DNA of 64,000 nucleotides from an uncultured Planctomycetota bacterium. GTDB lineage: Bacteria; Planctomycetota; Planctomycetia; Gemmatales; Gemmataceae. The stretch spans positions 288,001 to 352,000 of the forward strand of contig CAWKHF010000005.1 of NCBI GenBank assembly GCA_963849325.1, read 5' to 3'. A program made the position numbers and the translations under genes. This document shows, piece after piece, positions 1-64,000 of this stretch. The notes below the pieces were generated by a model. The model had not been told where the DNA came from. It did not search any database and saw only the letters and a list, made by a program, of their open reading frames with translations. Every line of letters begins with the position of its first letter. The stretch's first letter is position 1.

Positions 1-943
1 CGGGCCGGCGGCTTCGGGGCGGTCAGGACATCTGCGGTGCCGGACTTGGGGCCGACGCCGGATGCGGCAGGCTCGGCCCTGGTGTCCGAGGTATCCGGCT
101 TGCTCGCCTTGACAGGTTGGATGGTCGTATCGGCGCCGTGCCCGGTAGGGGACGATGCCGGGCGAGCGTCGGCCGTCCGCGGCGCGCCCGGCGAAGGCAA
201 ACGCAGGTCGTCCCGCCGGGCGTGGAGCATGCTCGGCGTCGCGGTCGCCGGCCGCGATGCCAGGCTGCCCAGGGCCGCCATCGGCACCATCTGCGAACCG
301 TCCTTCGTCACCTGTACCAGCCGCTGACCGTCGCGCAGGACCGGCTCGAGATTCAACTGATTGACGACGCCGGAGCAGCCGGGCAACTGCCGAAACAACC
401 GGCTGACGGCCACCTTTTCCTCGACGGAGCCGACCGGGCCGCTCACCGTGACCAGACCGTTGGCGTGCGCCTCGACGTGCATCTGTCGGCCGGCCTCGCC
501 GAGTTCCTTGGCCAGTAGTTCGGCGCCTTCCTTTTGCAGGATCTCGACGCGGGGCGACGGCCGCAGGCTCAGGTTGGCCTGGATCTTCACGCCGTCCATC
601 ACCTTCAGGAAGGTGTTCCAGCGGACCAGCTCCAGGGCGCGCTGCTTGACCATCTCATTGGGCACGAAGCCGCGCACTTCCAGGTATTCGCCGGCGGCTG
701 CGGGCGTTGAGATAGTAAGGAAAGGTGATGCTGTCCGACAGCAGCGCCAGCTGCACCTTCATCTCTTCCAGGCGGCTTGGCCCTTGCGAGGGGATGACGC
801 TTTTCTCGTGCGGTCCCTCCGGAGCCGGCGCTCTGCGGGCCGCGGAAGGGGTAGGAAATGCCTTGCGCCGGCGCTGGGCGCGCCAGGCCCACAACACCGG
901 CCGCCAGGAGAATGCTGACGGCACGTCGCAGCGCCCTACGCAT
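1..943 (-). CDS. Secreted BON-domain-like protein (runs off window start; apparent sequencing frameshifts)
   Basis: ATG at 943 follows an AAGGAG RBS and encodes a signal peptide MRRALRRAVSILLAAGVVGLARPAPAQ. Joining frames gives EEMKVQLALLSD...LEVRGFVPNEMVKQRALELVR and NGLVTVSGPVGSVEEKVAVSRLFRQLPGCSGVVNQL, a BON-like pattern. Confidence 0.65.
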
Positions 944-955
944 GACAAACTCCTT

Positions 956-1042
956 AGTTCTGAGTTCTGAGTTCTGAGTTCTGAGTGAAAAAAGTATTGT
1001 CTTCACTCAGAACTCAGAACTCAGAACTCAGAACTCAGAACT
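956..1042. repeat. Inverted array of heptamer tandem repeats: (AGTTCTG)4...(CAGAACT)5
   Basis: Read directly from the sequence; the arms extend with AGTGAA/TTCACT around a 12-nt spacer. Confidence 0.95.
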
Positions 1043-1057
1043 GACGAAGTACTTGGA

Positions 1058-1623
1058 TTATTGGTTGAGCAGGTCGCGGCTGACGTCGCGCTGCACCTCC
1101 GGGTTGGGGCAGGGATACAGGTGCAGGTGGTCGAGGTCGATGTACACGACCTCGGCAGCGCGGCCGAACGCAGCGGAACGGGAAGGGGTAGCCCGACTCG
1201 ATGGTCTCGGTGTAGTAGATGGTGCATTTCCAGTGGCAGTGGTGCAGCTGGGCCGGCCCGATGAGCGGGAAGAAGCGCGGCGGATCGATCTTGTCCACGA
1301 TGCGCTCGGTCACGATCTGGATGTTGTCGCGGAACTCCTCGTAAAAGTAGGGCACGCCGCGATGCACGTGCGGCATGGCGCGGAGGATGCGAGCCTCGTC
1401 GGGCGGATCCTCGCACAACGGCGGCGGGAAGCCTTCGCGGATGGGCGGCATGATCGGCGTGCGGAAGTCGTTCTTCCAGCAGTATTTCTCCTCCATGCGC
1501 TCCGTTACCCACGGCGGGACGGGAATGGGCGTGGCCAGGCCCATCGAGAAGGGCTAGCAACCGCTCAACCCCAGCCGGCGCCAGCGCCAGGACGGCCAGC
1601 ACCAGGGTACGCACCGTTCTCAT
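1058..1623 (-). CDS. Hypothetical (lipo)protein, Pro/His/Cys-rich, frameshifted in assembly
   Basis: Leader MRTVRTLVLAVLALAPAG gives a lipobox-like LSGC after a 1-nt correction. The body is ORF 1035-1544 (…IGPAQLHHCHWKCTIYY…), continuing in another frame as EVVYIDLDHLH to TAA at 1058. Confidence 0.6.
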
Positions 1624-1852
1624 GCCCCTCTCCCTTCCTGCTGAACCCCCGTCCTGCGCCCCCAACCACGGGCGCGACCCATGATGCAGGAAGTATCGGA
1701 GCCTGCTGCGTTAACGACTTTAGCGGTTCGTTCGATTGCAAGGGAGATGGAACGGCGAGACGAGGGGTCGTCCAAGTAGCCCCAGTAGGAGCGCATTGAC
1801 GGCAGCTTGCGGCTTAGCGTGATCGCCACGCTCGCCAGGTTGCGAAAAGGAC

Positions 1853-2820
1853 TCAACGCCGACTCGTGCGGCTCCACCAGCTTCGCCATTTTTCCTGGGC
1901 CTCGGCGATTTGCTCTTTGCTCGCGTCCGGCGGTGGGACCAAAGTCCTCGCCGCGGCTGAGCTTGACCAGGGCGTCGTGGGCGGCGCCGCGGACCTCGTC
2001 CTGCTCGTCGGCCAGCAGGTCGATCAGCTCGCCGGCCAGGCGCGGCATCTGGTTGACGACGACGCGCACGGCCGCCCTGCGTACCTCGGCCAACTCATCG
2101 CCGAGCTTTTCCTTGACGACCTCCGGGGTCTGTCGCGACAGGTGGCCGTAGAGCAGATCGCGGCCGAGCTTCTGAGTGTCCTTGTCGTAGCTGCCGGCGG
2201 CATTGGCCAGGCCGGGCAGCACTTCCTTGCCGCGGCGGTTCGACAGTTCGGTAAGGAGCAATTGCAGCCGCGGGACCGCGTTCGCTGCTGGCGGCGTCGG
2301 CCAGTTCGCCGACGCTCATGGCGCGCGGCGACTTCGGTCCCGCCTTGGGCTGCCGGGCCAGGGCGTTCTTGCGCAGCATGACGCCGACGCGAAGATCTTG
2401 CAGCACGCCGGCATGTCGGGTCCGGCCAACGCCGGCGCCGATGTTGTCGCGGGCGAACTCGAGCAGTTCTTGATCGTCCGAGGCCGCCAGCAGACGGCCG
2501 AGTTTCTGAGCGATGACCACGACGGGACAACTGTGCTCGATCTGCGCCGCCCGGTTCAAGCCGCGGATCAGGGCCGGAATCGCCTGCGATTCCGAGGTCC
2601 TTAAAGTCTTTCAAAGCCTTGCGCGGCGTCCGCGCCCTTCAAACGGCCGATGTCGTAGAGCATGAAGCGGTCGATGATCTCATCGAGCTTGTCCTCCTCC
2701 TCCTTGGTGAGATAGGGCAGGCTGGGGGCGTAGGGGCTGTGCTTGGGCTTCTCCTTGGCGGACGGCGTGTCGGCGGCGCCGAAGACGGCGAGCGTGAGGA
2801 CGAGCAGAGTGGTGGATCAT
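1853..2820 (-). CDS. Secreted HEAT-repeat-like protein (frameshifted in assembly)
   Basis: Joined frames give a signal-like N-terminus, AIPALIRGLNRAAQIEHSCP, LIDLLADEQDEVRGAAHDALVKLSRGEDFGP and a C-terminal WRSWW, typical of HEAT/PBS-lyase-like proteins. Confidence 0.6.
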
Positions 2821-3001
2821 CGACGGCTCTCCTGGCAATGACAGAGGATCTCGGGAGGAAGAGCGTCCGAGAAAAGCACGCCTTGAGTTTACCGTGCCGC
2901 CGCCGCCTCCGCAATTCGCAATCGCCTCTCATTTTCTCTTCAGTGGATGCTGGATAGACTGGAAGTACCGTCCGATTGCTTTCCGACGAGAAGGAGTCCC
3001 C

Positions 3002-3673
3002 ATGAATCGTTTTCCGTTTCGGTCGGGCCGTCGCGCCTTCCTGAGCGCGGCCGCCCTGGGCGCCGCTGCCTTCACGACGCGCGGCCTGTTTGCCGAGGAG
3101 TTGGCCCTGGTCCGCACACCGCGGCAGACCGAAGGCCCGTTCTATCCCAACAAGCTGCCGCTGGATACCGACAACGACCTGCTGATCGTCAACGACTCGA
3201 TCACGCCGGCCGTCGGCACGATCACTCACCTGGGCGGCCGCATCCTCGACGCCAGGGGCAACCCGGTGCGCAACGCCCTGGTCGAGATCTGGCAATGCGA
3301 TAACAAGGGCGTCTACCTGCACACCGGCGATTCCGGCCGCCGCGAGCGCGACGCCAACTTCCAGGGCTTCGGTCGTTTCCTGACCGGCTCCAGCGGCGAG
3401 TATTATTTCCGCACCATCAAGCCGGTCCCCTACCCCGGCCGCACGCCGCACATTCACTTCAAGATCAAGAAGGGCGAGAAGGAGCTGCTCACGACGCAGT
3501 GTTATATCAAGGGCGAGCCGCGCAACGAGCGCGACGGCATCTTCCGCAGCCTCCGCGATGTCAAGGCGCGCGACGCCGTTCTCGTGGCCTTCGCGCCGCT
3601 GAAGGAGTCGCGCATCGGCGAGGTGGCGGCGAAATTCGACGTGGTGCTCGGCTGGACGCCGGAGAGCAAGTAG
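3002..3673 (+). CDS. Intradiol ring-cleavage dioxygenase family protein, Tat-exported
   Basis: Twin-arginine RRAFL leader; TEGPFYP, VEIWQCD..GVY, FRTIKPVPYPGRTPHIHF motifs. Confidence 0.92.
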   Translation: MNRFPFRSGRRAFLSAAALGAAAFTTRGLFAEELALVRTPRQTEGPFYPNKLPLDTDNDLLIVNDSITPAVGTITHLGGRILDARGNPVRNALVEIWQCDNKGVYLHTGDSGRRERDANFQGFGRFLTGSSGEYYFRTIKPVPYPGRTPHIHFKIKKGEKELLTTQCYIKGEPRNERDGIFRSLRDVKARDAVLVAFAPLKESRIGEVAAKFDVVLGWTPESK

Positions 3674-3684
3674 GCCAAGAGAAG

Positions 3685-3733
3685 CTCGTTCGTCCTCGTT
3701 CCCAAGCTCTGCTTGGGAACGAGGACGAACGAG
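3685..3733. repeat. REP-like palindrome (23-bp perfect arms)
   Basis: CTCGTTCGTCCTCGTTCCCAAGC-TCT-GCTTGGGAACGAGGACGAACGAG. Confidence 0.9.
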
Positions 3734-3882
3734 GACGACTCCCCAAATCCACGCACGCACCCGAGCAACGGTTCCTTCCGCCTTTTTCCTCCTTTTGTGC
3801 TCCCGATGGCGCGGTACACTGGGCAAGGAAAGGTGGAACTCGGGTGCGCGCCGAATAGAGGATGCCGATAAGGAGCCGTGCT

Positions 3883-4113
3883 ATGCAACTGACCAAAGAA
3901 CAACTGAAGGCCGTCCGTGGGGGGAAACCCGTGCGGCTGAACGAAGAGGGCACGGAACTGGTGGTGGTGTGCGCCGATGTGTTCGAGCGTTTGCGCGGCT
4001 TCCAGTACGACGATAGCCCCTGGAGCGACGAGGAGTTGGACTTGCTGGCGGCGGAAGACGCCGACGCGCTCGGCTGGGAGGGAATGGAAGCCTATCAAGG
4101 CGACGAGCAATGA
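3883..4113 (+). CDS. Small acidic protein, putative type II antitoxin
   Basis: AAGGAG RBS; 76 aa with acidic C-terminus (…LGWEGMEAYQ); ATGA overlap with a PemK/MazF-like remnant. Confidence 0.55.
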   Translation: MQLTKEQLKAVRGGKPVRLNEEGTELVVVCADVFERLRGFQYDDSPWSDEELDLLAAEDADALGWEGMEAYQGDEQ

Positions 4114-4190
4114 ACCTGGCTAACGGAGATGACACCCTGGCCTGCTTCCCACATGCTTACTGGCGGCAGGAGCAAGAATCGCCCCGCGAC
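4110..4190 (+). pseudogene. Truncated PemK/MazF-like toxin 5' remnant
   Basis: MNLANGDDTLACFPHA then, after a 1-nt shift, TGGRSKNRPA; this matches the G-D-(V/I)xxxxFP...K-x-RPA start of PemK/MazF toxins and similarity stops there. Confidence 0.5.
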
Positions 4191-4235
4191 AGGCCGAAGC
4201 ATGTGATGTACATTGGAAGGGGGCGAGTCGAGGAC

Positions 4236-4577
4236 ATGGCCGAACCGCGGACAGCGAAGCAGGTGATCGACCAGGCGATTCGGGAAAACCGCTGGGCTTC
4301 CTTTCTTTGCTATGCGCTCGTCATTCTCTTCGCGGTCGCTGGGCTGGCCGTGCTGATTTGGGGGGCATTCTCCAGGGAAGGACTTGTGTCCTTAGCCGGC
4401 AGTGTCGCCAGCATGTTGTTCTGGCCGGCGTTGAGTCAGGCGCGACAGATTCGGGAGCTTAACCTGAGTATCCGCCTCTTGGAGATCCCCTTGTCGAGCA
4501 CAGACAATGCCAAAGAGGCCGCCGATGCGTTGCGGGTCGTTTTCCTGCAACGGTTCCAGATAAAGGAGCCGCGATGA
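4236..4577 (+). CDS. Two-TM hypothetical membrane protein
   Basis: ATG after GAGGAC; two hydrophobic segments followed by an amphipathic tail; ATGA overlap with next ORF. Confidence 0.65.
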   Translation: MAEPRTAKQVIDQAIRENRWASFLCYALVILFAVAGLAVLIWGAFSREGLVSLAGSVASMLFWPALSQARQIRELNLSIRLLEIPLSSTDNAKEAADALRVVFLQRFQIKEPR

Positions 4578-4882
4578 ATCCCTTTAAGCCGAGGCGCACA
4601 TTTGAGTCCGTGGTACGCGAGTTGGTCGCCGGCCTGGAAGACGGCGCCATCGTCTTGGGCAAAGATGCCGGCACACCTCCGCCCGAGAAACGAACCGACG
4701 CGATCTTTCTGTTCAGTAACTCTCTCGGGATGAGGATGAAAGCGAGCCCTCATCCCTCTCGGACCAAGCGCTGTCATAGGTTCGTCGCTGAATGGGTCAG
4801 CTTGGATCTTCAGTCAAGGCAAAACCTCCCCCTTGATTTCAACTCCAATCAGGCACTGAAGGTCTTTCAGGTTTCGAGATAG
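4574..4882 (+). CDS. Hypothetical protein (3' part doubtful)
   Basis: AAGGAG RBS and translational coupling to upstream ORF; only the N-terminal ~45 aa look protein-like. Confidence 0.4.
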   Translation: MNPFKPRRTFESVVRELVAGLEDGAIVLGKDAGTPPPEKRTDAIFLFSNSLGMRMKASPHPSRTKRCHRFVAEWVSLDLQSRQNLPLDFNSNQALKVFQVSR

Positions 4883-4921
4883 TCGCTCTCATGACAACAG
4901 GACGTTGGGAAGGGATCGAGT

Positions 4922-5221
4922 ATGACTTTGACCCCGGAGCAGCAAGAATCGGTCAAGAAGTGGCTTGAGGAAAAGCTTGGCATGCGGAGTTGTCCCTCCT
5001 GCGGCCAACTGCAAGGCTTTACGGTAGGCGCGATCATTGCCGCGCCGATCGTGAAGGTGACCGGCGAGGGTATGACTGTCGATAGCGAGAACTCAGTGCC
5101 CTTCGTGCCCCTCGCCTGTCGAAACTGCGGGGATACTCGTCTCTTTTCGGCAATCGTTATGGGCCTTATCCCGGAGGGCGGACGCATGGACGTAGTAATT
5201 GATGGCGGATCGGATTGGTGA
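4922..5221 (+). CDS. Small zinc-ribbon protein
   Basis: CPSC...CRNC pairs in a 99-aa ORF. Confidence 0.7.
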   Translation: MTLTPEQQESVKKWLEEKLGMRSCPSCGQLQGFTVGAIIAAPIVKVTGEGMTVDSENSVPFVPLACRNCGDTRLFSAIVMGLIPEGGRMDVVIDGGSDW

Positions 5222-5314
5222 GGACAAGCTAGTCACGGCCTAAGTAGGGCCGCAGACCGGCCACGAGGCGAACCGTCTCCACGCGGACCCGCACGGAGGT
5301 GCGAAGGAAGAGCG

Positions 5315-7531
5315 TTACGCCGCCAGAGGCGGCGATGTCGTCGCTTCGGCTTCGTCCAGCAGCAAGCGGGCGATGCGCTCCACTTCCTCCCGCAGCTCGT
5401 TTAGCTGTCGTTCATCCTGTTCGTGGACCAGCTGCCAGTGGCGTAGCTCGTGTCGGCGCTGCTGCTCCAGGTCGGCCGAGGCGGCTTGACGTTCCTCCCA
5501 CTCGGCGACTTGACGCATCCACTCCTCATGCCGGGCGACCAAACCTTCCTCCTGCTCGCCGATGCGGCCGGCGCGGTGGTTGAGGCGTTTCGTCTCGGCC
5601 TTGAGGGCGGCGCGTTCGCGGGCCAGCTCGCGTTCCTCGGCCTGGATGTGGGCGAGATGACGGCGGCGCAGACGTTCCAGGCGCTTGTCGGTGCCCGGTG
5701 TGTCGGCCGAGCGACGAAGCAGCTCCTGGCGAAGCTGCTCCAGAGCGAGCGTCCGAGCGGCCAGGTCGCGCTGGCCGCGGATCAACTCCGCTCGGCGGTC
5801 CTGGCACTCCTGCCACAACAGCGTGTAATCGTGACGCATCTGCTCGTGAAGTGTGCGGGCCTGGCGTAGCTCCTCCATCTCCTGGCCGCGCCGGCGGACG
5901 TGCTTTTGACGCAGCTCCTCCAGCCGTCGCGTCCGGGCCTCGGCCAGTTCCTCACGGCCGCGCACGTCGGCGAGGAGCATCACGCGCTCGTTGTCCAGGA
6001 ACGTCTCGCGGGCGGTCAGGCGAGCGTGCCACGCCTCCAGGGAACAACGGACCTCGAACAGTGCCTCCTGACGACGGCGCAGGTCCGTCTCGCTGGCGGC
6101 CAACGCCTGCTCTCGACTGTCGAGGCGCCATTCGCGCTGCACCAGTTCGCGCGCCGACGCCTCGAACTCGGCGAGGATCGCCGACCGCTGCGGTCCCCAG
6201 CTCTCCTGTAGCTCCAGCAGGTGTTGCCATTGTTCGAGCAGATGGCGGCGCTGGTCGGCCAGATCACCAGCCAGGCGCGCCAGCACGCGCGGCACGTCCG
6301 GCTCGCGCCGGCGGACGATCGCAGCCGGCGCCTCCGCTTCCGCCTGCTCCTGTCCGGCCGCCGGTGTCTCTTGCTTCTCCTGGGCCAGCAGCTTGAGACG
6401 CTGATTGCGGATGCGAGTGTCGAGTCCCTCAGTCTCCTTGCGCAGCTGGAGGTGCAGCTGCTCGGCGAGTCGTTTCTGTTCGGCCAGCGCCTGCTCGGCC
6501 CCGGCCACGGCCGCCTCGCGCCGGTCCAGGTCGCGCAGGCGCCGCGTCCGCTCCGCTTGCTCCTGGTTCAGACACGCCTCCCACTGCTGCTGAGCCAATC
6601 CCAACTGCTGCCATTCGTCCTGCAATTGGCGGCGGCCCAGCTCGACCTCGCCGTTGAAACGCAGCTGGGCCTGGGTCAGCCGGACGCGCTCGCGCTGCAG
6701 TTCGGCCGCGTCCTGCTCGGCCTTGACTCGCCGCGCTTCCGCCTCGCGCTCGCGGCGCCGCAAGTCGGTCTCATGGGTCTGCCAGTGTTTGCGCCAGCGC
6801 TTCTTGAGCCGCTTGCGCAGCTCGACCAAGCGCCGGCGTTCCTTGCCGGCCTGCTGAAGCTCGTGCCGGACGGCTTCACGCTCCTTCTCCAAGGCCGCGC
6901 GCACTTCCTCGTTCTGCCGTCGGGCCGCGTCGGCCTCGGCCTTGAGGGCGGCGCGGTCCTGTCGCGCCTGTTCGCGCAGGTCGAGAAGTTCCTGGCGGCG
7001 CTCGTCGAGGTGGGTCGCCAGCTGTTCCTTCTGGCGCTGCAGCGCCTTGCGCCGCTGCTGAAGCTGGTTCTCTTCCTCGGCCAACTCGGCCTGCTGGGCG
7101 GCGACCGCCGCCGCCTGGATGCGCAGGGCGTCGCGTTCGGCGCGCAGCGACGCCTCCCCGAGCGGCGGTTCGGGCAATTCCTCGGACGCCGGCAGCTGGA
7201 CGCGGAACTGGAACGGGCCGACGGTGAGGACGTCGTCGTGGTGTAAGGGAACGTCCTGGATCGCTTCGCCGTTGAGGAAGGTGCCGCGGACGCTGCCCAG
7301 GTCGCGCAACTGGAAGCCGGCCGGGCCATGCACGATGGCGCAGTGCAGCGGGTTGACGCCCTCGACGTTGAGGTGAAACTCGCAGGCCGGATCGCGGCCG
7401 ATCAGCGTCAGCGCCGGGGCCAGCGCCCGGCGCGTACCGCGCAGTCGGCCGTTCTGCACCACCAGCTCGCCCAGCGCCGCGGGAGGAGAATCATCGCCAG
7501 ACTCGGGCGGCGAGAGGGGATTGGGTTCCAT
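5315..7531 (-). CDS. FHA-domain, long coiled-coil protein
   Basis: N-terminal FHA motif (LIGRDPAC...HCAI...RDLGSVRGTFLNG) followed by about 600 aa of E/Q/R/L-rich helix; likely start MEPNP at 7531. Confidence 0.88.
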   Translation of the reverse strand: MEPNPLSPPESGDDSPPAALGELVVQNGRLRGTRRALAPALTLIGRDPACEFHLNVEGVNPLHCAIVHGPAGFQLRDLGSVRGTFLNGEAIQDVPLHHDDVLTVGPFQFRVQLPASEELPEPPLGEASLRAERDALRIQAAAVAAQQAELAEEENQLQQRRKALQRQKEQLATHLDERRQELLDLREQARQDRAALKAEADAARRQNEEVRAALEKEREAVRHELQQAGKERRRLVELRKRLKKRWRKHWQTHETDLRRREREAEARRVKAEQDAAELQRERVRLTQAQLRFNGEVELGRRQLQDEWQQLGLAQQQWEACLNQEQAERTRRLRDLDRREAAVAGAEQALAEQKRLAEQLHLQLRKETEGLDTRIRNQRLKLLAQEKQETPAAGQEQAEAEAPAAIVRRREPDVPRVLARLAGDLADQRRHLLEQWQHLLELQESWGPQRSAILAEFEASARELVQREWRLDSREQALAASETDLRRRQEALFEVRCSLEAWHARLTARETFLDNERVMLLADVRGREELAEARTRRLEELRQKHVRRRGQEMEELRQARTLHEQMRHDYTLLWQECQDRRAELIRGQRDLAARTLALEQLRQELLRRSADTPGTDKRLERLRRRHLAHIQAEERELARERAALKAETKRLNHRAGRIGEQEEGLVARHEEWMRQVAEWEERQAASADLEQQRRHELRHWQLVHEQDERQLNELREEVERIARLLLDEAEATTSPPLAA

Positions 7532-7628
7532 GCAGGGGATCCTCAGATGGCGCGATGCGGAGTCTTCTCCACTATCGGCCGACGATCCCTGCGAAGTTGA
7601 GGACGGGCGGACGCTTCGTCGAAACCCG

Positions 7629-7686
7629 TAGCCGCGACGCGCAGCGGAGCGCGGGCACTCCCGCGCTCCGCTGCGCGTCGCGGCTA
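7629..7686. repeat. REP-like palindrome, family 1 (GCCGCGACGCGCAGCGGAGCG)
   Basis: Perfect inverted arms; other copies at 24083, 28889 and a partial at ~45997. Confidence 0.9.
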
Positions 7687-7725
7687 ACGAGCGGTCTGGG
7701 CGATTCGACGAGCAGTGATCGGCGC

Positions 7726-8064
7726 TCACGATTCCAGGGCGCGGTTGAGCATCTTGACCAGGTTGTCCATCGGCTGGTTGCCGATTTGCTTGTCGATCGG
7801 CTGATCGCCGCCCTTGAAGAGCAGGACCTGGGGGATGGCGGAAATGCCGTACTTGACGGCGATTTCGGGGGCTTCGTCGGTGTTGAGCTTGCCGACCTTG
7901 ACCTTGCCGGCGAACTGGTCGGCGATCTTGTCGATCGTCGGCGCCAGCATCCGGCACGGACCGCACCAGACGGCCCAGAAGTCCACCAGGACGGGTTTCT
8001 CGCTCTGCACGACTTCCTTTTCCCAGTTCGCCGCCGTCAGCTCGATCACGTTGGCGCTCGCCAT
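7726..8064 (-). CDS. trxA: Thioredoxin
   Basis: VLVDFWAVWCGPC active site and GISAIP cis-Pro motif. Confidence 0.96.
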   Translation of the reverse strand: MASANVIELTAANWEKEVVQSEKPVLVDFWAVWCGPCRMLAPTIDKIADQFAGKVKVGKLNTDEAPEIAVKYGISAIPQVLLFKGGDQPIDKQIGNQPMDNLVKMLNRALES

Positions 8065-8205
8065 GCCCTTCCGCCTTTCTGAAATCGCGTTCCTCGGTTG
8101 ATTGCCACGGGAGGTTCGCACCCGTCTTTATCGACATTATACGGAGGCGGCGTCAAGTGGCACAACGCGGACACTCCGGCCGAAGCGCGGACACGGGGAA
8201 GATGG

Positions 8206-9667
8206 TCAGCTCAGGGGGTACAGCGGCCTGCGGATGTGCCGGTAGGTGAAGCGCTCGGGATTGACGGCGGTAAGTCCCGGCGTGTCCACTTCGAGGATGG
8301 TGCCGGCGAGAGGAGCGTAAGCCGCCTTGTAGGCGATGGCCGCCTTGACGACGAGGATGCGCTGCTCGTGCGGCCGAATGCCCAGGCAGGTGAGCTGGCC
8401 GAGACTGAACGGCGGATGCCGCAGCGAGTTGAGGACGAGCCAGTTGCGGCCGGGCAATTCGACCAGGGCGGTGGCGCCCATGTGGTTGAGGCGCCGGCCG
8501 CCGTGCCGCACTTCCGGCTCGATGTAGGTGCCCTCGTGCAAGCAGACGGACGCGGCCCGTCAGCGACAACGGTTCGCCGTGCAGCCGATCGACCTTGCCG
8601 CCAACCGTCAGCGACACGTCGGCCTCGACGCCCGCCGCGGCGCAGTGCCGGACTTCCTCGGGTGCATACAGGCAGACAACGCTGTCGGTCGCGCCCTGCC
8701 GCAGCAGCTCGCGCAACAGCGTGGTGCCGTCGCCGGCGGAGCCGCCGCCGACGTTATCGCCGGTATCGACCAGCACGACCGGCCGTTTCTCGGCGCAGCG
8801 CCTCGGCGACCGCCGTCGCCGCATCCGGCAACGGCATGGCGAACTGCTCGCGCGCCTGCCACAAATCCTCCGCCAGCCGATCCGCGGCGCGGCGAGCGTA
8901 GCTCGGGATCGCCGTCGGCGACGACGAGGACCGACGGACCCATCTGCGGCACGTCGGCGTAGGCGAAGCCGGGCAGCAGGCTGACGGCGAGGATGCCCGG
9001 CTCCCGCTCCAGGGCACGGGCCGCTTCCATGAAGGGACGCAGCGGCGGCCGCGAGGTGTCGTGGGCCATGATGTTGACGAGCAGCGGCGGTTTCGCCAGC
9101 GCCAGGCATGGCCGGACCTCGCCGCGCAAGCGGCGCACCAGCAGATGGGCCGCGCGCCGGCCGCACTCGCGCTGATCGACGTGCGGGCAAGTGCGATACG
9201 CCACGGCCACGTCGCAATGATCGACCAGGCGCTGCGACAGGTTGCCGTGCAGGTCGAGCGTGACAGCGATGGGCAATTCGCGGCCGACGGCACGGCGCAG
9301 GCGGGCCAGCACCTCGCCGTCGGCGTCGAGATGCGATGACGCCACCATCGCCCCGTGCAGGGCGAGTAGCAAGCCGTCCGGCCGGCTGGCGCGGAGCAGG
9401 TCGCACAGGCGCTCCGGTGATTTCGTCGAAGACCGCATCCGTCACCGGCCCGGCCGGCGTCGCCCAGGCCATCAGCAGCGGCACCGGCTCGAAACCCTCG
9501 ATGCTCGCCGCCTCGATGAAACCGCCGACCTCGTGGTGCGCGTCGCGCCACTCGCCGAGCAGGTCGGCGCCGGCGGTCAGGCTCTGGGCGGTGAAGGCGG
9601 CGCGGTCGGTGAGCAGGGGATTGAAGGTGTTCGACTCGTGCATGAAGCCGGCGATGGCGAGGCGCAT
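8206..9667 (-). CDS. M81 family metallopeptidase (MlrC-like), frameshifted in assembly
   Basis: HESNTF, LHGAM, TLDLHGN, YRTCPHVD and DTGDNVGGGSAGDGT motifs across three frames. Confidence 0.9.
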
Positions 9668-9735
9668 GATCGCCCCTCGGCGAGGGAAAAAGGCGAACCC
9701 TATCGTGCCAGGAAAGCCGTGCTCTTCTCGGGATC

Positions 9736-10113
9736 CTATTCCGGAACGCTGCGAACCCGATCGCCGACTTTCACTTTGACATCGTTCTTCAGGGCAACAG
9801 AGGACTGATCCACCGGCAGTCTCTCGTACACGATTTGCGTGGGTTCCTGCATGAGAGAAAAGGGAAATGCGGACCAGGAGATTTCCCGCGTCAAAGTCGT
9901 CGCCACACTGATTCTCGCCTGCACGTGAGAAGCCTTGACTCGCCCCTTCACCAACTCGAGTTGGCCAAGAGGTTCATTGGTTTCCGGATCGAAAATCATG
10001 TCGCTCAAGTCATAGATGATAAACTCCATGCCCTCTCGGACACCATGCTCGGAGCCAGCGGCCAAGACCACCTGAGTCGGGCTGAGGATTTGGGCAACCT
10101 TAGTCTGAATCAT
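9736..10113 (-). CDS. Hypothetical protein, FlgT C-terminal-like beta-barrel
   Basis: Pattern VVLAAGSEHGVREGMEFIIY...IFDPETNEPLGQLE..KGRV; lower GC than flanking genes. Confidence 0.6.
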   Translation of the reverse strand: MIQTKVAQILSPTQVVLAAGSEHGVREGMEFIIYDLSDMIFDPETNEPLGQLELVKGRVKASHVQARISVATTLTREISWSAFPFSLMQEPTQIVYERLPVDQSSVALKNDVKVKVGDRVRSVPE

Positions 10114-10928
10114 CGAATCCTCCCCCGGAACTGTCCTATTTCATTCGCTAGCCCCTCGATGGTCTCTGCCAGATTGTGCATGTCCAGCCGGCCATAACGG
10201 GCGACATCGCAGGCCACGCGGACGCGATACCCCTTCATTCCCTCGACATCGCCACCCTGGGCTAACCTGTCGATGTGCCCCAACTCGTCGCTCAAATAAT
10301 CGACGATACGAAACATAAGGACGTCTTTCCCCGGCTCCGGTAGTTGATGCACGAGCAAACGAGCGCTGGTGGTTTCCAATCCGTTCGCGGCTCGGCGGAT
10401 CAGAAGGAACGAGTCACCGATGCGTACGTGCGCTGCGGCTTCGGCCTCGACCTTGGCGAGGGCGTACAGCCCGCCCCCTTGCTTGGTAAATGTTCTCAGG
10501 CTGATTGGCTTCGGGGAAGCCCGAGTGAAGCTTGTCATCCTCTCCACGAAATCGGCCTGACGGACCAGCATCCCGGCGAGTTCCTTGAACGAGTGGGCTC
10601 CGATAATCCTCTGGAGTTCGGCCAGGATATTCGCAGGCACTTCGTTTAGCTTCCGCTCCGCCTCCTGCGCCCTTTGGACGGCTTCTTGCCGTTCCGCACG
10701 CAAACGATCCTGTTCCCTTCGATGTTCAGCTTGGGCCTGATCGAGTTCACGATGCCGGCGATACGCAAAGGTTCCAAGGGCCACATAGGACGCGGCGACG
10801 AACAAAAGCGAAATCCACCAGTACTCCCGAACGATAATCAGGCTAACAATCGTTCCCCCGATGGTGAAGACGAGCGAAAACGAGTGGAATAAATGCCCTC
10901 TCAAGCCCTCCCCGAATCCCTCCGTCAT
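10110..10928 (-). CDS. Two-TM plus coiled-coil hypothetical protein
   Basis: 272-aa ORF with two N-terminal hydrophobic helices and a coiled coil; ATGA-coupled to the downstream ORF. Confidence 0.75.
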   Translation of the reverse strand: MTEGFGEGLRGHLFHSFSLVFTIGGTIVSLIIVREYWWISLLFVAASYVALGTFAYRRHRELDQAQAEHRREQDRLRAERQEAVQRAQEAERKLNEVPANILAELQRIIGAHSFKELAGMLVRQADFVERMTSFTRASPKPISLRTFTKQGGGLYALAKVEAEAAAHVRIGDSFLLIRRAANGLETTSARLLVHQLPEPGKDVLMFRIVDYLSDELGHIDRLAQGGDVEGMKGYRVRVACDVARYGRLDMHNLAETIEGLANEIGQFRGRIR

Positions 10929-11021
10929 GATAAGGGTTCCTCAAGGCCATGTACAACGGTGTTTATGTCCCCTGGGATTCATGAAGGGGAGAGGGAAATC
11001 TCAGTGGTCCAAGAGGCCCCC

Positions 11022-11663
11022 TCACGGCTGCGCCGACGGGGTGGGCTTGGGAAAGACCACCTGCACGCGATCGCCGCCGTGGACGCGCACCTCCTGCGTT
11101 TGCTCGACAACCTGACCGTTGCCGACGGCCCAGCGCGCCCGCAGGACGTAGACGTATTCGCCGCCCTTCTCCAAGGGCGGCGAGCGGAACAGGCGATCGG
11201 TGCCCAGCTGCTCCGTCGGCACGCCGTCCACCCACAGTTCGCCGTAGCACGGCATCTTGATGTCGATCACCGCCGCCAGGCCGTTGATCTGGTTCAATGG
11301 CGGCAGGAGCACGTCGCGGGCATACGCCTTGGTGTAGCCCGGCGCGCACGGCGGCGTGAGGTAACCCGGGTTCGTGCCGTAGATGCCGTCGCCGTAATAA
11401 CCGAAACGGTCATAGCGAAGGCCGTAGCCGTAGGGAGTGTAAATGGTGTAGGGGAAGAAAGCGTAGTACGGATATTCCGAGGTGGAGGGGACGCCGAAGT
11501 AGCCGTAGGACTCGTTGTAGCTCCAGCCCTGCCCGCCGCGATAGGGGCCGACCGAGAAGTCGTAGGGGCCGCGAAAGACGCCCGCCGAGGCGCCGCCCAC
11601 CGGGGCCAGCAGCAGACCCAGCGCTGCGACCGTCAGAAGCGGCAAACTCCGTATGTTCCTCAT
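11022..11663 (-). CDS. TIGR03000-type planctomycete domain protein, secreted, Tyr/Gly-rich N-terminus
   Basis: Signal peptide; Y/G-rich segment; ELWVDGVPTEQLGTDRLFRSPPLEKGGEYVYVLRARW motif. Confidence 0.85.
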   Translation of the reverse strand: MRNIRSLPLLTVAALGLLLAPVGGASAGVFRGPYDFSVGPYRGGQGWSYNESYGYFGVPSTSEYPYYAFFPYTIYTPYGYGLRYDRFGYYGDGIYGTNPGYLTPPCAPGYTKAYARDVLLPPLNQINGLAAVIDIKMPCYGELWVDGVPTEQLGTDRLFRSPPLEKGGEYVYVLRARWAVGNGQVVEQTQEVRVHGGDRVQVVFPKPTPSAQP

Positions 11664-11835
11664 TGTGCGTCCCCCCGGGTGACGAGCCGTTCTGCTGGCA
11701 AACATCGTCCGTTTGCAGCGGGGAGTCCGCGACAGAGACGGCGATCCGTCCGGCGGCCGGGAGGTGGGCCTCGCTTTCCTCGCTACCGCCGGCGCAAACG
11801 TTTCGTCCGTTACGTTCGGCCCTGGACAGTCGCGC

Positions 11836-11864
11836 TTGACGCCGAGGCGAAGTCCGACTAGGAT
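11836..11864 (+). promoter_or_regulatory. Sigma70-like promoter of ppi
   Basis: TTGACG-N17-TAGGAT, 55 nt upstream of the ATG. Confidence 0.6.
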
Positions 11865-11918
11865 CGCGGCCCCGCGGAGGAGGTTGGACCGCGTCCGCTG
11901 TTGGGAAGGAGAAGGAAC

Positions 11919-12863
11919 ATGGCACGGTGGACGAAGCACTGGGACAGCGTCGCGCGGCTTCTGGCCGTCGCCGCCCTCGTCGGATCGCTGGGATTGATCG
12001 GTTGCGGCAAGCAGACGACTCCGCCGGAGCAGGCGGAGCGCGTACCGGACGCCCCGGCCGTCGCCGCCAACAGCGGCTCCAACGCCGCGCCGGCGGGCGC
12101 TTCCGACGCCGCTCTGCCGCCGGCCCCGCGCGACGGACGGCACGAAGCGTTTGACAAGGCCACGCGCGGCGGCGACGATCCGCCGGCCAACAGCAACCCG
12201 CCCCCCGATCGCACCGCCAGCGGCAAATCCGTCTACAAAATCTACAAGGAAGTCGTCCGTCTCTGGGACACCATCCGCTTCGTTACCCCCGAGGGCAAGC
12301 CCATCGCGTACTTGGCCACCATCGAGACCGACGCTGGCGACATCGACATCGTCCTGCGTCCCGATCTGGCCCCCAACCACGTGCGCAACTTCGTGGCTCT
12401 GGCCCGCGCCGGCTACTACGACGAACTGTTCTTCGATCGCGTCGTCCACGAGGAGGAGGAAGTCGAACCGGGCAAGGTGCAGGTGCTCGACAGCATCGAA
12501 GCGGGCTGTCCGCTGGGCACCGGCGAACCGGGCAACGGCAGCATCGGCTACTGGCTCCGGCCGGAGTTCGCCAAGGAGGACAGCAAGACGACGCACGAAC
12601 CGGGCACGGTCGGCGCCTGCCACGGCATCGAGGCGGACACGGCCGCCTGTCGCTTCTATATTACCCTGTGTGACGCACCGTTCCTGGACGGCAACTTTAC
12701 CGTTTTCGGAAAAGTTACGCAGGGACTGGACGTGGCGCGTAGAATATCCAAGCAGCCACTCATCCTGGACGATCAGGATGCGGAAGGCAGTCATCGGCCG
12801 GAGAAGCCGGTTCGGATCAAGAAGGTGACGATTCACACGTCCGTGGCGGAGGCCGGTCGCTAG
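11919..12863 (+). CDS. Cyclophilin-type peptidyl-prolyl isomerase, lipoprotein
   Basis: LIGC lipobox; APNHVRNFVALARAGYYD, FYITL..APFLDGNFTVFGKVTQGLDV. Confidence 0.92.
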   Translation: MARWTKHWDSVARLLAVAALVGSLGLIGCGKQTTPPEQAERVPDAPAVAANSGSNAAPAGASDAALPPAPRDGRHEAFDKATRGGDDPPANSNPPPDRTASGKSVYKIYKEVVRLWDTIRFVTPEGKPIAYLATIETDAGDIDIVLRPDLAPNHVRNFVALARAGYYDELFFDRVVHEEEEVEPGKVQVLDSIEAGCPLGTGEPGNGSIGYWLRPEFAKEDSKTTHEPGTVGACHGIEADTAACRFYITLCDAPFLDGNFTVFGKVTQGLDVARRISKQPLILDDQDAEGSHRPEKPVRIKKVTIHTSVAEAGR

Positions 12864-12896
12864 AATAACAGCACGGGACAGAACGGACCCGTTTCC

Positions 12897-13035
12897 GGAG
12901 GCCCGCGGTGAGGCGCCGGGAGGGGACCCACCCAGAGGAAAGTTGCGAACCGGGTCAGGCCTTGACGGGTGCAGCCCTAAGCAGCGGACCGAGTGGCGTG
13001 GATCAGCCTCTCCCGGCGCCACACGGCGGGCCTTC
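12897..13035 (+). ncRNA. ffs: Signal recognition particle RNA (4.5S)
   Basis: Long hairpin with the domain IV motif GAACCGGGTCAGG-CCT-TGAC-GGG-TGCAGCC, located directly upstream of dnaX (a conserved arrangement); ends approximate. Confidence 0.88.
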
Positions 13036-13092
13036 TCCTTGCCGCTTGCGGCTTAGCGCTTTGCCGCCCGCGGACTCAGCGAGCCAGGGATC

Positions 13093-14873
<1,781 letters not shown>

Positions 14874-14877
<4 letters not shown>

Positions 14878-15222
14878 ATCTGTTCGGCAACCTGGGTGAG
14901 TTCGCCAGCATCATGAAAAACCTGCCCGCGCCTCCGCGAGGAGGTGGATCGCATGCAGGAACGCCTGGAACACCTCGTCGCCGAGGGGGACGCCGGCGCC
15001 GGCATGGTCAAGGTGCGCGTCAACGGCCGGATGATCGTGCTGTCCTGCAGCCTCAGCCCGGAGGCGCTGACCCTCAACGACCGCGAGATGCTCGAGGACC
15101 TGATCAAGGCGGCGACCAATCAAGCGCTGGACAAGGCCCGGCAACTCCTCGGTGGGGAGACGAGCAAGCTGATGGGTGGCATGGGTCTGCCGCCCGGCAT
15201 GAATTTACCGGGTCTGGGCTAG
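14874..15222 (+). CDS. ybaB: YbaB/EbfC nucleoid-associated protein (1-nt indel near 14930)
   Basis: [16 protein letters not shown]...[17 protein letters not shown]; lies between dnaX and recR. Confidence 0.9.
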
Positions 15223-15233
15223 AGGGGGCCGTC

Positions 15234-15836
15234 GTGGAAAGCGAGCCGGTCGGACCGATCGCCCGCCTGATGCACGAGCTGGGCAAACTGCCCGGCATCG
15301 GGCCGAAGACGGCCGAACGGCTGACGCACCACCTGCTGACCGCCCCGCGCAGCCAGGTCCTGGCCCTGGCCGACGCCCTGCGGGCCATCAAGGACAGCAT
15401 CCGCCCCTGCCGGCAGTGCTGCCAGCTGACCGAGGGCGAGTTGTGCGAGATCTGCTCCGATCCGCGACGCGATGCCACGCTTGTCTGCGTCGTCGAACAG
15501 CCGCGCGACCTGGCCGCCCTGGAGAGGTCCGGCACCTATCGCGGACTGTATCACGTGCTGCACGGCCGGCTGGCCCCACTGGACAACATCGGGCCGGAGC
15601 AGCTGACCATCGATCGCCTGCTGCAACGCCTCCGCGACGGCGGCGTTGCCGAGGTCATCATGGCCACCAATCCCACGCTGGAAGGCGATGGGACCGCCCT
15701 GTATCTGTCGAGTTTGTTGGCCCCCTTGGGGGTGCGCGTGACACGCTTGGCACGCGGTTTGCCTTCTGGTTCGGTGCTTGAGTTCGCCAATAGCCAGATG
15801 CTCGCCGACGCCCTGGAAGGCCGGCGATCGTTCTGA
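15234..15836 (+). CDS. recR: Recombination mediator RecR
   Basis: [13 protein letters not shown]4 zinc finger, [27 protein letters not shown]. Confidence 0.96.
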
Positions 15837-15890
15837 AGCAGGACGCGGGACGGACCGCGCAACGAGAAGAGAGACACGGGGTATCGGATT

Positions 15891-17481
15891 ATGCGACTCG
15901 ATACGACGATGAATACGCGGATGGTCCAGACCATGCACCTGGCCCCGCGAATGATCCAGTCCATGGAAATCCTGCAACTGCCGATCATGGCCCTGCAAGA
16001 GCGCATCCAGCAGGAGCTGCAAGAGAACCCCGTGCTGGAGCTGAAAGAAAGCAGCGACGAGCCGTCCGCCGACGGCGAGGCCGTCGGCCTGGACGCCGTC
16101 CCCACCGACGACAACCGCGATCCCGGCGCCGCCGAGCTGGTCATCGAGGATTCGGGCAGCAACGAGTTGGACTTCGATCGCCTGGAAGCGCTGAGCCGCG
16201 ACTGGGGCGACGTGCTCAACGAGGAACATCGGCCCTCGCGCGACGGCATGGACGAAGAGGGCGACAAGAAGCACGACGCCATGCAGAACATGGCGTCGCG
16301 GCCGCAGTCGCTGCAAGACTACCTCGCCGATCAACTGTCCTTCCTGGAGCTGAAGCCGGAGCAGGCCCAGCTGGTTCGCTACGTCATCACCCACATCGAC
16401 GACAACGGTTTCCTGACCGTTCCCGACGAGGGCGATCCCGAATATCAGAAATTGCTGCACGACTCGGACTACAAACCGTCGCGGCCGTTGCGCCGCCGCT
16501 GTCCGGCGCTGGAGGAGCTGGCGGCCGGCTATACGACGGGAGCGACGGCGTCCCAGGTCGAGGAGGCGCTGCACGTCGTCCAGAAGCTCGACCCGCCCGG
16601 CGTCGGCGCCCGCGATCTGCGCGAGTGTCTGCTGTTGCAGCTGACGCCGGAGACGCCGCACCGCAAGGTGTTGCACGAACTGATCTCGCATCATCTGGAA
16701 AACGTCGCCCACAACCGCTTGCCGGCCATCCAGAAGGACACCGGCTTCGACTTGACGGCCATCAAGGAAGCCATCGAGGTGCTGCGCCACCTCAACACCC
16801 GTCCCGGCGCTCAATTCACCGCCGACAACATCCCCTACGTCGTGCCCGACATCCTCGTCGAGCGCGGCGAGGACGGCGAGTACAGCGTGCGTCTGTTGGA
16901 CGATTGGCTGCCGAGCATTTACATCAGTCGTCGTTACATCGACCTGTACCGCGAGAAGGGCGCCGATCCCAAGACCAAGGAATACCTCAAGCGCAAGATC
17001 CAGTCGGCGCAGTGGCTGCAGGAATCGATCGAGCAGCGCCGCAACACGCTGGAGAAGGTGACGCGGGCCATCATCCAGCACCAACGCGCGTTTCTGGACA
17101 AGGGACCGGAGCACATCGAACCGCTCAAGATGCAGCAGATCGCCGACCAGGTCGGCGTCCACGTGACGACCGTGAGCCGGGCCGTCGATGACAAATGGGT
17201 GCAGACGCCGCGCGGCATCTTCCCCTTGAAGCGCTTCTTCGGCGGCGGCACGCACAACACGACCACCGGCGAGGAGGTCGCCTGGGAGACGATCAAGCAG
17301 AAGCTGCTGGAGATCATCGACCGCGAGGACAAGTCCAACCCGCTGTCCGACGAGGACCTGGTGGCCAAGCTCAATGAGGCCGGCTATCCCGTCAAGCGGC
17401 GGACGGTGACGAAGTATCGCAAGATGGCCAACATTCCCTCGTCGCGCGCAGCGCAAGGACTGGACCGCGGCGCCGCAGTAA
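15891..17481 (+). CDS. rpoN: RNA polymerase sigma-54 factor (indel near 3' end)
   Basis: MIQSMEILQLP, GVGARDLRECL, HVTTVSRAV, PLSD and RpoN box VKRRTVTKYR; true end likely QRKDWTAAPQ-TAA at 17481. Confidence 0.95.
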
Positions 17482-17482
17482 G

Positions 17483-17557
17483 TCCGAGCCTGAAGCGTAA
17501 GCGAAGAGGACGACAACCGAAGGTTGTCGTCCTCTTCGCTTACGCTTCAGGCTCGGA
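17483..17557. repeat. REP-like palindrome, family 2 (TCCGAGCCTGAAGCGTAAGCGAAG)
   Basis: Long perfect inverted arms between convergent rpoN and aroB; other copies at 30482, 36054 and 39441. Confidence 0.92.
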
Positions 17558-17560
17558 TAA

Positions 17561-18646
17561 TCAACGGCCCGCCTCTTCTAGCACCTGCCGTACCTCCTCC
17601 TCGGGCACGTCGTCGAACAGCGCCACCTCGCCGAGCCGTCGCGGCAGCACGAAACGTAGCCGGCCGGCCACGGCCTTCTTATCGCGGCGCATCGTCGCCA
17701 GCAGTTCATCTACCGGCCAGCGCTGCGGCGCCGTCGGCAGACCGAACGCCTCCAGCAGCGTTCGCTGGCGCTCCGTGACATCGGCCCCGATCAGGCCGCG
17801 ACGCTCGGCGAGCCGGCTGGCGCAGACCATGCCGGCCGACACCGCCTCGCCGTGCAGCCAGGTCCCGTAGCCGCCGACCGTCTCGAAAGCGTGGGCGAAG
17901 GTGTGGCCGTAGTTGAGCACGGCCCGCAAGCCCGTCTCCTCGCGCTCGTCGCGTTCGACCACGTCCGCCTTCAGCCGGCAACTGCGGGCGACGAGGTGAC
18001 GAACACACTCCGCGTCGCGCTGCCGGATTGCCGCCGCGTGCCGTTCCAGGTACGTGAACAACTCGGCGTCGAGGATAACGCCGTACTTGACCACCTCGGC
18101 CAACCCACTGCGATATTCACGATCCGGCAAGGTGTCGAGGAACGCCGTATCGATCCAGACGCCGACCGGCTGATGGAAGGCGCCGATGAGGTTCTTGCCG
18201 CGCGGGTGGTTGATACCGACCTTGCCGCCGACGGAGCTGTCCACCATCGCCAGCAGCGTCGTCGGCACCATGAGCAAGGGCAGACCGCGGTTCCAGGTGG
18301 CGGCGGCGAAGCCGGCGAGGTCGCCGATGACGCCGCCGCCGACCGGCACCACCAACGTCTGACGATCCGCCCGCGCCTCGGCGAGCTGGTCGTACAGGTA
18401 GGACGCCGTTGTCAGCGCTTTCTGGGTCTCGCCGGCCGGCAGCGATACGACGAGCGGTTCGAAGCCGGCCTCGCGGAGCGATGCCGCCACACCCTCCGCA
18501 TGCGCGATCACGTGCTCATCCGTGACGATGAAGGCACGCGAACTCTTCACGCGCTGCCGGGCGAAGAGACCGACGCCAGCGACATCGCCGCTGGTGACGA
18601 CGATGTCGTAGCTGCGCTCGCCGAGTTGCACGCCGATACTGGACAT
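17561..18646 (-). CDS. aroB: 3-dehydroquinate synthase
   Basis: GGGVIGDLAGF, PTTLLAMVDSSVGGKVGIN, LNYGHTFAHA, LHGEAV. Confidence 0.97.
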   Translation of the reverse strand: MSSIGVQLGERSYDIVVTSGDVAGVGLFARQRVKSSRAFIVTDEHVIAHAEGVAASLREAGFEPLVVSLPAGETQKALTTASYLYDQLAEARADRQTLVVPVGGGVIGDLAGFAAATWNRGLPLLMVPTTLLAMVDSSVGGKVGINHPRGKNLIGAFHQPVGVWIDTAFLDTLPDREYRSGLAEVVKYGVILDAELFTYLERHAAAIRQRDAECVRHLVARSCRLKADVVERDEREETGLRAVLNYGHTFAHAFETVGGYGTWLHGEAVSAGMVCASRLAERRGLIGADVTERQRTLLEAFGLPTAPQRWPVDELLATMRRDKKAVAGRLRFVLPRRLGEVALFDDVPEEEVRQVLEEAGR

Positions 18647-18759
18647 GAACGCGCCTTTCCTGTTTTGCGCGGGTGTTCCATCAAAAAAGTGTATCAAATC
18701 GGCTTGGGCCGGTAATAGTAGGGTAGCAGACAGAGAATGGCCAAGAGCGAGGGGACACC

Positions 18760-20694
18760 ATGCCAGCCAGCCAGATAAGCGAGGTTGTGCAGCAGCTTCG
18801 TCGGGCGGCGCTTCTGCAGGATGGGGCAGGGCTGAGCGATGGACAGCTGCTGGAGTGCTACCTCAGCTGCCGTGAGGAGGCGGCTGTTGCTGCCCTGGTG
18901 CGGAGGCATGGTCCGATGGTGTGGGGCGTGTGCCGTCGCGTCCTGGGCAATCACCATGACGCCGAGGACGCTTTTCAGGCCACCTTCCTCGTCCTCATCC
19001 GCAAGGCGGCGTCCATTGTACCGCGGGAGATGGTCGCCAACTGGCTCTATGGGGTGGCCCGTCAGACGGCGTTGAAAGCGCGGGCGATGGCCGCGCGAAG
19101 GAAGAAGCGCGAGAGACAGGTGACGGAAATGCCCCAACCAGCCGCCGGGGAGCCAGATCATGGGCACGACCTGCAACCGTTGCTTGATCGAGAGTTGAGT
19201 CGCCTTCCCGACAAGTATCGTTCCGTCGTCGTCCTGTGCGATCTGGAGAGCAAGACCCGCAAGGAAGCGGCTCGCCAACTGGGTGTGCCGGAAGGAACGG
19301 TGGCGGGACGGCTGGCGAGGGCGAGGGCGAGGCTGGCGAAGCGATTCGCTCGCTATGGTCTGGCCGTGTCCGGCGGGACGTTGACGGCAGCGTTGTCGCC
19401 GAGTGCGGCTTCGGCGTCTGTGCCGGCCTCGGTGGTGTCTTCCACGATCCAAGCCGCAAACTTCTATGCGGCAGGGCAAGCGGTTGCTCCGGGACTGATC
19501 TCGGTCCCGGTCGCCGCCCTGACAGAAGAGGTGCTGAAAACCATGCTGCTGACCAAACTCAAGATCGCAACGGCTGTGCTGCTCATGGTTGCGGCCGTTG
19601 CTGCCGGCGGTCTTCTTTACCAAACGCGAGCCGGCGAACAGACGCCGAAAGCGGAAGCCACGGATGCGGCGCGGGCGAAGACGGAAGAACATTGGCAGGT
19701 CCGCACTACCTTGCGGGGACACGCTGGCGGTGTCCGGGCAATAGCCTTCTCTCCGGATGGGCGTCTCTTGGCCGTGGGTGGCAAGGACAAAATCGTCGAG
19801 CTATGGGACGTCTCCAAGGATCGGCCCCAGGCTACTCTTCAAGGACATGCGGAGGCCGTCGTGGACGTGGCGTTTTCACCCAACGGCAAGACCCTGGCAT
19901 CCGCGAGTTGGGATCGAACGGTCAAACTCTGGGATGTGAAGACCGGAAAAGAAACGGCCACACTGGGGGGACATCCGAGTTGGGTCTGGTCTGTGGCCTT
20001 TTCGCTGGATGGCAAGACGGTGGCGTCAGCCAGCGGGTCCACCGATGAACGACGCCCCGGTGAAGTCCGGCTGTGGGACGCCGCCACGGGGCAAGAGATT
20101 GCTACCATAAGGGCGCATCATGGTTATGTTTGCCACGTGGCTTTCTCCCCCGACGGCAAGACTTTGGCCACCACCGGCTACGGGGACAAGACAATTAAGC
20201 TTTGGGACATCGATGCCAAACGGGACGTCAAAGAGCGGGCCACTCTGAAAGGACATACAGGGATCCCCATGTCCCTTGCCTTTTCCCCCGACGGCAAAAC
20301 CTTGGCGAGCGGGGGTACAAGCGATGAGACGCTGAGGCTTTGGAACACGGAGACGGGCCAGTTGAAGACGAGCCTCCATGCTCGAGGGATGAACGTGAAT
20401 GACGTGGCGTTTTCTCCCGATGGCAAGACCTTATTGGCCGGATGCTTGCTGCCCGAAAGGAAGAAAGACTTCACGGAGCTAAGCGGCGTCGTGACCATTT
20501 GGGACGCGACGACAGGAAAAGAGCGACAGACCCTCCGACCGGACGTCAGCGATGTCATTTTGGCATTATCTCCGGATGGTAAGCTTCTCGCTACCGGACA
20601 TACGGGATCAGGAAAGGGGAAAATCGTCAAAGGCAAAACCACCCTCGACATGGACACGAAAGGGTTGGTGATCTTGTGGGAACGGAAAAGATAG
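18760..20694 (+). CDS. ECF sigma factor with TM segment and C-terminal WD40 propeller
   Basis: DAEDAFQATF sigma-2 and GVPEGTVAGRLARAR sigma-4 regions, a hydrophobic segment, then about 7 WD40 repeats (AFSPDGKTLA...VKLWD). Confidence 0.93.
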   Translation: MPASQISEVVQQLRRAALLQDGAGLSDGQLLECYLSCREEAAVAALVRRHGPMVWGVCRRVLGNHHDAEDAFQATFLVLIRKAASIVPREMVANWLYGVARQTALKARAMAARRKKRERQVTEMPQPAAGEPDHGHDLQPLLDRELSRLPDKYRSVVVLCDLESKTRKEAARQLGVPEGTVAGRLARARARLAKRFARYGLAVSGGTLTAALSPSAASASVPASVVSSTIQAANFYAAGQAVAPGLISVPVAALTEEVLKTMLLTKLKIATAVLLMVAAVAAGGLLYQTRAGEQTPKAEATDAARAKTEEHWQVRTTLRGHAGGVRAIAFSPDGRLLAVGGKDKIVELWDVSKDRPQATLQGHAEAVVDVAFSPNGKTLASASWDRTVKLWDVKTGKETATLGGHPSWVWSVAFSLDGKTVASASGSTDERRPGEVRLWDAATGQEIATIRAHHGYVCHVAFSPDGKTLATTGYGDKTIKLWDIDAKRDVKERATLKGHTGIPMSLAFSPDGKTLASGGTSDETLRLWNTETGQLKTSLHARGMNVNDVAFSPDGKTLLAGCLLPERKKDFTELSGVVTIWDATTGKERQTLRPDVSDVILALSPDGKLLATGHTGSGKGKIVKGKTTLDMDTKGLVILWERKR

Positions 20695-20846
20695 TTACTC
20701 CGGACCCAAGCGAACTAAGCTACAACGCAGGTGTCGTTCTCTTGCAGCCGCGCGCCCCCTCCGCTACAGTGACAATCCAGTGAGCCGCGGACGGCTTAGC
20801 GCGGCTCGCTAAGCGTCAGACGGCTGGCAGCGAGAGGGCATCGGGT

Positions 20847-22426
20847 GTGACGCACCTAGACGTTGACCCCATCTGCGTCGTAATCGGCCGGACCCGTCAC
20901 AAGATGGTCCAGATCGAGATCCAGGAGGCGGCCAAGCAAGGCGCGCGCTTGATCGAGCTGCGCCTGGACTTTTTGGCCAAGGCCCCGGACTTCAAGCGCC
21001 TGCTGGAAAACAAGCCCTGCCCCCTGGTCGCCACGGTGCGGCGGCCGCAGGACGGTGGACGCTGGAGCGGCACCGAGGAGGCCCGGCTGACGCTGATCCG
21101 CCAGGCCATCGTCGCCGGCTTCGACTGGATCGACCTGGAGACCGACATCGCCGATAGCATCCGTCGCTTCCAGAAGGTCCGCCGCATCGTCAGCTATCAC
21201 AACCTGCGCGAGGTGCCGGCCGACCTGGAGAAGATCTTCAGCGCATGTGTTCGCAGGACGCCGACGTACTCAAGGTGGCCGTGCGCGCCCAGCACCCCAA
21301 GGACGACGTGCGCGTCCTGGAGTTGCTGCGCCACGCGCCGAAGCCGACGGTGGCCTTCTGCATGGGCGATCTCGGCACGTCCAGCCGCATTCTCGGCGCC
21401 AAGTTCGGCGCCCCCTTCACCTACGCCGCCTTCAACAAGGAGCGCGGCATCGCTCCCGGCCTGATGTCGCTGGCCGAGCTGAAACAGGTATACGATTACG
21501 AGCGCGTCAACGCCGACACCAAGGTGTTTGGCATCCTCGGCGACCCGGTCGGCCACAGTCTCAGTCCGCTGGTCCACAACCTGGCCTTCCGCCAGCTCGG
21601 CATCAACGCCGTGTATGTGCCGTTTCGCGTGCCGCGGCCGGAGATGGCCGACGCCCTCAAGGCGTTCATGCGTCTGCCGGTGCAGGGCTACAGCGTGACC
21701 ATTCCGCACAAGGAGGAGGCGGCGGAGTTGGCCAAGCATAAGGATGAGTCGGTGGTGCGCACCCGCGCCGCCAACACGCTGATCCGCAGCGGTGACGATT
21801 TCTCCGCCTACAACACCGATTACCAGGGCGTCATCGATACGCTGCGGGCGTACCTGCCGACGTCGTTCGTCAACCCGGAGTCCGAGCCATCGCGGGGCGT
21901 CACGGCGGCCTTGCCGGAGCCGGCTTCGCTGCAATCGAAGGTCGTGCTTGTGCTGGGCGCCGGCGGCATCGCTCGCGCCGTCGCCCACGCTCTCCGCGCC
22001 GAGGAGGCGCTGGTGAGCGTGACCAACCGCACCAGCGAACGGGCCGCGGCCCTGGCCGAGCAGATCGGCGGACGGCACATCGAATGGCAGGGTCGGCACA
22101 GCGTCCTGTGCGACGTGGTCATCAACTGCACCTCCGTCGGCATGCACCCCGACGTGGACGAGGCGCCGCTGCATCCGAGCTTTCTCAAGCCCGGACTCGT
22201 CGTCTTCGATACCATCTACACACCCGAGACGACCCTGCTCGTCAAGGAAGCGCGGTCGCGCGGCTGCCACGTCATCACCGGCGTCGAGCTGTTCGTCCGC
22301 CAGGCCGCTCACCAGTTCCAGCTCTTCACCCAGCGCGAAGCGCCTATCGAATTGATGCGCAAGGCCGTCAAACGCGCTCTGTCGCCGATCGCCATCCGCG
22401 ACGAAGACGACACGGTGACAAAGTGA
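20847..22426 (+). CDS. aroDE: Bifunctional type I 3-dehydroquinate dehydratase / shikimate dehydrogenase (indel ~21240)
   Basis: ELRLD and IVSYHN (AroD); GDPVGHSLSP, SVTIPHK, NTD, LGAGGIARA, INCTSVGM (AroE). Confidence 0.92.
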
Positions 22427-22950
22427 ACGATCGCTGTCTTTTCCTGATTGGGCCGCGCGGCAGCGGCAAGAGCACGGTGGCGCGGCTGCTGGCGGAGCAA
22501 CTCGACTGGTCCTGGCTCGACGCCGACGACGAGTTGGAGAAGCGGGCCGGGCAATCGATTCGGACCCTCTTCGCCGCGGAGGGCGAGGCGGGCTTCCGCG
22601 ACCGCGAGTCCGCCGTGCTGACCGAGTTGTGCCGTTTATCGCGGCACGTCGTCGCCACCGGCGGCGGCGTCGTGCTGCGCGAGAGCAACCGCGATCAGCT
22701 ACGCACCTCGGGGCGCGTCGTGTGGCTGACGGCCGATGTCGAGACATTGTGGCGGCGCCTGCAGGGAGACTGTTCGACTGCCGAGCGCCGCCCGGCGTTG
22801 ACGGTCGGCGGCCGCGACGAGGTCGCGGAAGTGCTGAGGTTGCGCGAGCCTCTGTATCGCGGCTGCGCCGACCTCATCGTCGAGACGGCCGGACGTTCGC
22901 CGGAGGAGATCGCCGACGAGATCCGGCGCTGGGCGAGCGGGGGGCGTTAG
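22423..22950 (+). CDS. aroK: Shikimate kinase
   Basis: LIGPRGSGKST, FRDRE, VVATGGGVV, RPAL; GTGA overlap with aroDE. Confidence 0.94.
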   Translation: MNDRCLFLIGPRGSGKSTVARLLAEQLDWSWLDADDELEKRAGQSIRTLFAAEGEAGFRDRESAVLTELCRLSRHVVATGGGVVLRESNRDQLRTSGRVVWLTADVETLWRRLQGDCSTAERRPALTVGGRDEVAEVLRLREPLYRGCADLIVETAGRSPEEIADEIRRWASGGR

Positions 22951-22995
22951 CCCCCTGTTGCAAAGAAACTGGGGGCTAACGCCCCCCCGCTCGCC
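22932..22995. repeat. REP-like palindrome, family 3 (GGCGAGCGGGGGGCGTNAGCCCCCT)
   Basis: Inverted arms overlapping the aroK stop; other copies at 32513, 45855 and 51251. Confidence 0.9.
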
Positions 22996-23006
22996 GGGGA
23001 TACCCT

Positions 23007-24088
23007 ATGTTCTACCTCTGGCTCGCCGTGGTGTTCGTCCTCGGTGCCTGCGCCGGCGGCGTCATCAATTATTGCTTCTATCGGCTGCCGCTGGAGAAAA
23101 GCATCCTCTGGCCCGCCCCGCGCTGCGGCCACTGCTGCCAGCCCATCCGCTGGTACGACAACCTCCCGCTCGTCAGTTACGTTTGGCTGCGCGGCGCTGC
23201 CGGACATGCGGCGGCCGCATCCCCGCGCGTTACGTCCTGGTGGAGCTATTCACCGGCCTGCTGTTCGCCGGGCTGTTCTACGCCGAGATCGGGCGAAACC
23301 TTCTCGATCTTCGTTTCCTCAAGATGCACCAGGCGGCCATCGCGGCGGGGGACATACCGACCGCCGCCTGGGCCGTGTTCGCCTGCCACGCCGTACTGGT
23401 CAGCTTCCTGCTGCTCACGTCGCTGTGCGACCTCGACGACATGGCCATCCCGCTGCCGATCACGATTACGGGCACGCTGGTGGGATTGGCGTGCAGCGCC
23501 TTGTTTGCGTGGCCCTTCCCCTGGACGGGAGAACCCCTGCCGCCGGTCGGCGGTCAATTCCAGCCGCCCCAGCTACCGGCCGGCCTGTATGCGTGGCCGG
23601 TGTGGTATCCCCTGCCGTCCGGATTGCGGCCCGAGAGCTGGCAGCTCGGTCTCGTCACCGGACTGGCCGGCGCCTTGGCCGGCATGATGGTCATGCGCGT
23701 CGTCCGCTTCACCTTCGGTCTGACGCGCGGCATTGAGGCGCTGGGCGTCGGCGACGCCGACCTGATGATGATGGCCGGCAGCTTCGTCGGCTGGCAGCCG
23801 ATCTTGCTGTCGTGCTTCGTCGCCGCTTTCCCTGGCTTGCTGTTCGGCGTGGCCCAGTTGGTGCGCCGCGGCAATCAGGCGCTGCCGTTCGGCCCCTCGC
23901 TGGCGCTGGGCGTCGTGCTGACGATGTGGCTGTGGCCGTGGCTGAGCGCGTCCGACGCGCTGCGACTGGTGTTCTTCGAGCCGCTGTTTCTCGCGGTGAT
24001 CGTCGGCGGCGGAGCGGGTTTTTTGTTGCTGGCCGGCTTGACGTTTCGCTTCGTGCTGGGAACACCCAGGCAGGAGGGAAGCGTTTAG
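23007..24088 (+). CDS. A24 family prepilin peptidase (indel ~23195)
   Basis: CGHC..IRWYDNLPLVSY..CRTC zinc site, DLD and GVGDADLM aspartate motifs, LPFGPSL. Confidence 0.9.
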
Positions 24089-24141
24089 CCGCGACGCGCA
24101 GCGGAGCGCTGCTCGCGCTCCGCTGCGCGTCGCGGCTAAAC
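24083..24141. repeat. REP-like palindrome, family 1, carrying both convergent stop codons
   Basis: GTTTAGCCGCGACG...CGTCGCGGCTAAAC; TAG at 24086-24088 (+) and at 24136-24138 (-). Confidence 0.92.
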
Positions 24142-24738
24142 GGAAGGGACGCTGGGTTCGTCCGTTTGCTTCGCGGGCAGGGCGAGATGCCGGCTTTCTC
24201 CCCAGCGCTGCTCGGCCCACAAGGCTCCCAGCGCGCACGCCAGCCCCGCCGTCCAGCCGGCGAGAATGTCGCTGGGATAATGAACGCCCAGGTAAGGCCG
24301 GGTGACACCAATAAGCAGCGGCAGACCCAGTCCCAGCGCGATCAGCAATCCCTGGACGGCCCGGCGGCGCAGGCCGCACGCCGCCGTCAGGGCGATGGCT
24401 CCATAAATCGTCATCGAGTTGAGGGCGTGACCGCTGGGGAAACTCGCGTCGTGCGGACGCGCAACCAGTCTCCAGGCCACATCGGGACGCGGTCGATTGA
24501 CGACGTGCTTGACGGTCCAGGAGATGCTCACGCCGAGCAGCGCCGTCGCCAGTACGATGCAGGCGGTGCGCCGCCGACCATACAGCCAGAAGACCAGCGC
24601 CGCCACGAGCACGACGGCGAACAGCGTCCAGCGATCGCCCAGATGGGTGAGGAACTTCATCGCATCGTCCAGGCCGGGCCGATGACAGCCCTCGAACCAG
24701 AAGAGCGTGCCCTCGTCCACCGCCTGCAAGCGTTCCAT
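24136..24738 (-). CDS. PAP2 family phosphatase
   Basis: [15 protein letters not shown] and [12 protein letters not shown] motifs with TM helices. Confidence 0.92.
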
Positions 24739-24770
24739 CCCATCTCTCCCCAGTGACGCCGTATCCGACC

Positions 24771-24800
24771 TTGCCGTGGTCCCGACCGCCTTTCTACAAT
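24771..24800 (+). promoter_or_regulatory. Putative sigma70 promoter of rpmE
   Basis: TTGCCG-N18-TACAAT upstream of a GGAGAGG RBS. Confidence 0.5.
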
Positions 24801-24833
24801 AACGTATCTGTTTGTCTAGCAAGGGAGAGGACC

Positions 24834-25085
24834 ATGAAATCCGGCATCCACCCCGAATACGTCGAGGCCACCGTCGTCTGCGGCTGCGGCAACAAGTTCG
24901 TCACGCGCAGCACCAAGAAGAACATCACCGTCGAAATCTGCTCGGCGTGTCACCCGTTCTTCACCGGCAAGATGAAGTACGTCGATACGACCGGCCGCGT
25001 CGAGAAGTTCCAGCGCAAGTACAACTGGGACAAGCGCAAGAAGCCGGGCGAGGCCGCTGCCGCCGCCGAAGAAACCAGCAAATAG
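24834..25085 (+). CDS. rpmE: 50S ribosomal protein L31 (Zn-binding type)
   Basis: [29 protein letters not shown]. Confidence 0.97.
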
Positions 25086-25093
25086 CTCCTTAA

Positions 25094-25181
25094 AATAGGG
25101 AATAGGGAATAGGGAATAGAGAAGAAGGAATCCCCCCCTCTTCCCTATCTCCCTATTCCCTATTCCCTATTCCCTATTCCC
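25094..25181. repeat. Inverted heptamer array (AATAGGG)n...(CCCTATT)n
   Basis: Read directly between rpmE and prfA; followed by a T-run. Confidence 0.93.
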
Positions 25182-25191
25182 TTTTTTAAGC

Positions 25192-26259
25192 ATGTGGCCA
25201 ATCTTCGAGCAAGCGCTGACCCGCTATCAGGAACTGGAACAACAGCTCGGCGATCCTGTCGTGGTCGCCGACCGCGCCCGCTTCACGCGCACCGCCAAGG
25301 AACACGGCGCCCTCGCCAAGCGCGTCAAACCCTATCTCGAATACAAGAAAATCAGCGCAGACTTGAGCCAGGCGCAGGCGCTGCTGGCCGCTGAGACCGA
25401 CCCGGAGATGCGGCAGTACGCCGAACAAGAGTTAAACGATCTGCGGAGTCGTCAAGAAGCCCTGCAAGCGCGCCTGGAAGATTTCGTCCTGGCCGAGGGC
25501 GAGACGTATGACAGCCTCATCATGGAAATTCGCGCCGGCACCGGCGGCGACGAGGCGGCCCTGTTCGCCGGCGATCTGTACGACATGTACACGCACTACG
25601 CCCGCGATCAGGGCTGGAAGGTCGAGGACATCTCGTTCAGCCCCGGCGAGCAGGGCGGCTTCAAGGAAATCGTCTTCGGCGTCAGCGGCGACGACGCTTT
25701 CCAGCACCTGCGCTACGAGAGCGGCGGCCATCGCGTGCAGCGCGTGCCCAAGACCGAGCAGCAGGGCCGCATCCACACCTCGGCCGCGACGGTGGCCGTG
25801 CTGCCGGAGCCGGACGAGGTGCAGGTCGAGGTCCGCGATCAGGACATCGAGTGGGAGCGCATGCGCGCCGGCGGCGCCGGCGGACAGCACGTCAACAAGA
25901 CCGAAAGCGCCGTCCGCATCTGGTACAAACGCGGCACGCCGGATGAGCTGGAAGTGAAGTGCCAGGACGAGCGCAGCCAGCACAAGAACTACGAGCGCGC
26001 CATGCGTATCCTGCGCAGCCGGATTTACGAGGCACAGCAGCAGAAATTGCACCGCGAACGCGCCGAGCAGCGGCGGACGCTGATCGGCTCCGGCGACCGC
26101 AGCGAGCGCATCCGCACCTACAACTTCCCGCAGAACCGCGTCACCGACCACCGCATCAATCTGAACCTGTACAAGCTCGACGCCATCATCGCCGGCAACC
26201 TCGGCGAACTGATCCAGGCCCTACGCGACTTCGACAAGAAACAGCGCCTGGGGAACTAA
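25192..26259 (+). CDS. prfA: Peptide chain release factor 1
   Basis: [14 protein letters not shown] anticodon-mimic motif, [20 protein letters not shown]. Confidence 0.97.
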
Positions 26260-26270
26260 CTCAAAAACGA

Positions 26271-26399
26271 TTCACCACGGAAAACACGGAAAACACGGAA
26301 AAAGAAGAAGACAAGAAATCATTAGAGACAAATAATAGCCTTTTCTCGTCTCATTTGTTTTTGTCTTTTTTCCGTCTTTTCCGTGTTTTCCGTGGTGAA
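26271..26399. repeat. Inverted 9-mer array (CACGGAAAA)3...(TTTTCCGTG-like)3
   Basis: TTCACCACGGAAAACACGGAAAACACGGAAAAAG...TTCCGTCTTTTCCGTGTTTTCCGTGGTGAA around an AT-rich spacer. Confidence 0.9.
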
Positions 26400-26418
26400 A
26401 TGAGGAGAGGACCGAATC

Positions 26419-27300
26419 GTGAGGACGGAACAGCCGTGGACGATCGGCCGTTTGCTCGACTGGACGACGAACTATCTCGGGCAGAAGGGGGCCGAATCGC
26501 CGCGCCTGGACAGCGAAGTACTGCTGGCCCATGCGCTGGGCTGCAAGCGCATCGACCTGTACGCCCGGCATAGTGAGGAGGCGCCGGAGCCGGGACGACA
26601 GAAGTTCCGCGAGCTGGTTCGCCAGCGCATCGAGGGCTGTCCCGTCGCCTACCTGGTCGGCCGCAAGGAGTTCTTCTCGCTGGAATTCGAGGTCAACCGC
26701 GCCGTCCTCATTCCGCGGCCGGATACCGAATGCGTCGTCGATGAGTGTCTGCGATTGGCGAAGGGAATGCAAGGGCCGCGAGTGCTCGACATCGGCACCG
26801 GCTCCGGCTGCCTGGCGGTGGCCGTCGCCAAGCATCACAAGACGGCACAGGTGACGGCCGTGGACATCAGCCCGGAAGCGCTGGCCGTGGCGTCGGCCAA
26901 CGCGGGCAAACATGGTGTCGCCGAGCGCATTCGCTTTCTGCAGGGCGATCTGTTCGAGCCGATCTCCGCCGACGAACGCTTCGATTTCATTCTCAGTAAT
27001 CCACCCTACATCCCGCACGACGACATCGACAAGCTGGCTCCCGGCGTGCGCGATTACGAACCCCATCTGGCGCTCGACGGCGGCGCGGACGGCTTTGCCG
27101 TCTTCCAGCGCCTCATCGCCGAGGCGCCGGCGCACCTGAAGCCGGAGGGATATTTGTTGATCGAGATTGGTTCGCCGCAGGAAGGGCCGGCGCGAGAGCG
27201 GATGGGACAGCAGGGCGGATACGAATTGGCGAAGACGATCCACGATGGCTCAGGGCATCCGCGCGTGCTGATGGCGCACTGCGCACCGGTGAGGGGATGA
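26419..27300 (+). CDS. prmC: Release factor glutamine methyltransferase
   Basis: VLIPRPDTE, LDIGTGSG, SNPPY, EPHLALDGG; follows prfA. Confidence 0.96.
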   Translation: MRTEQPWTIGRLLDWTTNYLGQKGAESPRLDSEVLLAHALGCKRIDLYARHSEEAPEPGRQKFRELVRQRIEGCPVAYLVGRKEFFSLEFEVNRAVLIPRPDTECVVDECLRLAKGMQGPRVLDIGTGSGCLAVAVAKHHKTAQVTAVDISPEALAVASANAGKHGVAERIRFLQGDLFEPISADERFDFILSNPPYIPHDDIDKLAPGVRDYEPHLALDGGADGFAVFQRLIAEAPAHLKPEGYLLIEIGSPQEGPARERMGQQGGYELAKTIHDGSGHPRVLMAHCAPVRG

Positions 27301-27306
27301 AAGAAT

Positions 27307-27363
27307 ACAAGCCCGGAGCGCCAGCGACGGGTTCTTAACCCATCGCTGGCGCTCCGGGCTTGT
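27307..27363. repeat. REP-like palindrome between convergent genes
   Basis: ACAAGCCCGGAGCGCCAGCGA...TCGCTGGCGCTCCGGGCTTGT. Confidence 0.88.
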
Positions 27364-27373
27364 CGGGAGACGC

Positions 27374-28787
27374 TTACAGCGTCCAGCCGCTGCGATAATC
27401 GTAATGGAGGTACTGGTTGGCCTCCGAGTCGTTGGTGAACTTCATGTTCTCGCCGTCCCATTCGAGCTTCTTCTTGCTGCGGCGCATGGCGACGTTGCCG
27501 AGCAAGATCGTCTCGGTCAACAGTCCGGCGAAGTCGAAGTTGGAATAGGCGATCTCCGGTTTGTTTTCCATGATGGCCCGGACCCATTCCTCTTTCATGC
27601 CGTCGTCGCCCTTGCCGTTGCGCGGCAGTTTCCGCTGGGGCGGCTTGAAGCCCTCGAAATCCTTCTTCGGCAGCAGCTTGTACGAGCCGCCGTAATCGTC
27701 CGGCGAGTAGAGAGTGCCCTTGTCGCCGACCAGCAGCGAGCCGCTGTCCGGCGGGTTCTCGCCGTGCAGCAGGTCCTTGCCCGGCAGGTTCTTCTTGCGA
27801 TTTTTCAGCCCCTCATACCAGACGAACTTGACCGCCGGCATGTCGCCGCGCGCGGGGAACTGGAAGGTGATGGTCGCCCACATCGGATAGGTTTCCGGGT
27901 TGACGTCGCCGTTCTCGGCCGAGACGCTGGTCGGGTAGCCGAGCTTGAGGGCGCGGAAGGCCAGGTTGGCCGTGTGACAGGCCATGTCGCCCAGGGCGCC
28001 GGTGCCGAAGTCCCACCAGCCGCGCCAGGCTGAAAGGATGGTAGATCGAGGCATATGGCCGCTCGGGGGCCGGCCCGAGGAAGAGGTCCCAGTGGACGTG
28101 CTTGGGCGCCTTGCCGAAGGGCAGGTCCGCCGGCGTCTTGCCGCGCAGGGCGGCGAAGGCGGCGGTGCGGGCGGCGTCCACGCGCAGGATGGCGTCGGTG
28201 CCCTGCGGCCAGATGGGACGGTTGGTCCAGACGTGGACCTCGCGCACTGGCCCGATGGCCCCGGACTGGATGACCTCGACGCCCTCGCGCAGGCCGTTCG
28301 AGGCCGAGCCTTGATTGCCCATCTGCGTGCAGACCTTGTGCTTCCGCGCCGCTTCGCGCAGCTCGCGCGCCTCGCGGACGGTGTGCGTCAACGGCTTCTG
28401 CGTGTAGACGTGCTTGCCCAGTTTGATGGCCAGCATCGACGCCGCCGCGTGCGTGTGGTCGGGCGTGCTGACCGTCACGGCGTCGATCGACTTGCCCATC
28501 TCGTCGAACATCTTGCGGAAGTCGTTGTACTTTTTTGCTTGCGGAAACTTCTTGGCCTTGCCTTCGAGGTGATTGTCGTCGATGTCGCACAGGGCGACGA
28601 TGTTGCCGACCTTCGACGCTCCATCGACGTCGCTGCTTCCCTTGCCGCCGACGCCGATGCTGGCGATGCTTAATTTTCCGTTGGCGTCTTTGCGGGCGCC
28701 CTGCGTGAGTCCGCCGGCCACCCAGAAACCGATGCCGGCCAGGCCGGTCTGCTGGATGAACTGGCGACGATTGCTGCGTCGATTCAT
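27374..28787 (-). CDS. Tat-exported Gfo/Idh/MocA oxidoreductase (indel ~28030)
   Basis: NRRQFI leader, IGVGGKG, VSTPDHTH, QKPLT, QMGNQ, WRGWWDFGTGALGDMACH. Confidence 0.92.
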
Positions 28788-28888
28788 GGAAAACTCTCCC
28801 CCGTGGTGTGAAACGATGCTCCGGGCAAGCGCAAGTCTACGAGACGCGCCGGACGGTTGCAACAACTTCCCCGTACAAAATCGCATCC

Positions 28889-28953
28889 GTTTCGCCGCGA
28901 CGCGCAGCGGAGCGCGGGACAGACCCGCGCTCCGCTGCGCGTCGCGGCGAAAC
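28889..28953. repeat. REP-like palindrome, family 1
   Basis: GTTTCGCCGCGACGCGCAGCGGAGCG...GCGGCGAAAC, abutting the glnA stop. Confidence 0.9.
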
Positions 28954-30367
28954 TCAAATGTCGTAATACAAATAGAACTCATACGGATGCGGCCGTAGCC
29001 GGATGGCATCGACCTCCTTCTCGCTCTTGTACCAGATCCAGGTGTCGATCACGTCGGCGGTGAACACGTCGCCTTGCAGCAAAAACTCGTGGTCCTTGCG
29101 CAGGTTGCGCAGCGCCTCGTCCAGCGAGCCGGGCGTCTTGGGCACCTTGGCCAATTCCTCCGGTTCCAGATCGTAAATGTCCTTGTCGAGCGGTTCGCCC
29201 GGCTTCATCTTGTTCTTGATGCCGTCGAGCATGGCCATCAGCATGGCCGAAAAGGCGAGGTAGGGGTTGCACGAACCGTCCGGGCAGCGGAATTCGATGC
29301 GCTTGGCCTTCCAGTGCGGCGAATAGACCGGAATGCGGATCGACGCCGAACGGTTGCGGCGGCTGTAAGCGAGGTTGACCGGCGCCTCGTAGCCGGGCAC
29401 CAGGCGCTTGTAACTGTTGGTCGTCGGATTGGTGATGGCGCACAGGGCCGGCGCATGCCGCAGCAGTCCGCCGATGGCGTACATGGCCTGGTCGGACAGG
29501 CCGGCGTAGCCGGAGCCGGCGAACAGGTTCTTGCCTTCCTTCCACAACGACGTGTGGACGTGCATGCCGGTGCCGTTGTCCATGAACAGCGGCTTGGGCA
29601 TGAACGTCGCCGTCTTGCCGTGCTTCTTGGCCACGTTCTTGACGATGTACTTGTACTTCAGGACGTTGTCGGCCATTTCGACCAGCGGAGCGTACTTCAT
29701 GTCGATCTCGCCCTGGCCGCCGGTGGCGACCTCGTGGTGCTGGGCCTCGACCTTCAGGCCGCACTCGATCATGGTCAGCATCATCTCGGTGCGCAGGTCG
29801 TGCAGGGCGTCCGACGGCGGACAGGGGAAGTAGCCTTCCTTGTAGCGCAGCTTGTAGCCGAGGTTCGGCTTCTCGTCGCGGCCGGTGTTCCAGGCGCCCT
29901 CGACGCGAGTCGAGGAAGTAGTAGCCGGAATGCTGGTTCTGATCGTAGCGAACGTCGTCGAAGACGAAGAACTCCAATTCGGGTCCGAAATAGGCGGTGT
30001 CGGCGATGCCGGTCGTCTTCATGTAGTTGACGGCCTTGCGGGCGACGTTGCGCGGATCGCGCGTGTAGTCCTCCTTGGTGAGCGGGTCCTGAATGTTGCA
30101 GATCATGGTCAGCGTGCGATCGTGGCAGAACGGATCGAGGAAGGCGGTCTCGGCCACGGGCACGACGAGCATGTCCGACTCGTTGATGGCCTGCCAACCG
30201 CGGATGCTGGAGCCGTCGAAGCCCAGTCCTTCCTCGAAGACGTGTTCCTCCAGCGCCTCGGCCGGGATGGTGAAGTGCTGCCACAGGCCGGGGAAGTCCA
30301 TGAAGCGCAGATCGACGGCCCGCACTTCTTTTTCGCGGATCAGGGCCAGGATTTCTTTCGGGGTCAC
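28954..30367 (-). CDS. glnA: Glutamine synthetase type I (indel ~29905)
   Basis: [54 protein letters not shown], adenylylation-site DKDIYDL. Confidence 0.96.
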
Positions 30368-30481
30368 GACGCCCTCCACTGCGTTGGGGTTTGGAGATCG
30401 GGATGCGCCGCCATCCCGCAAAAGACGGTTACAGGACGTGTTATGAAATTCAACCCCTTTCGGCGAGCGGAGCAACTCTCC

Positions 30482-30556
30482 TCCGAGCCTGAAGCGTAAG
30501 CGAAGAGCGCGACAACCGAAGGTTGTCGCGCTCTTCGCTTACGCTTCAGGCTCGGA
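30482..30556. repeat. REP-like palindrome, family 2
   Basis: Near-identical to 17483-17557. Confidence 0.92.
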
Positions 30557-30634
30557 AAAACGAGATCTTTACTGGACGAATGGACTCGGGATACGCTAAC
30601 GTAGGATGTCGCCGCCACGCCTGGAGCCGCGAGC

Positions 30635-32494
30635 ATGCGCGCACGTTTGATCGTCGAGTCCGGCGCGGCCACGCCGCGAGTGTCGGAGCTTCTGGCCCAG
30701 CAGACCATTCGCCTGGGCCGCAATAGCAAAAACGGCGTCGTCGTGGACGACCCGCACGCCTCGCGCTGGCACGCCGAAGTCTACAGCGAAGGCAACCGCT
30801 GGTACGTCCGCGACCGCGAAACGACCAACGGCACGCGCGTCAACGGTGTCAAGATCCAGCAGCCAACCCTGCTGGAGAACAACCACGTCGTCAGCATCGG
30901 CGATACCCGTCTGCGCTTCACGCTCGATTCCTCCGGCGAGGGAACGGCCGAGCTGCCCGTGCTGGTGAAGTCGCCGAAGACGGACGACTCGTTTCACGCG
31001 ACGGTGAACGGCGGCGAGATCAGTCAAACCATCCTGCACGCCGACGAGCTGACGGCCCTGCTGGGCTTCATGACCGGGTCGCTGACGGAGACGACGCCGC
31101 ACGGCCTGGTCAGCCTGGCCCTGACGACGGTACTGCGGCAAACGCTGGCCACCGTGGCCGGCTTCCTCAGCCTGGACGCCGAGGAACCGCACTTTCGCCT
31201 GGTGCTGCCGGCGCAGACGGAAGTGGATACGCAGCTGAGCCGACAACTGACGCAGCGCGTGATGCGCGAGCAGCGGGCGGTGTGGCTCGGCGCGGATCGC
31301 ACCAACACCCTGGACAGCGATAGCTTGGCCGCTTTCCACGACGCCGTGTGCATTCCCCTGCGCACCGGCCGGACGACGGCCGGAGAGGACGCCGCCGAGG
31401 CGCTGGGAGCGCTGCACGTCTACAAGAGCAATCGCCAATTCAACGAGCGCGAGGTGCGCTTCTGCGAAGTGCTGGCCGGCTGCCTGGCCGGTGCCTTGCA
31501 TGTTCTCCGTACTCGCCGCGCCCTGGAGGCCGACAATTCACGCCTCCGCGATCACGTCCCCGGCTCCAACGACATCCTCGTCGGCGACAGCCCGGCCATG
31601 AAGCAGCTGCGCCAGCAGATCGCCCAGCTCGCGCGCCTGCCCAGCACCCTGCTCATCAGCGGCGAGAGCGGCGTCGGCAAGGAGTTGGTGGCCATCAGTC
31701 TACACCAGCAGAGTCCGCGCCGCGCGGGACCGCTGGTCACCCTCAACTGCGCCGTCATTCCCGCCGCGCTGGCCGAGTCGGAGTTGTTCGGCCACGAAAA
31801 GGGCGCCTTCAGCGGCGCCGATCACCAGCGACAGGGCTGCTTCCTCGCCGCCGACCAGGGCACGCTGTTTCTGGACGAGATCGGCGAGATGCCGCTGGCC
31901 GAGCAGGCCAAGCTGCTGCGCGTGTTGGAGACCAAGAGCCTCCGTCACGTCGGCGGCGACGAGGAAGTTCCGGTGGACGTGCGCATCCTCGCCGCCACCA
32001 ACCGCGACCTCAAACGCGAGATGCAGGACAATCGCTTTCGCAAGGACCTCTTTTTCCGGCTGGGCACGACCATCCACGTGCCGCCGCTGCGCGAACACCT
32101 GGAGGACGTTCCGGCGCTGGTCGAGCACTTCCTGGGGCGGCTGTCGGTCGAGTATCGCCGCCGCCTGAGCATGTCGGAGCCGGCCATGCAGCGCTTGCAG
32201 ACGTATTCCTGGCCGGGCAACGTGCGGCAGCTGCGCTCCGTGCTGGAGACGGCGGTGGCGACGACGGAAGGCAGCGTCCTGCCGGCGCGCAGCCTGCACC
32301 TGCTGGACGAACCGGCCGAGGCGGCGCCGGAGCAGTTACCGACGTTGAACCTGGAAGAGCTGGAAGCGCGAGCCATCCGCCAGGCGCTGGAGCAAACCGG
32401 CGGCAACAATACGCAGACCGCCCGCCTGCTGGGCATTCATCGCGACACGCTCATCACGAAGCTGAAGAAGTACGGAATTGATCGCAAGACATGA
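30635..32494 (+). CDS. FHA-GAF-AAA+-HTH sigma-54-dependent activator
   Basis: FHA (LGR..SRWHA..NGT), GAF-like middle, [30 protein letters not shown], Fis-type HTH. Confidence 0.94.
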
Positions 32495-32512
32495 AAGCCG
32501 CGTGATACGAAA

Positions 32513-32586
32513 TGGCGAGCGGGGGGCGTCAGCCCCCTGTTGCTTCTAGCAGGAAGCAACAGGGGGCTGACGCCCCCCGCTCGCCA
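32513..32586. repeat. REP-like palindrome, family 3
   Basis: TGGCGAGCGGGGGGCGTCAGCCCCCTGTT...AACAGGGGGCTGACGCCCCCCGCTCGCCA. Confidence 0.92.
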
Positions 32587-32602
32587 GGAGACGGCGCGGC
32601 GT

Positions 32603-32836
32603 TTACACGCGGCCCGTCGAGTCGGCGGGTTTGTTCAGGACAACGGTCGCCGGGGCCGGCGGTTCGCTGGAGTTTTTGCCGTGAATGGCATCGTAGACCT
32701 CCTGGCGATGGACCGGTACTTCCTTGGGCGCGACAATGCCCAGGCGGACTTTATCGCCGCGAATCTCCACCACGGTCACGATGATGTCGTTGTTGATGAC
32801 GATACTTTCGTTTTTTTTCCTGGACAGTACTAGCAT
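32603..32836 (-). CDS. csrA: Carbon storage regulator CsrA
   Basis: MLVLSRKKNESIVI...VRLGIVAPKEVPVHRQEVY. Confidence 0.97.
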   Translation of the reverse strand: MLVLSRKKNESIVINNDIIVTVVEIRGDKVRLGIVAPKEVPVHRQEVYDAIHGKNSSEPPAPATVVLNKPADSTGRV

Positions 32837-33081
32837 CGCCGCCTATCCTTTTCAAAGTCGTGAGGCCGGGCTTGGTTTGGTTGCGGCTTGCTGGTGGGCC
32901 GAGATTGGCTACACTACCACGCTCCAAAGCCTCAACGGGGTTGGAGGAACTTCGCAAGACACGCCGGTGAAGATCCCCTTCCCCTGCTGGAGCCAGCCGC
33001 GGGTCTCGGCAGAGGGGTCCGTCCGTCGATCCACCCGGCCGGATTGCAACCCCTGACTGCGCCGAGAGTTCATCACATTTC

Positions 33082-33110
33082 AATCTATCCGTGCGCGCCG
33101 AGGCCGTCAA
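33082..33110 (-). promoter_or_regulatory. Sigma70-like promoter of csrA
   Basis: TTGACG-N17-TAGATT with an A-rich upstream tract. Confidence 0.65.
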
Positions 33111-33289
33111 GGGGCTGTCACCCTTCTTTTTTCATTTTTTTCTCGTTTTGGCATGGCAGCTGGTCGGGCGCGGGAGGGTTCGACACGGGTTGCTCTTGTC
33201 CGCGCCGGCCCAATCGTTATCGTGGGAACGTGACCCGCGCTTCGCTGGAGGCGTTGGCGGGCCGCACGCCCGGTCCAGGAGGAGCAGGG

Positions 33290-33821
33290 ATGCCGCCAGC
33301 GGAAGCAAAATACCCAGGCCGAGTCCTTTATGCCGCTCGTGGCCGGCCTGACGATCCTCCAGGGCGGATGTCTGCTGGCCCTGGCGGGCGTGGCGGCCAC
33401 CGGCGCCGCCACCGGCTACCTGTACTGCAAGGGCCGCGTCTACCGCGATTACCCCGCTGCCCTGCCCGACGTCCGCAACGCCGTCCACGCCGCCCTGCTC
33501 GATCTGCACTTTCTCATCTTCACCGAGGAAGCCAAGGACGGCAAAGCGTTCCTCGTCACCAAGACGACCACCGGCAAGAAGGTGCGCGTTTATCTCGACT
33601 GCCTGAGCAGTCCCATTCCGGCCGAGGGGTTGGTCACGCGCGTGTCGATCCGGGTGGCGGCCTTCGGCGACGAGGCCGTCAGCGTGCGCATTCTCGATCA
33701 GGTCGGTTGGCGCCTGGCTCATCCGCCGGTGATCGTAGCGCCGCCCGGTCCCGCTCCCATCCAGCAGACCTCCGCCGTCGAACCGCCGCTCGCGCCGCCG
33801 CAGCCGCTGAAAGCCAAGTGA
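33290..33821 (+). CDS. DUF3568-like lipoprotein (start uncertain: 33290 with an indel, or 33330)
   Basis: LQGGC lipobox-like motif, AATGAATGYLY..G, RVSIRVAAFGDEAVSVRILDQV. Confidence 0.7.
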
Positions 33822-33870
33822 GTCTCGTTAAACCCTTTCCTCCCGCGAACGGCCGCGATAGGATCGGGCT

Positions 33871-34429
33871 ATGAGCCGAGCACCGACCGTCGCCGCGCCG
33901 CCGCGCCCTCTCCTGGTCGATTACGTTTTCCTCCTCGTCGGGGGCAGTCTCTCCCTGTATCTCCTGCGGCTCAGTCCGCTGCTCGTCAAACCCGCCCACG
34001 CTGGCTCGTCCTCGTTCGTGCGCGAGTTCGTGGCCTTTCTGCCGTCGGCGATGCGTCTGCCGGAAGGCATCGTCCTTATGGGGCCGGTCTTTTACCTCAT
34101 CCAGCTCGTTCGGCGACGCGCACAAGGGCTGACGGCCCTGGAATGGCTGTGGCTGCTCAACGGGCTCGGCGTCGCCCTGTTGACGGGCCTGGCCGTATGG
34201 GAACGCTCGGGTACCCTGCCGGACTTCGCGCGGACTTATGCCTCGACACCGCGCCATTTGTGGTATCTGATCTTCGCGCCGTCGATGGCGGCGCTGGCGG
34301 TCGTCCTCGGCATCCTCGGCGTGCTGCGGCGCGGCGTGTCTCCCTGGACGCACACGTTGAGCCTGGCGCTGACTGACCTGGCCGGTGCCGCCGCTGCTGG
34401 GCATCCTCAGCCTCGGGAAATTCGCGTAG
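33871..34429 (+). CDS. Integral membrane hypothetical protein (indel near 3' end)
   Basis: About five hydrophobic segments; likely ends WPVPPLLGILSLGKFA-TAG just before the next RBS. Confidence 0.65.
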
Positions 34430-34441
34430 AGGGAGGACGGC

Positions 34442-35431
34442 ATGCCGGCGGTGCTGGGATTGGACATTGGCGGCGCCAACCTTAAGGCCGCGCACAGCGC
34501 CGGCCACGCGCTGAGCATACCGTTCGCCCTGTGGAAAGAGCCGGCCCTGTTGCCGCACGCGCTGCGCAAACTCCTGTGGACGATGCCCGCGACGGACGTG
34601 CTGGCCGTGACCATGACCGGCGAGCTGTGCGATTGCTTCGAGAGCAAGCGGCAGGGCGTCCACGCCATCCTCGACGCCGTGGCGGAGGCGGCCGGGACAA
34701 CTCCGGTGCGCGTGTGGCGCAACGACGGCCGTTTCGTGGACATCGCCGCGGCGCGGGAGTCGGCCCTGCAAGTGGCGGCGGCGAACTGGCTGGCCCTGGC
34801 GACCTTCGCGGGACGCTACGCGCCGAAGGGGCCGGCCTTGCTCATCGACATCGGCTCGACGACCACTGACATCGTGCCGTTGCGCAACGGACGGCCCACC
34901 CCGCGGAGGCGCACCGATCCGGAGCGCCTCCGCTGTTGGGAGTTGACGTACACGGGCGTTCGCCGAACGCCTTTGTGCGCCCTGCTCGGCGGCGATGGCG
35001 CGGCGGAATTCTTCGCCACGACGCTGGACGTGTACCTGCTTCTCGATTTTCTTCCCGAAGATCCGGCGGATAACAACACGGCGGATGGACGGCCGGCGAC
35101 GAAGGCCGCCGCCGAGGCGCGGATCGCGCGCATGCTCTGCGCCGACCTCGAAACCAGCACGGCCGAGCAGCGCCGTCGCCTCGCGGAACTCGTCATGGAC
35201 AATCAGGCGCTGCTTCTGGGCCTCGCCTTCAACCGCGTGGCGGGCCGCTTGCTCGCGCCGCCGCAAACCGTCCTGTTCGTCGGCGAAGGCGAGTTCCTTA
35301 TCAAAGCCGCCCTCGAACGCCAACAGGACATTCCGCCCTGCCGAGTCGTGTCCTTCCGCAGCGCGTTGGGTCCGGCCATCTCGCGGGCCGCCTGCGCCTA
35401 CGCCGTGGCGATGCTGGCGGCAGAGGAATGA
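34442..35431 (+). CDS. Hydantoinase/oxoprolinase-family H4MPT-linked C1 protein (MfnF-like)
   Basis: GLDIGGANLK, VTMTGELCDCF, AAANW, DIGSTTTDI, YTGVRRTP, AEFFAT, RIARMLCAD. Confidence 0.88.
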   Translation: MPAVLGLDIGGANLKAAHSAGHALSIPFALWKEPALLPHALRKLLWTMPATDVLAVTMTGELCDCFESKRQGVHAILDAVAEAAGTTPVRVWRNDGRFVDIAAARESALQVAAANWLALATFAGRYAPKGPALLIDIGSTTTDIVPLRNGRPTPRRRTDPERLRCWELTYTGVRRTPLCALLGGDGAAEFFATTLDVYLLLDFLPEDPADNNTADGRPATKAAAEARIARMLCADLETSTAEQRRRLAELVMDNQALLLGLAFNRVAGRLLAPPQTVLFVGEGEFLIKAALERQQDIPPCRVVSFRSALGPAISRAACAYAVAMLAAEE

Positions 35432-35435
35432 CCCG

Positions 35436-36071
35436 ATGGCTCCGTCTCCCCTCGCCGCCGTCGTCAAGGTCGGCGGCAGTCTGTTCGAGCTGCCCGATCT
35501 GGCGACGCGCTTGCGCGACTGGCTCGCGGCGGAGGGGAACAGCGGGACCGGCGTGCTCCTCATCCCCGGCGGCGGCCGCACGGCCGACGTCGTGCGCGAA
35601 CTCGATCGCCGTCACGGACTCGGCGAGGAGTCGTCGCACTGGCTCGCCCTTCGCGCCCTGTCGCTCAACGCTCATTTCCTGGCCGCGCTGCTGCCGTCGG
35701 CGTGCGTGGTCGAGGACGCGAGCGCTTGCAAGCAAGCCTGGAATAAAGGCATTATACCGATCCTCGAAGGTTATGAATTCGCGCGCGGCGATGAGGGCCG
35801 TGCCGGCTGTCTGCCGCACTGCTGGGCCGTCACCAGCGACGCCCTGGCCGCTCGCGTCGCCCTGGTCGTCCGTGCTCGTTCTCTCGTCCTGCTCAAGTCC
35901 ACGTCGATCCCGGCCGGTGTGGATTGGAGGGAGGCGGGACGGAGAGGGTTGGTCGATGACGTGTTCGCCGAGGTTCTGCGGCAGGCGCCGGCGGACTTGC
36001 GCGTACGCGCCGTCAACCTGCGGACGTGGGGAGCCCGAACCAGCGAGTTGTTCTCCGAGCCTGAAGCGTAA
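35436..36071 (+). CDS. Amino-acid-kinase family protein (MfnE-like)
   Basis: VVKVGGSL, IPGGGRTADVVR, HWLAL, LPHCWAVTSDALAA, LLKS; adjacent to the MfnF-like gene. Confidence 0.85.
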   Translation: MAPSPLAAVVKVGGSLFELPDLATRLRDWLAAEGNSGTGVLLIPGGGRTADVVRELDRRHGLGEESSHWLALRALSLNAHFLAALLPSACVVEDASACKQAWNKGIIPILEGYEFARGDEGRAGCLPHCWAVTSDALAARVALVVRARSLVLLKSTSIPAGVDWREAGRRGLVDDVFAEVLRQAPADLRVRAVNLRTWGARTSELFSEPEA

Positions 36072-36108
36072 GCGAAGAGCATCTCTTCGCTTACGCTTCA
36101 GGCTCGGA
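36054..36108. repeat. REP-like palindrome, family 2 (contains stop of upstream gene)
   Basis: TCCGAGCCTGAAGCGTAAGCGAAGAG-CAT-CTCTTCGCTTACGCTTCAGGCTCGGA. Confidence 0.9.
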
Positions 36109-36135
36109 CAGATGAGATGGCCGCTGGTGCTGGCC

Positions 36136-39129
36136 CTAGGAGCCTGGATGTCGGGCGTGCGGTGGCGTGGGCGTCGGCGTCGGTGTGGGCGTCGGTGTCG
36201 GGGTTGGAGTAGGTGTCGGCGTTGGCGTTGGTATCGGTGTGGGAGTGGGCGTCGGTGTTGGAGTGGGAGTGGGCGTCGGCGAGCCGGGATGTCTGGCGTG
36301 CGGCGGCGGCGTGGGCGTAGGAGTGGGCGTCGGTGTCGGAGTCGGAGTGGGCGTCGGTGTCGGAGTAGGAGTTGGTGTCGGAGTCGGTGTGGGCGTCGGA
36401 GTCGGAGTGGGCGTTGGGGTCGGTGTCGGAGTGGGCGTCGGTGTTGGGGTTGGCGTCGGCGTGCTCGTGGCTCCGGAGATGTTGGGGTCGGTGGCGCTGC
36501 CGCCGACTCCCGCCATCCCGTCCGAGCCGAGGATCCCTTCGCTGGCCGCTTGCCCATCGCTGCCGGCTTTTCCGGCACCGCCCACATTGCCGTTCGGCTC
36601 TCCGGGTCCCGCCGGTCCTCCCGCGCCCGCTTGGCCGCCGTGTCCCCCCGGTGCGGGAGTACCCAGGGCGGCGACGGCGCCTCCCTTGCCTCCCTGGCTG
36701 GCGGAGACCGTATTGTTGGCTACCGTGGTGCTGGACAGGCCGGCGACAAGGCCATTGGCGAGATAGAGTCCGCCGCCCTGGGCGGCTCCGCCAGTGCCGC
36801 CGTCGCCGCCGTTGCCATGAACCCCGGCTTGGCCGCCATCGCCGCCGTTGCCGCCCGAGCCGCCCTGGCCGCCGTTGCCGCCCGTTCTCAAATGGTAGCT
36901 GGTATTGCCGGCGCCGCCGCCGCCTCCTGTACCGCCTTTGCCGCCGTGGGCGCCGGCGCCTCCCATGCCGTCGACATAAGCGTTGCCATAAAGATCGGAA
37001 GTGCCGGCGTGCCCTCCCGCGCCGCCGTTGCCGCCCGTTGCCGAATTCTGTTCGACGCTGGAAGCGGTCAGATGGAGAGAGCCTCCACTCTGATACAGAC
37101 CGCCGCCCTGAGCGAGACCGCCACTGCCGCCGTTGGCGGCGTTTTCGCCATTGCCGCCATTGCCGCCGTTGCCGCCGTTGCCGCCGTCACCACCGTTGCC
37201 GCCGTCGCCGCCGATGCCGCTCTGACCCGAGTGCTCGAAGCCAGCTCCTCCCTGTCCTCCACCGACGCCGGCGCCGCCGTAGGCTCCGTAGCTCGAACCC
37301 GCGGCCGGTCCTCCACCGCCCGTGCCGCCGTAGCCCGCAAACCCGCCGTTCCTTCCGATTCCTCCATAGACGGCATTGAACGAGATTGTCGATTGCTGAA
37401 TGGTGACCGTGCTGGAAACGAGGTAAGCCCCTCCGCCTTCGGCCGTGCCTCCATTGCCTCCATCTTCCGGTTTGCCGCCCTCGCCGCCATCCCCGCCGTC
37501 TCCGCCATTTCCCGCTTTACCAGCCTTGCCGCCAATGCCACCATCACTCCCCACCCCGCCAGGGCCGCCAGGGCCGCCATGGCCGCCAGGACCACCTGCG
37601 GCCCCGAAACCTCCCGCTCCTCCTCCTCCTCCGAAACCTCCTCCGCCTGCCGCGGCGACATTTCCCGCCGTACCGCCGAGGGTGGACGATTGCAGCAGCA
37701 GGTTTGCGTTGCTGACGAACAATCCTCCTCCCTGAGCGGAACCGCCGTCGCCGGCCTTGCCGCCATCTCCGGCGTTGCCGCCGTCGCCGCCGTCGCCGCC
37801 CTGGCCGCCGCTGCCGCCGTCGCCGCCCTTCTTCCCCGGACTGAAATAGAGGGCGGGTTCTCCGATGTGGGTCGCACCATGTCCTCCTCCGCCGCCATTG
37901 CCGCCGGCGCCGCCCTGGCCCCCAAAATTGCCGCCTCCTCCACCCGCGCCGGCGCCGCCGCCGCCGCCGTAGCCCGAGGAGGCGCTGTTCCCTTCGATCG
38001 TCGAATTGTTCTGGATGGTGAGGGTGCCCTGACTGAGGTAGATGCCTCCGCCCTGGGCGTCGCCGCCATCGCCGCCATCGCCGCCATCGCCGCCATCGCC
38101 GCCGTCGCCGCCTTTGCCGCCCTCCTCTCCCGGCCGGCCATTCGATCCGGATACCCCTGTCTGGCCAGCTTGGCCGTCCTCACCAGGGGCGTTGTCGCCG
38201 CCTCGTCCGCCTCGGCCGCCATACATGCCACCGCCGCCGTAGCCGCCCTCACCGCCCTCGGCTTCGTTGTCCGAGATGGTACTTTGGATGAGGGTGAGGC
38301 TGCCGTTCTGGACATAAATGCCTCCGCCGGCGGCATCGCCGCCCTTGCCGGCATCGCCGCCCTTGCCGCCCTTGCCGCCGTCTCCTCCCTCCGTCCCCTT
38401 GCCGCCGTAGGTGAAATTGCGGTTCGTGGTATGCTCCACCGCTCCGCCGCCGCTGCCGCCCGCGCCGCCCGCGCCGCCCCAGCCGCCTTTGCCGCCATAA
38501 GCCTGGTTGTTCGACACCGTGCTTCCCTGGAGAACGAGCGTTCCGCCGCTGAGGAAGATGCCGCCGCCCTGACCGTCGCCTCCGGATAAACCATTCAAAC
38601 CGTTCTGCCCACTGCCGCCGGCGGCGCCGGCGACGGTTGCCGCTTGGCCGTTGGCTCCATTCCCTCCGTTGGCTCCGGCCGATCCCTGGGCAAAGCCCTG
38701 GGAAATGATCACATCGTCCAGCGTGACGTTGGCGCCCGCGCCGACATCGAGAATGCGAAACTTCGGCGTTCCCGCCGTGGTGCCGCGCTCGATGGTGGCG
38801 CCGTGGCCCTGGATGGTCAGGTTGGACGAGGTGATGACCGGCAGACCGTTGGCGCCGTCGGTGGTATTGTTCACCGTCGTCAGCTGGTAGGTGCCGTTGG
38901 TGGCCAGGACGATGGTGTCGGCCTGACCGTCTCCGTTGGCCGTTTGGATGGCGCTCGCCAGCCCGGCGACATCGCCGTTGCCGAGGGTGAACGTCGTCGG
39001 CGTCGTGCGGTCCTCGAGCGTTTCGAGCATGGGCCGAATGGAGCGACGCCGTTTCGCCGACCCGGCGCGGGTGTAGGGAGAAATGCCGTGCTTACCGAAC
39101 CATCGCTGCCGCAATTGCGTGAGCCACAT
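36136..39129 (-). CDS. Exoprotein A: planctomycete leader, Gly-rich beta-helix-like body, (PT)n-HARHPGS tail x2
   Basis: Intact ORF from [12 protein letters not shown]...[25 protein letters not shown] rungs alternate with GGxGGx tracts. Confidence 0.88.
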
Positions 39130-39154
39130 CGTTGGGATACTCCGCGGGTAAGGA

Positions 39155-39310
39155 GGCGTGCCGGCCGCCTGCGGGATGGTATTGCCGGCGTCGATGTTTG
39201 CCGTAATCCGTCCGCTGAATCGACGTTGAAGACGACGGGAGCGAGGCGATTTCCCAGTCGTTCCAAGCCGGATCGCGCAATTTCTTCCGGGATGGCAGGG
39301 GCCACCCTGT
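39155..39310 (-). pseudogene. Decayed 5' fragment of an exoprotein-E paralog
   Basis: Translates to [28 protein letters not shown] and [11 protein letters not shown], matching E's [29 protein letters not shown] and [14 protein letters not shown] aligns to 50965-51145. Confidence 0.8.
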
Positions 39311-39343
39311 TGGGTAGGAGAATTCATGGCGACTTAGCGGGCC

Positions 39344-39372
39344 AGCCTAAAATGTCTAATTCGCCCTGTCAA
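39344..39372 (-). promoter_or_regulatory. Sigma70-like promoter upstream of exoprotein A
   Basis: TTGACA-N17-TAGGCT; homologous to the promoter at 51176-51204. Confidence 0.65.
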
Positions 39373-39440
39373 GCAACCTGAAGAAGAATTAATTTTGGCG
39401 GGATGTCTCGTCCTGGACTCGCTGGCGCAAGACCGTCTCT

Positions 39441-39498
39441 CGGAGCCTGAAGCATAAGCGAAGGAATGTGCTGTCCTTCGCTTACGCTTCAGGCTCCG
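39441..39498. repeat. REP-like palindrome, family 2 (diverged)
   Basis: CGGAGCCTGAAGCATAAGCGAAGGA...TCCTTCGCTTACGCTTCAGGCTCCG. Confidence 0.85.
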
Positions 39499-39519
39499 TA
39501 AGTGGATCCCTGATTGGAA

Positions 39520-42500
39520 CTAGCCGCCTGGATGTCGGGCATGAGGCGGCGTGGGCGGCGGTGTTGGAGTCGGCGTGGGCGTCGGTGTTGGCGTGGGCGT
39601 TGGAGTCGGGGTTGGTGTCGGCGTGGGAGTGGGCGTCGGTGTCGGAGTGGGCGTGGGCGTGGGCGTCGGTGTCGGCGTGGGCGTCGGCGAGCCGGGATGT
39701 CGGGCGTGCGGCGGAGTCGGCGTGGGCGTCGGCGTAGGCGTTGGAGTGGGCGTGGGCGTCGGAGTGGGTATTGGTGTAGGTGTCGGGGTTGGAGTAGGCG
39801 TCGGTGTCGGCGTGGGCGTCGGCGTTGGAGTCGGTGTCGGCGTCGGCGTGGGTGTTGGAGTCGGTGTGGGCGTTGGTGTCGGCGTGGGCGTCGAGGTCGT
39901 GGCCCCGTAGATGTCGGGGGACGTGCCGCTCCCGTGTACGCCCGGCGTCCCGGCCGAGCTGGTGGAGCCTTCGCTGGCTTGCTGCCCATCGCTGCCCGTT
40001 TTTCCTGGACCGCCCGGGCTGCCGTTGTAGACACCGCCCCCTGCCGGTCCTCCGGCGCCCGGCTGGCCTCCATGCGCCGCCGCGAGGAGGAGGAGCCAGG
40101 GCGGAGACGATGCCGCCCGAGCCGCCCTTGCTGTCGGAGACGGTATTGTTGGCCACCGTGGTATTGGAGAGGCCGGCAACCAGTCCGTCGGCGAGATAGA
40201 GACCGCCGCCCTGGGCGGCACCGCCGGTACCTCCATCACCGCCCTTGCCCTGAGCACCACCCTGGCCGCCGTCGCCGCCGTTGCCGCCCGAACCAGCCTG
40301 GCCGCCGTTGCCGCCCGTCCTGCCGTAGCCGCCTCGTCCACCGTTGCCGCCGCTGCCGCCCAGGCGCCGGCCCCTCCGCCTCCGCCAAAAACGTAGGCAT
40401 TCCCTCCATCGGTGGCGTTCCCTCCCGGGCCGCCGTTGCCGCCCTGGGCCGAATTTTGCTCGACGGTGGAAGCGGTCAAGTTGAGGGAACCCCCACTCTG
40501 GTATAACCCGCCGCCCAGGGCCACTCCGCCACTGCCTCCCATGCCGGCATTTTGCCCACTACCGCCCTTGCCGCCGTTGCCTCCATTGCCGCCGTCCCGC
40601 AGGCGGCCACGCCCCCTTGCCCGCCTCGATAGCTGCCCGCATATCCGCCATTGCCTCCCCCTCCACCGACGCCTCCAATGGCTCCCAGAGGCGCCGTCCG
40701 AGGAGGCCTGGGCCTGACCGCCCCTGCCTCCATAGCCGGCGGCCCCACCGCCCCCACCCGCCCCGCTATTGGCCTCATTGAACGAGAGGATCGATTGTTC
40801 AATGGTGACGGTGCTGGAAACCAGATAAGCTCCTCCGCCTTCGGCGTCGCCTCCATTGCCGCCATCTTCCGGCTTGCCTCCATCGCCTCCATCTCCACCA
40901 TCCCCGCCATCTCCGCCTTTGCCCCCTTTGCCCCCGAAGCCGCCAATCGTCCCCGCTCCCCCATTGCCGCCTGTTCGCCCTGCTCCGCCTGCACCGCCCT
41001 GGCTACCCGAATCCACCGACACCCCCTCCGCCCGCATATCCGCCTCTGCCTCCCTGGGCCATGTTTCCTTCGTAGGCGGTATCCGCCAATGCGTGGAAGA
41101 CTCCAGAAGAAAGCGATCCGTTGGTGACGAATAAGCCGCCTCCCTGAGCGGCGCCCGCATCGCCGGCCTTTCCGCCATCTCCTGCCTTTCCTCCCGCGCC
41201 GCCCTCTCCACCATTGCCGCCACTGCCGCCATCGCCGCCCTTCTTTCCCGGACTGACCCACCAGTAAGGCGGGATTCCCAGCATTCGGGTTGGTTGCGCC
41301 ATTTCCTCCTCCCCCTCCATCACCCCCAGCCCCGCCATTGCCGCCCGGGCCGCCGAAGTCGCCGCCTGCACCACCTCCACCGCCGCCGCCATAGCCGGAG
41401 TAGGCGGTATTCCCTTCGATAGTCGAATGGTCCTGGATGAGGAGTGTGCCCTGATGGAGGTAGATGCCTCCCCCTGTGCGTCGCCGCCGTCGGCACCGTT
41501 GCCGCCATCTCCGCCATCCCCGGCGTCGCCGCCCTTGCCTCCTTCTTCACCGGGCCGACCATTCGCTCCGGATACTCCGGTCGCACCATTCATGCCGCTT
41601 TCGCCGCGAGCGCCATCGCCCCCTCGTCCTCCCACGCCGCCAATGCCCCCTGGGCCGCCATAGCCGCCGTCTCCGCCCTCCGCTTGGTTGCCGTTGATCG
41701 TGCTTTGGATAAGGGTGAGGCTTCCGTTTTGAACATAGATGCCACCGCCGGCCGCGTCGCCGCCCTTGCCGGCATCGCCTCCCCGGCCTCCGTTGCCGCC
41801 GGCTCCTCCCTCGGTCCCATTACCGCCGTAGAAGCCGAAGTTGCTGGTATGATAAGCAGCCCCGCCTCCCCTGCCGCCGTTGCCTCCGGCTCCGCCGCCG
41901 CCGCCGATGCCGCCGAGGGCCATATTGAATTCCAGCGTCGCTCCCTGGAGAACGAGCGTTCCGCCGCTGAGGAAAATGCCACCGCCCTGACCATCGCCGC
42001 CGTCCGACCCGTTCTTGCCGTCGCTGCCGTTTCCGCCAGCACCGCCGGGAGCGGTCGCTGCCTGACCGTCGGCGCCGATGGCTCCGTTGGCTCCCGCCGA
42101 TCCTTTGGCTAGACCGTGGGAGATGATTACGTCCTCCAGCGTGACGTTGGCGCCGGCGCCGACATCGAGGATGCGAAACGCCGGCGTCCCCGCCGTGGTG
42201 CCGCGCTCGAGGGTGGCGCCGTTGCCCTGGATGGTCAGGTTGGACGACGTGATGACCGGCAGACCGTTGGCGCCGTCGGTGGTATTGTTCACCGTCGTCA
42301 GCTGGTAGGTGCCGTTGGTGGCCAGGACGATAGTGTCGGCCTGGCCGTCTCCGTTGGCCGTTTGGATGGCGCTGGCCAGCCCGGCGACATCGCCGTTGCC
42401 GAGGGTGAACGTCGTCGGCGTCGTGCGGTCCTCAAGCGCTTCGAGCATGGGACGAACGGAGCGACGCCGTTTGGCTGCCCCGATGCGGGTGTGCGGAGAA

Positions 42501-42550
42501 ACGCTGTGCTTGCCAAACCATCGCTGTCGCAATTGCGTGAGCCACATCAT
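39520..42550 (-). CDS. Exoprotein B, paralog of A (several frameshifts in assembly)
   Basis: [13 protein letters not shown]...[10 protein letters not shown] start; Gly-rich frames join end to end; ends (PT)n-HARHPGS-(PT)n-HARHPGG. Confidence 0.82.
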
Positions 42551-42595
42551 TGGGAACTCCCGGACAACGGTATGATCGATGCTCGTTCTCTCCTC

Positions 42596-42638
42596 ATCCC
42601 AATCCCTCTCCCCCGAAACGGGAGAGAGGAATTGGGGA
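42596..42638. repeat. Palindrome (CCCTCTCCC...GGGAGAG type)
   Basis: CCCAATCCCTCTCCCCCGAAACGGGAGAGAGGAATTGGG hairpin in the B leader. Confidence 0.6.
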
Positions 42639-42818
42639 ACAGACCCTCCCTGTGAAGAAGTACGAGCCGGTAAGCCTGATTCTTACGGCAAAAAAGACAG
42701 CCTGCAACATTTTTTTTGGATTTTCCGAACTGCGAGCGCGGGCGTGCGAGAAGCGGCCCGCGAGCGGATGTGCTCGCGGGCCGGCTGGCGACATTCGCCG
42801 AGCGAAGAGGACGTCCCT

Positions 42819-45799
<2,981 letters not shown>

Positions 45800-45854
45800 G
45801 GGAGGACTCCGGGTCGAAGGGTTAGATCCGTTCACCTATCGCAACGGATTCTCG

Positions 45855-45922
45855 CCCTGAGCGGGGGCGTCAACCCCCTGAGAATGGCGGCACTCAGGGG
45901 GCTGACGCCCCCCCGCTCAGGG
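45855..45922. repeat. REP-like palindrome, family 3 variant
   Basis: CCCTGAGCGGGGGCGTCAACCCCCTGAG...CTCAGGGGGCTGACGCCCCCCCGCTCAGGG. Confidence 0.85.
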
Positions 45923-46007
45923 TGCGAAACCACGGCTAACCCAAAGTACGAAGCGAAAGAATGGAACCTGTCGCGCGACGGGAATTTTTTTCCGAACTGC
46001 GTCGCGG

Positions 46008-48173
46008 CTAAACGAGGGCCGCGAACAAGGCGCCCAGGTGGGGTTCGTAATTCCGCCAGCGTCCGGCCGAGCGCGTGTACAGCGGTTGACGTACCTGCAT
46101 GACGCTGGCGGTGCGCACCGGCTGCTTGCCCTCGTGGAAAGCCAGGCAGGCCGGCTCCCACTCCAGGCCGCACCACGCCACCAACCGCCGCGCCACGCTC
46201 TCCAGGTCGGCCACCGTCTCCTCGTAATCGATCTCCAGCAGCGAAACCGGCAACACCGTCCGCCAATGCGCCATCAAGCGCTGATATTCTCGGAAGCGCG
46301 CGGCGATGTGCTTGGGATCGTTGGCCCAGCGAATGCTGCGGAAGTTGGTCATCCAGCACGACACGGCCACGTCGCGCAGGTCGCGGCGGCAGTGGATGAA
46401 CTTCGCTCGGGGAAACAGCAAGGACAGCAGGCCAAGGTACAGATAGTTGTCTGGCATCTTGTCCACGACGCGCGCGGCGGTGGGATTCAGGCTGCGCAGT
46501 TGGCCCAAATGCTTCTGCGCCAGGCGGCGGGCCGCGTCGCGCTGGAGTCCCGGCAGCGCCTCGAAGGCGCTTGCTTCCGTTGCGTCCGCTCCCAGGGCCA
46601 GGAAATCCTCGCGGGCCTGGCGCAGCTCGCCGGCGCCGAAGACCTGCGAATGACCGGCGAGAATTTGCTCGGTCAACGTCGTGCCCGAGCGCGGCAAACC
46701 GACGATGAACACCGGCCGCTCCGTCTCCAGGCCGAAGCCGCGCACGCGCTCGAAGAACGCTGGCGTGAAGACGGTCATCATGTTGTCGATAAAACGAGTA
46801 AATTCATCGGGATCGTAGCTCTGTTTATTCTCGACGCGCAGCGCCAGCTCCAGGGCGTTGGCCTGTTGCAGATGGGCGGCGGCCTGTTCGTAGTTGCCGT
46901 CGGCGTCGCACACCTGGGCCAGGCCGAAGAGCAGACCGGCGCGGCCGGCGTCGTTCAGCTCCGGCTCGGCCAGGCGCTGCTCGATGACCGTGCGGTCGGC
47001 GGCCGGCAGCTTGCCGCGCAGCAGCGTCGCCAACTGCGACAGGGCGGCGGCGTGGCGCGGATAGTCGCGCAGCACCTCTCGATACGCCTGCTCCGAAGCC
47101 GCGAAGTCGCCCAGTTCCTGAAGCACCAGGCCGAGGTTGCAGCGCGCGGCCGGGAAGTCCGGCTGCAAACGCAGTGCGGTCTGATAGCGCTCCAGCGCCT
47201 CGGTGAAATAGCCTTGTTCGTGCCGGACCCAGCCGAGGCGATTGTGCGCCGCCGCGTAATCGGCATCGAGCCGCAAGGCCAGCTCGTAGCGAACGAGGGC
47301 TTCTTCGTAGTTCTCTTGCTCCTCGAAGACGCTGGCCAGGTAGCAGTGCAGGCGCGGCGAGTTCGGCTCCAGTTGCAGCGCCTGTTCGTACCACGAGACG
47401 GCCTCCGACAGTTTGCCTTCCTCTTGCAAGGCCTGGCCCATGTTGCCGTAGGCCAGGGCCAGGTCGGGATTGAGGTGCATGGCCTCGGCGTAGCAGGCGC
47501 GGGCCTCGGCCAACTGACCGCGCTCGCGCAGCACGTTGCCGAGGTTGTTGTGCGCCTCGGCGGTGTTCGGCCGCAGGCGAACGGCTTCACGGCAATGGTG
47601 CAGGGCGTCGTCCAGCTCTTGTTGTTCCAGCAGGATTTGTCCGAGATTGCTGTGAGCGGCCGCGAAGTTGGGATCGCACTGCACGGCCTGGCGAAAGTGC
47701 GCGATGGCCTGTTGGCGATCGCCGAGAAGACGGTAGGTGTCGCCCAGGTTGTTATGGGCCTCGGCGAAGTTGGGCTTGAGGCGCAGGGCGGCCTGAAACT
47801 GAGCGATGGCGGCCTCGCCCTTGTCCTGGTCGCGCAGGGCCAGGCCGAGATTGATGTGGGCTTCGGCGAGGCTGGGTTGCAACCGTAGGGCGGTGCGGCC
47901 GCAGCCGACGGCTCGGTCCAACTCGCCCAGGGCGCGGTACGCCTCGGCCAGGTTACTGTGAAAGGCGGCGGCGCCGGGCTTGTGGGCGATGGCCTGGCCG
48001 ATCAACTCCACGGCCGCCGCATGGTCGCCCTGCTGATGACGCAGCACGCCCAGCAAGTGCAGGGCATCGGCGTTCCGCGGTTCCTGGGCCAACAGTTTCT
48101 GATAGAGCTGAGCGGCCTCTCTCAGCTGTCCCGATTGATGCTTTTCGATGGCGGCCGTCAACGTGTCTTGCAT
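46008..48173 (-). CDS. TPR-repeat PAPS-dependent sulfotransferase
   Basis: About 11-12 TPRs (AEAHNNLG-type) followed by 5'-PSB FIVGLPRSGTTL, DKMP, 3'-PB RRDLRDVAVSCW and VRTASVMQVRQPLY. Confidence 0.95.
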   Translation of the reverse strand: MQDTLTAAIEKHQSGQLREAAQLYQKLLAQEPRNADALHLLGVLRHQQGDHAAAVELIGQAIAHKPGAAAFHSNLAEAYRALGELDRAVGCGRTALRLQPSLAEAHINLGLALRDQDKGEAAIAQFQAALRLKPNFAEAHNNLGDTYRLLGDRQQAIAHFRQAVQCDPNFAAAHSNLGQILLEQQELDDALHHCREAVRLRPNTAEAHNNLGNVLRERGQLAEARACYAEAMHLNPDLALAYGNMGQALQEEGKLSEAVSWYEQALQLEPNSPRLHCYLASVFEEQENYEEALVRYELALRLDADYAAAHNRLGWVRHEQGYFTEALERYQTALRLQPDFPAARCNLGLVLQELGDFAASEQAYREVLRDYPRHAAALSQLATLLRGKLPAADRTVIEQRLAEPELNDAGRAGLLFGLAQVCDADGNYEQAAAHLQQANALELALRVENKQSYDPDEFTRFIDNMMTVFTPAFFERVRGFGLETERPVFIVGLPRSGTTLTEQILAGHSQVFGAGELRQAREDFLALGADATEASAFEALPGLQRDAARRLAQKHLGQLRSLNPTAARVVDKMPDNYLYLGLLSLLFPRAKFIHCRRDLRDVAVSCWMTNFRSIRWANDPKHIAARFREYQRLMAHWRTVLPVSLLEIDYEETVADLESVARRLVAWCGLEWEPACLAFHEGKQPVRTASVMQVRQPLYTRSAGRWRNYEPHLGALFAALV

Positions 48174-48222
48174 GGGCGAAAAATCCTTTCCGTTGCGTCG
48201 TCGAGCCAAGAGGGAAGACCGT

Positions 48223-51132
48223 CTAGGAGCCTGGATGTCTGGCGTGCGGCGGCGTCGGTGTCGGGTTCGGTGTAGGCGTCGGGTTCGGTGTGGGCGTCGG
48301 GTTTGGTGTGGGCGTCGGGTTTGGCGAGCCGGGATGTCGGTTGTGCGGCGGCGTCGGCGTGGGATTTGGAGTCGGCGTCGGCGTTGGTGTCGGCGTTGGT
48401 GTCGGCGTCGGCGTCGGCGTTGGTGTCGGCGTCGGCGTCGGCGTGACGTTGACAGTGAAGGCGCCAGGGTGCCGGTGGCGGTCGCGTTGCCGGCCAGGTC
48501 GGTCGGCGGATTGGAGACGAGGTTGATCGTGTAGGTGCCGGTCGGCGCATTGTCCCAGGAGCCGCCGGGCGGCGTGATCTGATAGGTGACGGTGATGGTT
48601 TGGGCGTCGCCCTGTCCGTCCTGCGCTCCCGACAGCACGGTGTTGATCGCCGTGGCGGTGATGGGTGAACCGCTGGGCGGCTGCACCTGGACGACAGCGC
48701 CGCTGATGCTGCCGCCGTTGACCATCACGGGATCGGAATAAGCGACCGTGAAGGTATATGGATTTAAGGTATCCTCGTTGGCGTTGGTGACGTTGGCGGC
48801 GTTGAGGTTGGCCGTGGGCGGCGTGGTGTCCGAGCCAACGGCCCCGAAGACCGTGTCGCCGGCGCTGGTGCCGTCCGACGCCGGGCCGGCCCTCAAGCCC
48901 GAACTGCCCAAAGCGCCGTCGTTGCCCTCCGCGCCGTCTTTGCCGTCGGCACCTTCGGGATCGCCGGGGCCGCCCTGGCCTGCTAATCCTCCGTTGCCGG
49001 CGTCGCCGCCCGCGCCGCCCGCGCCAGCGCGCCGACACTGCCTGCCTTGCCCCCTTGTGCGGTGCCGCTCAAGGTAGTGCCGTTCAGAGAGGCGGAAAAT
49101 CCGTTGGCGACGTAGATGTCTCCACCTTGACCGTCGCCGCCGTTGCCAGCGTGGCCGGCGTTGCCGCCGTTACCGCCCGGCCCCCCGGAGCCGCCGTCGC
49201 CCCCGTTGCCGCCATGCCCGCCAGCGGCGATGTGGGCGCCGTTGGGTCCGTAGACACCGCCGCCGCCGCCGTAGCCGCCGAGGTTGCCACCGCCACCCTT
49301 GCCACCCTCGCCGCCTGGACCGGCCGCGCCGCCGTTGCCGCCGTTGGAGCCGAGCGCGGAATCCTTGGCGAAATCACCGCGGACGATAGTGAGGCTGCCA
49401 CCGGCCTGGTAAATGCCGCCGCCCAGGCCATCGCCGCCTTTGCCGCCATCGCCGGGGTCGCCGCCGTCGCCGCCCTTACCGCCTTGTGCTCCGTTGCCGG
49501 CGTCGCCGCCCGCGCCGGCGTCGCCACCCTTGCCGGCCGAGTTGACGTAGCCGTCACCACCGTTGCCGCCGATTCCGCCGTAGCCGCCAGCGCCACCTTG
49601 GCCGCCCGCGCCACCTTGGCCGCCCGCGCCACCTTGGCCGCCAGCGCCGCCCGTGATTCCCTGACCGCCCATTGCGGTGTTGGAAGTGAACGTCGTGGCG
49701 ATAAGGGTAGCCGTGCCGTCCTCCAGGTAAAATCCGCCGCCCTTGGCGTCGCCGCCGTCGCCACCGTCGCCACCCTTGCCGCCATCGCCGCCGTCGCCGC
49801 CGTCGCCGCCCTCACCCCCGTTGCCGGCGTCGCCGCCCACACCCGCGGCGATGCCGGGGATGCCGATGGCGCCGCCGCCGGGGCCGCCGTTGCCGGCGTT
49901 GAAAGCACCGCCTCCATCGCCGCCGTCGCCGCCATCATCGCCACTAATGCCCGCCCCACCGTCACCAGCCGTCGCCGCGTTGCTCGTGACGGCGGTGGAC
50001 ACAACCGTCAACTTTCCGGAGGCCAAGTACAGTCCTCCGCCCTCCGCGTCTCCGCCGTTGCCGCCCTTGCCGCCATCGCCGCCGCCCACGGCATCGCCGC
50101 CTTTGCCGCCCGCGCCGCCCATTCCTCCTTTGCCACCCGCGCCGCCTTTGTAGCCTGCGGGGCTGGACGCAATTCCTAAGGTTCCGCCACCCGCGCCGCC
50201 GGCGCCGCCCGAGCCGCCCGCGCCCCCCGCGAATCCGCGGTCCTGGGACACCAACACACCGGAGGCGCTCGAGAGGTGGTGGCCGGGTCCGCCGCCGTCG
50301 CCACCCGCGCCCCCCGGGCCGCGTTGTTCAGGACGGTCGTGTTGATAAGGGTCAATTGCCCGGACGCTACATAGATGCCGCCGCCTTTGGCGTCGCCGCC
50401 ATCGCCGCCATCGCCGCCAGCACCGTTCTTCAGCGAAGCCGCCTGGGGACCGTCCTGGCCGTCCCCGCCATCGCCGCCATCCCCTCCCTCTCCTCCGGGA
50501 GCCGTGGCATCTTTGCCTACGGCTCCCTTCTGTCCCGTCAGGTGCGCGCTCGGGGTGGGAGCATAATGGGTAAGTTGATTGCCCCCCGCCCCTCCTGCCC
50601 CCCCTTTACCGCCGCTAACGCTGTTGCCACGGACGGTGACGTTGGTCAGGGTCAGACTTCCCGAAGCCAGGTAAATGCCGCCGCCCTCGGCCTCGCCGCC
50701 CTTACCGCCGGCGCCGCCGTTTTGACCGCTCACCCCCGCCGCGCCGGCCGACCCCGTGGCTCCCACCACGTTGCCGCCCGTGATGGTTAGGTTCTGAATC
50801 CGTACCGTCAGATTGCTGTTGCCGATGATCTCGAAGATGCGATTGGTCGCCTTCGATCCGCCGGTGAGGATGGTGGTGTTCTCGGCCGCGCCGACGAGGC
50901 TGAGCGTGCGGGCCGTGTCGGGCTGGTCCTGAATCAACAGTTCCACGCCGGCGCTGAGCGTATAAGTGCCGGCCGCGAGGTTGATGGTATTGCTGGCGTC
51001 GCTGTTGCCGTCGGCCGCCTGGATGGCGGACTGCAAACCGCTCGCCGAGTTGACGTCGAAGATCGCGGGAGCGAGACGATCTTCCAGTTGTTCCAGACGC
51101 AGGAAGACGCGCGATTTCTCCCGAGATGACAT
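48223..51132 (-). CDS. Exoprotein E: LEQLEDR leader, Gly-rich beta-helix-like body, Ig-like domain, (PT)n-H(N/A)RHPGS tail x2 (frameshifts in assembly)
   Basis: [22 protein letters not shown] start; GGGIYL rungs; DTTPPTA...TDLAGN Ig-like domain; stop lies 49 nt upstream of the sulfotransferase start. Confidence 0.82.
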
Positions 51133-51175
51133 GCGGCCACCGCATTGTGGGTGAGAATGGGATATTTAGCGGATC

Positions 51176-51204
51176 ACTGTAAAACTCATAATTCGGTCTG
51201 TCAA
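51176..51204 (-). promoter_or_regulatory. Sigma70-like promoter of the exoprotein E-sulfotransferase unit
   Basis: TTGACA-N17-TACAGT with an AT-rich upstream element. Confidence 0.7.
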
Positions 51205-51250
51205 GTACCTAACGAATTATTAATTTTTTGTGGGAGGCACTACCCAAATA

Positions 51251-51316
51251 GGCGAGCGGGGGGCGTAAGCCCCCTATTGACGGCGACAAACAGAGGGCTT
51301 ACGCCCCCCGCTCGCC
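51251..51316. repeat. REP-like palindrome, family 3
   Basis: GGCGAGCGGGGGGCGTAAGCCC...GGGCTTACGCCCCCCGCTCGCC. Confidence 0.9.
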
Positions 51317-51445
51317 AAAAAGTTACCGCTTCTGAAGAGCAGATTGGATGCCAAAACAAGAGCCTCACACAAATTCGCAAAGAACGCCAGGAATTGAAAA
51401 AAAAGACGGGATGAAAGGATCGTAGGATCGTGTCACCGTAAAACC

Positions 51446-51493
51446 AATCTCCCGTTTGGCATCGGCTGGGCGAGCCGGCACCAAACGGGAGAT
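51446..51493 (-). terminator. Hairpin downstream of exoprotein F
   Basis: ATCTCCCGTTTGG...CCAAACGGGAGAT stem about 20 nt after the F stop. Confidence 0.5.
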
Positions 51494-51514
51494 GTGGGGG
51501 GACACCACTTATGG

Positions 51515-54500
51515 TTACAGGGCCGCTATAAACGACTGATAGGCGTGCAACTCGGTGGCGAAGAACTGGAAGTTGGCACTCAACATACTATTGGCGGCGA
51601 AAAGGGCGTCCGCCATCGCCTGATTGGCCTGGTTCTGTTCCAACTGCACCAGTTGCGTCAGTAGGCTGCCGACAGACTGGAGGAGATCCTGCTGTACGGC
51701 CACATTCAGAGACTGATAATCTTGCAGCGCGTCCATGACGGCGACGAGATTGCCAGTCAACAAGCCTTGCGTCAACGAGACGAGGGTCTGAAACTCCTGC
51801 TGAATCAGTTGCGGGAGGGTCGGTGTCGGGGTCGGAGTGGGCGTTGGTGTCGGCGTCGGCGTCGGCGTTGGCGTCGGCGTCGGGGTGGGCGTGGGGACAG
51901 GCGTGGGACTGATGATGATGTTGGCGGTGACCAGACTGTCGCTGGGTCCGCCGGGGGTCGGCAGGGTCAGAACGGCGTTGGTGCCGGCGGCGTTTTTGAT
52001 CGTGGCGCCGTTGAGGGCCAGCGGCACCAACGGAGTGTAGTCCAGCGCCTGGCCGAACGAGGTGTCGCCGGGCTTGACCGTGTAGGTGAAGATCAAGGTG
52101 TTGCTGCCGCTGCCGCTGCTGTAGTTGGCCATCTGGCCATTGGCCAAGGCCAGCGTCGGTGTGCCCGCGCCTGCGACAAAGACCTTCTCGCTGAAGGTCA
52201 CGTCGATGACGATCGTGTCCCCTGGCCCGTAGGTGCCCGAGGCGGTGGTCGTGCCCACGCCGGTCACGGCCGGCGTGGTGGCGTCGATGATGATGCCGGT
52301 GGTCTTGAGCGTATCGCTGGCCGCGCCGGGGGCCGGCAGCGACGCGAGGTTGGCCGCCATGCCGCCAGCGTTCGCGATCATGCCGCTCAGCCCGCCGGCG
52401 GTGTAGTCGAGGTTGGCGCCGTTGGTGGTGTCGCCAGCCTGCGTCGTGTAGGTGAAGACCAGCGTATTGGTGCCGGTGCCACTGAGGTAGCTGGCCGTCT
52501 TGCCGTCGCTGAGCGTCAAGGTCGGCACGCCGGTGACATTGACGTTCTCGCTGAAGGCCACGTCGATGGTGACCGTCGCCCAGTCCCGAGTGCCGGCGGC
52601 GGTGGTCGTGCTCACGCCCATCACCGTTGGCGTGGTGGCGTCGATGATGATACCCTTCGGTTCCAAACGTATCGCTGCCCGAACCGGGCATCGGCAGCGT
52701 CAGAGTAGCCGCCGTGCCGGCCGCGCTCTTGATCGTGCCGCCGCTCAGCGAATTGATCGCCGCATAGTCGATATTGGCGCCGGAGGTGGTGTCGCCGGAC
52801 GGCACCGCGTAGGTGAAGGTCAGCGTGTTGGTACCGCTGCCGCTGCTGTAGTTGGCCGTGCCGCCGTCGCTCAGCGCCAGCGTCGGCGTGCCGGTGACGG
52901 TGACGTTCTCGCTGAACGTGACCGTGATGGCGATCGGCGCCCCCGTTCCGAGGGTGCCGGCGGCGGTGGTCGTGCTCACGCCCGTCACCGTCGGCGTGGT
53001 GGCGTCGATGATGATGTTGTCGTCCTGGCTCAGCGAATTCGCCGCGCCGGCGCACGGCAGCGTCAGAGTGGCTGCCACGCCGCCCACATTCTTGATCGTG
53101 CCGTTCAGCGCCGTGGCCGACGCCTCATCGAGATTGGCGCCGTTGGTGGTGTCGCCATTGGCCACCGTGTAGTTGAACACCAGCGTGTTCGTGCCAGTGC
53201 CGCTGACGTAGGTGGCCGTTTTGCCGTTGCTCAGGGTCAGGGTCGGCGTCCCGGTGACATTGACCGCCTCGCTGAAGACCACATCGACGGCGATCGTGGA
53301 CCCGCCCGCATAGGCGCCGTCGACGGTAGTCGAGTTGACCTTGGTCACCGTCGGCGTGGTGGCGTCGATGATGATGCCGGTGGTCTTGAGCGTATCGCTG
53401 GCCGCGCCGGGGGTCGGCAGCGACGCGAGGTTGGCCGCCACGCCGCCGGCGTTCGCGATGGTGCCGCCACTGAGACTCAGCCCGCCCGCGCTGTAGTCGA
53501 GGGCGGCGCCGCTGGTGGTGTCGCCGCCGGCAACCGTGTAGGTGAAGGTCAGGGTCTGGCCGCCGCTGCCGCTGGTGTAGCTGGCCCTGCTGCCGTCGCT
53601 GAGCGTCAAGGTCGGCGTGCCGGTGACATTGACGTTCTCGCTGAAGGTGACGGTGATGGCAACCGGCTGAGTGGGACCGTAAGTGCCGGCGGCGGTGGTC
53701 GTGCTCACACCCGTCACCGTCGGCGTGGTGGCGTCGATGACGATGCCCGTGGTGCCAAACGTATCGCTGCCCGAACCGGGCGTCGGCAGGCTCGCCAAGG
53801 TCGAGGGCATTGTCCGCCGAGTCGAAGATCGAGCCGCCGTTGAGGCTCAGCCCGCCCGCGCGGTAATCGAGGTTGGCGCCGTTAGTGGTGTCGCCGCTGC
53901 CCACCGTGTAGGTGAAGACCAGCGTGCTCGTGCCGCTGCCACTGGAATAGTTGGCCTTTTGGCCGTCGCTCAACGTCAGATAGGGTGTGCCGCCGGTGGT
54001 ATCGACCGTGACCGGCTTGCTGAGGTTCAGGTCGATCGTAACCTGGCCGGTCCCGAGGGCGCCGGCGGAGTTGGTCGTGGAAACCGTCGTGATGGTCGGG
54101 CGACGCCGTCGATCGTGATGTTGTCCGTGTAGAGAATATCGTTGGCCGAGGCCGGTCCCGGTAAGGACGACGCCGGCAGGGTGAGGTTGGCCGCCAAACC
54201 GTCCGAGACATCGTTGATGGTGCCGCTGTTGAGGACGAGCGCGCCGGTGCCCGTGTAGTCGAGCGGGCTTTGCTCCTTTATTCCCCGAAATGGCAATGTG
54301 GTGAAGCCAGGCAGCTTCCCAATTTTGCTATCTTGCCAGTTTCAGGAATAAAGGAGCAAAGCCAGTCGAGCGGAGTGGCGGTGTCGCCGGCGGGCACGAC
54401 GAGGTTGAATTGCAGAGCACTGGTGCCGCTGCCGCCGACGTAGGCGGCCTTCTGAGTCAGGCTATCGTTGAGGGCCAGCTGAAGGTCGCATTGCCTCCCG

Positions 54501-55044
54501 CCGTCACCGTCTGGTTGCTCGGTTGCGTCGTGATGGCCGGTACGTTGCCGTCAACCGTGATGTTGTCGGCGGCGAGATAGTCAAAATTGGCCGTGGCGGG
54601 AGTCTGTAAGGTGAGGGTGGCCGCGGCCGCGTCGGAACGATCGTTGATGCTGCCCCCGGATAAGCTGAGCGCGGTGGTGTCGAGGTAATCGAGCGGACTG
54701 GCGCTATCCGGAGTGGGGACGATAAACGTGAATTGCAGCGAGCTGGTGCCGCTGCCTCCGCTGTACTGGGCCAGCGTGGTTGCGCTATGGTTCAGCGCCA
54801 GAGTCGGCGTGCCGGTGACGGTGACCGCCTGGCTGAAGTCCACGTTGATGGTGGCCGTCTGCCCAGCGTTGAGGGTGCTGTTGGGGGTCAGCGTCGTGGT
54901 CACGTCCGTCACGGTGGCGTTGAGCAGCGTGCGGTCCTCTAGGACTTCGACGTAGAGCATGCCGCGTCGGGGATCTCTCACGACGCGCGTCCGTCGAGCC
55001 TTCGAGACCTGTTTTAACCACGTCCATATCGGCGACCGAAACAT
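51515..55044 (-). pseudogene. Exoprotein F: VEVLEDR leader, about 8 tandem ~120-aa Ig-like repeats, (PT)n linker, helical C-domain; disrupted
   Basis: Repeats DATTPTVT...FSENV.VTGTPTLTLSDG...SGSGT.TL.FTYTV..GDT...LDY. Interrupted by a MITE at 54266-54363 and an apparent deletion junction near 54480, plus additional indels. Confidence 0.78.
54266..54363. mobile_element. 98-bp MITE with 19-bp terminal inverted repeats and a 9-bp target-site duplication
   Basis: TIRs GGCTTTGCTCCTTTATTCC / GGAATAAAGGAGCAAAGCC; AGTCGAGCG duplicated at 54257-54265 and 54364-54372; excision restores ...GDTATPLDYTGTG. Confidence 0.93.
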
Positions 55045-55242
55045 GCGGGAGCACTCCATAGTCAAAGGGAATGAATGTTGGCGGGGACGCACATCGTTGT
55101 GTTGTCGCCGGTACGAGGGCGGCGGGTGGGAGAGAAAGGTATCGCAGGGGCGAACCGACCTCGCCGACCCATGCCCTCCGCCGGCCGTGCAAGGCGGGAA
55201 GGTTGCGGGACAGTCCGAACCGGCCACGCGGTTAAGGTGCTG

Positions 55243-55271
55243 AATCTTGCGCCGAAGCCGGCACTTGTCAA
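55243..55271 (-). promoter_or_regulatory. Putative sigma70 promoter of exoprotein F
   Basis: TTGACA-N17-AAGATT. Confidence 0.5.
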
Positions 55272-55398
55272 GCGGCCTCGGCGAACGAGAAGATAAATGG
55301 GCAAGTGACGGTGCCGAAAAGGACGGCGGTGCGGCCAGCAACGGCTTCACGAAGGGATTCCGGGATGTGCCCTACGGAGATTCGCGCAGCGAAAGATA

Positions 55399-55455
55399 CC
55401 GAGCCGCGACCGTTAGAGAGCGGGGGAGCACCACTCCCTAACGGTCGCGGCTCGG
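55399..55455. repeat. REP-like palindrome
   Basis: CCGAGCCGCGACCGTTAG...CTAACGGTCGCGGCTCGG, just downstream of exoprotein G. Confidence 0.88.
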
Positions 55456-55479
55456 ACAGCGGCTTGCGCTACGCGGGAC

Positions 55480-58400
55480 TCAGGAGGAGCCAGGATGTCT
55501 GGCGTGCGGCGTCGTCGTCGGTGTCGGCGTCGGAGTGGGCGTGGGTGTCGGCGTCGGAGTAGGGGTCGGTGTCGGCGTTGGGGTTGGGGTAGGCGTGGGT
55601 GTCGGCGTCGGAGTAGGGGTCGGTGTCGGCGTCGGGGTGCCGGGATGATTGCTCTGCAGGTGAAGGGTGGTCGTGGCCTGGGCGGCGCTCGGCGTCGGCT
55701 GTTGCAGGCCGAGCGGATCGAGGGCCACGCTGTAGAAGCGATAGGTGTGGCCATTCTGACCGGAGTAGGTCGCGGACGTGGCGGTGGTGTTCATCAGCCA
55801 GGGCGTGAAGGCGCCGCCGTCGTCGGAGACGTAGATGGTGTACGAGGCGATGCCGGGACCGTTGGCATCGCTGCCCGACCAGCTGACGCCGAACTTCGAC
55901 GAGTTCTCCGTGGACGGCAGCGGATTGACGTTGCTCGTCGGCGGACTGACGTCGAGGGTGTTGACGACGGTCTGGGTCGCCAGCGCCGCGTTGGTGTCGA
56001 AGACGACCGACGCTTGGCCGCTGATGGCAACGCCGCCGGCCAGGCCGGGCTTGGGCTGCACGGTGTACTGCACGTAGCCCTCGCCGACGCCGCTGCTGTT
56101 GTCCGGCGGCAGGAAACCGTCGAAGACGCCGGTCGGCGCCTGGCCGGTCAGCGGATCGAGCGAGGTGAAGGTGACGCTCAACAGGCCCGTCTGCACGTTG
56201 AAATTGAGACTGACTTGCACGTTCAGCGACGTGCCGTCCGTGTTCTGGTAGCTGACGGTGGTCTGGTACTGCGTCAGTCCGGCGGGGATGGCGACGTTGA
56301 CCGAGCCGAAGCCGAACGAGCCGAGCTGGAACGTGGACCAGTTCAGGTTCGGATCGAGCTGCTGGGTGACGGTGACGACCTGGGCGGCGGCGCTGCCGTC
56401 GTTCTCGAAGTCGATGGTGTAGGGCAGAGTGCCGGCCGGCAGCAGGAAGCCTTGCGCTCCGTAGCCGGCGGGGCCGATGAGGGCGTTGGGATCGTGGGAG
56501 GTTTCGTTGTCGGAGTCTCCGCTCGTACTCGGTTCGCTCGGCCACAACGGTAGGTTCCCGAGAACGCTAGCGTTGAAGCCGGGCACTTTGAAACCAACGC
56601 CGGCACTGACACTGGTGGAGGAGTCGCTACCGAAAAAGGATTTGTGGGCTGTGATGCCAAAGATGGACCATCCTATGGTCCCACTAAAATCGGTTGACAC
56701 ACCAGCGGAAGTGTCGTCGGATGAAATGGAGTAGATCGTAAAGCCTGGCGTGGTTGCGCAAGTCCCAACGTCAGGAAAACGCCTCCATTGTTGTTGACCG
56801 TGAATCCAATCGTGCCGCCGATGATCGCGCCCCCGGAAAATCCGAAGAATTGCGATACTAACCCTGTCGGATCGATAAGGCCGATTGGGTTGTTTCCGAC
56901 GTATCGCCGGATATTCGTGTCACCTCCCGCCAGACCCGTCGGATCATTGCTCAAGAACTGCCCCGTGGCAGGTGTGTAGTCTCGCGCCCGCATGTAGAAC
57001 AGATTCAAGCCAATCTGCATCACACTGAATTGCCCGGCGAACGTAAACGAGTTCGGTAACGCCGCCGAAAGCGTTGTCGTCTCGCCGAATGGCAGGTAGG
57101 TGTACTGGTTGACGTAGGCACCGTTGGCGCCGGTGATGCCGACGGTGTTGCCGCTGGCGTCGAAGTCGTAGTAGCCGGTGCCGCTGGGTCCGCTCTGGCT
57201 GACCAGGCCGAGTCCGTAGGTGTAGTTGGCGATCAGCCCACCGCTGCCGTTGTAAGCGCCACGACGTTGCCCAGGCCGGTCGGATCGACCAGGTAGTTCG
57301 TCTGGCTGGTGGTGTCTCCGCTCGTCGTGGACGTGCTCACCAGGAAACCGAGCGGGCTGTACTGGAAGGTCGTCGTGCTGCCGTCCGGCGACGCGATCGA
57401 TACCAGCTGGTTGAGGTCGTTGTAGGTGTACGTGGTGGTGCCGCCGGCATCGGTGGCGGTGTGCAGATTGCCGTTGGCGTCGTAGGTGTAGGTGGTCGAG
57501 CCGGCTTGCGTGATCTCGTTGTCGGCGTTGCTGGCATAGCTGGTGGGCACGCCGTTGGTCAGTACCTCGGTACGGTCGCCAGCTGCATTGTAGACGTAGG
57601 TGATGCTCGTGCCGTCGGGCAGCGTCACCGAGGTCAGCTGGCCGATGGCATCGTAGCCGTACTTGGTGACGTTGCCGGCGGCGTCGGTCACCGAGGTCTG
57701 CTCGTCCAGCGTGTTATAGGTGTAGGCGAACGACGAGTTGACCGTGGTGCCGCTCGAATTGGCGTAGTTGATCTCGCTGGTCAGGTTGCCGGCGGCGTCG
57801 TAGGCGTAGGTCGTATAGGTGCCGTTACCGTTGGCCTTCTCAACCAATTGGCCGAGGTTGTTGTAAGTGTATTGGACGATGAGGTTGTCCGAGCCGTCGG
57901 TCAGCTTGGACAGCCGGCCCAGCGGATCGTAGGCGTAGTTGACGGTGTAGCCGCTCTGGTCCACGCTCTGGGTGCGCTGGCCCGCGGCGTTGTAGGTGAA
58001 GTTCAGGTACTGGCCGTTGGGATAGGTGATGGACAGCAGCTCGTTGGCGGCGTTGTAGGTCAGGGTGGTGGTGCCGGTGAGCGTGCCGCCGGCGTCATAG
58101 GTGTTCGCGGTCAGCAGGTTGCCGTGGGCGTCGTAGGTGTAGCTCTGCGACGAGCCGTCGGCGAAAGTGGACTGGGTGACGAGACCCTGGGCGTTGTACT
58201 GGTTGGCGACCGGGTCGCCGTTCTGCTCGATGGTCTCGCTGAGGTTGCCGAGCGGGTCGTAGGTGAACGACTGCTGCGTGCCGTCGGGATAGGCGATGCG
58301 GAGCAGGTTGCCGGCGGAGCTGTAGCTGTACTGCGTCCTGTTGCCGGCGGCGTCCGTCAGCGAGGTCAGCGTGCTCAGCGGGCCGTAGGTCATTTGCGTG

Positions 58401-61400
58401 GTCTGGCCGAGCGGGTTGACGATCTGCGTCAGGTTGCCGTTGGTGTCATAGCTGTATTGGTAGGTGTCGCCGGCCGCGTCGGTGGAGCCGATCAGGTTGC
58501 CGTTGGTGTTGTAGGCGTAGCTCGAAATGCCGCCTAACGGCGACTCGATGCGCGATGCCAAGCCGAGATCGTTGTACCAGACGGTGGTTTGGGCGCCAGC
58601 GGCATCGGTGGCTGTGACCTCGGCCTCGTCCGGGTAGGTGTACATGATCGGGTTGGCCCCGCCGTTCTGGCTGGTGCCGGTGAGCCGGCCGGTAGCGGGG
58701 TCGTAAGTGTAGTTCTCCTGCGAGCCATCGGGGTTGGTGAGGGACAGCAGGGCGTTGGTCGTCTCGGGGTTGCTGCCGGTGTCGTAGGCGTACGAGGTGG
58801 TCAGGCCGCCGGGTCCGGCCACGGACAGCAGATGACCGGCCGCGTCGTAGCTGTACGTCCAGGTGTTGCCGGTGCCGTCGGCAACCTGGGACACGAAGCC
58901 CTGACCGTTGTAGGCCAGTGTCAGCTGCTCGATCGGCTCCGAGGAGTCGGCCGGGTTGGAATAGGTCAGACTGACGAGCTGGTTCTGGGCGTTGTAGCCC
59001 AGGGTGATGCGGTTGCCGTTGGTGTCCTGCTCGTAGTTCAGGTTGCCGTTGGCCAGGAAGACGTACTGGGTGCCGGAGGAGTCGGTGTAGGTGTAGACAC
59101 CGCTGGACTGGGTGAGCGTGCCGTATTCGCCGTCGGTGTCCAGGTAAGTGCCGTTGGGCTGGGCGACGAAATACATCAGGTCGCCGCCCGAGTTGATGGT
59201 CACGTTGCCGGAGCTCTCGACGCTGAGCGCGGTTTGCCAGGAGGTCGTCCAGCCCAGACCGAAGATGCCGGGCGTGTAGCGGCTGGAGATGGTGGATTGG
59301 AAAGTCCGGTCAATGCCCAGCGACAGGCTGCCCGGCGCCGGCAACGAGGCATCGACGGCGGAGGTCAGCGTCGAGGTCGGGAAAGAGGCGTCGGCCTGGG
59401 ATACCAGGAACGACCAGAGAAGGTTGACGTCGCTGACCTCGGCCGTGGTCTCACCGAGGTTGCCAAGGTACGTGGCGGTCTGCGCCAGGGCGGCGTTGTA
59501 CGAACCAGTGGTGATGCCGAGCGTGGTAAGCAGGTTGTCGAAAATGACGTTCCAGGCCGCGGTCGGGATGGTGCTGGGTTTCAGAGCTGTATATTGCGAG
59601 GCCCAGTCGATGGTCTGACCGCCTTCGATCTGGCTCACTTGCACCGGCACCTTATCGCCATCCACGGTATCATCGGAAAGGAGGGTCAGGGTGAGCGTGC
59701 CGCTCTGGCCGGGCGCAGGATGCCCGCCGGGCCGTTCGGGGCCACGGCCAGCACCTGGGCCATCTGCACGAAGTGGTTCGGGTCGTCCGGCGTGCTGAAA
59801 TAGACGTTGGGGTTGGTGGACGCGATGCTCAACAGGGGGGCATCGAGGTCCATGTTGGATACGTTCGTGTAGGTGAGGACGATGGTGCCGGTCCGCCCGG
59901 AGCGGACGAATTGCGGCAAGCCAAGAGTGATGTACAGCCCATACTCACTGTTCGCTTGGGCGCCGGTCGCTTGAGGGAGCACTACCTGGAACTTGGTCGG
60001 CGCCGTCGCCGACTCGGCGCCTTGCTGAACGCTCAGGGTGTAGTTGCCAACCGTCGCCTCCGATAGACCTAGATTGAAGGTGGCGAACAACTGGCTGCCA
60101 CTCACGAAGTCGATCGCCGAGGCGTTAATCGTGGTTTTGCCCAGGGTCAGGCTGGCCGTGGTCTGCGGCGTGAAGTTGGCGCCGTCGATCTCGATGGTGA
60201 CATTGCTGGCGTTGCCGCCGGAGTACGGCGAGATGCCGGACACACTCAGGGCGCTGGTCTGGGTGACGGTCAGGGTATAGCCGGCCGTGGCGGCGGCCCC
60301 GGAAACGCTGTGGACCAGGATGTAGTAAGTGCCGGCCGCCGACACCGGTACGTTCAGGGATTGGTTCGGCTGGCCGGCGAGGTTGGCCGCTTCCTGGTAG
60401 CTGTACGGCGTCGGCAGCGTCCCCTGGCTGACGTACAGGGCCAGAGCGCCGGACGAGGCGGCGCTGGTCAGCGCCAGTTGCAGCGAACCGCCGGCCGGCA
60501 CGGTCACCTGGTAGAACTGATCCTGGTCGGCGGCCGCGAACGTCGCGCTGGCGGGCGTGCCGAGCGTCAGGGCGGGGACGGACACGGCGAGTTGGCCGGT
60601 GCTGGCGGCCAACGTGTTGTTGGTCCGGTTGGAGTCGGGCACCTGGTAGAGGCTGTCGGCCTGCACCAGGACGTAGTAATGGCCCGGCGGCAGGGCCGGC
60701 ACGGCCGCAGTCAGGCTGCCGTTGTATGAGCCGCCCGCGGCCAGACCGCCGCTGTGTGTCACGCTGCCCAACAGGATCGAGCTGGACGTAATCGCCAGCG
60801 TGGCGGAGAGGTAAACGCTGTCCTGCCAGCTGCCGCTGGCGGCGTTGCCGCCGGGATCGCTCACCGTCCAGTTGACCGCGATGGGCTGTCCCGTCGTCGC
60901 CGTGGTGGGGGCCGTGACGCTGGTGACGCCGAGGTCCACCGCGTTCGCGGAGCCGGTCGTCAAGTCCAGGCTCGTGGAGTTGGACTGCTCGGTGAAGTAC
61001 GGACTCAAGCCGGTGAACGTCGTGAAGGCGCCGCTGGCGCTGGCGAAGGTCATCACCGGGTAGCTCTGGCCGCTGCCGGGAGTGAAGCCGTTGACCAGGC
61101 TGAGGTTGAAGTTGCCGGCCAGGTTGGCCGCGTCCTGGACGGCAACTTGGCCGAACTGGCCGCTGGCCGGCGTGCCGCCGATCTGGACGTTGAGCGCGCC
61201 GGCGGCGGTCTGGGTGTAATTGCCGGCGACGGTGAACGTGCTGCCGGCGCCGACGGTCAGGCTGTCGCTGTTGCTGGAGTCGCCGGCGGTAGTGAAGTCG
61301 GCGCCGCCCGTCACGCTGAAATTGCCGCTGTTGGAGGTCAGCCCGGCGAGGGCCGTGATGTTCGCTCCGCTGCCGCCGAGAGAGACGTTGGCCGCGTTGC

Positions 61401-64000
61401 TGGTGATGTTCGTGCCGCTGGGAAACTGGAGCGAGGCACCGTTCATCGCGTTCCAGGTGCCGGCGGTCAGCGTGTTGCCGGCCACCTGGCTGATGCTGTT
61501 GGCATCGAGGAAGAGGGTGCCGGAGTCGGCCTCGATGGTGCCGGTGCTGCTGATGTACCCTTGGCTTGGGACATACAAAGTCGAGGTGCCGGTCCCCGCG
61601 GTCTTGCGAATTGTACCGGCGTTGATGATGACGTTATCACCTAGGCCCGCGTTGTTTATGCCCGAATCCGATTCAAACAGATACACGCCGCCTGCTTCAT
61701 TGTCCAGCGTCGTGGGTGAAACATTGTCGCTGTGCAGGTCGAAATTGCCGCTGCCAGTTTGGATGATGGTGCCGTAGTTTTTAAGCGTGCCATCGGCGTA
61801 GATTTGCTTATCATTCGACCCGCCGAGGTTGATCGTTCCCTGATTCGTCACATCTCCCACCGAGGCTTCGATGGCGCCGCCGGTCCACTGAAACATGCTG
61901 CCGGGGAAATTCAACGTCACCCCGCCTCCGCTTGCTGGATAGAGCGTGCCGCTGCTGAACACAACGCTGCCGGCGCCGGAGCCGGTGAGAGTGCCGCCGT
62001 AAGTGGTGGTTTGTCCGCCGGTGAGATCGACGGACGCTCCCTGGCCGAGGTTGAAGGTGGTGGTGCCGAGGTACGTCCCGCCCGCCAAGACAACGGTTGT
62101 CCCCGCGCCGACGTTGATGGTCGTGTTGGTCAAGGTGCCGGAGTTCTGGAGGGTAACGGTCAGCTCCTGGGACGAAGGCACGTTGATGGTGGCACCGGAA
62201 GTCCCGTCGGCGGGCAAGCTGATCTCGGTGCCCTGGACGGTAACGCTCGTTCCATTGGTTAACCTGAGGTTGCCTTGCGTGAGCACGGGAAAGTTCAGCG
62301 CGGCGCCGCCACTGAGATAAAGATTCGAGTTGGCGAAATCGATCAGGTTCGGCAGCGTCACTGTACCGCCCGTGACCGATAGGCTGGCATTGGTGAACGT
62401 GGTCCAGGAGTTGGCCACCGAATTGTCCGTGCCGTCCAGTGTGACATTGACGCCGTCCAGCGTGGTGAGATTGCTGTTGAGCAGGAGCGTGCTGTTGCCG
62501 GTGTCGGTGATGGTGAGGAAGGCGAGGGGTGGGCTGTCGCTGCCGAGGCTGGTCAAGCCGGTCAGCTTGACTTCGCCGCCGTTGCTCAGCGTGATGCTGG
62601 AGTTCAGGCCGGTGAGACTGGTCAGGGCCGATAGATCGATGGTGCTGCCGCCGCCGTCCGCGGTGAGGGAGATGCCCTGGGGGCCGTCCAGGCTGGTCAT
62701 CCCGGACAGCTTGACCTCGCCGCCGTTGAAGGCGTTGACTATCCACTTACTCTGCTGGGTCAGGCTGGTCAGGGCCGACACGTCCAGCACGCTGCCGGTG
62801 CCGTCGGCCTGGAAGGTGGTGAAGGTGGAGGCATAGCTGGTCAATCCCGGCAGGGCCAAGCTGCCGCCATTGGATACGAATAGGTTGGAGCCATCGACGT
62901 CGGTCAGGCCGGCCAGGCTGTACGAACCGCCCGTCACATACAGGTAGCCGTTGGTGAACGTGGTCCAGGAGTTGGCCACCGACTTGTCCGTGCCGTCCAG
63001 CGTGACGTTTACGCCGTCCAGCGTGGTAAGGTTGCTGTTCAGCAGCAGAGTGCTGTTGCCGGTGTCGGTGAGGAAGAGGTCTCCGTTGCTGCCGAGGTTG
63101 GTCAGTCCGGTCAGGTTGACCTCGCCGCCGTTGGTGGCCTCGACGCTCCAGGCGCTCTCTGTCTGCGTCAGGTTGGTCAGTTTCGACACGTCCAGCACGC
63201 TGCCGGCGCCGTCGGCCTGGAAGGTGCTGTTGCCGCCGTTGTCGGCGTCAAAGCGAATTAGCCCCGGCAGGGCCAAGCTGCCGCCATTGGATACGAATAG
63301 GTTGGAGCTATCGACGTCGGTTAGGCCGGCCAGGCTGTACGAGCCACCCGTCACATACAGGTAGCCGTTGGTGAACGTGGTCCAGGAGTTGGCCACCGAC
63401 TTGTCCGTGCCGTCCAGCGTGACGTTTACGCCGTCCAGCGTGGTAAGGTTGCTGTCCAGCACAGTGCTGTTACCGGTGTCGGTGAGGTAGACGACCTGGG
63501 GGGCGCTGCCGAGGTTGGTCAGTCCGGTCAGGTTGACCTCGCCGCCGTTGGTGGCGTTGACGACCCAGGGATTCTGCAGGGTCAGGCTGGTCAGGGCCGA
63601 CACATCCAGCACGCTGCCGGTGCCGTCGGCCTGGAAAGTGTCGTAGTTGGAGTTGGAGATGTAGCTTGTCAGCTGAGGGAGGCTTAGGTCCGCTCCGCCC
63701 TCCGCAGTCAAGTTGGCCCCGGAAATGTCGGTGCTGCCGTTGGCCGTCAGGTTCACTCCCGAGCCGGAGGCGGTCAGCGAGCCGAACGTCATCGACAGGG
63801 CGCCGCTCAACGTCGAGTTCCCGCTGGTAACCGTCAACGAACCGGCCGCGATCGAGAGCGTGTCGTTGCTGCCGGTAGTCAGACCTTGCACCTGGATGTT
63901 GTCGCCGGAGTTAATGGTGATGGTGGCGGCGCCGGTCGTGTTGATGACGGCGGTATCGCCGGTGCCGGGAGCCTGCCCACTACTCCAGTTGGAGCCTACA
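55480..64000 (-). CDS. Exoprotein G: giant RHS/YD-repeat protein (5' end outside window; frameshifts in assembly)
   Basis: N-terminal L/T/N/G-rich solenoid repeats, CARDB-like (WQDSVYLS) and PPC-like domains, many YD repeats, RHS core (YMRARDYTPATGQFLSNDP...NNPIGLIDPTGL), HDPN-starting domain, FnIII-like domain, (PT)n-HARHPGSS. Confidence 0.85.

Follow-up and report, generated by a model that had tools for sequence, protein, structure and literature searches.

The window, the whole 64,000-nt stretch of DNA analysed here, carries on its minus strand a planctomycete locus in which five genes, A, B, C, E and G, end in a common octapeptide preceded by a Pro-Thr (PT) run (Table 1). LE-x-LEDR leaders, as claimed in an earlier sequence-only reading of this DNA, were found in A, B, C and E; the LxLExLExRxxP leader has been described as an export signal that is specific to planctomycetes and carried by their cell-surface proteins (PMC8567305). 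The passengers of the four genes share GGGIY-x-LTL-x-N-x-A rungs with choice-of-anchor Q and polymorphic outer-membrane-protein-like beta-helix repeat proteins, and among the homologues P0281 (38% identity) bears the name choice-of-anchor Q protein and two others that of 'predicted outer membrane repeat protein'. Unlike that class, A, B, C and E match no Pfam or NCBIfam model. An AlphaFold2 model of the A passenger gives stacked beta rungs at pLDDT of at least 90, for which Foldseek returned weak matches, all to right-handed beta-helix proteins and none at E <= 0.001. In gene E the leader is followed by Gly-rich repeats, then by an Ig-like domain and the tail. Gene G encodes, in order, a CARDB/PPC region, YD/RHS repeats, an RHS-associated core (TIGR03696 at 71 bits) ending in LIDPTGL (56850-56879), DUF7619, an FN3-like domain, the PT run and PHARHPGSS before TGA (Pfam), a domain make-up that bears out the earlier description of G as an architecturally unrelated bearer of the ending. 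Gene F has a PT linker but no motif and thus serves as an internal control: the linker can be present without the motif.

In this assembly, B, C, E, F and G are frameshifted, while A is the sole unbroken member, intact over 997-1063 codons with both of its motifs in frame. Because glnA and an M81 peptidase gene are hit as well, the frameshifts are most likely assembly indel errors. As a consequence of the frameshifts, the leader and the tail of B, C and E belong to the same protein only with read-through, which qualifies the leader claim for these three genes. Expressed proteins might lack the tails if B, C, E and G were pseudogenes or mis-assembled repeats, which would fit these frameshifts and the highly repetitive PT-coding DNA; as sequenced, the E tail is out of frame with its upstream domain, the frameshift lying at most ~10 codons from the PT run. 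We consider this extremely unlikely given that A is intact, that the tails of B, C and G share a reading frame with 130 or more residues of recognisable domain upstream, that the broken glnA and M81 peptidase genes argue for sequencing indels and not gene decay, and that the nine motif copies differ, comprising 8 haplotypes, and are therefore not one collapsed repeat.

Table 1. Features of the locus, with positions in the window
Feature	Position	Strand	Description
Hairpin downstream of A	36040..36115	-	Perfect
Gene A	36136..39129	-	LxLExLEDR export leader, Gly-rich beta-helix passenger, PT tail with two motif copies
A tail	36136..36468	-	(PT)n, PHARHPGS, (PT)n, PHARHPGS, TAG
A terminal HARHPGS	36139-36159 (with leading P 36139-36162)	-	Stop TAG
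A internal PHARHPGS	36280-36303	-	Eight codons
Hairpin after B	about 39440-39500		Related to that of A
Gene B	39520..42550	-	Paralogue of A, 83% identity in N-terminal domain; several frameshifts
B tail	39520-39900	-	Internal PHARHPGS and terminal PHARHPGG
B terminal HARHPGG	39523-39543 (with leading P 39523-39546)	-	Stop TAG
B internal PHARHPGS	39688-39711	-	Eight codons
Gene C	42819..45799	-	Paralogue of A, 80% identity in N-terminal domain; one frameshift near 44830
C tail	42819-43145	-	Internal PHARHPGS and terminal PHTRHPGS
C terminal HTRHPGS	42822-42842 (with leading P 42822-42845)	-	Stop TAA
C internal PHARHPGS	42987-43010	-	Eight codons
TPR-repeat plus Sulfotransfer_3 protein	46008..48173	-	721 aa; Pfam
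Gene E	48223..51132	-	Distant member, 39% identity to A in N-terminal domain; two frameshifts
E tail	48223-48444	-	PHNRHPGS, PNPTPT linker, terminal PHARHPGS
E terminal HARHPGS	48226-48246 (with leading P 48226-48249)	-	Stop TAG
E internal PHNRHPGS	48325-48348	-	Eight codons
Gene F	51515..55044	-	LEDR leader, ~5 Ig-like repeats of 360 bp, PT linker, ~100-aa helical C-terminal module
Gene G	55480..63999	-	N-terminus beyond window; frameshifted
G terminal HARHPGSS	55483-55506 (with leading P 55483-55509)	-	Stop TGA
G PT run	55510-55638	-

The sequence-only reading had described C-terminal motifs in A, B, C, E and G, each after a PT linker, and all of these (5/5 genes) were found exactly as placed, on the minus strand with the stop codon next. 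It had overlooked four further copies, one in the PT linker of each of A, B, C and E, which lie 33-55 residues ahead of the terminal one. The tails of these four genes have the layout (PT)n-PHxRHPGS-(PT)n-PHxRHPG[SG]-stop, with two copies each, whereas the RHS protein G has just one. The degenerate pattern CCNCAYNNNMGNCAYCCNGG had 9 matches in the window versus 0.02 expected, and 0 of 100 shuffles gave 9 matches; all 9 copies (terminal in five cases, internal in four) lie within PT runs. The residue after the Gly is S, G or SS at the terminal copies and S followed by P at the internal copies, and the stop codon falls 0-1 codons past the motif in five different contexts. The synonymous codon variants listed earlier (Pro CCA/CCC/CCT, Arg CGA/AGA and Ser TCC/TCG) are all present. 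The octapeptide is a real, non-chance ending common to five genes, one of which encodes the architecturally unrelated RHS protein.

Relatives of A and G suggest how the tail came to its position. Among the A-family homologues, 26 of 192 terminate ...NIxGxYxxx; at this end point A, B and C have a 10-residue stretch and then go on into the tail. The G-family homologues have other modules after the FN3-like domain. In both families there are homologues whose end is a 'FGIPLLV..FD' module and others where it is a helical 'DIQANP' module; four members of the A family finish with dockerin-like repeats. The tail is an addition at the point where A relatives finish and G relatives continue with other modules, and C-terminal modules are in general portable in both families. 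Like these portable modules of LxLExLEDR-leader planctomycete proteins, PHxRHPG has the end position in the same two passenger families, A-like and G-like, and F too has a helical C-terminal module, past its PT linker. The portable modules, however, fold into domains of 60-100 residues and occur in many genomes, whereas PHxRHPG comprises 8 residues and turned up at this locus only.

The search across other genomes suggested by the sequence-only reading did not extend the motif to other PT stalks: the scan of 185,579 species genomes gave 96 motif matches, 0/96 in a PT repeat, and is without a positive control because the window's own locus was absent from its results. The motif was present in none of the 432 homologues or PT-rich proteins fetched, including the 120 PT-rich proteins among the matches listed. 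In line with the earlier statement that it belongs to no described family, no Pfam or NCBIfam model matched the octapeptide, and four exact-string variants of the motif returned nothing in the searchable literature. Because it is absent from every other genome and protein searched, the motif looks like a local invention and not a general sorting signal.

Selection on the motif was assessed from Nei-Gojobori counts for the 36 pairs among the nine copies, a test on 24 nt in non-independent copies, where gene conversion could imitate part of the signal. Over all eight motif codons pN/pS was 0.19. Among the six core codons (P, H, R, H, P, G) no nonsynonymous difference was counted across 476 sites (pS = 0.34), as against a pN/pS of 0.95 for positions 3 and 8; the core appears selected and positions 3 and 8 appear neutral. 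The Arg codon is CGA in six copies and AGA in three (9% and 2% of Arg codons, respectively, in the nine window gene segments counted), and the second His is CAT in 9/9 copies versus 30% usage. Within the motif, the copies have a same-residue codon identity of 0.72, compared to 0.46 for independent draws at genome usage; in the upstream 12 PT codons it is 0.39, near the random 0.33-0.35. This common use of rare codons indicates either shared descent or gene conversion. The haplotypes CCC..TCG and CCA..TCC mark internal versus terminal position in A, B and E and are reversed in C, and E has a 99-bp tandem unit (linker plus motif) in 1.9 copies; the double unit arose through tandem duplication of the linker together with the motif. 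In pairwise local alignments against shuffles, the downstream DNA of A and B scored 38 (null maximum 14) and that of A and G scored 18 (null maximum 15), with the other 8 of 10 gene pairs within the null range, indicating that, except for the A-B pair, the likeness between the genes ends at the stop codon. C and G have their own downstream hairpins, unlike that of A.

These observations bear on the possibility that the motif is a neutral passenger, a chance interruption of a microsatellite-like PT repeat that has no function of its own, was copied along with the tail by recent tandem gene duplication and PT-mediated gene conversion, and looks conserved only because the copies are young or being homogenised. 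Its limitation to one 20-kb locus, within the searches made, is what this would predict, as are the shared CGA/AGA and CAT codons, the motif codon likeness above that of independent draws and the recent origin of the paralogues A, B and C (80-83% identity). We nevertheless regard it as unlikely, given the lack of nonsynonymous differences in the core next to freely varying positions 3 and 8, the presence of an identical motif in E, otherwise 39% identical to A, and in G, which is unrelated, the randomised adjoining PT codons and unrelated downstream DNA, and the stop within 0-1 codons of the motif in five contexts. The sequence-only reading had paired confinement to this locus with a lack of purifying selection as grounds for abandoning a functional signal; the confinement was found, within our searches, but not the lack of selection, as the core is constant.

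The same reading had seen in the motif a C-terminal tag of a new kind, for sorting or processing, that would define a dedicated exoprotein system and at which a dedicated enzyme would cleave, anchor or modify the protein as for LPXTG/sortase or PEP-CTERM/exosortase. PHxRHPG does resemble the tripartite sorting signals (LPXTG/sortase, PEP-CTERM/exosortase, GlyGly-CTERM/rhombosortase and MYXO-CTERM/myxosortase) in being a short signature at the C-terminal ends of unrelated surface proteins with a low-complexity spacer before it. The five bearers are adjacent and of secreted type, one having an unrelated architecture, the core is conserved, and the tail occupies the site of other portable C-terminal modules in relatives. 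However, the tripartite signals are described as having a hydrophobic helix and then a basic tail after the motif, and as recurring across many proteins and genomes with a cognate enzyme (10.1101/2023.06.07.544157, PMC11980579, PMC3237569, PMC1569441). Here none of the motif copies is followed by a hydrophobic helix or a basic cluster, in agreement with the earlier remark that the tail is not LPXTG-, PEP-CTERM- or GlyGly-CTERM-like, and no sortase-, exosortase- or rhombosortase-like gene is among the window ORFs scanned against Pfam. With 4/9 copies internal, variable residues after the Gly, no candidate enzyme evident and the motif in no other genome or protein searched, whereas known sorting signals recur, the proposed tag is not supported. 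We regard it as very unlikely and read the motif as neither a cleaved, membrane-inserted sorting signal nor an LPXTG-type tag.

Alternatively, the motif could be a docking site that brings a modifying enzyme to the PT stalk, candidates being the TPR-sulfotransferase encoded next to E, or else an O-glycosyltransferase or a prolyl hydroxylase with PT or HPG residues as its target. The TPR-Sulfotransfer_3 gene lies inside the cluster, starting 49 nt downstream of the E stop with no hairpin between them, and is probably co-transcribed with E; its TPR part resembles the peptide-binding TPRs of OGT. Bacterial protein sulfotransferases have been described, as exemplified by RaxST (PMC4892823), as have glycosylated PT linkers in secreted bacterial enzymes (PMC8209791, PMC3490864). 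The tail, however, is without tyrosine, the enzyme has no signal peptide-like start whereas its substrates would be exported, and gene neighbourhood is the sole link between the two. In addition, TPR-sulfotransferases are widespread but the motif was found nowhere else in our searches, a mismatch with dedicated pairing. We regard docking as quite unlikely.

We tentatively favour, at somewhat less than even confidence, PHxRHPG as a locally arisen short linear motif within and capping the Pro-Thr stalk of cell-surface proteins at this one planctomycete locus, where it may act as an attachment foot. Its bearers are the beta-helix proteins with an LxLExLEDR export leader and the one RHS protein, unrelated genes between which the unit may have moved through recombination in repetitive PT-coding DNA. 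The internal copies suggest that the motif would act anywhere on the stalk and not through a free C-terminus. Its composition, two His and one Arg between prolines, and its position suggest that the putative His-Arg-His foot, present once or twice per stalk, is probably cationic or metal-binding. Such a foot would make non-covalent contact with a metal ion or an anionic polymer of the envelope, tethering or cross-linking the protein while the PT stalk would keep the passenger domain off the cell. Exported proteins with long (PT)n runs also include secreted bacterial glycoside hydrolases such as Cellulomonas fimi CenA, whose PT box linkers are described as glycosylated and joining modules (PMC8209791, PMC3490864), whereas the stalk here leads to the octapeptide once or twice and then to a stop with no folded binding module. 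The best protein-search matches to the tail were PT-linker proteins, namely cellulases, chitinases and CBM-bearing enzymes.

A six-frame scan of the window returned 14 matches to RHPG, nine of which take the form P-H-[A/T/N]-R-H-P-G-[S/G] and lie within Pro-Thr (PT) repeats on the minus strand; the remaining five are in unrelated contexts. Searching with the corresponding degenerate DNA pattern gave nine matches compared to 0.02 expected, and none of 100 shuffles reached nine. Five copies form the extreme C-termini of A, B, C and E, encoding Gly-rich, probably beta-helix-type surface proteins, and of the RHS protein G. These are exactly where the sequence-only reading had placed them, and all run into a stop (TAG, TAG, TAA, TAG and TGA for A, B, C, E and G, respectively, with an extra Ser preceding the stop in G). 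That reading had taken the octapeptide for a candidate C-terminal tag and had overlooked the other four copies, which in A, B, C and E are internal to the PT linker, 33-55 residues upstream of the terminal copy. Given these further copies, the architecture of the four genes is (PT)n-motif-(PT)n-motif-stop, and G has a single copy. The tails contain from ~20 (G) to ~50 (B) PT dipeptides, forming a long alternating Pro-Thr run in exported proteins, with the octapeptide(s) alone and no second folded module distal to it. The same long run is seen in PT-box interdomain linkers, but the linkers of A, B, C, E and G join no two folded modules. The PT linker of F, an Ig-like-repeat protein, has a helical module distal to it and lacks the motif. 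The Ig-like domains of F are encoded by a 360-bp unit repeated 5.2 times in tandem (52077-53978, minus strand; 71% matches).

Genes of the surface-protein cluster and their PT-linker stretches (window positions)
Feature	Coordinates	Strand	Remark
G	window end to 55480	minus	frames shifted
F	55044-51515	minus	frames shifted
E	51132-48223	minus	frames shifted
TPR-sulfotransferase	48173-46008	minus	
C	45799-42819	minus	frames shifted
B	42550-39520	minus	frames shifted
A	39129-36136	minus	sole unbroken tail-bearing gene
PT-linker stretches	36136-36468, 39520-39900, 42819-43145, 48223-48444, 55480-55638		

One explanation to be weighed is that the tails are an assembly or annotation artefact and lie outside the expressed proteins. 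B, C, E, F and G each have at least one reading-frame change, with only A unbroken. However, housekeeping genes are broken likewise: glutamine synthetase (28954-30475, minus strand) is split across two frames, positions 2-52 and 78-344 of Gln-synt_C falling in separate ORFs; an M81 (MlrC-like) peptidase (8153-9667, minus strand) is spread over three. We therefore judge indel errors to be abundant in the public assembly and do not take the breaks as evidence of pseudogenes; the many indel errors the assembly seems to carry thus affect any ORF-based reading of the window. One of the broken ORFs, an N-terminal fragment of E of 318 aa that includes the out-of-frame end, has a letter-for-letter match in the public protein library (P0122). 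The tails of A, B, C and G continue the frame of a long, recognizable segment of upstream protein, and for E one frame correction is required ~10 codons before the PT run.

The DNA encoding the motif bears on its origin. The Arg codon is CGA in six copies and AGA in three, codons with usages of 9% and 2% in nine gene segments of the window, and the second His is encoded by CAT in all nine copies, versus 30% usage in the same segments. Same-residue codon identity between copies is 0.72 for the motif compared to 0.39 for the 12 upstream PT codons (random, 0.33-0.35). Two codon haplotypes separate internal from terminal positions in A, B and E and are swapped in C, and in E the linker and motif together constitute a 99-bp tandem unit. 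The rare codons, codon identity, haplotypes and tandem unit show that the motif copies are related by common descent or gene conversion, the flank being quickly scrambled by repeat slippage. Nei-Gojobori analysis of the 36 copy pairs gave pN/pS = 0.19 over all eight codons. P1, H2, R4, H5, P6 and G7 had no nonsynonymous differences over 476 sites (pS = 0.34), and pN/pS was 0.95 for positions 3 and 8. Similarity between genes stops at the stop codon in 8/10 pairs. We read this as purifying constraint on P-H-x-R-H-P-G, a reading limited by its basis of 24 nt in nine non-independent copies. A rival explanation is that the motif is a neutral passenger.

Codon usage in the PT linkers departs from that in the rest of the window, with ACA, ACT and CCA enriched and ACC depleted, and the tails thus have their own codon make-up. 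Long, perfect and nearly identical hairpins with arms of ~23 nt are found just 3' of A (36040-36115, minus strand) and B (~39440-39500, minus strand) and may represent a terminator or be REP-like. The hairpins of C and G are of other sequence, and no hairpin separates E from the next gene. A consensus terminator scan was not informative (8 sites vs 15.9 in shuffles). A role of the motif at the DNA or RNA level was considered and rejected; the 8-nt complementarity between the 3' end of the motif and an arm of the downstream A/B hairpin is limited to two genes and is within chance.

Among A-family homologues, 26/192 stop at ...N-I-x-G-x-Y-xxx, the same point from which A, B and C run on into the tail. 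Since these homologues end where A, B and C continue, the tail is an add-on. Four A-family members end in dockerin-like repeats, and G-family homologues have various modules distal to the FN3-like domain. Two of these modules, 'FGIPLLV..FD' and the helical 'DIQANP', terminate members of the A family as well as of the G family (library homologues P0190, P0283, P0292, P0308, P0316, P0319, P0125 and P0315, from different sources). C-terminal module swapping is thus normal in the two families, drawing on modules common to the ends of both. The 'FGIPLLV..FD' and 'DIQANP' modules, which are common to beta-helix and DUF7619/RHS-type planctomycete surface proteins, are better candidates than the octapeptide for a general role in anchoring or assembly. 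The PHxRHPG tail takes the place of these other portable modules but is without relatives among the genomes and proteins searched.

A scan of one genome per species (185,579 species) with the pattern ACNCCNCCNCAYRMNMGNCAYCCNGG (T-P-P-H-[A/T/N/K/D/E]-[R, or S from AGY]-H-P-G), which covers 7/9 local copies and which flank variants would escape, gave 96 single matches in scattered, unrelated taxa. We take these to be chance, because none of the 96 lies within a PT repeat; the source locus itself was not returned, being absent or masked. When the 61-aa tail of A was compared with longer proteins, 390 matches at E <= 10 were obtained among 8000 scored candidates. The motif was found in none of the 120 among the matches listed, all of them ordinary PT-linker proteins; this is weak evidence of absence, PT words having probably crowded out other candidates. 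The motif was also missing from 150 A-family representatives and 120 homologues of the C-terminal part of G, in both cases among those listed, and from 59 closer A homologues. The 432 fetched proteins contained neither the motif nor its off-frame readings (TPDI.., ARQTS), which could denote frameshifted homologues. These searches had no positive control, because the locus itself was missing from the genome scan and protein A from the protein searches. No paper was found in the searchable literature by exact strings (including HARHPG) or by keyword. As an ending of PT-linked surface proteins of planctomycetes, the motif is so far confined to one locus, and its general importance is therefore limited for now.

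The RHS protein G contains CARDB and PPC domains, YD repeats (RHS_repeat, E = 2.9e-86; YD_repeat_2x also matched) and an RHS-associated core (TIGR03696, 71.2 bits vs a cut-off of 32.5) with the DPxGL-type end LIDPTGL. From the core end on (55480-56879, minus strand), G continues with a Gly-rich stretch, then DUF7619 and an FN3-like domain, and finishes with the PT run and motif; no toxin family matched this post-core part. The Gly-rich stretch, DUF7619 and FN3-like domain occupy the place where a recognizable toxin domain would be expected. The C-terminal part of G has >200 homologues, some annotated as RHS-associated, and is common in planctomycete-type proteins.

A basic stretch and the LE-x-LEDR motif open the N-termini of A, B, C, E and F, so that the leader ascribed earlier to the first four is present in all of them and additionally in F; the N-terminus of G is beyond the window, and the leader test covers these five. 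PMC8567305, citing Studholme 2004, describes LxLExLExRxxP as an export signal that is specific to planctomycetes and carried by cell-surface proteins, and gives 52 genes of this kind for Tuwongella immobilis. With a profile of the leader and first rungs at the N-terminus, 7318 proteins were retrieved at E <= 0.001. The closest homologue of A has 63% identity, and P0281, from a Gemmataceae bacterium, is the sole homologue named as a choice-of-anchor Q protein. A, B, C and E matched no model in Pfam or NCBIfam (0 NCBIfam families at E <= 1), and differ from choice-of-anchor Q domain proteins in having no match to that NCBIfam model above the cut-off. In an AlphaFold2 model of A residues 1-700 (26-sequence alignment, mean pLDDT 64), beta rungs with pLDDT >= 90 are stacked on one another, with Gly-rich loops of low confidence between them. 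The best Foldseek matches to this model were all right-handed beta-helix proteins, but because none reached E <= 0.001, the beta-helix assignment of A is held as probable only.

Could the octapeptide be a true sorting tag? Known sorting signals are described as a signature, hydrophobic helix and basic tail that recur with a cognate enzyme (10.1101/2023.06.07.544157, PMC11980579). Like the tripartite LPXTG, PEP-CTERM, GlyGly-CTERM and MYXO-CTERM signals, PHxRHPG is a short signature near the C-terminus, here in five genes of two architectures. Unlike them, it has no hydrophobic transmembrane helix directly distal to any copy, no basic cluster at the very C-terminus, and no recurrence across genomes with a cognate enzyme (185,579-species scan, 432 proteins). 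The missing helix and basic tail had been noted from the sequence alone and are borne out: the stop follows the terminal PHxRHPG[SG] after 0-1 residues, the tails end in GS, GG or GSS, and internal copies are followed by PT repeats. No sortase-like family was detected among the scanned window ORFs. Given the internal copies, the variable residue at the carboxyl end, and the lack of a membrane anchor, an enzyme in view or a wider distribution, the behaviour of the motif is not that of a sorting tag at the C-terminus. The sequence-only reading is thus supported in part, as to a real shared motif, and is not supported as to a dedicated sorting tag.

The motif is real and portable within the locus and is probably functional. 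We suggest, as the best of the readings considered, that a short linear motif evolved locally on an extended PT stalk and spread via duplication and recombination in the PT-coding repeats; if active at all, it would act internally as well as terminally. For its function we infer, as the most plausible action, that a small His-Arg-His foot, cationic or metal-coordinating, would non-covalently tether or cross-link the stalk. Alternatively, the motif could be a docking site for a modifying enzyme, for example the neighbouring TPR-sulfotransferase. A complex prediction for this protein (680 aa) with the E tail (45 aa) scored 0.00, which speaks neither for nor against binding. The TPR-sulfotransferase gene, encoding TPRs that resemble those of O-GlcNAc transferase together with Sulfotransfer_3, is within the surface-protein cluster, 49 nt past the E stop.

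We consider it improbable that an undescribed dedicated system without a transmembrane segment attaches or modifies surface proteins in a narrow Gemmataceae lineage, with PHxRHPG as the recognition element, borne in one or two copies on a Pro-Thr stalk. Its reader would be a receptor in the envelope, a metal-dependent cross-link or the TPR-sulfotransferase of the cluster. If true, this would be a new class of bacterial surface-display tag. To our knowledge, the attachment of planctomycete surface proteins to the cell is poorly understood, and the large families with the LxLExLEDR leader clearly swap C-terminal modules. Should the octapeptide function in attachment or ligand binding, it would be among the smallest modules to do so, and a new surface-display element born in repetitive linker DNA and then spread among neighbours. 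If it does not, it cautions that a striking C-terminal motif shared at one locus need not denote a sorting system. Elsewhere in the window (18760-20694, plus strand), we noted a single protein combining sigma-70 region 4 and WD40 repeats, a type of fusion described in PMC8567305 as a planctomycete innovation.
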